The translations under genes were made by a program, and so were the position numbers. Of a stretch of 64,000 bases of DNA, positions 1 to 64,000 are shown piece after piece. The notes under the pieces are model-generated. The model was given only the letters and a program-made list of their open reading frames with translations, was not told the origin of the DNA and searched no databases. The stretch lies in assembly GCA_964247055.1 (NCBI GenBank), contig OZ176054.1:11222001-11286000 (forward strand). Reading direction: 5' to 3'. The DNA is from Paragordius varius. Its lineage: Eukaryota > Animalia > Nematomorpha. Each line of letters opens with the position of its first letter. Position 1 is the first letter of the stretch.

Positions 1-517
1 GTGTAATTTCATCCTCTATAACATAAATATATATGGATCAGGCTTTACATGTAATCTAAAGACACATTGAGAATAAATAGGACTCGATCTATGCATAATT
101 ATATAAAGAACATGGAAAAAGAAATAAAGTTCTCCCTTAACCGTAATTATTATCGTTCAGAGTTTGGTTTCAAAACTCTAACTTGACAAAATTGGTAAAT
201 TTATCAGTGTAAAACAATTTATATATCGACGCTGTCAAATTATTTTCTTTTAATAAAATATATGGTTGTTTTTTTAAAAAAATACAACATTTGTATAAAT
301 ATATCATCTCTATGGAAATTAAGGGTCACTTGACCATATATATAAAAGCACCCCAATTAATTAACAAACATTTAAAAGGTCATTTATCTATAAATATGGT
401 GATTTTATCTGTTCTAAAATTCCATTCAAAAATTAATAAAGCGATAATTTACTATTAAAATTATATAGTGTAATTACATGGAAAATGTTTGTTAAATATA
501 TCTAAAATTATTATTAC

Positions 518-605
518 TTTTTCGTAAGGCATTTTCACATTTATAGGGTCCCAATATACATGCAACAACAATCAATAATGTATTAATCAGATAAATTTTA
601 GCCAT
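518..605 (-). CDS. Exon 1 (signal peptide) of a second copy of the Ig-like gene; remaining exons lie left of the window
   Basis: ATG at 605 encodes [29 protein letters not shown], followed by a phase-1 GTAATA donor at 517. The peptide is identical to exon 52901-52988. Confidence 0.75.
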
Positions 606-639
606 TTTAGAAAAAAAACAAATAATGAAAAAAAATTTA

Positions 640-642
<3 letters not shown>

Positions 643-683
<41 letters not shown>
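643..683. repeat. (AT)n microsatellite just upstream of the exon-1 ATG
   Basis: Pure AT run; the matching run in copy B (~53025-53051) is shorter. Confidence 0.95.
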
Positions 684-685
<2 letters not shown>

Positions 686-1589
686 TTTTTTTATCGATAC
701 AAATCTAAAATACAAATGTACAAACTGGATATATCATCGCCCTTCGCGTATTTTTTTTTGTTAAAAACAATCAATCGAGTCTAAAAATAAGTGTAAAATT
801 TTACAATATACATAAAAAAAACTTAATTGCGCTATCAATTATTTTAAGGTGATATATTAGAAGAACAATTTTATAGGTAATAAAAATTGATTCAATTACT
901 CATTTTGTATAGTCTGAAATATTTTATCTGTAAAATAAACGATCCAATGAAATTGAGCCAGGTATATAAAACCGGATGTTTATTTGTATTTTTTTATCGT
1001 TTAAATAATAATCATAATAATAAAAATAAAAAACGAATCTTATATCAATGTAATATATTAAAAGTATTAGGCTATTAATTCAACAAGTATTGAGCTACTC
1101 AATTAAAATATTTGAAGATAATATATGGAAAATAACTATTTTTTTTGTTTAATTTATTATAACACGTTCAACTGCTTAAATGGCAGTCAGTATTTTAATA
1201 ATTATAACAAGAGTTAATTAATACTTATACTGAGAAATAATTTACCAATTAAATAGCTTCCAATAGGGCTCATATCGGTAGAAACCTTAATTATAAATTT
1301 AAAATTTGACAATTTTTACCATGTTTTTTTTACATCAAATCAAATTAGAAGAATAGAGTTTTATACTAATTATTATATAAATTTTTAACATCACTTAATA
1401 AACTGTAAAATAAAATTGGCATGGGTTTTTTTGAAATAAGTAATGACTATTGAAAAATTATATATAAAAAATTTAATTCTTGAAATAAAATTTACTATGA
1501 TCATAATTAAACATCTATTTCGCTACGTATATTAACATTAACTTGTTATTTTTTGTCAACGGAATATTACATGTTATTGAAAGAAATTA

Positions 1590-4500
1590 ATTTTATGGAC
1601 AAAAAATTTAGGCACATCATATATGAATTGATGTATCGTCTTTGTGTAATGGCTAGCCATTGTATCCGTATAGAAGCTGTCTGTAATATTTGCGATCCTG
1701 CCAGGCGTTATTATCAATGTTGGCAACACTTAAATCATTATTTATTGTTTTTCCCAGTTAAATGTTCTGCCCCTGCGATGGTTACCTTCGGGATGTAGGC
1801 ATAAAATTTTATTTGTCCATTGTTCTGGAGCACGTTTGATGTGTCCGAAATACTATTTTTTCTGAGCATAAATTTAAAGGTTCGATTTGGTACAGTGATG
1901 CAAATTTGAATTAGACTTATTGGTGTCGAATAGCTTTTCTATGTTCATAAGTTTTTTCTCGATTGAATCTGTCATCGGCCATATCTCGCTTTGTTTTTTG
2001 CTAATATGTGTTAATTTTTGAGCACAAATTTAAGTTGATGATTTTAGCCAAGCCTGTTGGGATCTATATTGAACTTACTGGTTTATTCCACCAAGTCAAT
2101 GTATGACATCGTACACGTATTTAAATTATTTACCAATTCGATTTTGGGGTATGCCATATAAAGATATTTTATTGAAGTGGGTGAGTGATTTATTGTTTTA
2201 TTTTTGCATGATTCACAAATAAATTTATCATTGTTGATTAATGTCCCTTTTATAAGCGAGGACTTTTTATGTAACCACTTATTGCATGAGGTACATAGAT
2301 TGAATTAAGTTTTACATTTAAATCACATACTCCACATGGAAACTTAGGTCGTTCCTATACAGTTTCACCCGTTATCAGCACCTTTGTTTCATTCCACCCT
2401 TTTCTAAGTGTGATTTCCAAGTGCTGTACTTTTGATTTAATTCCTCCATTGATGTTGCGGTGTGGACAATGTCGTCCGCATGATAAGTTTCCATGGTGGG
2501 CCTTGTTTTATTTCTTATGTTAGGAAATCCATTAGTAAAATGAAAAATAAAGGGCTTAGGGTGGAGCAGTGGCGAAACTACGGGAAGCTAGGGGGAGCAG
2601 TGCGGGGGGCCCAAAGCTAAAACAGGGGCCCTTTTTTATTTCTTATATTAATTTTGGCCCCCTTTTTATTTTGCGGGGGCCAAAAATTTATTATTTTTAT
2701 TTACAGATATGTAAGTAATGGTTGCCTGATTGTAAGTATACTGGCAAAGAATAAAGAGAATTATTGATTGAAGAAGAAAAAGCGAAAAATGCATTTTTTC
2801 ACTATCTCAATAAGCGGTTTTATTGTTGATAATTAATAAACAGCTTTAAATTCACCATTAAAAAGTGTAAAAAATAAATATATGAGTATAGATAATTGAC
2901 ACCAAAAATTGAGGAAAGCTTATAAATTTTCAAATCCTGAATTATTTTGTTATAAAACCTATAGTATCATAGTTTTATGAGAATTCACAAAATTTTGACA
3001 GATGTAATTTTTTTGCCTCTGTTAAATTAAAATTATTACAAATAAAATCTCATACAATATTCATATAGCGTAAAAATGTATTTTGGTTTTAATGTGGTGC
3101 GAAAGACAATTTACTTATTTTAATTTTTATGAGAGAATGAGTTCATGTAAATTTTAAATTGAGTAAGAAAGAGCAAAAAATGTATTTTTTCGACTATCCA
3201 TTACATTTTAGCCATAATGAAATTGTTTGTTCCTTTATTAATTTCTGAGAGTGTCTATAGTGAACAAAAAAAGGATTAAAAAAACATTCATTATAACAAT
3301 ATTCTCTAACAAGTAATCTCAATTTATATTTTGATTATACAATATGAAATTTAATTCAGGCCAACTCACATTAATGTCAATGCATATTACAGCAAATGAT
3401 GAGACCTTAATTTTGTTAACAATTTTCAATGCATACATCGTGAAGAAATCCATTAAATTTTACAGAAGGATTGTTATTTCATATACTTTACTGTGAAGTG
3501 AATTGGCCAATATAACTGGTATACATTAATGTTCATTATTTTATAATGTTTTTATCCTTTGATGCATGTTATTTTTAAATTAATTTTAGTTCTTAAACAT
3601 AAAATCGAACTTTTACCACACACTAAAATAGGGTTGGCAATTTTTTTCAGCGGGTCATTCTTAAAATTTAAAAATCTTGGCGGTCCGCACATTCATATTC
3701 CATTTAATTAGTACATTTATTGTTATTTATCAATTTCTATCAAAGTTAGATAAAATGAGTGGAAATTATCAATTCAGCTAAAAAATTTAATAATTAATTA
3801 TCCAAACGATTTGAGTGAATATTTTCCGATTCAAATAGTCTCAGTTTCTAATTCGCTTAAGCATGAGATCGCTCAAATTAACAATGCCAGGCAATTTTTA
3901 GAGCTATTAATTATTAATTACTCAACAGCTTCAGCCAGTTGTGATGAAGTTATAACAGCATTATTATTGTTTTAGACTTTACCAGTTACGGTTGCTACAG
4001 CGGAACGTTCATTCTCAAAGTTAAAAATAATTAATTATATTAGAAGCACGATGGCTGAAAAAAGGTTGAACAAATCGTTACCAGCAATTGAAGCGGAGAA
4101 ATGGATATGATATAATTAGAAAATTTGCTAACGCAATATCGAGAAGAAGAAATTTTAAAACATCATCTTTTGATTAATACATGCTCTTAATAGGTTATTT
4201 AATTATTTTAAACTTTAAAAATGAACTTTAAGACTGAGGAATTGGCGGTGAGCGGGTGGGTACTAGCCATCATAATTCCAGGAACGCAAAACCTTTAGAC
4301 TCAGGATGCCAAGAATGTAAATATTATCATTTTTTAATATTATATATCTTTACAAATCTAAGTGATACGCCAGGTGAAAAGATAATTGCAAACGATTTTG
4401 GGGGAAGGGGGGCAGTATTAAACATTGCGGGGGAAGGGGGGGGGGCACAATTTATAGTTCCGTCACTGGAATGGAGCCTTGATACCAGATTCGTTTGGAA

Positions 4501-5760
4501 CAAAAGTTGTGTTGCCTAGTGTTAATCTGACGCAATTTGTTGTTTTGTAATACATCATTTCTATAGATTTGATTATCCAGTCATCTACGTTGTTGTATCG
4601 TAGTGTGGATATGATTAACTTCCTGGGGATAAAATCAAAAACCGTTTGAAAATCAAGATTTCGCTAAATAATTTTCTTGCAATCTTCTCAAATTAAAGAT
4701 TGCATCAATTGTGGTACTGGTAGGTTTATTGGGATATTACAATTCCTGTATGTTGCTGATTCAGAGTTGATTCAATAATGGATTCAAAATTTTTTAACGG
4801 GGGCTCCAACAACTTTAGTGGTCTGTAGGAGGAACAAACGAGTATGTCTCCTTTGTTTTTAAAATGGGTATGGTGGTGCTTGACCAATCATTAGGGATGC
4901 GATTTGACAAGATTAGATTAATTATAATAGTTAAGGAAGGCATTGGGGTAAAGCTTTAATCATGTCGGAGCTAAGTTCAGATGGACCAGTTGCTTTGTTA
5001 TTTCTTATCTTGGCCAGGGCATCTCTTACATAGTCTGTTGTTATCAATGATCGGGGACCGATTGCTGGTGGTTGGTTTATTTTTTCAAAATCAAGTATTT
5101 GTGCGAATTGTTCTTGGTAATATGTGGTCCAGACATTGCTTATGTCTCTCCAATCAGTTGCTAGATGTTTGTGTTTATCTTTAATATAGAAATTTGTTTT
5201 CTTTTTTATTTTTGTTAACTGAATTTATTGTTCTGAAAATCTTAAGATTTTTCATGTCTTGTTCTAGTTTTTGAGCTAAATCCAAAGCTTTTTTGTTCGC
5301 TGAAATATTGAAGGTTCGTTGTAAATTTTTATTTGATTTGATATATGATAAGTTTCTTTTATCTTTTGTAGTTATTGCTTTTTATGACTAAAGGTTTTAC
5401 CAAATTTGATTGTTGCTTTCTCCTGTATATTTTCTTTCTGCCACAAAAATTAAGCAGTTTGGATAATGCTGTTTTTAAAATTATCACAAGCTTGTTGAGA
5501 TGTTTTAGAGACTGAACGTTGCATTAACAGTTTTTAAGAGTTGAAGTTTAAGATCAGGAAGGTGTAGCTTTTATAAATTTATTCTGGGTTTCTGGTTACT
5601 ATGGTAATAGGATTTGTTTATTGTTATTATTGCTACAATCAATTTATGTTGTGTATCAGTGAGATATGTTTTGGAATCTTTGATGAATTTTTCATCTTGT
5701 ATAGGTGTTAAAATTTTATCTACCACTTGTGTAAGGTATAAATTTTAACATGGTCATATA
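1590..5760 (-). mobile_element. Degenerate, 5'-truncated RTE-clade non-LTR retrotransposon, interrupted by a hAT element; boundaries approximate
   Basis: Minus-strand remnants: VRDALAKIRNNKATGPSEL; IPNDWSSTTIPIxKNKGD..SYRPLKLL; TLSPLFFILLMD..YHADDIV; and the C-terminal YFGHIKRAPEQWTNKILCLHPEGNHRRGR, which is typical of RTE ORF ends. Many stops and frameshifts. Confidence 0.85.
2567..4468 (+). mobile_element. Non-autonomous hAT-superfamily DNA transposon inserted in the LINE
   Basis: TIRs CAGTGGCGAAACTA / revcomp CAGTGACGGAACTA. Flanks GGGTGGAG / GAATGGAG form a 6/8 TSD. A C-terminal dimerization-domain remnant TLPVTVATAERSFSKLKIINYIRSTM lies at ~3975-4055. Confidence 0.88.
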
Positions 5761-7114
5761 ACTATTTAAACCATTTATTTATTTTTTCTTACATAATAAT
5801 TTTTTATAACAAAACAGCACATCCAATATCGGGGTATATAGTATTTAAACACGCAACCAATACATCCCACCTCTGATAAGATTATAATCCAACAGATTTT
5901 CGATGGGTCCTACAATATAAATATATTTATAATTATTTTGTATATGAAAAAATAATAAACACATGTAATTTTAAATTTTACTTCAAAATAAATGAATGAA
6001 AATTAATTAATATTAAATAATAATAATCAATAAACTGTTTTTTCTGATTAGGTAGCTATAATATAAAGATAAAAATATGAATGAAACTGGTTTTTGATAA
6101 TTTGGATAAAATATATATCTAGCCTATTCTTCACCCTTAAAATTAAACTTAAATCAACACGTAACAAAACTCCATTAGATGGTTAACATAATTTCGAATT
6201 ATTTGAAAAATACCAATGACGGCAACGACTGGACACTTGTCATAAATATAATCCATACATGTATCTTTCACATCTTGTGCGGTAACATCCTAAAATAATG
6301 TATTTATCACCCTGAATTATTTTATAACTTAATAATTGCAATTAATAAAATAAGATTTTAATGATTGCGCTATTGTATTTCTGGACCTTATATTAAAAAT
6401 ATATGCATATATTAAATTCTTCAAGTATAATATGTGTGTGAATTTAGTAATTAATAGGGGTTTAAAGCAATTTCGCGTTAAAAACTAAGAAACTGAAATT
6501 TATAGTTTTTCTCAACGTTGATATTGTAAAGGCAACTGAAAATTATGTTTAAAAAAATTAAATCGCAAGTCTAATGTCTAATTTTTCCAAAATTTAATTA
6601 GATATAGTTTGAAGTAAATACTTTTCATTGCAAAGCAAAAAAAATGTACTAAATTTTACATTTATTCTGGCTTCCATTTCATAGAAGGGAATACGGCGTC
6701 CATAACATAGCATATGTCTATAATTAATGAAAAAAAAGATATATTATAATTGAAATTTAAAATATATATAAAGGATCATTCTCGAGAGTTTAAATATTTA
6801 ACTATATTGGATAAAAATTATTTAAGCATTTTACTTCAATAATTAAAGAAAAAATTACATTACATAAAAATGTGCTTTAAAAATTTATTCAAAATTCTTC
6901 CCTTTAATATTAAAATCAACTTTAAGAAATTCAAATAAAAATCTGAAAATAAACATAAATACTAGTTGAATCTTATAAATTAATTAAAAAAAGTTTTTAT
7001 ATAAATCAAGATTTTAGAATCACACTAGTATGTTTTATTTAGCTATGAAATACGTAAGTTTAGGCGATATTTAAAACCGAAATAATGCAAAAAATACGAA
7101 ATACGTGGTATATC

Positions 7115-10020
7115 TAAGGTGACCAGATTTTTTGAAGGAAAAAGCGGGACAAATCTGAGAAAGGGGGGAAGGCTTGGGGGGGTACAACCAAAAATTTTTA
7201 TAAAAAAATTATTGTTTATTTATTTTTAACACAAATCTCCATATTTATAAAAATGGAAAATGCTGGCTTTGTGATCTGTTTCCGGAAACCCGGTAGACCC
7301 ATTCAAATCCAAATGTCGAAAAAATATAATCATTAATAAAAGCCACGACAATAGCTTTGCCCTTTTTTGAGTTAGGCCCCCAGTTCGGGCCCACCCCGTG
7401 TAAAAAACGGTTTTTTTGTAAACAGAAGTCCACAAAAATCGTGTCATTGAGATTTACCAACCGGAGAACGTGTTGGACAATTCAATTTGAAATATGATTT
7501 TTGTTTACTTATTTTCGATTGCGCCGAACATAATCGGCTCGCTTAATTTAGGACCTCTTTTTACCCGCTCCCCCCGTAAAATGCCATTTTTTTAAAAAAC
7601 AAAGTCCACAAAAATAATTTTTTGAATCTATTTTTCCCCCAATAAACAATATATTAGTATGAATGCACCGTTTTAAAATTCCTATGAGATCATATCTATT
7701 AATTAATGTTTCGAAATAATCCACATATGTAGATCCTTTTATTGTCCCTTTATCAAATAGCGCCCCCTCCCCCCAGAAATCCGAAGGACTTCCTCGGGCT
7801 GCGTAGCAGCACCAGATTTACGCTAGTACATTATAAATATAAAAAAATAATTTATTCCTTGGTATATTTTTTATTTGAGTGAATGCGTTTTAGCAGATTG
7901 TCATCTTTAAAATATTGTAGAAGTCTTCACAAGAATTCGTCAAATTATATTTGATAGATAAAATGGCCATTAAAGTTTCATTATATAAATTTGATTTTTC
8001 CGATGTCCACACCTAATTTACTGTGGAAGAAACGCGCTCAGTAGCAGCGTTTGTTCCAGGTAAAGATAGTGCAAATTCCACAATTATTAAAACATTATTG
8101 TATGGAACATAGTTTGTTTCAAAATGATGAAATATCTAACCATTTCTTTTCTACTGTATTTTTTTCTGTTGTCCACAATTTAAATTTTTCATTATAAATA
8201 TATTTTTTAGCTAATGATACTCAAAAAAAGATTATTTTCTGAAAGATTACTTTTTGGGAATTTTGGGGAGATGCAGATGTAATCAATGATTTTTGAACAT
8301 CGCACCAATTGAATTGTGGTTTGAATGTTATCCAATGAAAATGATCAATTTCATTGAATTGCACCGTCCAGTCTTCCAAATAATCTTTACAGTTTGTATA
8401 AAACATTTTTATATGGTACAGGATATCTTGTCGATTTATTAAGCCTTGTTTTATTATATATAATATTGCGGACGATTAATGGTATAAAATTATTTTCTAA
8501 CCTTTCGTGACATTGAAATTTTAGGTTATTAACTTCATTGGTACTTCGATTGCCGAAATTACCATCTATCAATTTAATAACATTTTAAAAGAGAGAAGCT
8601 TGATTATGTAGGAACTCTAACCATATTTGAAGAATCACTTTCAAAAAACTTTTCCAAAGTTTTAGGACATTTGTGATAAAAAATTGGAATAGGAATACAT
8701 TTTTAAAATTCTTTCGATAGCTAGCACAAGAGCTAACCAACGAGTTTCACAATATCCAAGCATTTTTTATATTGAACTTCTGCATTTTCACATAATTCCT
8801 TAAGCGTTACGCGTACCATGTATATAAAAACATAGGAATGTATTTTAACAACTACATTTTCCACATCTAGGGGTAACAAATCAGCAGCTGTTTGAATAGC
8901 GTTGTGTATTATGTGCGCTGCATACCCAACGCCAATAAAGTTTTGATGAAAGCTATTCATGAAAAATATTTTTTGGCCCCCTTTTTGCTTTTCCACCGAA
9001 GTTCGTATTGGTGTTGTCAGCGCAATATGCGATGATTTTGTCTTATTATTTTTTTCTAGAATATTGATTATTGAAGTAAAAATTATGACGGAATTTTCAC
9101 CGGATAGAGAAATAAAATTTAAAATTTCTGGATTAAAATTATTTATTAAACTGGGAAATAATTTTGTTTCCTTGTGATTTGATCCATCAGAGTAAAGCGG
9201 TATGAAATTAATTTTCAGCAAATTTTTTTGGTTTCAGAAAATGTGGTGAAATGATATTGCATAAAATGGATTCAGCCTTTGTACGGGCGCATGTAAATTT
9301 TTTATTGGATATGGTACGAATAACCTGTGAGGTACAATCTCTAGATCTATGGGAATGATTGTGATTAACGGCGTGAAAAGATAAAACGCCTTCGGCTAGT
9401 GCCAAATTCTTTTCTTCCTCTCCAGAAGCGGTTTTATATAAACGCTCATTTTGTAAGATGATTTGCCATATCTAAACATTTTTTTCTGTGTTTCCATATG
9501 CTTTGTAATATCATGCTTGCCGCCATGTGCTAGGGTGAATTCCCCCTAAAGAACATTTAAGAATTCCTCGTTTTTTTGATAAAAGGAAATTCTTTCATTA
9601 ATTTATCGTTAAATTTACAACCACTTTTTGTACTCATATTTTTAAACTAATATTAGTATAAAAAATATTATATTACCTTGATTTTCTGGAGTAAAAGTAT
9701 AAGCCACCGATTTATGGTATTAATTTGTCTTTTTGATGGTGTTGGCAGGTAATATAATTAAAATATTAGTATAAAAAATATTTTGTTACCTTATTTTTTT
9801 GAAGTAAACGTATAAGCTACCCATTTGTGGTATTAATATGTCTAAAATTGATATAGATTTTAAAACTAACTAATGATAAAAAATTTAAACGGATTAAAAA
9901 ATAAATTTTTTATAAAAAATTTAAAATTTTTTTTTATATAATCGTGAAAAAACGGGACATTTAAAAAGTGTAGCGGGACGCGAGACAAAGTGTGAAAAAG
10001 CGGGACTTCTGGTCACCCTA
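7115..10020 (-). mobile_element. hAT-superfamily DNA transposon (2.9 kb) with disrupted transposase
   Basis: TIRs TAAGGTGACCAGA / TAGGGTGACCAGA, perfect 8-bp TSD GGTATATC on both sides, and subterminal GCGGGAC repeats. Confidence 0.93.
7870..9405 (-). pseudogene. hAT transposase pseudogene (frameshifted)
   Basis: Fragments KFTCARTKAESILCNIISP, LYSDGSNHKETKLFP, VGYAAHIIHNAIQTAAD (CxxH-equivalent region) and FALSLPGTNAATERVSS (dimerization-domain-like), spread over several frames. Confidence 0.82.
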
Positions 10021-10278
10021 GGTATATCTCAATTAATAAACCAGCATTGGAAAACAGCCTAATACTTTTAAACAATATTTCATACATTAGAATAATTAAA
10101 ATTTTTAATCAAAAAAATGTTTCGTAACTTATTTCCCAATATCTTCACATATAGGGGTCGATCCATTTAATTGTAAAAGCATGTTTGTTTTCAACAAATT
10201 TTTGACTCTTTCAACCTCAAAATCGGTAATTAATGTACAAAGTCGCACCCTATATATATATATATTTTTTGATTGTTG

Positions 10279-10419
10279 CTTATTTCACATTATAGTTGGG
10301 CAATTTGCAACACAGTAGTGCATGGAAAAAACAACAAAATGTTGACTAAACAATTTCATCCTCTCTTTTTTTCATACACTACTGTGTTGCGAATTGCCCA
10401 ATGTATAGTGTGAAATAAG
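10279..10419. mobile_element. Small foldback/MITE-like hairpin (copy B at 62595-62734)
   Basis: ~42-bp inverted arms: CTTATTTCACATTATAGTTGGGCAATTTGCAACACAGTAGTG versus CACTACTGTGTTGCGAATTGCCCAATGTATAGTGTGAAATAAG. Confidence 0.75.
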
Positions 10420-10879
10420 AAACCATTAAAATTCACACTGTATATGTAAAAACAATTTTTATATTAATTTAAATGGATGCGCGTGTGTTATCGAACACAA
10501 TGATATTAATAATCATTTTGAACGAAAAAAACGCGCAAAATTTTGTATATTTGAAATACATGTGATATATAAAGCCCCGTTGAAATCAATATATATTTAT
10601 GCATATATATATATATATATGCATATGATGTTAATATTATTTGTTAGATTTTTTTAGACACCATGTTGGAGATAAATGGAATTTTAAAATTAATATTGTG
10701 TTTGAAAAGGTTATTTATATTGTTTAAAATAAGCCATAATATTATAAACTTTACTGGAAAACAATAATATACAGTAAAAAATAAAAATTTAAGGCTAAAT
10801 TAAAAAACAGTCAGCTAACTCTTTGGCAAAAAATCAGTCGTTTACTTAAATTAAGGGCTTACACAGTAATTATTTCCTT

Positions 10880-11420
10880 CTGATGTTTTAATGAAACAAA
10901 TTAAACCTTTATATGAGGATCGAAATTTAAATGGGTCACTTTTTATAACGGCACTTATTGAATCATTTGCCTTGACTAAAAAGCGCCATTGATTGGAGAT
11001 TATGCTAAACTTAGAGGGTAGGCGTACTATATTATGGTCCCATATTTAAACAACTTCGGCTTTTTGGAAGTTTACGGGATTAGGTATCTTTAGAAGGGCT
11101 ATCAAAAAATCATCAATACTGTATATATAATTGGATAGAAATGGACCATATTCCCGATATGTAATAACATTATTTTAATAATTACTTTGAAAAGTAATAT
11201 GTGAGATTTGTAAAATAATATAGTTAGCTGGAGAGTTTTGATTAGTAATATCTAATTAATCCGATAGTCTTTGAAATACACGCATTTTAATGTATGTTCA
11301 GTAATTATATTGCCAGTCAAATAACATAAATGGTTTATCCAATGCGTAAAATACTGACCCACGAAATTATTTCGTAGTACACATATGAAAGAGGATTGAC
11401 GTGAGAATTAACATAGGCTT
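10880..11420 (-). pseudogene. Possible decayed protein-coding segment of unknown family
   Basis: One minus frame reads MLILTSILFHMCTTK*FRGSVFYALDKPFMLFDWQYNY*...GPFLSNYIYSIDDFLIALLKIPNPVNFQKAEVV*IWDHNIVRLPSKFS... with only ~5 stops in ~180 codons. It is less AT-rich than its flanks. Confidence 0.3.
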
Positions 11421-11769
11421 TAATTTGATGGATATTTTGTAATATTAAATTTTGAGAATATTATAGCAATTTATGTTAACATTTGTAATATTGTTGTTAC
11501 GTATTTAGATGCGGAATTTTGTGGGTTTTTATCTTTGATAAATTAATAAATAGTAAAATACGTATTTTAAGATTTTTTATGTTAATTATTCCTAAAAATA
11601 ATAAATATTTTTCAACATGCTAAATACCTGTATTAATATTGGTATTATAATTTTATATGTTATTACTAATTAAAAAAACACAAGTAAATATATATTTGTG
11701 AAAATTTAAGTAGATTTTAGATTTTTGTCTTTTATGTTTTGCATTGTTAATTATTAATAATGTATTTCA

Positions 11770-12660
11770 ATTTTAATCAGGTAAAAATTCGGTTTTTAAA
11801 TTTAGTCAAAATTAGTTTTTTTTGTTTTTATGTAACATTGTTAGTTGTAATCAATTACTACATATTTTGGACATTTTAATAAATACAGGTAAAAATTGCG
11901 GTTAATTTAGTCAAAATTTATTTTTTTGTTTTTTATGTAACATTGTTAGTTATAATCAATTACTACATATTTTGGAGATTTTAATAAATACAGGTAAAAA
12001 GTGCGGTTTTTAATTAATTTAGTAAAAATTTAGTTTTTTTATGTTTAGGTTTTGCATTGTTAATTGTAATTAATTACTACATATTTTGGACATTATAATA
12101 AATACAGGTAAAAATTGCGGTTTTTAACAAATTTAGTAAAAATTTAGTTTTTTTTTGTTTTTAGGTTTTGCATTTTTAATTGTAATTTACTACATATTTT
12201 GGACATTTTGATTAATAAAGGTAAAAAATGAGGTTGTTTTTATTGTTAGCAAAAATTTAATTTTTTCTTGTTTTTTTATTTAATATTGTTAATTGTAATT
12301 AATTACTACTTATTTGGAAATTTTAATAAATACAGGTGAAAATGGCGGTTTTTAACAAACTTCAAATGTAACATTTTTTGTATTTTGTATCATTGTTATT
12401 TAATTAATTACTAAATATTTTGGACATTTTAAAAACTGGTGTAAATTGCGGTTTTTAATAAATTAGTAAAATTTTAAATTTTTTATTCAACCTTGCTAAT
12501 TTATTTATCACTATATATATGTGAAACATTGATATATACAGGTAGAATTACTATGATTTGCGGTTTTTAAATTTTTTAAACATTATTTTGTTTTACATTG
12601 ATAACTAATATAATAAATATAGTTAACATATCTGAGCAGGTAAAAATGCATGTTACGGTT
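11770..12660. repeat. Diverged minisatellite, ~110-bp unit, about 9 copies
   Basis: Recurrent AATACAGGTAAAAATTGCGG...AATTACTACATATTTTGGA motif at ~105-120-bp spacing, decaying toward the right. Confidence 0.88.
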
Positions 12661-12847
12661 TTATGTTTGATATTTTATTTTCCAAATCAACTATTTATAT
12701 TTTAACAAACACCTTATGTCACCAAAGATTGAAAATAAGATCAAGATATATAAAACATCTTTTAAGGTTTTGAGTATCGCCAAATATAAATAAATTTATT
12801 TGAATTATAAATGTATAATTATACAAAATATTCATAATATTATGTTT

Positions 12848-13764
12848 GAAATTAACATTCTTCTTATTGATATTAATACAGGTAATTTGTTTATATAGAT
12901 GCGGTGTGCGTTCATGCTGATCATATAGATGAAGAATAGTATGAGATGAATAATTAAATGCAAATAGAAAGTTTCATCACCATCATTTTCTAGGTAGATT
13001 CTATCAACTAAAATATAAGATAATTAATATATTAGAAAATTGATACCTGGCTAAAAGTATTTTCAACATAAATTGGGGGCTAAAACATTCAAAGTTTGAA
13101 AGAGAATAAGTAAGGTTGACTTGGCTTTTTAACAACTAAATTTGCAAAAAAATATTTTCTTCATGATAAAAAATTCAAAAATGATACTTTATGTTTTTTT
13201 CCTTCTACCATCCTAAACTATATATAAAAAAAACTATTCTTCACCAAAGCAAACAATGTTAGTGTTGCCTGCTTAGTTTTTGTAGTGCTGTTGCATTCAA
13301 AGCTTTTGAAAATAAATATTTGTTTCTATTCTCTATACGTCATTGGTATGGTGAAATCATATAAGCCTTTTCATATTTATAGTTTAGAATAATAGAACGA
13401 AAAAAACATAAAGTATCATTTTTGAATATTTTAACATGAAGAAAATATTTTTTTGCAAATTTAGTCGTTAAAAAGCCAAGTCAACCTTATTTAGTTCTCT
13501 TTCAAACTTTGAATGTTTTAGCCCCCAATTTATGTTGAAAATACATTTAGAATCTAGGTATCAATTTTCTATATTAACTATCTTATATTGTAGTTGATAG
13601 AATCTACCTAGAAAATGATGGTGATTGAAATTTTCTATTTGCATTTAATTATTGCATCTCATACTATTCTTTAATCTATATGATCATCATGAACGCACCG
13701 CATCGTATATCAATTATATAAACAAATTACCTGTATTAATATCAATAAGAAGAATGTTAATTTC
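12848..13764. mobile_element. Foldback element: ~370-bp inverted arms around a ~160-bp spacer
   Basis: GAAATTAACATTCTTCTTATTGATATTAATACAGGTAA... at 12848 mirrors ...TTACCTGTATTAATATCAATAAGAAGAATGTTAATTTC ending at 13764. No clear TSD. Confidence 0.88.
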
Positions 13765-14373
13765 TTAGTTTGTGGACACTGTGTATATGAAAAATTGATG
13801 TCCTATAATCCGACATTTTACATTTTTTGAAAAACTGGCCCATTTTAAAGGATTCTAAAAAAATTTAATTTTCGGAGTTGCGAAAATGGTAAAATTAATG
13901 CTTTTTCACATTGCATAATTGGATTTAAATACATCTGTATAAGTTACAGTGGCATACCGATGGGGGGGGGGTGCATCATGCCCCGGGCGCCGTTATTTAG
14001 AAGCGCCCAAATGATTTTTAATTAAATTTAAATTTTTGGTAAAATAACAACAACTTTCAAGTAAGATTTTTCAGCAATTTACGTATAAATCCCTAAAATA
14101 ATATAAAAATTATATAAATGATATCAAGATTAAACTATGCAAAAAACAACTTTCATTATTCCCTTCAACATGTGCAAACTTATTTTTTCGCTTAAAAAAC
14201 GTATTCTTTTATTGTCTTAAATTAAATTTTAACTTTTCTATCTGTTCAAAACCTTATCTCTTATTATTATAATTTATAATTACATTTTTATTTTAATCAT
14301 ATTCAATTTCAAAACCCAATTTTATTTATTGAAATCTCCAACATCATTCCATCTCTAACAAGGTAGGTTTTTT

Positions 14374-16038
14374 TTTTAGAATGATACAATGTAATATCAG
14401 CAAATTAATAATAAATTTATTAATGAATTTTCGTTAGATTCATCTAACTTCTTCGGATTAAGATAAAAATAAATTTAAAATAAAGATACAAAATAAAATT
14501 ATAAAATATTTTATAAAAATAAGGAAGTGTATCTATTTATAAAGAAATCCGTTACTGGGTTTACACGATTAATTTCTTTTTGTCTGTTAATCAATTTATC
14601 TTCCTTATTTATATAGTAACTTTCTTTTAATACTCTTCTAGTGTCATTTTTTTCGTTATCTAAGATCTCAACGTTTTCCCAATCAATTTTGTGTCTGTAC
14701 TTGTGTGCATGATATGCAAGTGCCGACACATTTACTTTGTTTCTTCTTTCTGCCGCTTTGTGTTCTTTTATTCGAGTATTTATACCTCTTTTTGTCTGTC
14801 CAATATAAACATCCTCACAATCATTACATTTGACTTTGTAAACTACAGATTTTTCATCTTGTACCTTTCTGGTGTTGTTTAATAATTTATATATGTTATT
14901 GAGAGGTTTAAAAATAATATGGAACTTTGATTTCAAAATGTCCTTGATTTTGTAACTGACGTTCTCATGAAAAGGTATCACTAGTATTTTTTTATCCTTT
15001 GTGTTGTTATCGGTATTACTGTGTATATTATTGTTATTAATCTCATTATTCTTTTTATCTTTATTATTTTCATTATTTTTCATAATTTTATTTATAGCGT
15101 TTGTAATAAGATGCTGGGGATAATTTTTCTCTAAAAACTTTTTAACCAGTAACGATGTTTGTTCAGTTTTTATTTTTAAATCATTAGGAATTAATAAGGT
15201 ACGTTGTAGTAAACTGTGTACTATAGAATTAAAACAATTTGGAAGGTGGTGTGAGGTATAATCAATTATGTATGTATCCGACTTATAATATACTTGAGTT
15301 TTAATAATATCATTGTCTCTCGTTAATAATATATCGAGAAATGGGATTTTATTATTATTTTCTTTTTCTATTGTGAAGCGTAAAGGGCTAGTACAATTAA
15401 ACTGTTTTTGTAATTTTTCTATAATATTTTCCTCATCTATGCAAATTATATCATCTACATATCTATAATAAAAGTAGGGTTTTTCCATTTTTTCAAATAC
15501 TTTTGATTCTATGTATCTGACTGTTATTTCGGATATTGTACTAGAAAATGGAGATCCCATGGGGACACCGATTTTTTGGTGATAAATTTGCTTCTTGAAT
15601 TGGACCTATGAATTTGATATGGCTATGTTTATTAAATTGAACAAAGCATTTTTGTTTATATTTAATTGATTAAAGTATGTGTTGTTTTTATCAATAAATT
15701 CTTTTACGGCTTTTTTTGCTAATTTCAGAGGTATTGAGGTGTAAAGAGATACAATGTCTAGGCTACACATGGACTTTTTTGCTATATTTATCTCGTTTAA
15801 TTTATCTATCAATTCATAGCTATTTTTTATGCTATGTTTATAATTATCTAATAAGGGTGAAAATATTTGTGCTAGATGTTTGCAAATATTAAATGTGGGT
15901 GATTTTTTAAAATTTGTGATGGGTCTTAATGGGATATTATTCTTATGTAATTTTGGTAATCCATGAAACGTCGGACATTGTGAGTTGTGTGGTTTGCAAG
16001 TGTTGTATGTTTTTATGTTGATTTGTTTGGTAGATAAT
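14374..16038 (-). mobile_element. Inverted partial copy of the Penelope-like element (3' 1.66 kb)
   Basis: Reverse complement of 16633-18297 with a handful of substitutions, including TAC->TAG just upstream of the MGSP ORF (14511-15560). Confidence 0.95.
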
Positions 16039-18326
16039 TAAAAACATTGAGACGAGTAAAAAGATTTTAGCGAAATTGGAGATATGGTTAGAGGATCTAC
16101 CACTCAAACAATATATAGAAGTGAAAAGAATACGAGATAAAAAAGTAGAAATTATAAAAAGCAGATTGACCAAAAAACATTCAAAGAAATTAAAAGAGAT
16201 GAACTATAAAGAAATAACACCGAACTTTGTCAACTTAACAAAAGAAACATATACGTCAGATCAAATAAAATTCTTAAATAATGGCTTAAAATTTATTCCA
16301 AAAGGCAATATTCCAATAAAAACCTTCACAACAATAGTTGAAGCAAACCTACCTCAGGAAGAAAAACACATGAGACTAAATATTTATAATGAACTTAGTA
16401 AATCATCCAAACAAATAAACACTCATAAAATCAATAACATAGTCAAAACAAAAACAAAAGAAAAAGTTACATACTTGAAAGCTGACAAGACAAATCAATT
16501 GGTCATTATGTACCAGAATGATTATGATAAGAAAGCCATCGACATATTGTCAGATAAAAAAACATACAGCGAAATAAAGATTGACCCTACCGAAAAAATT
16601 GAAAAAAGTATTACTAAACGTTTAAAAAAGTTATTATCTACCAAACAAATCAACATAAAAACATACAACACTTGCAAACCACACAACTCACAATGTCCGA
16701 CGTTTCATGGATTACCAAAATTACATAAGAATAATATCCCATTAAGACCCATCACAAATTTTAAAAAATCACCCACATTTAATATTTGCAAACATCTAGC
16801 ACAAATATTTTCACCCTTATTAGATAATTATAAACATAGCATAAAAAATAGCTATGAATTGATAGATAAATTAAACGAGATAAATATAGCAAAAAAGTCC
16901 ATGTGTAGCCTAGACATTGTATCTCTTTACACCTCAATACCTCTGAAATTAGCAAAAAAAGCCGAAAAAGAATTTATTGATAAAAACAACACATACTTTA
17001 ATCAATTAAATATAAACAAAAATGCTTTGTTCAATTTAATAAACATAGCCATATCAAATTCATACGTCCAATTCAAGAAGCAAATTTATCACCAAAAAAT
17101 CGGTGTCCCCATGGGATCTCCATTTTCTAGTACAATATCCGAAATAACAGTCAGATACATAGAATCAAAAGTATTTGAAAAAATGGAAAAACCCTACTTT
17201 TATTATAGATATGTAGATGATATAATTTGCATAGATGAGGAAAATATTATAGAAAAATTACAAAAACAGTTTAATTGTACTAGCCCTTTACGCTTCACAA
17301 TAGAAAAAGAAAATAATAATAAAATCCCATTTCTCGATATATTATTAACGAGAGACAATGATATTATTAAAACTCAAGTATATTATAAGTCGGATACATA
17401 CATAATTGATTATACCTCACACCACCCTCCAAATTGTTTTAATTCTATAGTACACAGTTTACTACAACGTACCTTATTAATTCCTAATGATTTAAAAATA
17501 AAAACTGAACAAACATCGTTACTGGTTAAAAAGTTTTTAGAGAAAAATTATCCCCAGCATCTTATTACAAACGCTATAAATAAAATTATGAAAAATAATG
17601 AAAATAATAAAGATAAAAAGAATAATGAGATTAATAACAATAATATACACAGTAATACCGATAACAACACAAAGGATAAAAAAATACTAGTGATACCTTT
17701 TCATGAGAACGTCAGTTACAAAATCAAGGACATTTTGAAATCAAAGTTCCATATTATTTTTAAACCTCTCAATAACATATATAAATTATTAAACAACACC
17801 AGAAAGGTACAAGATGAAAAATCTGTAGTTTACAAAGTCAAATGTAATGATTGTGAGGATGTTTATATTGGACAGACAAAAAGAGGTATGAATACTCGAA
17901 TAAAAGAACACAAAGCGGCAGAAAGAAGAAACAAAGTAAATGTGTCGGCACTTGCATATCATGCACACAAGTACAGACACAAAATTGATTGGGAAAACGT
18001 TGAGATCTTAGATAACGAAAAAAATGACACTAGAAGAGTATTAAAAGAAAGTTACTATATAAATAAGGAAGATAAATTGATTAACAGACAAAAAGCAATT
18101 AATCGTGTAAACCCAGTAACGGATTTCTTTATAAATAGATACACTTCCTTATTTTTATAAAATATTTTATAATTTTATTTTGTATCTTTATTTTAAATTT
18201 ATTTTTATCTTAATCCGAAGAAGTTAGATGAATCTAACGAAAATTCATTAATAAATTTATTATTAATTTGCTGATATTACATTGTATCATTCTAAAACAT
18301 ACTGATTCAGCCTAATTCATAATGCA
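16039..18326 (+). mobile_element. Penelope-like retroelement (PLE), 5'-truncated forward copy
   Basis: RT plus GIY-YIG ORF followed by a 3' UTR. The composite is flanked by the 13-bp direct repeat AAGGTAGGTTTTT (14360-14372 and 18327-18339). Confidence 0.93.
16076..18160 (+). CDS. PLE reverse transcriptase / GIY-YIG endonuclease ORF, N-terminally truncated with no ATG start
   Basis: Motifs FHGLPKLHK..PLRPI, SLDIVSLYTSIP, GVPMGSPFS, YRYVDD, IPFLDI and VVYKVKCNDCEDVYIGQTKR...RIKEH. The frame is open back to the inversion junction at ~16039. Confidence 0.93.
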   Translation: MEIWLEDLPLKQYIEVKRIRDKKVEIIKSRLTKKHSKKLKEMNYKEITPNFVNLTKETYTSDQIKFLNNGLKFIPKGNIPIKTFTTIVEANLPQEEKHMRLNIYNELSKSSKQINTHKINNIVKTKTKEKVTYLKADKTNQLVIMYQNDYDKKAIDILSDKKTYSEIKIDPTEKIEKSITKRLKKLLSTKQINIKTYNTCKPHNSQCPTFHGLPKLHKNNIPLRPITNFKKSPTFNICKHLAQIFSPLLDNYKHSIKNSYELIDKLNEINIAKKSMCSLDIVSLYTSIPLKLAKKAEKEFIDKNNTYFNQLNINKNALFNLINIAISNSYVQFKKQIYHQKIGVPMGSPFSSTISEITVRYIESKVFEKMEKPYFYYRYVDDIICIDEENIIEKLQKQFNCTSPLRFTIEKENNNKIPFLDILLTRDNDIIKTQVYYKSDTYIIDYTSHHPPNCFNSIVHSLLQRTLLIPNDLKIKTEQTSLLVKKFLEKNYPQHLITNAINKIMKNNENNKDKKNNEINNNNIHSNTDNNTKDKKILVIPFHENVSYKIKDILKSKFHIIFKPLNNIYKLLNNTRKVQDEKSVVYKVKCNDCEDVYIGQTKRGMNTRIKEHKAAERRNKVNVSALAYHAHKYRHKIDWENVEILDNEKNDTRRVLKESYYINKEDKLINRQKAINRVNPVTDFFINRYTSLFL

Positions 18327-18399
18327 AAGGTAGGTTTTTGTTATTAATAATATATTTTTTATAATTACTTTTATTTTCATCAGATATCAATGCCTAAAC

Positions 18400-19500
18400 T
18401 CACCGATTACGCAGATAGGAAATGTAAAATCCAGGAAGAGAATAAAACAAATAAAATGCGAATATGAAATCTTATTTAAATATCTGACCATAACAAAAGT
18501 TTATGCGACACAAACCTAACGGTACCCCTTAATAATAGTAACTTACACCTGAAACCCTATTTATTGATTTTATAAACAGATATGTAAAAACTACAAATTA
18601 TATACCATAAGTAAATCTAAGCGCTATACCTATATAAAGTTTAATGATGGCGCCTTCTTAAAATTTACTAATAATCTCCCGTAATATCTAATCAATTTCG
18701 CACAGGATCTCAAGGATTTCAAAATAAATGCAATCTCTTTAAAACAAAAAAACATAGTCCAGCGGCCCAATCTTGGTTTTTTCAACTTATCGGTAAAAAA
18801 GAAGGATTTGAAGAATTCACCAAAGAACAGATCTGCGTATTGTTATTATTGCTCACTTTTTATCGATCTAATTCTTTACCTTCATCTTTAATAATTACGG
18901 TTTCAATGGAGGAAAAAAATTTAATCCATTATAAAAATAGCCTCAATCACCGGAAAGCATTTAGTACTTGGAAAGAGGCATAAAAAGATTGATAAATAAA
19001 ATAGGAATTGCTCTAGAAGCTCACATAATCGGAAAAAGATATATGGCGAAATATTTTACATCGAATATTGGCCTGGAAGAAATTTTTAATCACCCAAAAT
19101 CTCCCTTTTCGAGGACATATTGAAAAATGTATCTAGATGACTCAGCACCAAATCGAAACCTCTTAGTATTAAAACTCTTCGCTCAGTTTGAAAAATTATT
19201 GAAATAACAATATTGATTTAAAAAATAATTGGGAATCTATAAACGAATTTTACAATAAGATTATAATGGATCAGATCTTTTTATAGAAATTTGTGATTGT
19301 AGGATGTTATTCCTAAGTCGAAAAGATGTCGAACCTAAAACTCCGTTAGAACTCTAAACCTTTATAATTTCATACGGCGAAGATGTATACCTAATTTAAG
19401 GGTTGCACTTCAAATACTTTTAACCATTTCAACGACAGTCGCTAGTTGTGAAAGGTCATTCAGCAAAGAAATTAATTTCAACATATATTCAATCGCGATG
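18400..19500 (+). pseudogene. hAT transposase remnants belonging to the 13947-24211 element
   Basis: PNLRVALQILLTISTTVASCERSFSK at ~19400-19470. The tail IDFNDVFDNFAISKARK resumes after the Gypsy insertion at ~23693-23743. Confidence 0.75.
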
Positions 19501-19527
19501 TGTCATAACTTAATATGGTTGTGTGTG

Positions 19528-22500
19528 TGTTACATAAGCAAATTTTAAATATATATTTTGTTTGTGTGCTATAGTTTTTTGTAAGATTTGCACTATCTTA
19601 TTTTTATATTTATATACTATGTAAATATCATGTTACTCAAAATTTTATTGTATCATGCAAATTATGTTCACTTAAAAATAGTATATATAAAGCACAAAAT
19701 ACCGAATATATCATATTTTTGTTACCTTTTAACATCTGGTGGTCATTCGAGTTCCGAAATAAGCTAGTGCTAGTGGAGGTTTTACCGATATCCGAACGAA
19801 CATGGCAACGCCAATTGCCAACCTCGCTAACTTATGCATCGAGAAATATAATGATAATATCATTGAGGAATACGTTGACTATAAGACAAATGTTATGGAG
19901 GCGAAAGTTATCCCTGTAACAGAACAATCTCTCAAAGCAACTTGTTGCCTATGGTGGTCTATTGGTTGTGCTCAAAATAAATCAACGACTGTATCCCAAA
20001 AAAATAAAAGATGCATCATGGAGCGAGATAATGATAACTTGTTTAAAAGTATTTAATCCCACAAAATCAAATTTTAAAGCGGATTTGAATTTTTTCGACT
20101 TGTGCGAAGCAACGCTGAATTTTTCACCCAATTTTTAGAATGGGTTAAGATCGCAGCCGGAGAGGCCAAATTTAATGATTCGACTGAGGAACGTATTCGG
20201 GATGCTTTCGTCATTGGTTTACGGCAACCGCAATTGGAAATCGATATACATTCAAGGTATCCCGATTCCGAGATCAACAGACAACCCGTGTCTCTAAAAA
20301 CGATAGTGGATCTCGCACTAGCACGAAGCTACTAGAGCTGGCCTTCATAACAATAATGATAATACCAATTATAACAATGGTAAAAATTTAAATCGATTAA
20401 ACACACCAATAATAATAATACGGCCATGCGTTCACGACAGCCAACAGCAAAACATCTAACACATTCGTGCAATCGTTGTGGGAGTAGCCATGGAACAAAC
20501 AAATGTCCTGCTTGTAACCGCAATCGTAATAAATGTGGAAAACCCAACCACTTCGCTAAAATGTGTAGATCAAAAAACGCTGCCAAGAGTATGTTCAACC
20601 TCCAGATCCATAGAAAAGCAATGCCTACCTCACCATGGACCGTAAGAATAATGATAAACAACAAAGAACAAATATTTATCTATGAAACTCGAGCTGACAT
20701 TAGTGTATAATCAGCTTTGAAACCTGGAAACAAGTTGGCAAGCCAAATATTAAACCCATACCGCCAGTAAAAGCCTACAATAATAATATAGTGCCTCTAC
20801 TGGGCGTAACAACAGTCACAGTGCAAATCAATGGGCAAAACTTGGGGGACGCAGAATGTTGTGTATTGAAAGAAAAAAAGTCAAAGGCATAGCTCATTTG
20901 TGGCTTGGATTAGATCACGAGATTCAACATCGACGGAATTAACTTTCTTAAACTTGATAAAATTATTGAAAATTTATTAATCTATTTAAACAGGAATTAG
21001 GCTGTTACATTGAGCCGGTTAAAGTTCATATGGCATCCAATACCTCCCCCAATGTTTGGCCTTGTCGCTGAGTACCGTTTCCCCTAAGAGTAAAAGTTGA
21101 AAAGGAAGTGCTAAAATTACAAAAGTTAGACATTTTGGAGCCAATATATCCCAACCTTACACCTCTGACATGGGCCACGCCCACCGTTAATGTGCATGGA
21201 AAGGTAAGAATTTGTAGCGATTTTAGAGTTACGATCAACAAGTGGCTGACTGAGGACTCTCATATTCCAACGATTGATGATTTAGTAAGTAAGATTGGCG
21301 AAGGCCAAGTTTTCACTAAGATTGATCTGAAAGATGCTTATCTACAAATGCCCATAACTAAAGAATCACAACACCTCCTAACAATTGCAACTCACAAGGG
21401 ATTTTTCCGCTACAAAAGGATGCCTTTCGGACTGTCAACAGCACCAATAATTTTCAACGAGTCATGACCAGGTTATAAAAGATTGTCCCGGCACTTGTGC
21501 ATATTTAGATGATGTTTTAGTAACTGGCAAATCTGAACAGGAACATTCAATAAATCTTAATAATGTTTTAAATCGGTTAGAATTAGCAGCTTTTAGATTA
21601 AGAAAAGATACAATAAAATTAGGTGAACTCAGTAAGTTATCTGGGATTTGAAATAAGTAATAAAGGTATAAGTCCCTGCAAGAATAAAAAGCAATCAATG
21701 ATTTTAAAAAACCTGTGGATAAAAAAAACTTAAAAAGTTTTCTAGTAATTTTAACTTTCCATGAAAGATTTATAACCAAGCTTCAATTAAGTGTAATGGA
21801 ATTACATAGTTTAACAAGTAAGAACGTCAGATGGAACTGGTCGGAAAAACACGAGAAAAGTTGGAAAGCAGCGAAGGAATTATTAAGTAAACAAGTATTT
21901 TTAACACCATACAATCCGGATAGAAAGTTAGTAATTGAAACCGATGCCTCAGATATAGGGTTTGGATGTATTTTAAGTCATGTTGTAAATGAGTAAAGGA
22001 AACCCATTGCCTATGGTTCAAGAAAATGTACCGATTGAACTACTCTACGATATTTAAGATGGGTTAACCGACTGAATGATTATGATTTTAAATTAAGTTA
22101 TCAGGCGGGTCCGAAAATTAAAGCCGATTTGTCAAGATGTCCCGGTAAAGATAATGTTGACACAATTGATAGAGATTACATGGTAACAAGACATCTTAGG
22201 TTCCTAAATTGTCATAACGTTCATTTAATGGGATCCGGAGAGAGGCAGTTAAGGATAAAATTTTGCAGAAGGTAATCAAGGCTATTCATAATCAAGATTG
22301 GAGTGATGTTGAGTTAGGTGAGTTTACGAACCGTAAAGGAGAAATTTCGTACCAATACGGATTGCTAAGTTTAAATGATCGAATCATCATTCCAGAAAGC
22401 TTACAGGCGAATGTGGTTAATTATTTGCACAGCGGGCATAATATAATAATGTAGAAACGATGAAAGCAATGGCAAGGTGTACATGTTTTTGGTCAAAATT

Positions 22501-23668
22501 AGAAAACGATTTGGTAAGAAGGTATAGTGAATGTAGTTCGTGTCAGGTAAACAAACCAAGCCTATGTGAAAACCCCAGTTACCCATGGGATCCAAATGAT
22601 GCAATATGGGAGCGCCTACACATTGATATAGCCGGACCAGTTGACGGGTATTTTTAGGTGTTGATTGATAGCGCATCAAAATGGTCGGAAGGGTTTATGT
22701 TAAAACGGGTTACTTCGGTAAATATATTGCACAAACTCGAGGAAACCTTTGCCAGGTTTGGGTTTCCGAGGACGGTAATAAGTGATAACGCTTCCTACTT
22801 TAATAATTCGTACTTTACATTAACCCTGACAAACTTGGGAATTAAGCATGTGAGACTAACCCCCTATCATCTTAAAAGTAATGGGATGGTAGAAAGGTTA
22901 GTGGGGACCCTAAAGTGCAAGTACAGAAAAATCAAAAATTATAATATTACACCGCAGGAAGCTTTTAATACTACTTTATGGTCTTACCGTAACTCAATTC
23001 CCGCTACCACAAAAACCCCCTTCCAACTACTCTTTAACCGAGTCTCCCAAACACCCCTGACCTGGATTAACACAAAAACAACAGCCTTAGACGCATCCCT
23101 GATGAAAAACGAACAAAGTCCTGGATGGCGAGCCGGCGAGGTTGTTGATAGAACTGGTCTCCTTTCGTACAGTGTGTGGGAATAGGAAAACCAGTAGATG
23201 GTCAGAAAGCACGCGAACCAGTTAAAACATGTACCAACCGCCAACTCAAATACTCCGGTCACTCAAAACAATAATAGTAATAACGACAATAACAGTAATA
23301 ATAATGGTAACAGTATTGATAAAAATAATAATAGTAATGACAATAATAATGATAAAATAAATGGTAATAATAATGAAAGTAGTAATGATAATATTAATGA
23401 AAATCCGCACGAGCGTCGTTACCCTGAGAAAATTCGGCAGAAGCCGATCCGGTTCTTCTAAGGGGGAAATGATGTTACATATGCAATTTTAAATATATAT
23501 TTTGTTTGTATGCTATAGTTTTTTGTAAGATTTGCATTGTCTTATTTTTATATTTTTGTACTATGTATACTCAAACTTTATTATATCATGCAAATTATGT
23601 TCACTTAAAAATAGTATGTAAAAGCACAAAAAAACCGATAAATATCATACTTTCGTTACCTTTTAACA
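19528..23668 (+). mobile_element. Degenerate Ty3/Gypsy LTR retrotransposon (Mag-like by inference)
   Basis: TG..CA LTRs at 19528-19734 and 23473-23668, 5-bp TSD GTGTG, and PPT AGGGGGAAATGA. Contains gag Cys/His knuckles (CNRCGSSHGTNKC..CGKPNHFAKMC), RT ([22 protein letters not shown]), RNase H (ETDASDIG) and integrase (WERLHIDIAGP, ISDNASYF), with many stops. Confidence 0.95.
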
Positions 23669-24549
23669 GTGTGGAAAAAAAAATTTAATATGATAGATTT
23701 TAATGATGTGTTTGATAATTTTGCAATATCAAAAGCCAGAAAATTTTTTTGAAATATTTTTTCTTAGTTGCCTCTTTCCATTCCAAATAGTAAAATCTCA
23801 TTAATATACTTAATATTTTACGGATTAAATAAATCGCATTACATAAATTGTCATAATTTTTAATTCCGTTAAAATCTGTATTGTAAAATTAGCCCAGATT
23901 TACAATTATTTTTAATCATTATTGTTCGCCATTATCATCCATTCAATATATGCAATTAAAATCAATGTCTATTATTTTTATAAATATAATTTCAATATTA
24001 TAGTTATTAGAATATTTACATGTATGTATTTGAGTATGAATAAATTTAGTTTCATATATATATATATATATATATATTAAGATTTAAAATTTATATGACT
24101 GTGATGTCTTATCTATGGTTAGGTTGCAATGTTTTAGTGGCTTTCAAAAAAGGAGAGGGGCGCCAAAAGAATTTTATGCCCCGGGCGCCGCAAATGCTCG
24201 GTACGCCACTGATAAATTATATTTGAAATTCTCGAAACACTTTTGCATTTTTTTGAGCAGGTAATTCAAATTTTCACCCCTTTAAAACTAGTGTTTAATA
24301 TTATGGTTTATATGAACCTATTTATTGATAAAGTTGCGCATTTGCGAATTAGAAAAATAATGAAAGCGATTTTTAACATATTTTACGGCAATATATATGA
24401 TCAATTTTGAATTAACTTTAGACCCAATTGTTTAATATAAAAATAACTTTAAATTCGACAAATTTATTTATTGATATAAATGATGCATAAATCACATGAA
24501 TGATTAATCCCTGAAGCAAATTAATTTTTAAGAATTGATGAATTGCATA

Positions 24550-24593
24550 TTACTTATCGTCACCAGAACCAGAACCAGACCAATAATCGCTTG
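24550..24593 (-). CDS. Tentative exon 14 (Ser-Gly tail)
   Basis: TTTTAG acceptor; in phase 1 it reads (T)[20 protein letters not shown] at 24553 could instead be a donor. Confidence 0.4.
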
Positions 24594-27500
24594 CTAAAAG
24601 TTAAATATAAAATATATTTTAAAGATAAATTATCGTCGACATATTTCGATTATAAACCAGCCCTAAGTAGTCTTGGAATTTTAAGTTCGTCTCTCACTAA
24701 TTTGTTGAATGATAAGGATAATTAGTTAAAACTTCTTTAGCCCGCTTTTGTTTTCTGCCTCATTCAAACAGAGATTAAAAAATATCTCTTTGGTATTAGG
24801 ACAAATTAGAAATATTTTTGAAACTAATAAAATCACAAAAATATCTCAAATTTTAGGCTGCCAAATTTTTCCATTTTTTGTTCAATCATCATACATTAAA
24901 AACTTAAAACAATATTATGGTTAAAAATGCTCTTGATTATTTAGACCAATTTTATTCTTATAAACTTAAATATAAATTTTTTTATAAAACCCATTCTAAA
25001 CTAAAATTGATTTTAGTTAATAATAATCATTGTGGAACCAATAAAGCAATTACAAAAAAAGTTTTCAATGACTTTATTGGATGACGGAGCATTTTAAAAC
25101 TTTAAGGGGATTAAAAATAGATTAATATACCATTTACATCTCCTTAAACACTTCAATTTACCCTCCAATTTAAATTCACCCTAAAATAAATTATGTCTTA
25201 ATTTAACTAATTAAAGGTATAGTTTTTTATTTTTTGATGTTATTTTTAAACAAAGTTATATTTAAGAAATCCACAATAAAGTATGTGATTTCCAAAAACA
25301 TAATTTACTAGGGTATTTGATATGTTTAAGGGTAAATTTGAAATGTTTAAGGATGAATTTGAAGTGTAAATGGTAATAGACTATGTGCAAAATAATTTTT
25401 AACAAAATATTTTTTTTTCGATGAAATAGCTTATGACCAGCGTATTCATTTCCCAATTTTCATTTGTTTACGACCTAATTTTTGAAATATTCAGATAAAA
25501 ACGAAATCGGGCAAAAAGTTAAAATTAGGATTATTAAGGGTAATTGGAAAAAAAAATGATAATAGTTGAGATATTATGGATTATTATCCTTTTAAGAGAT
25601 ACTTTCAATATATATAAATAGCCTAAACTCATAAAAATCAGGTTTCTATAAAAACTCATTTCAAAAAATGACGTTTTTCTTTTAACACACTCCAAAGACA
25701 AAAAAATTTCATGAAACTATACTATGATAATTTTTGATTATTTACTAGCTAAGCTCACAATTAAAACTTAACATTCATATTTATTCAGTAAAAATAACTT
25801 TTAAATATTGTTTATTTCATTTTTTGTCATCTGGTTTATGACGGTATAAAATATTTATACTGTTTGATTTTTGAATCTTACATTAATGGGAGTTAAGTAT
25901 ATAATTTATGCAAAATAGGATTTAAAAGTAGTGGAACATTAACCAACAATCGCTACAAATCCCAGTAACAAGTTTGTTTTAACACAAATTAATATTTTTA
26001 CTGGGATATGTATGGATTTTTGGTAGATTTTCCACTACTTGTAAATTTAATTTTGCATTAATTTATATACTGTGAAATTCCAAAATAAGATTTTTTATAC
26101 CATCATAAACCAGATGACAAAAAAATGAAAAAATTAAAAACAATATTTTTTAGTTTTATTTTGATATATGGAAGTTTTTTTAATAAATAAAATAGAAGTA
26201 GCCAGTAAATAAAAAATTTTAATGTTTTCATTTTTCGTTTTTTAAGTGTGTTAAAAGAAAAACGCCATGTTTTGAACTGAGATTTTATATAAACTACCCT
26301 ATTTATATGATTTAGGATATTTATAAATTAAATCCCCTTGATAAAAACCATGAAACTTTTATCATTATTTTTTTAATTCTTAATTTTCACTTTTTGCCCG
26401 ATTTCGATTTTCTCTTTAATTTCAAAAATATTAAAATTTTTGTGGCAAATCAATTCACTGGTTATCTATCTCATAAAAAAAATTTCTATCGTTAAAAAAA
26501 TAACCCTCTTTTTTGCACACGGTGTATATATTTTGACAATATTGAAAAAAATTATAGAAATTAATTTCATAAAATCTAAAAATAAGACATATTATAGCTT
26601 ATAACTTACTATCTAACATTCCAGTTTGAACCAATTCATATTTGCTTTTGGGAAATTTCGCAATATAAGGCAAATTAAATTTGCAATGTTTTTTTGTAAG
26701 ATTTTCATGGTGAATGAACGAGTATAGACAATACATCTTGTAATTTTCATGTTCAATTTCATGAAAACAGGCTTTTGACCAAATTAATGATTCTTTTGTT
26801 CTTTCTTGCTCTAAAAAGGTCCAAAAATATTTATACCCAATAATAAATTGTTTTACAGAAAAAATTAAAGTTTTACATAAATAATAAGCATTATTTATCT
26901 GGCTTATTCACACATTATAAATAGTAGAGTGTACGGGAAAAGACAAAAAAAATGTAAAACAAAATACACAAAGTAATTTAAGATAGGAAAAAATTGTTTA
27001 TTCAACATTTAGTTGTTTTTTTCATACATTAACAAGTGTGTTGTCAATGTACCAACTGTAATGTGAATAAGCCAGCATTTAAATGCATACTGTAATAAAT
27101 ATGAAAAAAAAATATCAAAGTTATCTAAATTAAAAAAGGGAAAGAATTTTAAGGAATCGGTTATATGATCATATGATTTATGTCGTAAAAGTTAGACATT
27201 GTATAAGAAAAAAAACATTTAGTTTCAGAACTCTGAAATGTTTTGAAAGAGTATCTAGGAGTAAAAACACAAAGGCATAACCCACATAAACATTTTTTGA
27301 TCATTAAATCCAAACTCAAATTTGAATTCAAAAAAATGGCCGTCTAACTTTTCGATTATCTTTCATAAACTTGACTCAAACGTATAAAAAATTAAATCAA
27401 ACCATGTGCAAAGGGTCGTCATCAAAACGAATCTACCAACCAGTTATTTATGTTTAAAAACAGTTCCTTTATGGTTTATAAACCGAATCAAAATTACAAA

Positions 27501-28294
27501 AGATCATCAAAAAATTTCCAAAATTAAAACAAACCCTTTACAAATTTTGTTTAAAAAAACCCGAAAAATAATTTCCATTATTTTACATGTATATGTATAT
27601 ATATCTTACGAATATAAATAAATCCATCAAAAACTACAGTAGAGTTATCTTTAGAGGTACACATGACACTTTTATTATTATGAGCAAATTTGGCCACAAA
27701 AGACTTCTCCCAGATATATCCATTTGTATCGCGGTATAAATAAGGCTGATTGTCATAGAGATATTTGCTATGGAGTAGGGCTTGATCTTCGTTAATCGTT
27801 ACTTGCACATAACAGTCCGTAATATTAACGGTTATGTTAAAATGTTTTCTAAAGTCTTTTAGCGATTCCATTATGTTTGTACCGTATTGAAATTGTAATT
27901 GGGCGTTATAATTGTGTTCTAATAACATAAGCTTCTATTAAAACATGCACGTAAATGATAATAATATATCATTTGCACCTTCATTAGATATATTACGCCG
28001 ATTCAAGTTGGTGATTAAACATTTTAAGCTTTGATAAAAAAACAATGCAAAAATATTATTCCTACTGAAAAATGATATCTATTTTAAGATATTAGATTAA
28101 TTTTCCACTTATAATTTTTTTAAAGCAACTTAAAAAGTTTAAAGACCTTAATTACTTGCGCAAATGATATATATCAAAGTCGATTAAAAATAATGGCATA
28201 AACGCCTAGAAAATTGAAATTATGGCTGATAAAATATTTTAGAAAAGATAAAGTATAGAACAATTTAAAAAAATTAAAATTATTACCAGCCAAA

Positions 28295-28325
<31 letters not shown>

Positions 28326-31300
28326 ACAGTAACAACTGAAATTATACATTTTGGTTAAAATTAAATCCATTTTTTTTCTCCTATATCAGACAAAACTTGG
28401 GAATTTTTGCATTTTAACTTCTAAATTTCTAAAATGAGATACCTCCAAAACCAACCTTGATATTAAAATCAATTATATCGAAAATTTTCTAGTAAATTCT
28501 AATTGATTTTTAAAGTTAGTCCAATAAAAATATTTAAAGATATTAAAATTTTAAATTTCAATACCAGTTCATAGAGAATTACTAAAAAACCTAGTGATGA
28601 AAATGTTTGAATCATTAAAAAATAGAAAATGTTTATAATATCTTAAAGTGTTTTTATATCGTTTCTACCCTACTTCAACATAAAATGCATTTAAAAATTA
28701 AATAAAACGTATGATTTTTTTCAAACTTTTTTCGATTTCATCATCTATCATTTAAGAATTATTATCGCGCAATCTAAAAATTTTTGCGTTTTTTAAAAAT
28801 AAATAACCGCTTTTAGAGGGACCAAAAAATTTTAGACTCTAGGAGTAAATAATTAATCAAAATTTATAGACAACCTTGCTTTTTGAATGTAAATTATGTT
28901 GTATTCAAACAATGTTTTTTGGATTAATGCAGTTAGATATACGAAAAAAAAACTCTATGAATGTGCGCTGATTTTGCTATTTTTGATATCGATCCACAAG
29001 ACAAAAGTATTTAATTTATCCTTCGTTAGCCCCAAACTTAGCATGAGAATTACACATTAATTTATCATTATGAGATAATATATAGTTTATCAGGTTAAAT
29101 ATCCCGATTTTCTGTGCACTGAGATTAATAGGAGAATACATTGCAATATTTTACTTTAAATTGGGTAAAAATTAAAGTTTCCAATGAATTTGGATGCAAA
29201 ATATATTTTTGTCTCGACCACAAAATATTTTGAGTTAAAAATATTCTCGAGATTATCAAAATATACCACATTCGACCCATAATTGATATAAACACGTCAA
29301 ATAAAACTTACTAGGCGTGAACGGTAGATATTTGTCCACGAAATCAATCTTCTTTTCTAAAATATTAAAAAAAATTGTAATATGCATTGTAATTATATAT
29401 TATATATGGAATTATTTTAATTAATTTGTAATGATCACTCATAATTTTTATTTTTTTATTTTATCTGTGATTTGGCTAGGGTTAGATTTTTGGGTCAAAA
29501 ATAAAAACCGGTTTAAAAAATTTTAAATTTTTAGATGTGGGCTCCAAAAGTCCCAAATTTTTTCCCTAGTAAAATGGGCTACTTCTCTAAAATTAAGCTC
29601 ATGCCTGGATTGAGCGATAAAAATATACTTTAAAAATGATGTTTTAAAAAAATTTAATTTTAAATCAAATTTTGTTGAAGCGTACTTCATACTCTTGTGA
29701 GTCATATGGTTTAAAACTATTTATGATATTATGAAAACACCTTTTCATTAGATTTCGATAATTCTGAACATTTCTATCACCTCAAAATCGTGATATTTGA
29801 AATATTAAAATTTTAAGCAATTGAACCTTAAAATTTAAATTCTTAGGTAATAGAAATGTTCAGCATCATCGAATTATATACGTTGTTAAACCGTTTCTAT
29901 TAAGACGCCAAATAAGTACGCTTCAAAATTTTACTATGAATTTTTAAAAACAAAATTTTTGGTTGATATCAAAATTAAGCATGTATTTATAATTTTTATC
30001 TCGCACGGGCATTTTTGCCTTTATTTCAAGAGGATTAACCCATCTTAGAAAAAATTTAGGACTTTCGAACTCACATCTAAAATATTAAATTTTTTAAACC
30101 TATTGTTTTACTTTTTACATATAGTTATCATATATTTTATTAATATTTTTTAAGTTTTAAACTTTCACCCAATAAATTTATTTAAAAATGAACGTAATAG
30201 CCATTTTCCGATATGAAAGACTTACCACAAATTGTAAATAAATTTCCCAAATAAAACACCATGATAATGTTTATACATCCTATCAATACATATTTTTTAT
30301 AGGGCTTTTTGTGGAAACTGTGTATATTGTTTTTATTATTTTGTTATTCAATTAAAAATCGCTGGGGCACATTCAATGACAAACAAATCATAGATTGATT
30401 AGGGAAATTGATACTCAAATATTAAATATTTATATCATTGGTTAAAAATGATACAAAATACCCTGTATATTTTGGGAAAGTATAATATAATTACCTTGTA
30501 TATATCCATGTTCGGCTAAAAATGCTTGGAAATCAGGCTTGGAATTTTCAGAACTATCTTTGTCCAATGCATCAAATCCAAAGATTTTGTTATCCTAAAA
30601 TATAATCTTAAAAAATAACTCTGGATTCATATTTTATAACGAATTTGGAATAACTAATGTCGCAATAAATTTTATAGATTTGATTCAAATATGCTTTTTT
30701 GACAATTGGTTGGTCAAGTATTTTGAAGTTTCCGATTTGCAAATAACATTTCTGTTTATCCCATCTGATTGGGAAGGTTTCCCCCTCATTAGCATATACC
30801 ACACTTTTACCTAATAGTGAATACAAATGATTAAGCAAATTTAACTCATTTTAATTTCTGGCACCAATATTATAATCGGTCTGTAAAATTTTTTTATCTT
30901 ATTACATTTTACGGTCCAAATTATATGATGATACGTTATTATACATGAAAAAATTCCATTGTTACTGAAAACAAAAATTGTAAATTTAATTTTTTTATTT
31001 ATAATATGGTTGAATCTTGTTTTTACAGTGGACAATGGTATAAAATAACCCCTTTATTTCAAAAATATCGTCTATAAAGTAATTAACTCATGCTGATGTT
31101 ATTTGATGAATAAATCTCTACAAACTCTGGAGTTTGTAGATATTTTGCATGCACACACAAAAAATGACAAAATACATATTATCTGATACAAAAATATATC
31201 AGGGTTCTCAAGTACTATTTAAAACTTACAATTTTGTATTCGAATCGCAAAACTTGCGCTCATTATGTAAATATATTTTTTTACATCATTCATTAGAAAG

Positions 31301-34300
31301 AAAAACAATATTGATCAAATTTTAATTCTTTTATGTGGGATCCGATAGTCTCAAATTTCTGACCGCCTTTAAGACTAACGCCAAAATTTAAAGATATTCT
31401 GATAAGAATATTTAATACTGGGAGATTATGAAAAAAGAATATATTTTTGGAAAATATATACTTTTATTTAAAAATTTAATTTTTAGTAAAATTTGGATAA
31501 ACCACATTTTATGGTGTTTTGGAGCACGGTAAAGCGGTCCGGACATATTATAAATGCTTTCTTCTTCATATAAATTAAATATAAAGTGAGTTGTACCTAG
31601 ATTCCAAAAAAAACTTTTTGAAAATGGATAATAGAAATGTTAATCATTATCGATTGATATGGGAAAGGTGTTTTTTCCCCGCTGTGAAGATCAATGCGTT
31701 ACGGGTGGGTAGGGATTGCCTTGACGGCAGGTGGCCGACGATCTTCCGACGCTACACCCTTTACTTGTTGTTATGTTACCATGCTTTTAAATACCATAAA
31801 GTACGGTCACTAAAATTTTGCTAAAATTCAAAATTTTAAGCAACGTTTCATTGCATTTTTTTATAGATTTTAATTTTTGATGTGTTATAATCTATATTAA
31901 AATTTAGTGTATTTTAAAAAAATTAGCCCGTTTTAGAGGGGAATTTTCGACTTTCAGAGGCTGCGTCTAAAATCATAATAAATATTATATATTTTTTTAC
32001 TTATAAATATAGTTTATGATATAACAATGGTATATTTAGAATGAATTAGATTTTAACAGAAAACTTTATTTGATAAAATCTGGGCTAATTTTGTGCTGAT
32101 ATGGATTACCGAAAAAGTTGAAATATTTTTATTAAATACTAAGTCGCAAAACCATAAACACTATGATAATATAATATACCATTTACAGTTCAAATTCACC
32201 TTTGAACAATTCAAATTCACCCTTGAACAATTCAAATTCACCCTCGAACAATTCAAATTCACCTTCAAACAATTCCAATTCACCCTCGAACAATTCAAAT
32301 TCACCTTAAAAATTAATTATGATTTTCGAACTAATATAACTAATTATTAATATGAAATATATGTTTATGGTATATTTTATTATTTTTTAAGTATTATTTT
32401 TATTGAAAACATAATTTTTATTTTTTAAAAATATATAGAATATAGGTAATTTTTAATCTTAAAAAACTTATATTTTTTTGAGGGTGAAATTGAATTGTTC
32501 GAGGGTGAATTTTAATTGTTCAAGGGTTAATTTGAATTGTTCAAGGGTGAATTTGAATTGTTTATGGGTGAAATCGAATTGTAAATGGTATATATCATCT
32601 ATCATATTAAAATATTTTCTATAATTGATTTCATGCATGCGTAATGAGTCAATTAAAAGTTAAATTAAATCATTTCTTTATATTCTAGTCATTTCCGTGG
32701 AATAATATTAAGTATAAATAGGAAATATCTGGATATAAAACAATAATTAATAATTTCAATTTTAATTTATCTAGAGAAGTCGTGATATGAAAAGTAAGCA
32801 AAGTATTTTTTCATGCACCTAATAAAATACAAAAAAACACAAGACCACAACATACCATTTTGCGATCTAAAAATATGGCTTAACCGCTACAACCCTAAAA
32901 TAAACTTTAAAATTGGCAGAGTTGATTAAATTTTTAAAAAATTATGCTGCATAATTAACTTTTAGACGAAAACTAATCTTTCTTTTAGCTCAACAACATT
33001 TTAAAAGATTTACTTCAAGTCTTGTTATATATATGTATTGACAAGCAATTTAAATGCATACGGTAAAATGTTTAGTGTCTTTCCCTAATTTTTAACATTG
33101 TTCGTATATTTTTAACGTTGCTTGTTTTTATCATTTTGAGAAAATTTAATCAGCCCCATTTACTTTTGAATTATGTTATTTTTTTATCTTTTTTTGCCCT
33201 AAAAATTTTAATTTGTAATTTCAACAGAGTTTTAAAATGTAGAATGCTTAGTATTAGCAAGTTCTTATATTAAAAACATAATTAACCAGTTAACCTGAGA
33301 TGGTAAAACAAAGAATATGAATTTTTAAACTGATGCTTTAAAGATTATTTCCAAACCAATATTATAAAATATTCTTGATTATATATTAAAATCTGATATT
33401 TCATTTTAGACGCTTTACTACATCATAAAGGCCGAAGCTTCTTGAAACACAAAGTTATCAGTTATGGGGTTTATAATTTATGAATCAAAAATTATAAGCC
33501 AATTTGATTCATAAATAACCATGTAATAGCGAAAAATGTCTGCTTAAGACAGTTTTTTATTTTCCTTGTTAAAGGCAATGAATATGCTTTATTTTGTTTT
33601 CAATTTTGACAATGTCTATTACACCCTTTTCTATTGCTATCAGCCTTTTTATCTGGTTATTTCATATGCTTGTGCAGAATAATTAAAGTTACCCAATCTG
33701 ATTATTCCTTTAAATTCAACACGTTGGTTTGTTTCATTTTTGTAACATACAAAATGTCTATCCATATGTCTATATTCAACAATTTCAGTGCGCTCATAAA
33801 TGGTATAATTATGTTTATAACATTTGTCTTTTCCAGTTTTTTTGATGCCTGTGAACAACGTATTCGAACTAAGATTCCTATAGTCGTCGAGCACATTAAT
33901 GTAGCAATTATAGTTTGAAAGTTTATCTCCCCGCTTTACATAGTGAGATTTATTCTCTAAACATGATATACGATTATAAAAATGTGAATTCAACTAATTT
34001 ACATTACAAATTAAGTATAAAAAATATATATTTGGTCGCTATTTTTTAATGTTTATATTTATAATAAACGATTTTAATATCGTGGTATACACAAAATATA
34101 CAAATTTTCGGGTTTAAATAATCCGATAAAATAAACTTTGACGCATTTTAATTAATATTTTTTATAATTTTTTTAAAAATGTTTAATAGATCATATTAAA
34201 ATTAAAATTATACGGGCAAACATAGATTATTTTTTTATAAAACATAACCATATTTTTTAATAGCCTTTTGGGTGCATTTTAAAAAATAATTTTTAAACGT

Positions 34301-37300
34301 ATGTAAAAAATCTTTATCATATTTTAAGCGTTTTTTTTTTCATTTCGATATTCGGTAGCTCAGGCTTTTAGTTTTGTAATGATTATAATAATATATCATT
34401 TTTTTGTATGCAATGCTTTAACTTGTATTACGCTATGTTGGATGCGATTACATTTTGGGGTACTTTTGTACCCCGGAGCTTAAATTTGTAAATAATGAAA
34501 TTTTTTTTACAAAACATAGTTTAATCATTGTTTTCCCATTTAAAAAGTTACAGATTTCTATTTTATAGAGTCTAAAATTACGGTTAAAAAGCTAACAGCC
34601 TTTATCAAAATGGGAATATCAAAAATTTTAAAAATATAATTTGAAAGCTTTCCAAAGTAACTATTTACTTTTTTTCGTATAATATTCATTTCTGTCTTTT
34701 GTACAAGCGTTTTAAAAATGCAAAAAAATGCCGGAATCTTACTAATAATAAATCTTTAAATCGCTATGGGAAACTAACCAAAAGGGTATAAAATGTTAAA
34801 CAAACTTTTTGTTTTGCTAATAGTGCATTTTGTATTAATTAAAACGGTAAAAATTGTCAATTTTTTTAAAAATATTTTAATACCTGTTGTGGTAGTTTTG
34901 AATACAGAAGGATTTAAGTTTAATCAAATATAAAAATATATGCTTTCTTTAGCCTTTTGGGCGTACAAAAAAATAAAATTATAAATAAATCCTAATCCTT
35001 TATCGCCCCTATTTTATTTATTTTGGATAATTTTTCATTATAAAACTGTCATATATATGTATATTTTCCGTAAAAATGTAAATAAATAACTTTTTAAAGT
35101 TTTCGAAACATAGCAGCAAACTTTTTAGAGAAATTAATTCTATTTTCCTTTTCCAATCCTTTTTTGGACCTATCCCAATCGCCTAAATGATTTTACCAAA
35201 AATATATTTTTCAATTATAGGGGAACAATGTTTGATAAAATTCAAAACCAAACATTCAAAGCAATATATTATATACAAATTATAGCGGGTTAGGTTACAA
35301 AACACCCCAAAGTAATAAATAGTCTACAACAAATGAAAGGGCAATAAAAGTAAAGAATGGATGATAAACACAGAATTTTAATAATTTTTAATTCATTAAT
35401 AATAATATTAGATTACCACGAATATTGATTGTAAAGTTTAACATCTCTAGGCTTTCAAAACTTTTGTATGGTGATTTCCCATAATCTAAATAAATAAATA
35501 AAAAATTTTGAGGAAAATTAAACTATCATTGTAACTATTATCGTTGTGAAAAACATTGCTCTTTACGACGTTAACTTATTAGGTAACTCTAAATTATTTT
35601 TTTTTAAATTTCAAATAAATGATGATTATTTATCTTTTAATCTGAATCATAAATAAACCAGGGACGCGAAAAATTTGAACTATAATAGCAATAATATAGT
35701 CATGAAATATTAGCAAAAGATATTACTTAAACAAATTATTTAAATCTAATTGGCAACTAACCGAAAAGTTGTTATCTTTTATTTAAAATTTACAGATGAC
35801 CATCTAATAAAATATTCATGAATGCCCATGCATATATTTCGAATGAGACCCGCCAGATTTTTTGAGTCAAAAAAGCGGCCTGAAAAACCTTTTGTCTTGA
35901 ATCTGATTTAGACAATAACCTTGAAATCAAACACTTATTAGCAATCATTAACAATCTACTATCGTTTATAATATTTTTAGATATTATTATTTTGAAAACA
36001 TTAATTATTAACAAAATATTCGAATATAAACGCAAATTATTATCATCATAAATAAAATTTATTTATTTAAACACTGTGCGCAAAAACCAACGAATTTATT
36101 TGCCGCAAAAAAATTTATTTGTTGACGACCTATTGAAATATTTAGAGATAGTCAAAATCGGGCAAAAAAATAAGGATAACCAAAAAATAACGATAAAACT
36201 TGGGATATTAAGATTCACTATTATTTTCTTCAGTATACGATTTACAAATAGTCTCATATAGTCAGGGATTTTATTACTCAGATCAAAAATCATGTTTATA
36301 GTTAATACACAAATTTTTTTTATTAAACATTAAATTTTTTTAATTTATTACTATTAAAATCTTAACATTAATAATTTACGCAGTAAATTTTTTAAAATAA
36401 ATCTAAAAATAATGTTTTCATTTTTTGTCATCTTGTTGATGAGTTTATAACTTACTGAAGTTTTTTGATTACATGACGGATTGCAGATTATATAAATTAA
36501 TGCAAATACAAGTAAGCGAATATCAACCGAAAATTCGCACAATCCAATAAAAAATATAAATTTGACTTAAAACAAACTTGTTACTGGGATTTGTACAGAT
36601 TGTTACTTGATATTTAATCCTATTTTGTTTATATTTATAAAATGTAATCTCAAAAATAATGAAAATTTTTAATCACCCAAGTTATATCATTATTTGGTTA
36701 TCCTTAATTTTCACTTTTTGCCCGATTTTGATTATCATCTAAATATTTCAAAAACTAGGTCGTCAACAAATAAAAATTTCGGCAAATGAATTCTCTGGTT
36801 TTTGCGCACAGTGTTTTAGGCGCTCTGTGCCAAATCAAATTTTTAATATTAATCATTTTATATTCAAATGAAAAAAACGTTCTGTGTCTAGCCAAATACA
36901 TTTATGTATCTGTTAAGTATCCTACTGTCGTAGACACAAACGCACCTATATAATTGTAAACACCTATAACTCTTTGTGATACACCTAGTTAATGTTAATT
37001 GATGCTTCAAGCAAAATAGTTAGCATATAATTTCTGTATTATAACATCACACACACATACTTGATTTCTGGTATTTAATAAATGTTTTCTGTGTAATATA
37101 ACTTTACTTCTTTCATTGGCGCGGTAACAAACCTGGCAAAAATTTCTCTGGAAAGCTTTGATGAAAAGGAATTGACCGATCTTGATTTCTGGTATTTAAT
37201 AAATGTTTTCTGTGTAATATAACTTTACTTCTTTCATTGGTGCGGTAATAAACCTGGCAAATTTCTCTGGAAAGCTTTGATGAAAAATAAAATTTTGACC

Positions 37301-40300
37301 TATACATTCAGCGAATGCTAGCTGCAAAAAAGATGACAGCTAACGACGACGGCAAGACGTTATTTCTCGCTTACGCAGGAATGTCGGTCACAAAGAAATT
37401 CGACCGATTCCTTTTCCCAAATTCGCTTGATAATACCTCCTGGCCGGACATCATTGAAGCCGGCAGGAATATTTACAAATCGAATAGGATAAACATATTC
37501 CAGGCCAGATTCAATTTCGTAAAACTTCGTCGGAAAGGAAATGAAACTTTTACGGAATTTCTTTTACGAATCAAAACCGAAGCCGCAAAATGCAAATTCA
37601 AGCTTGACATCTATGAGAAAATGCGCGACGTGTTCATTGCAGGCCTGGGACTGAAAAAATTAGAACTAGATCCGTTTACTAGATTCCCCGATGCTACGTG
37701 GGGAAACGAAGCTGTATCCCTCAAATAAGTGGTAGACATTGCCCTCAACTATGAAAAAGCACATCAACTAACAACAATAGATGGCCAGATATTGCAGACT
37801 AAAGTTCGGAAATACCAAAACAAGTGTCAATTCTGCGGGTTAGGTCATGCACCCGGCAGATGCCTAGCTTGGGGCAAACAATGTTATAAGTGCCAAGGCT
37901 GGAATCACTTCCAACCGTGCTGTAAGAAGAAAAAGATTATCAACGTTCAGCATGTCGAATCTGGATCCACCCCCAAAATAACAATAATAATAAATGGCAA
38001 CATGATTATAGACACAGGTTCAAGCGTATCTATAATTGATTGTCAAGCGTGGGAAAAATTGGGGAGCCCTAGTTGCAAAAAACAGGCCAGATTCGTATAG
38101 CTATGGTGGCCAAAGAATCAATTCCAAGGGTAGTTGTATGGTCACGGCAAAATCTTTGGCGTGTATGGTTGTAAGCGGCAAGAAGGCCCCATCAATTCTT
38201 GGTTGGGATTGGCTACAAGAATTCCCGAATGCCATAAAACAGTCGATAAATTGTCGTAAATGTTTTAATATTAATACATTTGAGGAAAATTCTCTTGTTA
38301 ATAAATTTAATTGATATTTTTGTGAAAAGTTAGGGTGTTTTTAAAAAACAATACAAAACCAAAAATTTTTAAGTGTCGCCGCATCCCGATACCGCTAAAA
38401 GAAAAAGTCGACTCTAAAATTAAGAGACTTTTAGAAGCGGACATAATCAAACCATTAGACCCTACGACTGAGAAACTAACCTGGGTCACTCCTATTGTTT
38501 GTATAACAAAAGCGAATGGTGCTTTAAGGTTATGTGCAGATTATCGTATTGCCATAAATCCGCATCTAGTAGATGTCATTTATAATATGCAGACATTTGA
38601 CCAATTAGTAGTTTCCAAAATAGGATTAGGAGAATCATTTTCGGTAATCGATTTGAAAGACGCATATCTGCAATTGCCAATAGATCAAGAAAGTCAAAAG
38701 TTACTAACAATTACCACACCCCTAGGGGATTTTACCTATAAAAGGCTTCCCTTTGGCCTAACAAGCGCTCCCTGCATTTTTCAAAGATTAATGGATAAAA
38801 TTTTAGGTGACTGCTTAGGAACAGCTGTATATTTAGACGATATTTTAATAAAAGGAAAAAACCGCAACGAACATAAAAGAAGCTTAGAAAAGGTATTTAA
38901 GCGTTTAGACGAATCTGGTTTAAAATTAAGTAAAAGCAAACTAAATCTTTTCAACCGTCGTAAGCTATTTGGGGTATGTTATTTCAAAAAACGGCATATC
39001 AGCCGCCGATAAAGTTAAAGACATACAAGACTTCCCAAGACCCACTGAAACAACACTCAAGTCCTTCTTGGGCTTAATAAATTTTCACACACGATTCCTC
39101 CCGAAATTGCATGGAAGTTTGGCTATACTTCACGACCTAAGCAGTTATAAAAAACCCTGGATATGGACCAAAAACCACGAGGATTGCTTTAACAGAGCCA
39201 CAAATTCAATATGTCATACTGTTAAACTCCGTTCAACCCTGGGTTACCTATAATAATCAAAACAGACGCCTCGAATAAAGGGTACGGAGCTGTATTACTA
39301 CAGACCACGCAGTAGGATATAAATAAACCCATTGCCTACGCATCTAGAAAGTGGTCTAAACCCGAAGAAAATTATTCAGTGATAGAAAAGGAATCACAAG
39401 CCATACTTTTCGCTTTTGAAAAATTTAGAACGGTTTATTACGGGGAAGAAATTTGAACTGCGTACTGATCACAAACCACTAATAAAGATGTTTGGAAAAA
39501 ATCGTAAACTAGACCAAATTAATAATTCCAATCTACTACGTTGGATATATAAAGCTAGCGAATTTAATTACAATCTACGGTACATTAAAAGCCACGAAAA
39601 CATTGCAGATCCATTGTCCCGCATGCCGACAGAACCACAACAACAAGACACAGAAAGCCTTCAAACAGCAGAAAATGTAAGATTTGTCAATAGTAATCTA
39701 TTCAATATAAATCGTGACCATATTAGAAGCCAGACCGAAACCGACCCTGTATTCGAACAGGTAATAAGAGCACTAAGAACAAACAACTCGTCCAATAAAA
39801 TATTATATCCATTTCACAGTTTTAGAAATGAAATTGAAAATACATACGGGCTATTATATTGGCATGATAGATTAATAATTCCCGAATCTCAAAAAATAAA
39901 TACACAATTATTACACTTCGGATCCAAAGCAATGTACGAACAAGCAAAACAAATAGTCTTTTGGCACAACATGGAAAGCGACATAAAAAAGTGGGTAGAT
40001 ACGTGTAAAAAGTGTCAAGAAAACCGTCCGATGCGAAAACTGAATCCTACATACAATTGGAACACGAATACAGCATATGGGAGAGATTACATCTAGATAT
40101 AGCAGCGAACAATTATTATTGGATATAACTTATTAACAGTTATTCTCGGTGGGTCGAAGTTAAACTATCGAACATGATATCGACCAAAAATATCTTAAAT
40201 CTAGACGAATGTTTCAGTCGATATGGATTTCCAAGAATGATAGTAACCGACAACGCGTCTTACTTTCCATCTGAGGAGTTAAAAAAATTCATGGAAACGG

Positions 40301-43300
40301 GAAACATTAAACATGTAACATCAGTTCCCATCATCCAAAAACGAACGGAATGGTGGAACGAGTAATATATACCCTAAAAACATTATCGGTCAGCAGAAGA
40401 CGGTGACCCACAATCAAAAATAAATAACAGGCTTTGGGGATACCGCACTAACATACACAGTGCTACAAATACATGTCCCGCTCTGCTTTTCCTAAAACGT
40501 ACCCTACCCAATCCAATCACATGACTACAATATCAACAAACAGACTTCTTAGACTATGTACAACCGAATCACAAATACCATGAAAACGAAAAAGTATACA
40601 TAAAAAATGAACTAGCAAATGGTTGGCGAGAAGGAATTGTAAATAAACGACTCGGAATACTCTCATATGAAATACAAGATGATAACAAAATCATCCGAAA
40701 ACCCGCCGACCAACTGAGACCAAGGGAAGGAGGTAAAAGAATAATGGGTAAGACATTTCTCCCGAAACCCCACCATCGCATGACTTATATGTTAGGTACC
40801 CTACTGCCACCGAATCCCCGACATTACCTCCACCCCAACCCTCGGAACCCATCCTTGAGTTGCCATCCCAACAAACACCCACTATAACACCTACCACTGA
40901 CACTCACACAGAACGGCAATACCCTACACGTATCCGACACCCACCACATAGATATCAGGGACAGAGAAAGAGTGATGTTAGGTTAGATCCTACTGTCGTA
41001 GATACAAACGCACCTATATAATCGTAATCACTTATAACTCTTTGTGATACACTAATGTGACCAGATATTAATAACCCTGACACAGTACAAAATTAGATAC
41101 TTTGCCTATTTTTTGCTTAAAAGCTCATTAGAAACAATTGAAAATATCCAACAAATAAATTTATGGTCCAGTTCCATTCGATTTTGGCTTAAAATTTTGG
41201 ATTATTCCAATTCTATTTTTGAGTTTAATATAAAATATTTGTTGTGTGTGTGTGTCTGTGTGTGTATGTGTTTAATATTAAAGTAAACTCAAACAAAATT
41301 TTATTATGCTAAAACTTATATGAAACAAAAATGAATTTACAAAACTTGATTAAATTACTATAAATTTATTTTGTATTTATTTTAAATTTAAAATCGCTTT
41401 TGCTAAAGCCCGGAGTGAAAGGGCCATTAGCCTAAATCTAGAGTCTGATATTTATAGTTCCGCCACTGCGCAAATTGGTGCATTCATAAGCGATTTGATC
41501 GGTCCAAAACCCAATTCCGTGTATATGCAGAAAATTAAAATTCTAAAAAGGCTATACTTTTTTACCGCAAAAGGAACCATTTATTTTAACAAAGGGTACT
41601 CTATCAAATTCTACAAAAAAATTTTTTTAAATAAAAGGTAATTAAGACATATAAAAAAATTTATAAAAGCAGTACAAAAGTCAGCGCAGTACAGGCGCGG
41701 TTTTTTTTTCGAAAACCCAGTACTGTACTGCGAAAAACAGCCTATCTGGTCACTTTATGATACACCTAGTTAATGTTAATTGATGCTTCAAGCAAAATAG
41801 TTATTATATAATTGCTGTATTATAATATCATACACACATGTTTGATTTCTGGTATTTAATAAATGTTTTCTGTATAATACAACTTTACTTCTTTCAGTAT
41901 CCAAAAAATATGAGTTATGCCGAACCTGATGGCATAAATAAATTTATATTTATGGTGATAATAATTTACGTTTATATTCGAGTATTTGGTTAATTAATGT
42001 TTTTTAAATATTAATTTCTAAAAATTTTATAAACAACAGCAGATAGTTAATGAATGCTAATAATTGTTTGATTTTAATGTTATTGTCTAAGTCAGAGTAT
42101 TATATAAAAAATTTATGACAATATTGAAAAAATATATATAGATATTAATTTTATAAAATTAAAAAATAAGACGTATTATAGCTTAAAACATACTTTTTAC
42201 CCTTCCACCTTGAACATATGCATATTTGCTTTTGTTAAGTATTGCAATATAAGGCAAATTAAAATTGCAATGTTTTTTTGTAAGATTTTCATGGTGAATG
42301 AACGAGTATAGGCAATACATCTTGTAATTTTCATGTTCAATTTCATGAAAACAAGCTTTTGACCAAATTAATGATTCTGTTTTTTTTGCCACTAAAAAGA
42401 TCCAAAAATAATGTTTAATATTATTCAATGTTAAATGGATTGTTTTACAGCAAAAAATAAAAGTTTTATATTTAATAAGCATTACACTGGACACCAAATT
42501 CTTCTGCCACTCGAGTTTTGCATTTTCTGGTATTTAGTATCATTTTAACAGTAAAATAAAAGTTATAACTCCACGTAAGAATTTTGTATAATTTGAGTTT
42601 TTGATTATACGCCCTCTTTATCAAAATTCTACTAAAAAATGTTTTTCTTTGAAAATATACAAGTAATGTCCATTTGTTATCATTCGAAAGAGTAATAAAA
42701 ACTCTATAAAATGCATACTAATATGTTTTACACCGACAGTTAATATTAGACATAGAGAGCGACAAACGCGCGAAGCGAGAGCATTTTTAATTAATATATT
42801 TTAAAACTAATGGATGAAAATAGCTTAAACTTTGTCTAGATGGTGGTGAATGTCCAAAAAAGAAAACAAAAAAAGTTTTTTTGATTAAAACATTTTTTAA
42901 TTGTTTTATGTCACATTTTTAAGTTTTTTGTTTTTTAAAAATTACCATCTCATCAATATTAGTTTATTTTCTTTGCGAGGCTGATAATTTGGAAATTTTA
43001 AAGATAAAAACAAAGTTTAAGGTATTTTTGATCTTATATTCATTAAGTAATAAATTTACAGTTGTAACTATGCATTTTAGTATCCACTAGGTAAAAGATT
43101 TATGATAATATAATTTTTATTAATAAAGCACACCAAAAGCTTTTTCATCATTTTTTTAAAATCTAATATATATATTATAATAATTTATATGATTTTCAAA
43201 TTAGTTTGTTTGTGAAAATTTTTAAGGGTTGAAAATTTCGATCATATAAACCCAAATAACTTATAGATTGTTATAAATGACTTAATATCATTTGTATGAT

Positions 43301-46300
43301 ACAGTTTTTCACACTCTTTCGAATAATATAAAATACATGGCTTCATATCTAAAACTTTTAATTTTCAAAATTTCGAGTTTAATGTTAAATTAAGGCCAAA
43401 AATTACAGATAAACTCTAATATAAAAGATTCTTAGGTGTTAGACCAATTTTTTTTTCAGATATGCTAATTATGTACTTTAATGAAATAAATTTACAAGAA
43501 TGGCAGTTAAAAAGAATCAAAATTTGTTGTCTAGTGTTATTTATCTGGCTTAATAACGCATTATCAATCGTAGTATGGGGGAAAAACAAAAAAATGTAAA
43601 AAAATTACATAAAATAAAGTAAGATAGGAAAAAATTGTTTAATCAACATTTAGCTGTTTTCTGCATACACTAAGTGTGTTCAATGTACCAAATCTGAATG
43701 AGACAGCATTAAAATGCATACTGTAATAATTAAAAAAAGTATAAGGGTCTCATTGAAACGATAAATCTACCAATCAGTCATACATTTTAATATTTGTATT
43801 CGGTTCTTTTAAGATTTGTAAACCGAATCAAAATTAAATTCCCTAATTAAAAAATTTGATTATCTCCAAAATTAAACATAAACCTTACAAATTTCTAAAG
43901 AAAAACACAAAAAAATAATTTTATGCAGTTTAAATATAATTATATATATATGTATATATATATATAATATCTTACCAATATTAATAAATCCATCAAAAAC
44001 CACAGTAGTGTTATCTTTAGAGGTACACATGACACTTTTATTATTATGAGCAAATTTGGCCACAGATGACTTCTCCCAGATATATCCATTTCTATCGCGG
44101 TATAAATAAGGCTGATTGTCATAGAGATATATGCTAAGGGATAGGGCTTGATTCTCGTTAGTCGTTACTTGCACATAACAGTCCGTAATATTAACGGTTA
44201 TGTTATACAGTTTTTTGAAGGCTTTTAGCGATTCCGTTATCTTTGCACCGTTAGCCATATATAATTGGGCGCTATAAGTGTGTTCTAATCAAATGAAGTT
44301 ATATTACACACATACGTCTATACTATATTGTTTACACCTAGAATTGGTTTTTTAATACTTCAAGGTGGCCCTTGAAAAAAATATTGTTGGACGGCAAGAT
44401 GAAAAACTGAGATATGACATTTAATAAATTATTGTTACATAAACAAACGTGTTAGGCATTTTTAAGTTTACGACCAACTTTAATACCTATGATGTTGTGT
44501 CAATCGGGGTAAATACAATTTTACATAAGAGTTTGCACAAAACCTGATCAATATGTTCTGATAGATAATTGGGTGCCTTTGGTCATGCTGTAAAGAGTAA
44601 AAAATTTTAAAACTTACTCTATATAAAACCGCAATAGCACACGCTATGATTATTTAAAAAATAACATTTAAATTATACATAAACAATATTAAAAATCAAG
44701 AGTATGTTTTAACATGATTGGAGCTAGTAAAGTTTTAAATTTTAAAGCTCTCTACTATGGGCTAGTGTTCAAATAATCGCAACGAGATTGCACGATAATA
44801 TTTTCTAAGATAATCCAAATAATGTCATCAAAAATTTTTATTTTAAAAACTCATAATACATTAAAAAATTAATTTTAAGCAAACTTAAAGCGTATTTTAT
44901 GGTTGAAAAATACGATAACATAAAGTTTAAGATTTTTAAATTAAAACACTTTTTTTATATCGATTATGCTCAATACATAACCTCAAATATTTTATTAAAA
45001 GATGTATGACTTTGAATCTAATCTAAATAGATTCGGAAGTAATATTAATTAAATTGACTTAAATGACGACATTTAAAAAATCCAAGTTTGTTCATCATCA
45101 AATTATGCAGAAAAGTTGTAGTGATTATCTTTAAATTTTATGCCGTTCTACCATACTACTTCAACATGCATACCATCGATTATACTTTAACAAAACTTTG
45201 TTAATTAAACTTAGTATCCATGCATTTTTTGACTTTTTTACGTCATCCTTTATTTAAAATATAGTATTGCGCATTCTGGAACTTTTTGTGTTTATTTTTT
45301 ATAAAGGATCACAAAAAATAGTTTTAAGAGCTATCTTGTATTAAAAATTGAGATAAATATAACATTGATTTATGTAGTAAGCTAGCACTTCCCAATTATA
45401 TAGCATGATGTGCTAAATAATTTTCTCATTTTTCGATATCTAGTAATAAGTATAGCACTTTGAGATACTTTATACATATATTTATGAGATGATATATAAT
45501 TTATCAGGATATAAGTAATGAGAATGTATTATTAAAATTCAATTTAAATTATAAAATGTACAAAATATTCCCATGAATTTTAAGGAAAACTACTTTTTTA
45601 AGATATTTCTTTGGCCCCGAAACTTGAGTTAAAAGGGCTTTGCATCTTATTTAACATACCCAAAATATTATACAATAATACAAAAATAAGTTATGCTTAC
45701 TTGGTTGGAAAGGTAGTGTTTTGCTTCTCAAAATATCAATCTTCTTTTCTAAAATAATATATAATGATTAACAATATGCATTTTAATCTAACATAATCTT
45801 ATAATTTTCGGGCTAAAACTTTATAAGCATTTAAAATATAACCAATTACCAAATTCTTTCATAGTTATAACCAATAATGTTATTTTAATTTGTTTAATTT
45901 ATTTTATATTTTAAACACGGTTGTTAGATTTGGATACAACACATTCATTTCAGTACTTCGAGTCAAATTGGGGTAGTTGCAGGCCTGGTTAAAAATATTT
46001 AATTCAAAAATATGGAATGAATTGTAACCATGGAAAAAATTTGCACCCATATAACGTTAATGAACCCAAATATATAAAAAAGTTCCATCAAAAATACTGA
46101 TATTACTTATTTTAATGTAAAACCGCAAGGTAAATTAGTCATGGGTGTGCATTACCTAAATTTAAATATAATAAAAGAAACCACTTATTATAATTCTATC
46201 ATTGTTTGTGTTATAAATGATAATTAGCTATATTCATGGTGTAAAAATAAATAAAGACGATATTTGAAAATATGTTGCAAAATAAAAATGGCGTCGAACT

Positions 46301-49283
46301 AATTTAATATGAAACTTTTTCCAAAAATAATTTATTTGAATATTTCGGCTTGTTTATATAAATTTATTAAGATAGAAGCATAAAATTAAATTAACACCGG
46401 TTCTTTCATTAATTTTTTAAAATATTAACTTAAATATAGTCTGGGATATTTAGATACCTTAATTTTAATCTAAGTGTTAATAATAATAGGGGGTTCATCA
46501 ATCATGCATGCAGTCAGTATCCCTACAAATGGTTACAACAAAATGGAGTAATTTGTTTAATTTAGATTTAAACTTCTTCCCTATTAATATGTTATTGTTC
46601 CATCTAACATTATAAACTGTCGTTTTGTATGTTTAGCTTAAACCGCGAACTGTATCAAAATTTTATTTAAATGATTAAAATAAGGGTATTATGACATTAT
46701 AACTATACAAATTCTTAAACACTTGGATACAACACATTCATTTTAATCCTTCGCAAATTGAGGTAGTTAAATACCCCAGGCCTTAAAATTAAATTCTTCA
46801 AAAAATATGGAAGGAATCGAAACCATGGCAAAATCTTGCACTTATATAACATTAATAACAGAAATATATAAAAAATTTATTCAAAAATATTTGATATTAC
46901 TTATTTAAAGTTAAAACCGAAAGGTAAAAATTTAGTCAACGTGGCATGCGTACACTGGTAAAATTGAAAAATAATAAAATATACATCTTTTTCTATTTCC
47001 ATAATGTTAGATGTAGTTTAAATAAAAAATTAGCTTTTACCCTTAAAATTAAATGAAGACGATATTTTGCAAAAATTTTGTATAATAAAAATGGCGTCGA
47101 AGAATTTTGACAAGGAACTTTTTTTTCAAAATTATTCAAATATTTTGGCATATTTATATAATTTTTATTAGGATAGAAGCACAAATTTAAATTGGGCCCG
47201 TTTCCATATTTTTTTAAAAATCCTAACTCAAATTTAATCTGGGATATTTAGATACACCAATTTGAATCGAAGTTTTAAATTCTTAAAATGTTGTGGGATT
47301 CATCTAATGACCACAGAGTCCATCTATGACTTTTTTATCCACTATTTTCCGGATCTATCGCTTTTTCGCTCACCTTCAACGGTATTCAATATGATTTTTA
47401 AAATCATAAGCCTACAAATATTGTTGGAATTGTTTTATTTAAGAATGTACCACGCTGATGCACAATATTTAGCTGGTCACAAGGAAAAGTTTTAGAGATT
47501 TTCAAAACTTGGAATATGATTTTGTGACGCCTCGTTAATTTATACAGAGGCATATGAGCTGAAACATAGAATTCTATGTAAAAAATTGGAATAAAGAATT
47601 ATAAAATTAATGTAAGCGTTTTATGGCAGTTTCCAGGCATCACAAACGGCGCAACGCTCGAGCTGAAAAAATTTAATTAGTAGAAAGAAATATCAATAAA
47701 ATAATTACAATTTGATTAATTAACAGTCTGATAATTTTGTATATATACTCTATGTACACCCTGATAGATAAAAGTATCCGAACTCTCATAATGCTTTTGG
47801 GTTTGCTCTTTGCAAAAAATATAGGAGAGTTTATAGTACTTTTCTGGTAACTCTATAACAAATTGGCGAATTCAGCGGATATTTTTCTAAATAAAAAATT
47901 TTTGGTGAAAGCTAAATTCTTCATCCCAAAAAATATCAAGAAAATATATCATGAATAATGTAAAAAGTAAATCAATTATAAAATTTATGATATCTGTGGG
48001 TTCAGAAAGTTTGAATTTTCAACACATCCAAAATGGGCATTTCTTAAACTAAACGCAATAATGCCAATATTGCGCAAAAAGTTAGATATGTGCTAATGAC
48101 ATAAAAAAATTTTTTTCGAAAAATTGGGTATTTTGCTTAAAAATTATATTTATAGCTAGCATTGGTGAAGCAAAACCTATTTTGAAGCATAGTGGAAACG
48201 GAGTAAAAACACTTTAAGATATTATGCTAACATTCATAACATTATGTTAAAATTTCTATCATCGCAGATTTTTGATTAAAAGTGATGCACTAAATTTTTG
48301 CGCTATGTCGGCATTTTTGTGTTTAGTTGAGGAACTGCCAAATTAGACGGGTCCAAAAATTTGAGATTTTTGGAAAACACATCTAAAAATTTATAATTTA
48401 AAATGTGTGTTTTACTTTTAAGTTAGTTGATATACATAAAATTTCTTAAGCAAAATATGCGCAAAATTCGCTACTCTCTGATATAAAGTTACCACAAAAG
48501 TAGTATTAATCTTTTTTTTAAGGCCCGAAACCAAAAGCAGCGTGAGAATCCAGAGATATTGATCTATTATTAGAAAGTCTATATATTTCATCAGGATATA
48601 TTTTATGCCCCCGGATTTTGTGGGCAGTGTATATAGGAGGATGATAACTACATAAAGTAGAGTAGTTTGATATGTTGGAAGTTGATATTATGGGAAAAGA
48701 ATGATCGATAATATAGTTGAATAAATTGCGACAATATTTGAATATAGAATATTCATAAAATAAAATATGGGGACATGTCCAATTGTGTTGTGATGGTATG
48801 TTTTATGAATATAATATATATAATAACAATTGGAGTAAATTGGTAATCTTCATATGCTTCAACATCAACAATTTACCTACAAACTTTTATAAGTAAAGAT
48901 CCCGTATTAAAAAATAATGTTGTAATCAATCAGCATATGTTATAATTAATCTAACAAATATGAAGCTAAATTAATAAAATTTTTACAAACATTTCGTATT
49001 TAAATATAATCTAAAATGGTCTAAATGATTTACACACACGTCTTAAGCTTCTACAATCACCAAGCGCAAATTTGCGTTTTTTCGCTAAAAATAATTATTT
49101 ACTCATTGCAATTAAAAGAGACACATGCATCCAAAGTACCAGAACGTTAACCTAATCGGTACGTAACATATATCGTTTTGGGGAAAAAATGACAAGCAAA
49201 ACCAGTTTATGACTTTAAGCAAATAATTGAACCAGGTAGATAAAAATAATACATGTATATTGATATTGAAACGTATAATGTTT

Positions 49284-49338
<55 letters not shown>

Positions 49339-52300
49339 ATTACCTTTGATATTGCCATGTTCAGCAATAAAAACTTCTAAATTAGAGGTAAAATTTAGTG
49401 TTCTGGAAGTATCTTTGCGTAAAGCATCATATGCAAAAATTATATTATCCTAAAGTAAAATATTGCAAATTAACTCTGGATTCATATTTTATATCGAATT
49501 TGGACATACGAATGTTACAATAAATTTGATAGGTTTGATTGAAATGTTCCTTTTTGAGAATAGGGTTCTCATCATAAACAACGCTAGAGTTTCCAATTTG
49601 TAAAAAACATTTAAATTTTTCCCATGTTATTGGAAAAATTTCCCCCTCTTTCGCATATACATCATGTTTTTCTATCATAAATTAAATTGAATTAGTAAAG
49701 CCGAAAGCTTATTTAATCGATAAATCTCGATAAATTAATAGCTATATTCAATATTTTAAAAAATCTCGATTTTATTTAAACCTTAGGCCACCAGTTTCTT
49801 TTAATTTCAAATAATTGTGAAAATTTTAACATTCGATTGTAAATATCAGCAGTTACTTAATTTAATAATGCTTGCAACAATTTGGGTTTTCTCATTGTAA
49901 CATATAACTGGTCTATCCATATGTCTATATTCGGCAATTTCACTTTGTTCATAGATAGAGAAGTTTTGTTTATAACATTCGTGACATCGAAATTTATTTA
50001 AGAAGTTTTTAAACAATCGATTTGAAGTCTGATTTCTAAGATCGTCTAGGACTTTGATATAGCATTTATGCTCCGAAAGCCTATCTCCCTTCTTTACATA
50101 TAAGAGTGAATAAGTATCTAAAAGTTACGATAAATAAAATGTAATGATAACCAAATTTATTATTGGATCAATTAATTTACAATTCAATACACTGTGAAGG
50201 CGAAAATAATAACCAGATATAAAATATATATTCTGAAAAATAGATGTTTTATGAGTTTAATGATACTTTCGGTTGAGCCTAACGAGTGATTTAAAATTAA
50301 AACCATTTTTGTTGTCACTGCCTTATATCGCAATATGTGCACATTATGCCGATTAAAATGGTGTAAGCTAAATGCTTCATTTAAAAAAATATTACTAAAA
50401 TATATCATAAACTATATAAATAATTTTTATAAAAAATTTAAAATATAAAATGTCTCAAACTTTTGGAACTAACCGCAAAAATGCCGTACGCGATTATTTA
50501 TTTAATATGTGCTAAATTTTGACATCAAAATAGTTTTTCCCGAAAAAATGAATATTTTGCTGAAAAATTTATTTTTTAGCAAAATTTTGGATAATTCGTA
50601 TTTTAAGAATGGTGGAAACGGTATATAAACACTTAATGATATTGTAAAAAATTCTTTTATATATTATTTGATAATGCTGCACATTTTTATAATATCAGGA
50701 TCTTATTATAGAATGTGTATGACTTTAAATTTTAAATGATTTTTTTGTAACAAAAACTTATTATTCTTACATAAACATTTTGAATCAAAATTCTGAGGTA
50801 AATTTTCTGCATCATCAAATCATATAAGGGGTTCTCTCACATCGTTTCCACCTTCATAATACCAAAAAAATTCAGATCATCAAAATTTTGCTTTAATTAA
50901 AAAATCCACTTTTTAGGAAGCATTTTTTATGACAAAATTTATTACATGTTTAAAAATTTTATCGTTTTTTTTTGATTTAGATTAAAAAATTCCATTTTAG
51001 ATAAGTTTAAAATTTAAGGCTTTCGGAGTTCACATCTAACATTTAAAATTTATAATGCATTTTTAGTTTATGATATAGCGATGTTTTTGAAATAAAGCAT
51101 ATAGCTTTCTCCAAAAAATTATAAGTATGTGCTTAAAATTTGCCATATAATGCAGTTACTACAAAAGTGGTAATAACTTTTACATCCACTTATAATACCC
51201 AAAACCAAAAGCACCTTGAAATTCCTGATACATATATTAATCTAAATAATTTTAGTGTGAGCTGTGTATATTTGTGATGGAATAATTTTATGTAATAATC
51301 AATTTTTTTAAAAACTTATATAAATTGAATATACCTTCATGTATTATCTTATATAGACATAAAAATGGCTACTTTCTATTAGACAATGAGGCATAAACGG
51401 CTTAAAAAAAGTTTTTTATTTTAAAAGTTTATTAAAAAAATTTATTTTATATGTATGCTTCAAACATTCACACCACCTCATTTGTATGATAAGGCGCGCT
51501 CTTTGCTTTTGATACAAAATCTTTTTCGATGATATATTAACAAAATTACATTTTTAAGATAAATTAATCAAAAATATTTAAAAAGAGATTCCTTTAACTG
51601 CCACGATATCAATTATTATCTTAAGTCGTTAACACACAGTTGTTTGATCAATACTTTTTTAACCCATATATATTTCCTTAGTAAACAATCTACAAAATAA
51701 TTATTAGCATTTAAAACATATTTCGATTTTGTCGCTTTGTAAAGAACCTTATAGTTACTATTTATTTAACTATATATTGTAAACATTACACAAAAAGTGT
51801 CAATTCAAAGATACTCACCTTTATTACATTATAAATAAAATATTTAATGGTATGATAAATAATTACCAAAGGTTATTTTTAATGTCATGTTGCGAAGATT
51901 TCTAAGTTTGGATATTCCATTATCTAACATATGAATAAATTTCAATCATTAAATTTTATTAACACTTCGATCAAGGTTTATAATGCTATAAGAATATAAA
52001 GCATATGATCTCAATTTAAAGCTTCAATTACAATAAAAATAATTATATATGGCTAATTATCTATGGCTAATTATCTATCATGAACTCTCCTCATTTATTT
52101 CGAATTATTTGGGGCGTTTTTATGAAAATGGATATTTATTTGAAAATTCAGATTTTGAAAATGTTTAAATTCAAATTTTTAAACATTTTTTTTGGATAAA
52201 AGTCGGAAATCAAAAATCTAATTTTATTACATACGCATCAAGCTAATTTAAAAATTATTATATTCAAACATTTTTTCATCATTTGTGCATGGAGCGAAAA

Positions 52301-52988
52301 AATATTGACTCAAAGCGTGTTTACACAAAACTTATTTTGACCAGAATTTACCCTAAAATTATTAACAAAAATATTAATTATTGGTGTAATTTCATCCTCT
52401 ATAACATAAATATATATGGATCAGGCTTTACATGTAATCTAAAGACACATTGAGAATAAATAGGACTCGATCTATGCATAATTATATAAAGAACATGGAA
52501 AAAGAAATAAAGTTCTCCCTTAACCGTAATTATTATCGTTCAGAGTTTGGTTTAAAAACTCTAACTTGACAAAATTGGTAAATTTATCAGTGTAAAACAA
52601 TTTATATATCGACGCTGTCAAATTATTTTCTTTTAATAAAATATATGGTTGTTTTTTTAAAAAAATACAACATTTGTATAAATATATCATCTCTATGGAA
52701 ATTAAGGGTCACTTGACCATATATATAAAAGCACCCCAATTAATTAACAAACATTTAAAAGGTCATTTATCTATAAATATGGTGATTTTATCTGTTCTAA
52801 AATTCCATTCAAAAATTAATAAAGCGATAATTTACTATTAAAATTATATAGTGTAATTACATGGAAAATGTTTGTTAAATATATTTAAAATTATTATTAC
52901 TTTTTCGTAAGGCATTTTCACATTTATAGGGTCCCAATATACATGCAACAACAATCAATAATGTGTTAATCAGATAAATTTTAGCCAT
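24550..52988 (-). CDS. Hand-built 14-exon gene: secreted or surface glycoprotein with two tandem Cys-paired (Ig-like) modules, ~797 aa
   Basis: Complement join of 52901-52988, 51867-51923, 49857-50117, 49475-49671, 49344-49449, 43976-44284, 42194-42391, 35417-35485, 33693-33956, 30620-30810, 30495-30594, 27610-27918, 26610-26810 and 24550-24593. All junctions are GT-AG, phase-compatible and stop-free; total 2394 nt. The last exon and the module1-module2 join are the least certain parts. Confidence 0.65.
25125..25375. mobile_element. MITE with TACCATTTACA termini (decayed relative of 32174-32593)
   Basis: ATATACCATTTACA ... TGTAAATGGTA, with degenerate AATTCACCC / GGGTGAATT subterminal units. 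Confidence 0.65.
25430..26465. mobile_element. Palindromic MITE, eroded member of the 36072-36813 family
   Basis: Inverted arms AAATCGGGCAAAAAG / CTTTTTGCCCGATTT and TTTGTCATCTGGTTTATGACGGTATAAAA / TTTTATACCATCATAAACCAGATGACAAA. Confidence 0.78.
26610..26810 (-). CDS. Exon 13 (module 2, exon f)
   Basis: [72 protein letters not shown] acceptor, GTAAGT donor, 201 nt, phase 1-1. Paralog of exon 7. Confidence 0.8.
27610..27918 (-). CDS. Exon 12 (module 2, exon e)
   Basis: [12 protein letters not shown]...ITDCYVQV...[26 protein letters not shown]. 309 nt, phase 1-1, GTAAGA donor; same length as exon 6. Confidence 0.85.
29515..30100. mobile_element. Old foldback MITE-like element; boundaries approximate
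   Basis: Inverted pairs TTTTAGATGTG / CACATCTAAAA, GAAGCGTACTT / AAGTACGCTTC and CTGAACATTTCTAT / ATAGAAATGTTCAG. Confidence 0.65.
30495..30594 (-). CDS. Exon 11 (module 2, exon d)
   Basis: [33 protein letters not shown]. 100 nt, phase 0-1, CAAG|GTAATT donor. Paralog of exon 5. Confidence 0.78.
30595..30619 (-). other. Predicted 25-nt intron (module 2)
   Basis: GTTATTTTTTAAGATTATATTTTAG. Removing it joins KYESR to DNKIF in frame; retaining it gives a stop. Confidence 0.6.
30620..30810 (-). CDS. Exon 10 (module 2, exon c)
   Basis: [27 protein letters not shown]...[17 protein letters not shown]. 191 nt, phase 1-0. Paralog of exon 4. Confidence 0.8.
32174..32593. mobile_element. Foldback-type MITE with inverted arrays of a 21-bp unit
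   Basis: Termini ATATACCATTTACA / TGTAAATGGTATAT. About 6 copies of TTGAACAATTCAAATTCACCC on the left and about 5 inverted copies on the right. Confidence 0.85.
33693..33956 (-). CDS. Exon 9 (module 2, exon b)
   Basis: [24 protein letters not shown]...[28 protein letters not shown]. 264 nt, phase 1-1, GTAACT donor as in exon 3. Confidence 0.85.
34450..35315. mobile_element. Old degenerate foldback element; boundaries approximate
   Basis: TTTGGGGTACTTTTGTACC near 34455 versus GGTTACAAAACACCCCAAA near 35300, with weaker internal inverted matches. Confidence 0.45.
35417..35485 (-). CDS. Exon 8 (module 2, exon a)
   Basis: [27 protein letters not shown] acceptor, G|GTAATC donor, 69 nt, phase 1-1. 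Loosely similar to exon 2 (MTLKITF vs MLNFTINIR). Confidence 0.65.
36072..36813. mobile_element. Palindromic MITE with perfect 18-bp TIR CACTGTGCGCAAAAACCA (Transib-like terminus)
   Basis: The left end at 36072 and the right end TGGTTTTTGCGCACAGTG at 36813 are exact inverses, and the arms stay similar for >100 bp. No matching TSD was found. Confidence 0.85.
36911..41896 (+). mobile_element. Second degenerate Ty3/Gypsy LTR retrotransposon, intronic and antisense to the Ig-like gene
   Basis: 5' LTR 36911-37115; 3' LTR 40976-41896, interrupted at 41053-41757; 5-bp TSD GTATC. Contains gag knuckles ([27 protein letters not shown]), protease IIDTGSS, RT ([19 protein letters not shown]), RNase H TDAS and integrase VTDNASYF. 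Confidence 0.95.
41053..41757. mobile_element. Non-autonomous hAT element inserted in the 3' LTR
   Basis: TIRs TAATGTGACCAGATA / revcomp TAAAGTGACCAGATA and a perfect 8-bp TSD TGATACAC. The LTR sequence resumes after it. The TIR resembles that of 7115-10020. Confidence 0.92.
42194..42391 (-). CDS. Exon 7 (module 1, exon f)
   Basis: [65 protein letters not shown]. 198 nt, phase 1-1, GTATGT donor. Confidence 0.8.
43976..44284 (-). CDS. Exon 6 (module 1, exon e)
   Basis: [12 protein letters not shown]...ITDCYVQV...[26 protein letters not shown]. 309 nt, phase 1-1, GTAAGA donor. Confidence 0.85.
45930..47255. repeat. Diverged direct repeat, ~530 bp x2 (45930-46457 and 46723-47255)
   Basis: Shared anchors TTGGATACAACACATTCATTT, TGATATTACTTATTT, AATAAAAATGGCGTCGAA, GATAGAAGCA and CTGGGATATTTAGATAC occur in the same order. 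Confidence 0.85.
49287..49335. repeat. (AT)n microsatellite beside the exon-5 donor
   Basis: Pure AT run of about 24 units. Confidence 0.95.
49344..49449 (-). CDS. Exon 5 (module 1, exon d)
   Basis: [35 protein letters not shown]. 106 nt, phase 0-1, AAAG|GTAATT donor. Confidence 0.78.
49450..49474 (-). other. Predicted 25-nt intron (module 1)
   Basis: GTTAATTTGCAATATTTTACTTTAG; same length and position as the module-2 intron. Confidence 0.6.
49475..49671 (-). CDS. Exon 4 (module 1, exon c)
   Basis: [27 protein letters not shown]...[17 protein letters not shown]. 197 nt, phase 1-0. Confidence 0.8.
49857..50117 (-). CDS. Exon 3 (module 1, exon b)
   Basis: [25 protein letters not shown]...[25 protein letters not shown]. 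261 nt, phase 1-1. Absent from the ORF track. Confidence 0.85.
51867..51923 (-). CDS. Exon 2 (module 1, exon a)
   Basis: [23 protein letters not shown] acceptor, G|GTAATT donor, 57 nt, phase 1-1. Confidence 0.6.
52901..52988 (-). CDS. Exon 1 (signal peptide)
   Basis: [29 protein letters not shown] has a basic N-terminus and a hydrophobic core. 88 nt, phase-1 GTAATA donor. Confidence 0.75.
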
Positions 52989-53959
52989 TTTAGAAAAAAA
53001 ACAAATAATGAAAAAAAATTTATGAATATATATATATATATATATATATATAAGTTTTTTTATCGATACAAATCTAAAATACAAATGTACAAACTGGATA
53101 TATCATCGCCCTTCGCGTATTTTTTTTTGTTAAAAACAATCAATCGAGTCTAAAAATAAGTGTAAAATTTTACAATATACATAAAAAAAACTTAATTGCG
53201 CTATCAATTATTTTAAGGTGATATATTAGAAGAACAATTTTATAGGTAATAAAAATTGATTCAATTACTCATTTTGTATAGTCTGAAATATTTTATCTGT
53301 AAAATAAACGATCCAATGAAATTGAGCCAGGTATATAAAACCGGATGTTTATTTGTATTTTTTTATCGTTTAAATAATAATCATAATAATAAAAATAAAA
53401 AACGAATCTTATATCAATGTAATATATTAAAAGTATTAGGCTATTAATTCAACAAGTATTGAGCTACTCAATTAAAATATTTGAAGATAATATATGGAAA
53501 ATAACTATTTTTTTTGTTTAATTTATTATAACACGTTCAACTGCTTAAATGGCAGTCAGTATTTTAATAATTATAACAAGAGTTAATTAATACTTATACT
53601 GAGAAATAATTTACCAATTAAATAGCTTCCAATAGGGCTCATATCGGTAGAAACCTTAATTATAAATTTAAAATTTGACAATTTTTACCATGTTTTTTTT
53701 ACATCAAATCAAATTAGAAGAATAGAGTTTTATACTAATTATTATATAAATTTTTAACATCACTTAATAAACTGTAAAATAAAATTGGCATGGGTTTTTT
53801 TGAAATAAGTAATGACTATTGAAAAATTATATATAAAAAATTTAATTCTTGAAATAAAATTTACTATGATCATAATTAAACATCTATTTCGCTACGTATA
53901 TTAACATTAACTTGTTATTTTTTGTCAACGGAATATTACATGTTATTGAAAGAAATTAA

Positions 53960-56900
53960 TTTTATGGACAAAAAATTTAGGCACATCATATATGAATTGA
54001 TGTATCGTCTTTGTGTAATGGCTAGCCATTGTATCCGTATAGAAGCTGTCTGTAATATTTGCGATCCTGCCAGGCGTTATCATCAATGTTGGCAACACTT
54101 AAATCATTATTTATTGTTTTTCCCAGTTAAATGTTCTGCCCCTGCGATGGTTACCTTCGGGATGTAGGCATAAAATTTTATTTGTCCATTGTTCTGGAGC
54201 ACGTTTCATGTGTCCGAAATACTATTTTTTCTGAGCATAAATTTAAAGGTTCGATTTGGTACAGTGATGCAAATTTGAATTAGACTTATTGGTGTCGAAT
54301 AGCTTTTCTATGTTCATAAGTTTTTTCTCGATTGAATCTGTCATCGGCCATATCTCGCTTTGTTTTTTGCTAATATGTGTTAATTTTTGAGCACAAATTT
54401 AAGTTGATGATTTTAGCCAAGCCTGTTGGGATCTATATTGAACTTACTGGTTTATTCCACCAAGTCAATGTATGACATCGTACACGTATTTAAATTATTT
54501 ACCAATTCGATTTTGGGGTATGCCATATAAAGATATTTTATTGAAGTGGGTGAGTGATTTATTGTTTTATTTTTGCATGATTCACAAATAAATTTATCAT
54601 TGTTGATTAATGTCCCTTTTATAAGCGAGGACTTTTTATGTAACCACTTATTGCATGAGGTACATAGATTGAATTAAGTTTTACATTTAAATCACATACT
54701 CCACATGGAAACTTAGGTCGTTCCTATACAGTTTCACCCGTTATCAGCACCTTTGTTTCATTCCACCCTTTTCTAAGTGTGATTTCCAAGTGCTGTACTT
54801 TTGATTTAATTCCTCCATTGATGTTGCGGTGTGGACAATGTCGTCCGCATGATAAGTTTCCATGGTGGGCCTTGTTTTATTTCTTATGTTAGGAAATCCA
54901 TTAGTAAAATGAAAAATAAAGGGCTTAGGGTGGAGCAGTGGCGAAACTACGGGAAGCTAGGGGAAGCAGTGCGGGGGGCCCAAAGCTAAAACAGGGGCCC
55001 TTTTTTATTTCTTATATTAATTTTGGCCCCCTTTTTATTTTGCGGGGGCCAAAAATTTATTATTTTTATTTACAGATATGTAGGTAATGGTTGCCTGATT
55101 GTAAGTATACTGGCAAAGAATAAAGAGAATTATTGATCGAAGAAGAAAAAGCGAAAAATGCATTTTTTCACTATCTCAATAAGCGGTTTTATTGTTGATA
55201 ATTAATAAACAGCTTTAAATTAACAATTAAAAAGTGTAAAAAATAAATATATGAGTATAGATAATTGACACCAAAAATTGAGGAAAGCTTATAAATTTTC
55301 AAATCCTGAATTATTTTGTTATAAAACCTATAGGATTATAGTTTTATGAAAATTCACAAAATTTTGACAGATGTAATTTTTTTGCCTCTGTTAAATTAAA
55401 ATCACTACAAATAAAATCTCATACAATATTCATATAGCGTAAAAATGTATTTTGGTTTTAATGTGGTGCGAAAGACAATTTACTTATTTTAATTTTTATG
55501 AGAGAATGAGTTCGTGTAAATTTTAAATTGAGTAAGAAAGAGCAAAAAATGTATTTTATTGACTATCCATTACATTTTAGCCATAATGAAATTGTTTGTT
55601 CCTTTATTAATTTCTGAAAGTGTCAATAGTGAACAAAAAAAGGATTAAAAAAACATTCATTATAACAATATTCTCTAACAAGTAATCTCAATTTATATTT
55701 TGATTATACAATATGAAATTTAATTCAGGCCAACTCACATTAATGTCAATGCATTACAGCAAATGATGAGACCTTAATTTTGTTAACAATTTTCAATGCA
55801 TACATCGTGAAGAAATCCATTAAATTTTACAGAAGGATAGTTATTTCATATACTTTACTGTGAAGTGAATTGGCCAATATAACTGGTATACATTAATGTA
55901 TTTTATAATGTTTTTATCCTTTGATGCATGTTATTTTTAAATTAATTATAGTTCTTAAACATAAAATCGATAAACTTTTACCACACACTAAAATAGGGTG
56001 TGCAATTTTTTTCAGCGGGTCATTCTTAAAATTTAAAAATCTTGGCGGTCCGCACATTCATATTCCATTTAATTAGTACATTTATTGTTATTTATCAATT
56101 TCTATCAAAGTTAGATAAAATGAGTGGAAATTATCAATTCAGCTAAAAAATTTAATAATTAATTATCCAAACGATTTGAGTGAATATTTTCCGATTCAAA
56201 TAGTCTCAGTTTCTAATTCGCTTAAGCATGAGATCGCTCAAATTAACAATGCCAGGCAATTTTTAGAGCTATTAATTATTAATTACTCAACAGCTTCAGC
56301 CAGTTGTGATGAAGTTATAACAGCATTATTATTGTTTTAGACTTTACCAGTTACGGTTGCTACAGCGGAACGTTCATTCTCAAAGTTTAAAATAATTAAT
56401 TATATTAGAAGCACGATGGCTGAAAAAAGGTTGAACAAATCGTTACCAGCAATTGAAGCGGAGAAATGGATAAGATATAATTAGAAAATTTGTTAACGCA
56501 ATATCGAGAAGAAGAAATTTTAAAACATCATCTTTTGATTAATACATGCTCTTAATAGGTTATTTAATTATTTTAAACTTTAAAAATGAACTTTAAGACT
56601 GAGGAATTGGCGGTGGGCGGGTGGGTACTAGCCATCATAATTCCAGGAACGCAAAACCTTTAGACTCAGGATGCCAAGAATGTAAATATTATCATTTTTT
56701 AATATTATATATCTTTACAAATCTAAGTGATACGCCAGGTGAAAAGATAATTGCAAACGATTTTGGGGGAAGGGGGGCAGTATTAAACATTGCGGGGGAA
56801 GGGGGGGCACAATTTATAGTTCCGTCACTGGAATGGAGCCTTGATACCAGATTCGTTTGGAAAAGCTGTGTTGCCTAGTGTTAATCTGACGCAATTTGTT

Positions 56901-58110
56901 GTTTTGTAATACATCATTTCTATAGATTTGATTATCCAGTTATCTACGTTGTTGTATCGTAGTGTGGATATGATTAACTTCCTGGGGATAAAATCAAAAA
57001 CCGTTTGAAAATCAAGATTTCGCTAAATAATTTTCTTGCAATCTTCTCAAATTAAAGATTGCATCAATTGTGGTACTGGTAGGTTTATAGGGATATTGAA
57101 TTCCTGTATGTTGCTGATTCAGAGTTGATTCAATAATGGATTCAAAATTTTTTAACGGGGGCTCCAACAACTTTAGTGGTCTGTAGGAGGAACAAACGAG
57201 TATGTCTCCTTTGTTTTTATAAATGGGTATGGTGGTGCTTGACCAATCATTAGGGATACGATTTGACAAGATTAGATTAATTATAATAGTTAAGGAAGGC
57301 ATTGGGGTAAAGCTTTAATCATGTCGGAGCTAAGTTCAGATGGACAAGTTGCTTTGTTATTTCTTATCTTGGCCAGGGCATCTCTTATATAGTCTGTTGT
57401 TATCAATGATCGGGGACCGATTGCTGGTGGTTGGTTTATTTTTTCAAAATCAAGTATTTGTGCGAATTGTTCTTGGTAATATGTGGTCCAGACATTGCTT
57501 ATGTCTCTCCAATCAGTTGCTAGATGTTTGTGTTTATCTTTAATATAGAAATTTGTTTTCTTTTTTATTTTTGTTAACTGAATTTATTGTTCTGAAAATC
57601 TTAAGATTTTTCATGTCTTGTTCTAGTTTTTGAGCTAAATCCAAAGCTTTTTTGTTCGCTGAAATATTGAAGGTTCGTTGTAAATTTTTATTTGATTTGA
57701 TATATGAAAAGTCTCTTTTATCTTTTGTAGTTATTGCGTTTTATGACTAAAGGTTTTACCAAATTTGATTGTTGTTTTCTCCTGTATATTTTCTTTCTGC
57801 CACAAAAATTAAGCAGTTTGGGATAATGCTGTTTTTAAAATTATCACAAGCTTGTTGAGATGTTTTAGAGACTGAACGCTGCATTAACAGTTTTTAAGAG
57901 TTGAAGTTTAAGATCAGGAAGGTGTAGCTTTTATAAATTTATTTTGGGTTTCTGGTTACTATGGTAATAGGATTTGTTTATTGTTATTATTGCTACAATC
58001 AATTTATGTTGTGTATCAGTGAGATATGTTTTGGAATCTTTGATGAATTTTTCATCTTGTATAGGTGTTAAAATTTTATCTACCACTTGTGTAAGTTATA
58101 AATTTTAACA
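53960..58110 (-). mobile_element. RTE-clade LINE remnant, duplicated copy; boundaries approximate
   Basis: Includes ORF 57012-57302 (IPNDWSSTTIPIYKNKGD..YRPLKLL..STTIDAIFNLRRLQE). Confidence 0.85.
54936..56830 (+). mobile_element. hAT element in the LINE, duplicated copy
   Basis: Same TIRs and flanks as 2567-4468. Confidence 0.88.
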
Positions 58111-59477
58111 TGGTCATATAACTATTTAAACCATTTATTTATTTTTTTCTTACATAATAATTTTTTATAACAAAACAGCACATCCAATATTAGCGGGGTA
58201 TATAGTATTTAAACACGCAACCAATACATCCCACCTCTGATAAGATTATAATCCAACAGATTTTCGATGGGTCTTACAATATAAATATATTTATAATTAT
58301 TTTGTATATGAAAAAATAATAAACACATGTAATTTTAGATTTTACTTCAAAATAAATGAATGAAAATTAATTAATATTAAATAATAATAATCAATAAACT
58401 GTTTTTTCTGATTAGGTAGCTATAACATAAAGATAAAAATATGAATGAAACTGGTTTTTGATAATTTGGATAAAATATATATCTAGCCTATTCTTCACTC
58501 TTAAAATTAAACTTAAATCAACACGTAACAAAACTCCATTAGATGGTTAACATAATTTCGAATTATTTGAAAAATACCAATGACGGCAACGACTGGACAC
58601 TTGTCATAAATATAATCCATACATGTATCTTTCACATCTTGTGCGGTAACATCCTAAAATAATGTATTTATCACCCTGAATTATTTTATAACTTAGTAAT
58701 TGCAATTAATAAAATAAGATTTTAATGATTGCGCTATTGTATTTCTGGACCTTATATTAAAAATATATGCATATATTAAATTCTTCAAGTATAATATGTG
58801 TGTGAATTTAGTAATTAATAGGGGTTTAAAGCAATTTCGCGTTAAAAACTAAGAAACTGAAATTTATAGTTTTTCTCAACGTTGATATTGTAAAGGCAAC
58901 TGAAAATTATGTTTAAAAAATTAAATCGCAAGTCTAATGTCTAATTTTTCCAAAATTTAATTAGATATAGTTTGAAGTAAATACTTTTCATTGCAAAGCA
59001 AAAAAAATGTACTAAATTTTACATTTATTCTGGCTTCCATTTCATAGAAGGGAATACGGCGTCCATAACATAGCATATGTCTATAATTAATGAAAAAAAG
59101 ATATAATATAATTGAAATTTAAAATATATATAAAGGATCATTCTCGAGAGTTTAAATATTTAACTATATTGGATAAAAATTATTTAAGCATTTTACTTCA
59201 ATAATTAAAGAAAAAATTACATTACATAAAAATGTGCTTTAAAAAATTTATTTAAAATTCTTCCCTTTAATATTAAAATCAACTTTAAGAAATTCAAATA
59301 AAAATCTGAAAATAAACATAAATACTAGTTGAATCTTATAAATTAATTAAAAAAAGTTTTTATATAAATCAAGATTTTAGAATCACACTAGTATGTTTTA
59401 TTTAGCTATGAAATACGTAAGTTTAGGCGATATTTAAAACCGAAATAATGCAAAAAATACAAAATGCGTGGTATATC

Positions 59478-62339
59478 TAAGGTGACCAGATTTTTTGAAG
59501 GAAAAAGCGGGACAAATCTGAGAAAGGGGGGAAGGCTTGGGGGGGTACAACCAAAAATTTTTATAAAAAAATTATTGTTTATTTATTTTTAACACAAATC
59601 TCCATATTTATAAAAATGGAAAATGCTGGCTTTGTGATCTGTTTCCGGAAAACCGGTAGACTCATTCAAATCCAAATGTCGAAAAAATATAATCATTAAT
59701 AAAAGCCACGACAATGGCTTTGCCCTTTTTTGAGTTGGGCCCCCAGTTCGGGCCCACCCCGTGTAAAAAACGGTTTTTTTTGAAAACAGAAGTCCACAAA
59801 AATCGTGACTTTGAGATTTACCGGAGAACGTGTTGGACAATTCAATTTCAAATATGATTTTTGTTTACTTATTTTCGATTGCGCCGAACATAATCGGCTC
59901 GCTTAATTTAGGACCTCTTTTTACCCGCTCCCCCCGTAAAATGCTATTTTTTTAAAAAACAAAGTCCACAAAAATAATTTTTTGAATCTATTTTTCCCCC
60001 AAGTAAACAATATATTAGTATGAATGCACCGTTTTAAAATTCCTATGAGATCATAGCTATTAATTAATGTTTCGAAATAATCCACATATGTAGATCCTTT
60101 TATTGTCCCTTTATCAAATAGCACCCCCTCCCCCCAGAAATCCGAAGGACTTCCTCGGGCTGCGTAGCAGCACCAGATTTACGCTAGTACATTATAAATA
60201 TAAAAAAATAATTTATTCCTAAGTATATTTTTTATTTGAGTGAATGCGTTTAGCAGATTGTCATCTTTAAAATATTGTAGAAGTCTTCACAAGAATTCGT
60301 CAAATTATATTTGATAGATAAAATGGCCTTTAAAGTTTCATTATTTAAATTTGATTTTCCCGATGTCCACACCTGATTTTCTGTGGAAGAAACGCGCTCA
60401 GTAGCAGCGTTTGTTCCAGGTAAAGATAGTGCAAATTCCACAATTATTAAAACATTATTGTATGGAACATAGTTTGTTTCAAAATGATGAAATATTTCTA
60501 ACCATTTCTTTTCTACTGTATTTTTTTCTGTTGTCCACAATTTAAATATTTCCTTATAAATATATTTTTTAGCTAATGATACAAAAAAGATTATTTTCTG
60601 AAAGATTACTTTTTGGGAATTTTGGGGAGATGCAGATGTAATCAATGATTTTTGAACATCGCACCAATTGAATTGTGGTTTGAATGTTATCCAATGAAAA
60701 TGATCAATTTCATTGAATTGCACCGTCCAGTCTTCCAAATAATCTTTACAGTTTGTATAAAACATTTTTATATGGTACAAGATATCTTGGCGATTTATTA
60801 AGCCTTGTTTTATTATATATAATATTGCGGACGATTAATGGTATAAAATTATTTTCTAACCTTTCGTGACATTGAAATTTTAGGTTATTAACTTCATTGG
60901 TACTTCGATTGCCGAAATTACCATCTATCAATTTAATAACATTTTAAAAGAGAGAAGCTTGATTATGTAGGAACTCTAACCATATTTTTGAAGAATCACT
61001 TTCAAAAAACTTTTCCAAAGTTTTAGGACATTTGTGATAAAAAATTGGAATAGGAATACATTTTTAAAATTCTTTCGATAGCTACCACAAAAGCTAACCA
61101 ACGAGTTTCACAATATCCAAGCATTTTTTATATTGAACTTCTGCATTTTCACATAATTCCTTAAGCGTTTCAACGCGTACCATGTATATAAAAACATAGG
61201 AATGTATTTTAACAACTACATTTTCCACATCTAGGGGTAACAAATCAGCAGCTGTTTGAATAGCGTTGTGTATTATATGCGCTGCATACCCAACGCCAAT
61301 AAAGTTTTGATGAAAGCTATTCATGAAAAATATTTTTTGGCCCCCTTTTTGCTTTTCCACCGAAGTTCGTATTGGTGTTGTCAGCGCAATATGCGATGAT
61401 TTTGTCTTATTATTTTTTTCTAGAATATTGATTATTGAAGTAAAAATTATGACGGAATTTTCACCGGATAGAGAAATAAAATTTAAAATTTCTGGATTAA
61501 AATTATTTATTAAAGTGGGAAATAATTTTGTTTCCTTGTGATTTGATCCATCAGAGTAAAGCGGTATGAAATTAATTTTCAGCAAATTTTTTTGGTTTCA
61601 GAAAATGTGGTGAAATGATATTGCATAAAATGGATTCAGCCTTTGTACGGGCGCATGTAAATTTTTTATTGGATATGGTACGAATAACCTGTGAGGTACA
61701 ATCTCTAGATCTATGGGAATGATTGTGATTAACGGCGTGAAAAGATAAAACGCCTTCGGCTAGTGCCAAATTCTTTTCTTCCTCTCCAAAAGCGGTTATC
61801 TAAACATTTTTTTCTGTGTTTCCATATGCTTTGTAATATCATGCTTGCCGCCATGTGCTAGGGTGAATTCCCCCTAAAGAACATTTAAGAATTCCTCGTT
61901 TTTTTGATAAAAGGAAATTCTTTCATTAATTTATCGTTAAATTTACAACCAGTTTTTGTACTGATATTTTTAAACTAATATTAGTATAAAAAATATTATA
62001 TTACCTTGAATTTCTGGAGTAAACACCGATTTATGGTATTAATTTATCTTTTTGATGGTGTCGGCAGGTAATATAATTAAAATATTAGTATAAAAAATAT
62101 TTTATTACCTTAATTTTTTGAAGTAAACGTATAAGCTACCCATTTGTGGTATTAATATGTCTAAAATTGATATAGATTTTAAAACTAACTAATGATAAAA
62201 AATTTAAACGGATAAAAAAATAAATTTTTTATAAAAAATTTAAAATTTTTTTTTATATAATCGTGAAAAAGCGGGACATTTAAAAAGTGTAGCGGGACGC
62301 GAGACAAAGTGTGAAAAAGCGGGACTTCTGGTCACCCTA
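59478..62339 (-). mobile_element. hAT transposon, duplicated copy
   Basis: Same TIRs and GGTATATC TSD as 7115-10020. Transposase fragments at 60250-60780, 61094-61585 and 61572-61769. Confidence 0.93.
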
Positions 62340-64000
62340 GGTATATCTCAATTAATAAACCAGCATTGGAAAAAGCCTAATACTTTTAAACAATATTTCA
62401 TACATTAGAATAATTAAAATTTTTAATCAAAAAAATGTTTCGTAACTTACCTCCCAATATCTTCACATATAGGGGTCGATCCATTTAATTGTAAAAGCAT
62501 GTTTGTTTTCAACAAATTTTTGACTCTTTCAACCTCAAAATCGGTAATTAATGTACAAAGTCGCACCCTATATATATATATATTTTGATGGTTGCTTATT
62601 TCACATTATAGTTGGGCAATTTGCAACACAGTAGTGCATGGAAAAAACAACAAAATGTTGACTAAACAATTTCATCCTCTCTTTTTTCCATACACTACTG
62701 TGTTGCGAATTGCCCAACTATAGTGTGAAATAAGAAACCATTAAAATTCACACTGTATATGTAAAAACAATTTTTATATTAATTTAAATGGATGTGCGTG
62801 TGTTATCGAAAACAATGATATTAATAATCATTTTGAACGAAAAAAACGCGCAAAATTTTGTATATTTGAAATACATGTGATATATAAAGCCCCGTTGAAA
62901 TCAATATATATTTATGCATATATATATATATATATATATGCATATGATGTTAATATTATTTGTTAGATTTTTTTAGACACCATGTTGGAGATAAATGGAA
63001 TTTTTAAAATTAATATTGTGTTTGAAAAGGTTATTTATATTGTTTAAAATAAGCCATAATATTATAAACTTTACTGGAAAACAATAATATACAGTAAAAA
63101 ATAAAAATTTAAGGCTAAATTAAAAAACAGTCAGCTAACTCTTTGGCAAAAAATCAGTCGTTTACTTAAATTAAGGGCTTACACAGTAATTATTTCCTTC
63201 TGATGTTTTAATGAAACAAATTAAACCTTTATATGAGGATCGAAATTTAACTGGGTCACTTTTTATAACGGCACTTATTGAATCATTTGCCTTGACTATT
63301 GAAAGCGCCATTGATTGGAGATTATGCTAAACTTAGAGGGTAGGCGTACTATATTATAGTCCCATATTTAAACAACTTCGGCTTTTTGGAAGTTTACGGG
63401 ATTAGGTATCTTTAGAAGGGCTATCAAAAAATCATCAATACTGTATATATAATTGGATAGAAATGGACCATATTCCCGATATGTAATAACATTATTTTAA
63501 TAATTACTTTGAAAAGTAATATGTGAGATTTGTAAAATAATATAGTTAGCTGGAGAGTTTTGATTAGTAATATCTAATTAATCCGATAGTCTTTGAAATA
63601 CACGCATTTTAATGTATGTTCAGTAATTATATTGCCAGTCAAATAACATAAATGGTTTATCCAATGCGTAAAATACTGACCCACGAAATTATTTCGTAGT
63701 ACACATATGAAAGAGGATTGACGTGAGAATTAACATAGGCTTTAATTTGATGGATATTTTGTAATATTAAATTTTGAGAATATTATAGCAATTTATGTTA
63801 ACATTTGTAATATTGTTGTTACGTATTTAGATGCGGAATTTTGTGGGTTTTTATCTTTGATAAATTAATAAATAGTAAAATACGTATTTTAAGATTTTTT
63901 ATGTTAATTATTCCTAAAAATAATAAATATTTTTCAACATGCTAAATACCTGTATTAATATTGGTATTATAATTTTATATGTTATTACTAATTAAAAAAA

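Follow-up and report, generated by a model that had tools for sequence, protein, structure and literature searches.

The exons in the interval 24550–52988 of the window, by which we mean the whole 64,000-nucleotide stretch of Paragordius varius DNA analyzed here, are real, and we put the probability at about 0.55 that they belong to one of four tandem copies (~48–52 kb each) of an unannotated, minus-strand, two-module gene whose family is confined to one cluster. Around an invariant core, patches of exon have diverged further between copies than most introns beside them, with reading frames kept open; this pattern is a new observation. The likeliest transcript would comprise 13 exons (range 12–14), namely e1, e3–e7, perhaps e8, e9–e13 and e14. 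Its predicted product of ~755–808 amino acids (aa) would begin with an N-terminal signal peptide and continue through module A and a B- or C-type module to a short polar tail, each module being encoded by five exons (~360 aa, 10–11 cysteines) and each gene carrying two diverged copies. Such a protein is predicted to be soluble, disulfide rich, heavily N-glycosylated and secreted. The paralog count proposed in the initial annotation gave eight modules in the 110-Mb genome, all within a single 204-kb cluster of four tandem units (U1–U4).

Exon structure of the two modules

Joining the 14 AG/GT-bounded, frame-compatible minus-strand exons by script, with every intron of the GT-AG class, produced 808 codons and a stop, with the frame open throughout; the stop-free join of the initial annotation thus stands, and its length of ~797 aa does not. 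Phase 1 is used at every junction except the two beside a 25-nt intron. The introns hold transposable elements, as had been stated, and average 0.26 in GC content in a very AT-rich genome (~25% GC); the exons range from 0.27 to 0.43. When e2 is omitted, the frame is open in all four units and yields 773–778 aa with 23 cysteines apiece, none of the 13 remaining exons carrying a stop or a frameshift in any unit.

The first exon, e1 (52901–52988; all exon coordinates refer to the minus strand), contains an ATG and 29 codons plus 1 nt, and exits in phase 1. In its translation, MAK precedes a hydrophobic run of 15 residues (Kyte–Doolittle maximum of 3.3–3.7), which looks like the signal peptide that the initial annotation had assigned to the protein. 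There are four copies of e1 in the cluster, each upstream of an A-type module, and between U2 and U4 it forms a conserved island, with 0 of 88 positions mismatched amid flanks that are 10–25% diverged. The e1 of the next tandem copy, in U1, lies at 518–605, and the remainder of that copy is to the left of the window.

Module A consists of e3 (49857–50117; 87 aa, 4 Cys), e4 (49475–49671; 66 aa, 2 Cys), e5 (49344–49449; 35 aa), e6 (43976–44284; the largest domain exon, with 103 aa, 2 Cys and 4 N-x-S/T sequons) and e7 (42194–42391; 66 aa, 3 Cys, donor AAAA/GTATGT in phase 1). Module B is composed of e9 (33693–33956; 88 aa, 3 Cys), e10 (30620–30810; 64 aa, 2 Cys), e11 (30495–30594; 33 aa), e12 (27610–27918; the largest domain exon, hypervariable between B and C types) and e13 (26610–26810; donor GATA/GTAAGT in phase 1). 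A GT-AG micro-intron of 25 nt occupies the same place in both modules (49450–49474 in A and 30595–30619 in B). Its removal is needed to hold the frame, reading through it meets a stop in both modules, and its length is kept in all five aligned module copies (A2, A4, B1, B2 and C1). The last-exon donor likewise keeps its position across module types A, B and C, and every module has a stop 8 nt beyond it (TAA in the e7 intron). None of the sequencing runs taken as likely RNA carried this sequence, and over 41950–47949 the contigs of four runs were DNA, spanning introns as well as exons; high-copy repeats occupy 42350–43550 and 45750–47350 there.

The short terminal exon e14 (24550–24593; 15 codons, GC 0.43) lies beside two overlapping AATAAA signals at 24463–24472, where the 3′ end of the gene would be placed. 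It is found once per unit, after B/C modules only, and in U1 it carries an in-frame 15-nt deletion; its conservation is no better than that of its flanks.

Two further segments fared poorly. The doubtful e2 (52525–52614) is probably not an exon: it is intact in this copy only, being interrupted by TAA in both U1 and U3 and lacking 1 nt in U4, and its divergence matches its flanks. Exon 8 of the initial annotation, e8 (35417–35485), offers 23 open codons in phase 1/1 behind a good acceptor. Open, phase-1 AG..GT segments of 60–120 nt occur at ~3.6 per kb in the introns, chance segments like e8 number 77 in the gap between e7 and e8, and the conservation of e8 is uninformative because the surrounding DNA is ~99–100% identical between units. 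We regard e8 as an unsupported but possible exon.

The exons e3–e7 and e9–e13 are paralogous sets. Paired lengths, from e3/e9 to e7/e13, are 261/264, 197/191, 106/100, 309/309 and 198/201 nt; the members of each pair agree in phase, splice sites are kept and cysteine positions align, so that the reported match in lengths, phases and cysteines holds for these five pairs. The initial annotation had described a six-exon module present twice; the duplication is borne out and the size is not, the module having five exons and the pairing of e2 with e8 being at chance level (BLOSUM score of 36, against 35 for the best other frame). Protein identity between e3 and e9 is 56% with a dN/dS of 0.30, and the corresponding ratios are 0.48 for e4 versus e10 and 0.25 for e5 versus e11, so the dN/dS comparison that had been suggested gives 0.25–0.48 across e3–e5 versus e9–e11. 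Splice sites and phases have been conserved despite a dS between modules of 0.5–1.1. Within a module, e3 and e6 share a C-terminal motif, 37 residues long, that surrounds the second cysteine (hhalign probability 54%, E = 1.3e-4); the same internal-repeat comparison found no significant similarity of e4 to e3 or e6. The motif CAGCTG is absent from these exons.

The translation contains 22 sequons, in line with the ~22 claimed and about threefold enriched: the expectation is 7.9 ± 2.5, and none of 5,000 same-composition shuffles reached 22. One of the 23 cysteines falls inside the hydrophobic signal region, which leaves an even count in the mature chain. Secretion and glycosylation would both be expected of such a product. 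We also considered a membrane or GPI anchor and rejected it: the in-frame e14 peptide of 14 residues has no C-terminal hydrophobic segment, and the hydrophobic tail offered by another putative exon, eT (see below), is at chance level. A hydrophobic reading of e14 needs a second AG, 4 nt downstream, that is lost in U1. The product is probably soluble and not membrane tethered.

Divergence among the tandem copies

At the protein level, U3 is identical to the studied copy in e1 and e3–e6 except for one residue of e4, and e7 is 90% identical. Comparison of the copies shows patches in e7, e9, e10 and e12 whose divergence exceeds that of most adjoining introns by a factor of 2 to 40. In e12, B and C types mismatch at 56 of 309 positions, whereas the introns on either side differ by 2.8% and 7.5%, and the variable patch in the middle of e9 includes an in-frame 6-nt indel between U2 and U4. 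Module C1 equals B1 in e9–e11 and is 18% different in e12, and A3/A4 differ from A1/A2 in e7 only.

The variable exons keep open frames, with per-exon P values of 0.047 (e12), 0.37, 0.58 and 0.40 and a product of ~0.004. Exonic indels between copies are 3, 6 and 15 nt long; in introns, 20–33 of 62–108 events are multiples of 3. In e6/e12, pN/pS is 0.11–0.45 in the core, which in e6 is an invariant stretch of 35 residues between variable flanks, and 1.2–1.6 in the variable parts; in the variable exon patches, synonymous as well as non-synonymous differences are elevated. Overall pN/pS between units is 0.5–1.1, so relaxed constraint is possible. The U1/U3 and U2/U4 pairs differ by 0.6–2%, which is about the distance to a second individual, and the array could therefore consist partly of haplotypes assembled in tandem.

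An invariant core of the largest exon flanked by strongly differing patches, among near-identical introns, would fit diversity that is kept or exchanged in surface patches, as in molecules facing another organism. At MHC-type loci, exons stay diverged while introns are homogenized. The likeness here is that divergence in exon patches reaches ~40 times that of the introns next to them; the difference is that the copies are tandem paralogs, and protein and function are unrelated to MHC.

One gene or two per unit

The join from e7 to e8 spans 6.7 kb, and the e7 donor and the acceptors of e8 and e9 are all in phase 1. From these features of the sequence we infer the join from e7 to e8 or e9 and a single transcript over 28 kb. 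Much of the gap is taken up by an insertion block (35902–42096) that is present in all four units, in which a degenerate plus-strand Ty3/gypsy-like LTR retrotransposon (~36.9–41.9 kb) lies between inverted arms (35902–36080 and 41920–42096; ~180–200 nt, 87% identical). If this inverted-repeat/LTR insertion were removed, only ~510 nt would separate e7 from e8. A search around the arms found no target-site duplication, and the arms occur in eight copies, all inside the cluster, and are no genome-wide repeat; we therefore rejected a transposon origin for the block.

Two genes per unit, an unlikely arrangement that nonetheless deserves serious weight, would comprise an A gene made of e1, e3–e7 and eT (413 aa), or ending at the TAA after e7, and a separate B/C gene with its own first exon. 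The A product, if it had the hydrophobic tail, would possibly be membrane or GPI tethered. Its exons sum to exactly 413 aa, the stop 8 nt beyond the donor recurs in every module, and an acceptor 107 nt past the e7 donor opens 27 codons with a hydrophobic stretch, the rival terminal exon eT (42004–42086; 27 aa). However, the GC content of eT is 0.17, under both the intron average and the exon range, ~13% of intronic AG sites open frames of at least 27 codons, and eT lies inside an inverted-repeat arm of the insertion block; on these sequence properties it is a chance-level tail exon.

The first exon that module B would need is also missing. The initial annotation had pointed out that a separate first exon between 35486 and 42193 would make two genes. 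A scan of 33957–42193 for hydrophobic ATG...GT exons in phase 1 found nothing comparable to e1, in that interval or elsewhere in the range, and neither the gap nor the e8–e9 intron upstream of module B holds an e1 homolog or signal-peptide exon. The best candidate outside the retroelement, at 41580–41511, was rejected because its hydrophobic run includes an Arg and its donor is weak, and comparison of the e1 region with the gap DNA returned AT-rich noise alone. Each unit has a single e1, before the A module only, and a single e14, after the B/C module only; A without e14 and B without e1, in four of four units, is what fusion or internal duplication predicts.

Alternative uses of the array

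Alternative or silent cassettes, a very unlikely arrangement, would splice e1 to module A or to B/C and then to e14, or would hold B/C as untranscribed donors for patchwise gene conversion of an expressed A module. The phase 1 common to all module junctions would permit this, and the mosaic pattern between copies (C1 matching B1 except in e12, A3/A4 departing from A1/A2 only in e7) is of the kind it would leave. The A modules are nearly identical, though, with little imported B/C sequence, and the open frames and in-frame indels of B/C favor translation over a silent archive.

That the array is decaying or was never expressed, as pseudogenes or as an assembly artifact multiplying one locus, strikes us as extremely unlikely. 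Between-unit pN/pS near 1, the breakage of e2 in three units and unit pairs that differ at about the allelic level are compatible with it, but 13 exons in four units without a stop or frameshift, conserved islands at e1 and in the e6/e12 core, the threefold excess of sequons and splice sites kept across old paralogs are not what it predicts.

Fold and homology

Against Pfam, an hmmscan of eight exon-containing ORFs found no match, to Ig families or any other, with E allowed up to 1, and a PDB sequence search with the exons found no match either. Against 1.84 billion representative proteins, the e6 profile picked up nothing beyond short motifs shared with bacterial propeller repeats, and the ESM Atlas features and exact-protein look-up were blank. 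Kinship with the bacterial β-propeller proteins, whose blades carry YRDxxGxIWD (P0001 and P0003), was rejected: there is one motif of 20–28 residues per domain here, not several tandem blades of ~45 aa, and the match E values of 6e-7 to 8e-6 are sums over five repeats in the bacterial proteins. The Pfam, PDB and 1.84-billion-protein searches, having found no homolog, agree with the earlier view of a lineage-restricted, duplicating, extracellular, Cys-paired protein of no recognized family. Its billing as the best candidate for an undescribed system holds for an orphan family only.

Structures were predicted for two single exons. The AlphaFold model of e6 is α+β (pLDDT 69, pTM 0.58), with helices at 15–26 and 43–53 (11–12 residues) and five strands; the model of e3 (pLDDT 40) was too poor to search. 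The e6 model had a best E of 0.31 at a TM of ~0.2 against the PDB (Foldseek), a Z of at most 3.6 against 48,161 chains (VIA-align) and a TM of at most 0.45 against the Atlas. For e6, the structure check proposed earlier thus gave an α+β domain without a fold match and no β-sandwich.

The initial annotation had read the domains as Ig-like, of the C2/I-set. Like members of the immunoglobulin superfamily (I-set/C2-set), this protein would be extracellular, modular and N-glycosylated, with recurring pairs of cysteines and phase-1 domain exons, and e3 and e6 have the C-terminal motif around the second cysteine in common. Unlike them, it matches no Pfam Ig profile at E up to 1, its predicted domain is α+β, and its cysteine context is wrong: spacings are 54 (e3), 30 (e4) and 51 (e6), and the exon translations lack both the Ig Trp ~12–15 residues after the first cysteine of a B–F strand pair and the Y-x-C that, within D-x-G-x-Y-x-C, marks the second. 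With two helices in the e6 model and no Ig match in three structure libraries, we give a diverged immunoglobulin-superfamily member almost no credence.

Discussion

Hand-spliced gene models in a genome of 25% GC pick up chance exons, here e2, e8 and eT, and comparison of tandem copies separates the real exons from these.

Among the polymorphic secreted glycoprotein families of metazoan parasites are the Schistosoma mansoni polymorphic mucins (SmPoMucs; PMC2576457). The family described here would resemble them as a small, clustered set of secreted glycoproteins in a parasite of invertebrates, with patchwise differences between copies and apparent sequence exchange. The sequences are unrelated, and the present family is without mucin-type tandem repeats.

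It is quite unlikely, though worth stating, that the cluster serves a parasitic phylum that has hardly been studied as a system of variant molecules: secreted glycoproteins of two modules and a new fold, encoded in tandem, in which exon-focused conversion or balancing selection would keep or make patches around the invariant core hypervariable among near-identical introns. The in-phase modules might then be used as alternative cassettes. More generally, a role at the interface with a host or the environment may be proposed. Where exons vary more than introns and surround a core that does not change, the gene is usually one that another organism puts under pressure, and the predicted fold, as modeled for e6, goes unrecognized by current libraries. 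If expressed, this protein would be a candidate interface molecule, whether of coat, secretion or recognition, in a group with almost no molecular biology.

A tandem array of two-module units

The region studied (C5:11222001–11286000, in a 110.5-Mb assembly of 44 contigs) has a GC content of 22–36%. It covers a single period of a tandem array of four units, which is why its ends (window positions 1–11678 and 52384–64000) are 98.5% identical. In the 204 kb around the window that we examined, eight modules fall into four units (U1–U4) of ~48–52 kb each, in a cluster at C5:11.19–11.37 Mb; the window holds U2. Every unit has the order e1, e2, A-type module, e8, B- or C-type module and e14 (e, exon), so that e1 occurs four times in the array, each upstream of an A module, and e14 four times, each downstream of a B or C module. 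A genome-wide search found no match to the e6 or e3/e9 domains beyond the cluster, putting the paralog count at eight modules, all within it. U1/U3 and U2/U4 differ by 0.6–2%, near the difference from a second individual, and haplotypes assembled in tandem could thus explain part of the array.

Exon structure

All gene features lie on the minus strand. Six-frame comparison of 24–36 kb with 41.5–53.5 kb revealed collinear coding-type blocks, and DNA alignment of five module copies set the exon boundaries at conserved AG/GT sites. The proposed exons are e1 (52988–52901), e2 (52614–52525), e3 (50117–49857), e4 (49671–49475), e5 (49449–49344), e6 (44284–43976), e7 (42391–42194), e8 (35485–35417), e9 (33956–33693), e10 (30810–30620), e11 (30594–30495), e12 (27918–27610), e13 (26810–26610) and e14 (24593–24550). 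Unless two 25-nt introns (49474–49450 and 30619–30595, minus strand) are spliced out, the frame meets a stop; junction phase is 1 throughout except around them. Joined by script, the 14 exons give an open frame of 808 codons, which encodes 23 Cys and contains 22 N-x-S/T sequons; the initial annotation's stop-free join was reproduced, at this length and not at ~797 aa, and its ~22 sequons were recovered, roughly threefold the number that composition predicts (7.9 ± 2.5). CAGCTG occurs three times in the window and not at all within the exons (~2.4 kb coding).

Copy comparison bears on e2 and e8. The former is interrupted by an in-frame TAA in two units, U1 and U3, and has lost 1 nt in U4, where it has diverged like its own flanks (10/89 mismatches); in the same U4 comparison, e1 is a perfect island (0/88) between flanks diverged by 10–25%. 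The e2/e8 similarity score (36) is level with the best other-frame score (35), and open intronic AG..GT phase-1 segments of 60–120 nt occur at 3.6 per kb, 77 of them in the e7–e9 gap. Conservation is no test of e8, since its surroundings are ~99–100% identical between units. Given the broken copies, flank-like divergence, chance-level score and segment frequency, we regard e2 as probably spurious and e8 as lacking support. When e2 is left out, the frame is open in each of the four units (773–778 aa, 23 Cys). Of the six-exon module said to be present twice, the duplication of e3–e7 as e9–e13 stands and the sixth pair, e2/e8, is at noise level; we therefore read the duplicated module as five exons.

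In phase, e14 encodes [14 protein letters not shown], with AATAAA 78–87 nt downstream; splicing at a second AG, 4 nt on from the first acceptor, would make the tail hydrophobic ([19 protein letters not shown]). The exon is small and GC-rich, and its alternative frame has a 12-residue hydrophobic run. The hydrophobic stretch is lost in U1 to a substitution and a deletion of 15 nt, while the polar reading and its stop are kept, from which we tentatively read the product as soluble.

One or two genes per unit

We favor one two-module gene per unit, at a probability of roughly 0.55, in which e1, module A, module B or C and e14 would form one transcript. We infer this single transcript from a structural argument. 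The gene sequence was sought and not found in runs guessed to be RNA, the runs listed as containing it are not recorded as RNA, and contigs of four runs (X1, X3, X5 and X6) cover introns and exons of 41950–47949 alike and are thus DNA. X3, with ~2% intronic difference, looks like a second individual. Counted for one gene are the single start exon and single end exon per unit; a separate first exon for module B, which the initial annotation took as the mark of two genes, was sought and not found. The phases of e7 and of e8/e9 are compatible with joining, and the 6.7-kb e7–e8 gap is mostly an insertion block, without which the two would lie ~510 nt apart.

Two genes per unit are a less probable arrangement, in which the module A gene would end at eT (42086–42004), a 27-aa alternative terminal exon after e7; the 413 aa of such a gene correspond exactly to e1, e3–e7 and eT. 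However, eT has a GC fraction of 0.17 and sits inside one inverted arm of the insertion block, and a frame at least as long follows 13% of intronic AG sites; we judge it to be at chance level. Use of the modules as cassettes seems improbable.

The inverted arms (35902–36080 and 41920–42096; ~180–200 nt, 87% identical) bracket an LTR element between e7 and e8 and occur in eight copies, confined to the cluster; no target-site duplication was found at them. The element, a degenerate Ty3/gypsy-like retrotransposon (~36900–41930, plus strand, antisense to the gene), has RT, RNase H, and integrase zinc-binding and core domains in broken frames. The e7–e8 gap is ~700 nt longer in U1 and U2 than in U3 and U4, and in U2 the extra sequence sits within the element's 3′ LTR copy. 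The window also holds a palindromic insertion (14374–18297; 1665-nt arms, 99.7% identical) with a 694-aa ORF containing a reverse-transcriptase domain, a second LTR-type element (19528–23668; 209-nt direct repeats, 87% identical) with RT and integrase ORFs, and an intergenic hAT transposase relic (dimerisation domain) upstream of e1 (60250–60780, and 8733–9221). High-copy repeats at 42350–43550 and 45750–47350, within the e6–e7 and e5–e6 introns, reach, in each of the four runs, a summed contig depth 100–1000 times that of the adjacent sequence.

Fold and family

Fold and family searches, in which exons were submitted singly, returned no Pfam match and no PDB sequence match. The predicted e6 model is alpha+beta (pLDDT 69), with no structural match in three libraries; that of e3 is too poor to use (pLDDT 40). 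These results do not support the proposed Ig-like fold and agree with the view that the family is unrecognised. The supposed B- and F-strand contexts are the motif common to e3 and e6, N..I[WY]E.S.[VI]A.[FY].H....V.C: the C-terminal 37 residues of e3 (49857–50117) and e6 (43976–44284) align over a stretch that surrounds the second Cys (probability 54% and E 1.3e-4 in hhalign), suggesting that an older internal repeat may underlie the module.

When 1.84 billion representative proteins were searched with a profile built from four e6/e12 domains, five weak matches emerged; the three inspected are bacterial repeat proteins. Two (P0001 and P0003) have a common hairpin motif, DNQ..LYRD.NG.IW, with scores summed over five blades, and P0002 aligns to another part of the query. 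We read none of this as homology. The core of e6 (44130–44060), like that of e12, carries an invariant motif, [18 protein letters not shown], similar to a single blade motif (DNQ..LYRD.NG.IWDSY) found in propeller-repeat proteins of bacteria; it forms a beta-hairpin in the predicted model and is probably a convergent local motif.

Selection and variable patches

Between A and B, the first module half (dS 0.5–1.1, dN/dS 0.25–0.48) is anciently diverged and constrained, whereas e6–e7 and e12–e13 (dS 0.09, dN/dS ~1.3) are recently homogenised. Differences between units cluster in exons: B and C differ at 56/309 positions in e12, against 2.8% and 7.5% in its flanking introns, and A1/2 and A3/4 at 9/198 in e7, against 2/1582 and 32/5993; e9 and e10 have similar patches. 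The e6/e12 exons share an almost unchanging core of 35 codons (pN/pS 0.11–0.45), and pN/pS is 1.2–1.6 in the parts on either side. When the same substitutions were placed at random, the frame stayed open in 4.7%, 37%, 58% and 40% of trials for the four exons (product ~0.004), and exonic indels measure 3, 6 and 15 nt; this frame-keeping points to coding exons selected to stay open. On this pattern, we take the variable patches to be either maintained or imported. The locus looks like a real orphan gene family with hypervariable patches in its exons, and its product would be a two-module protein, rich in Cys, secreted and N-glycosylated.
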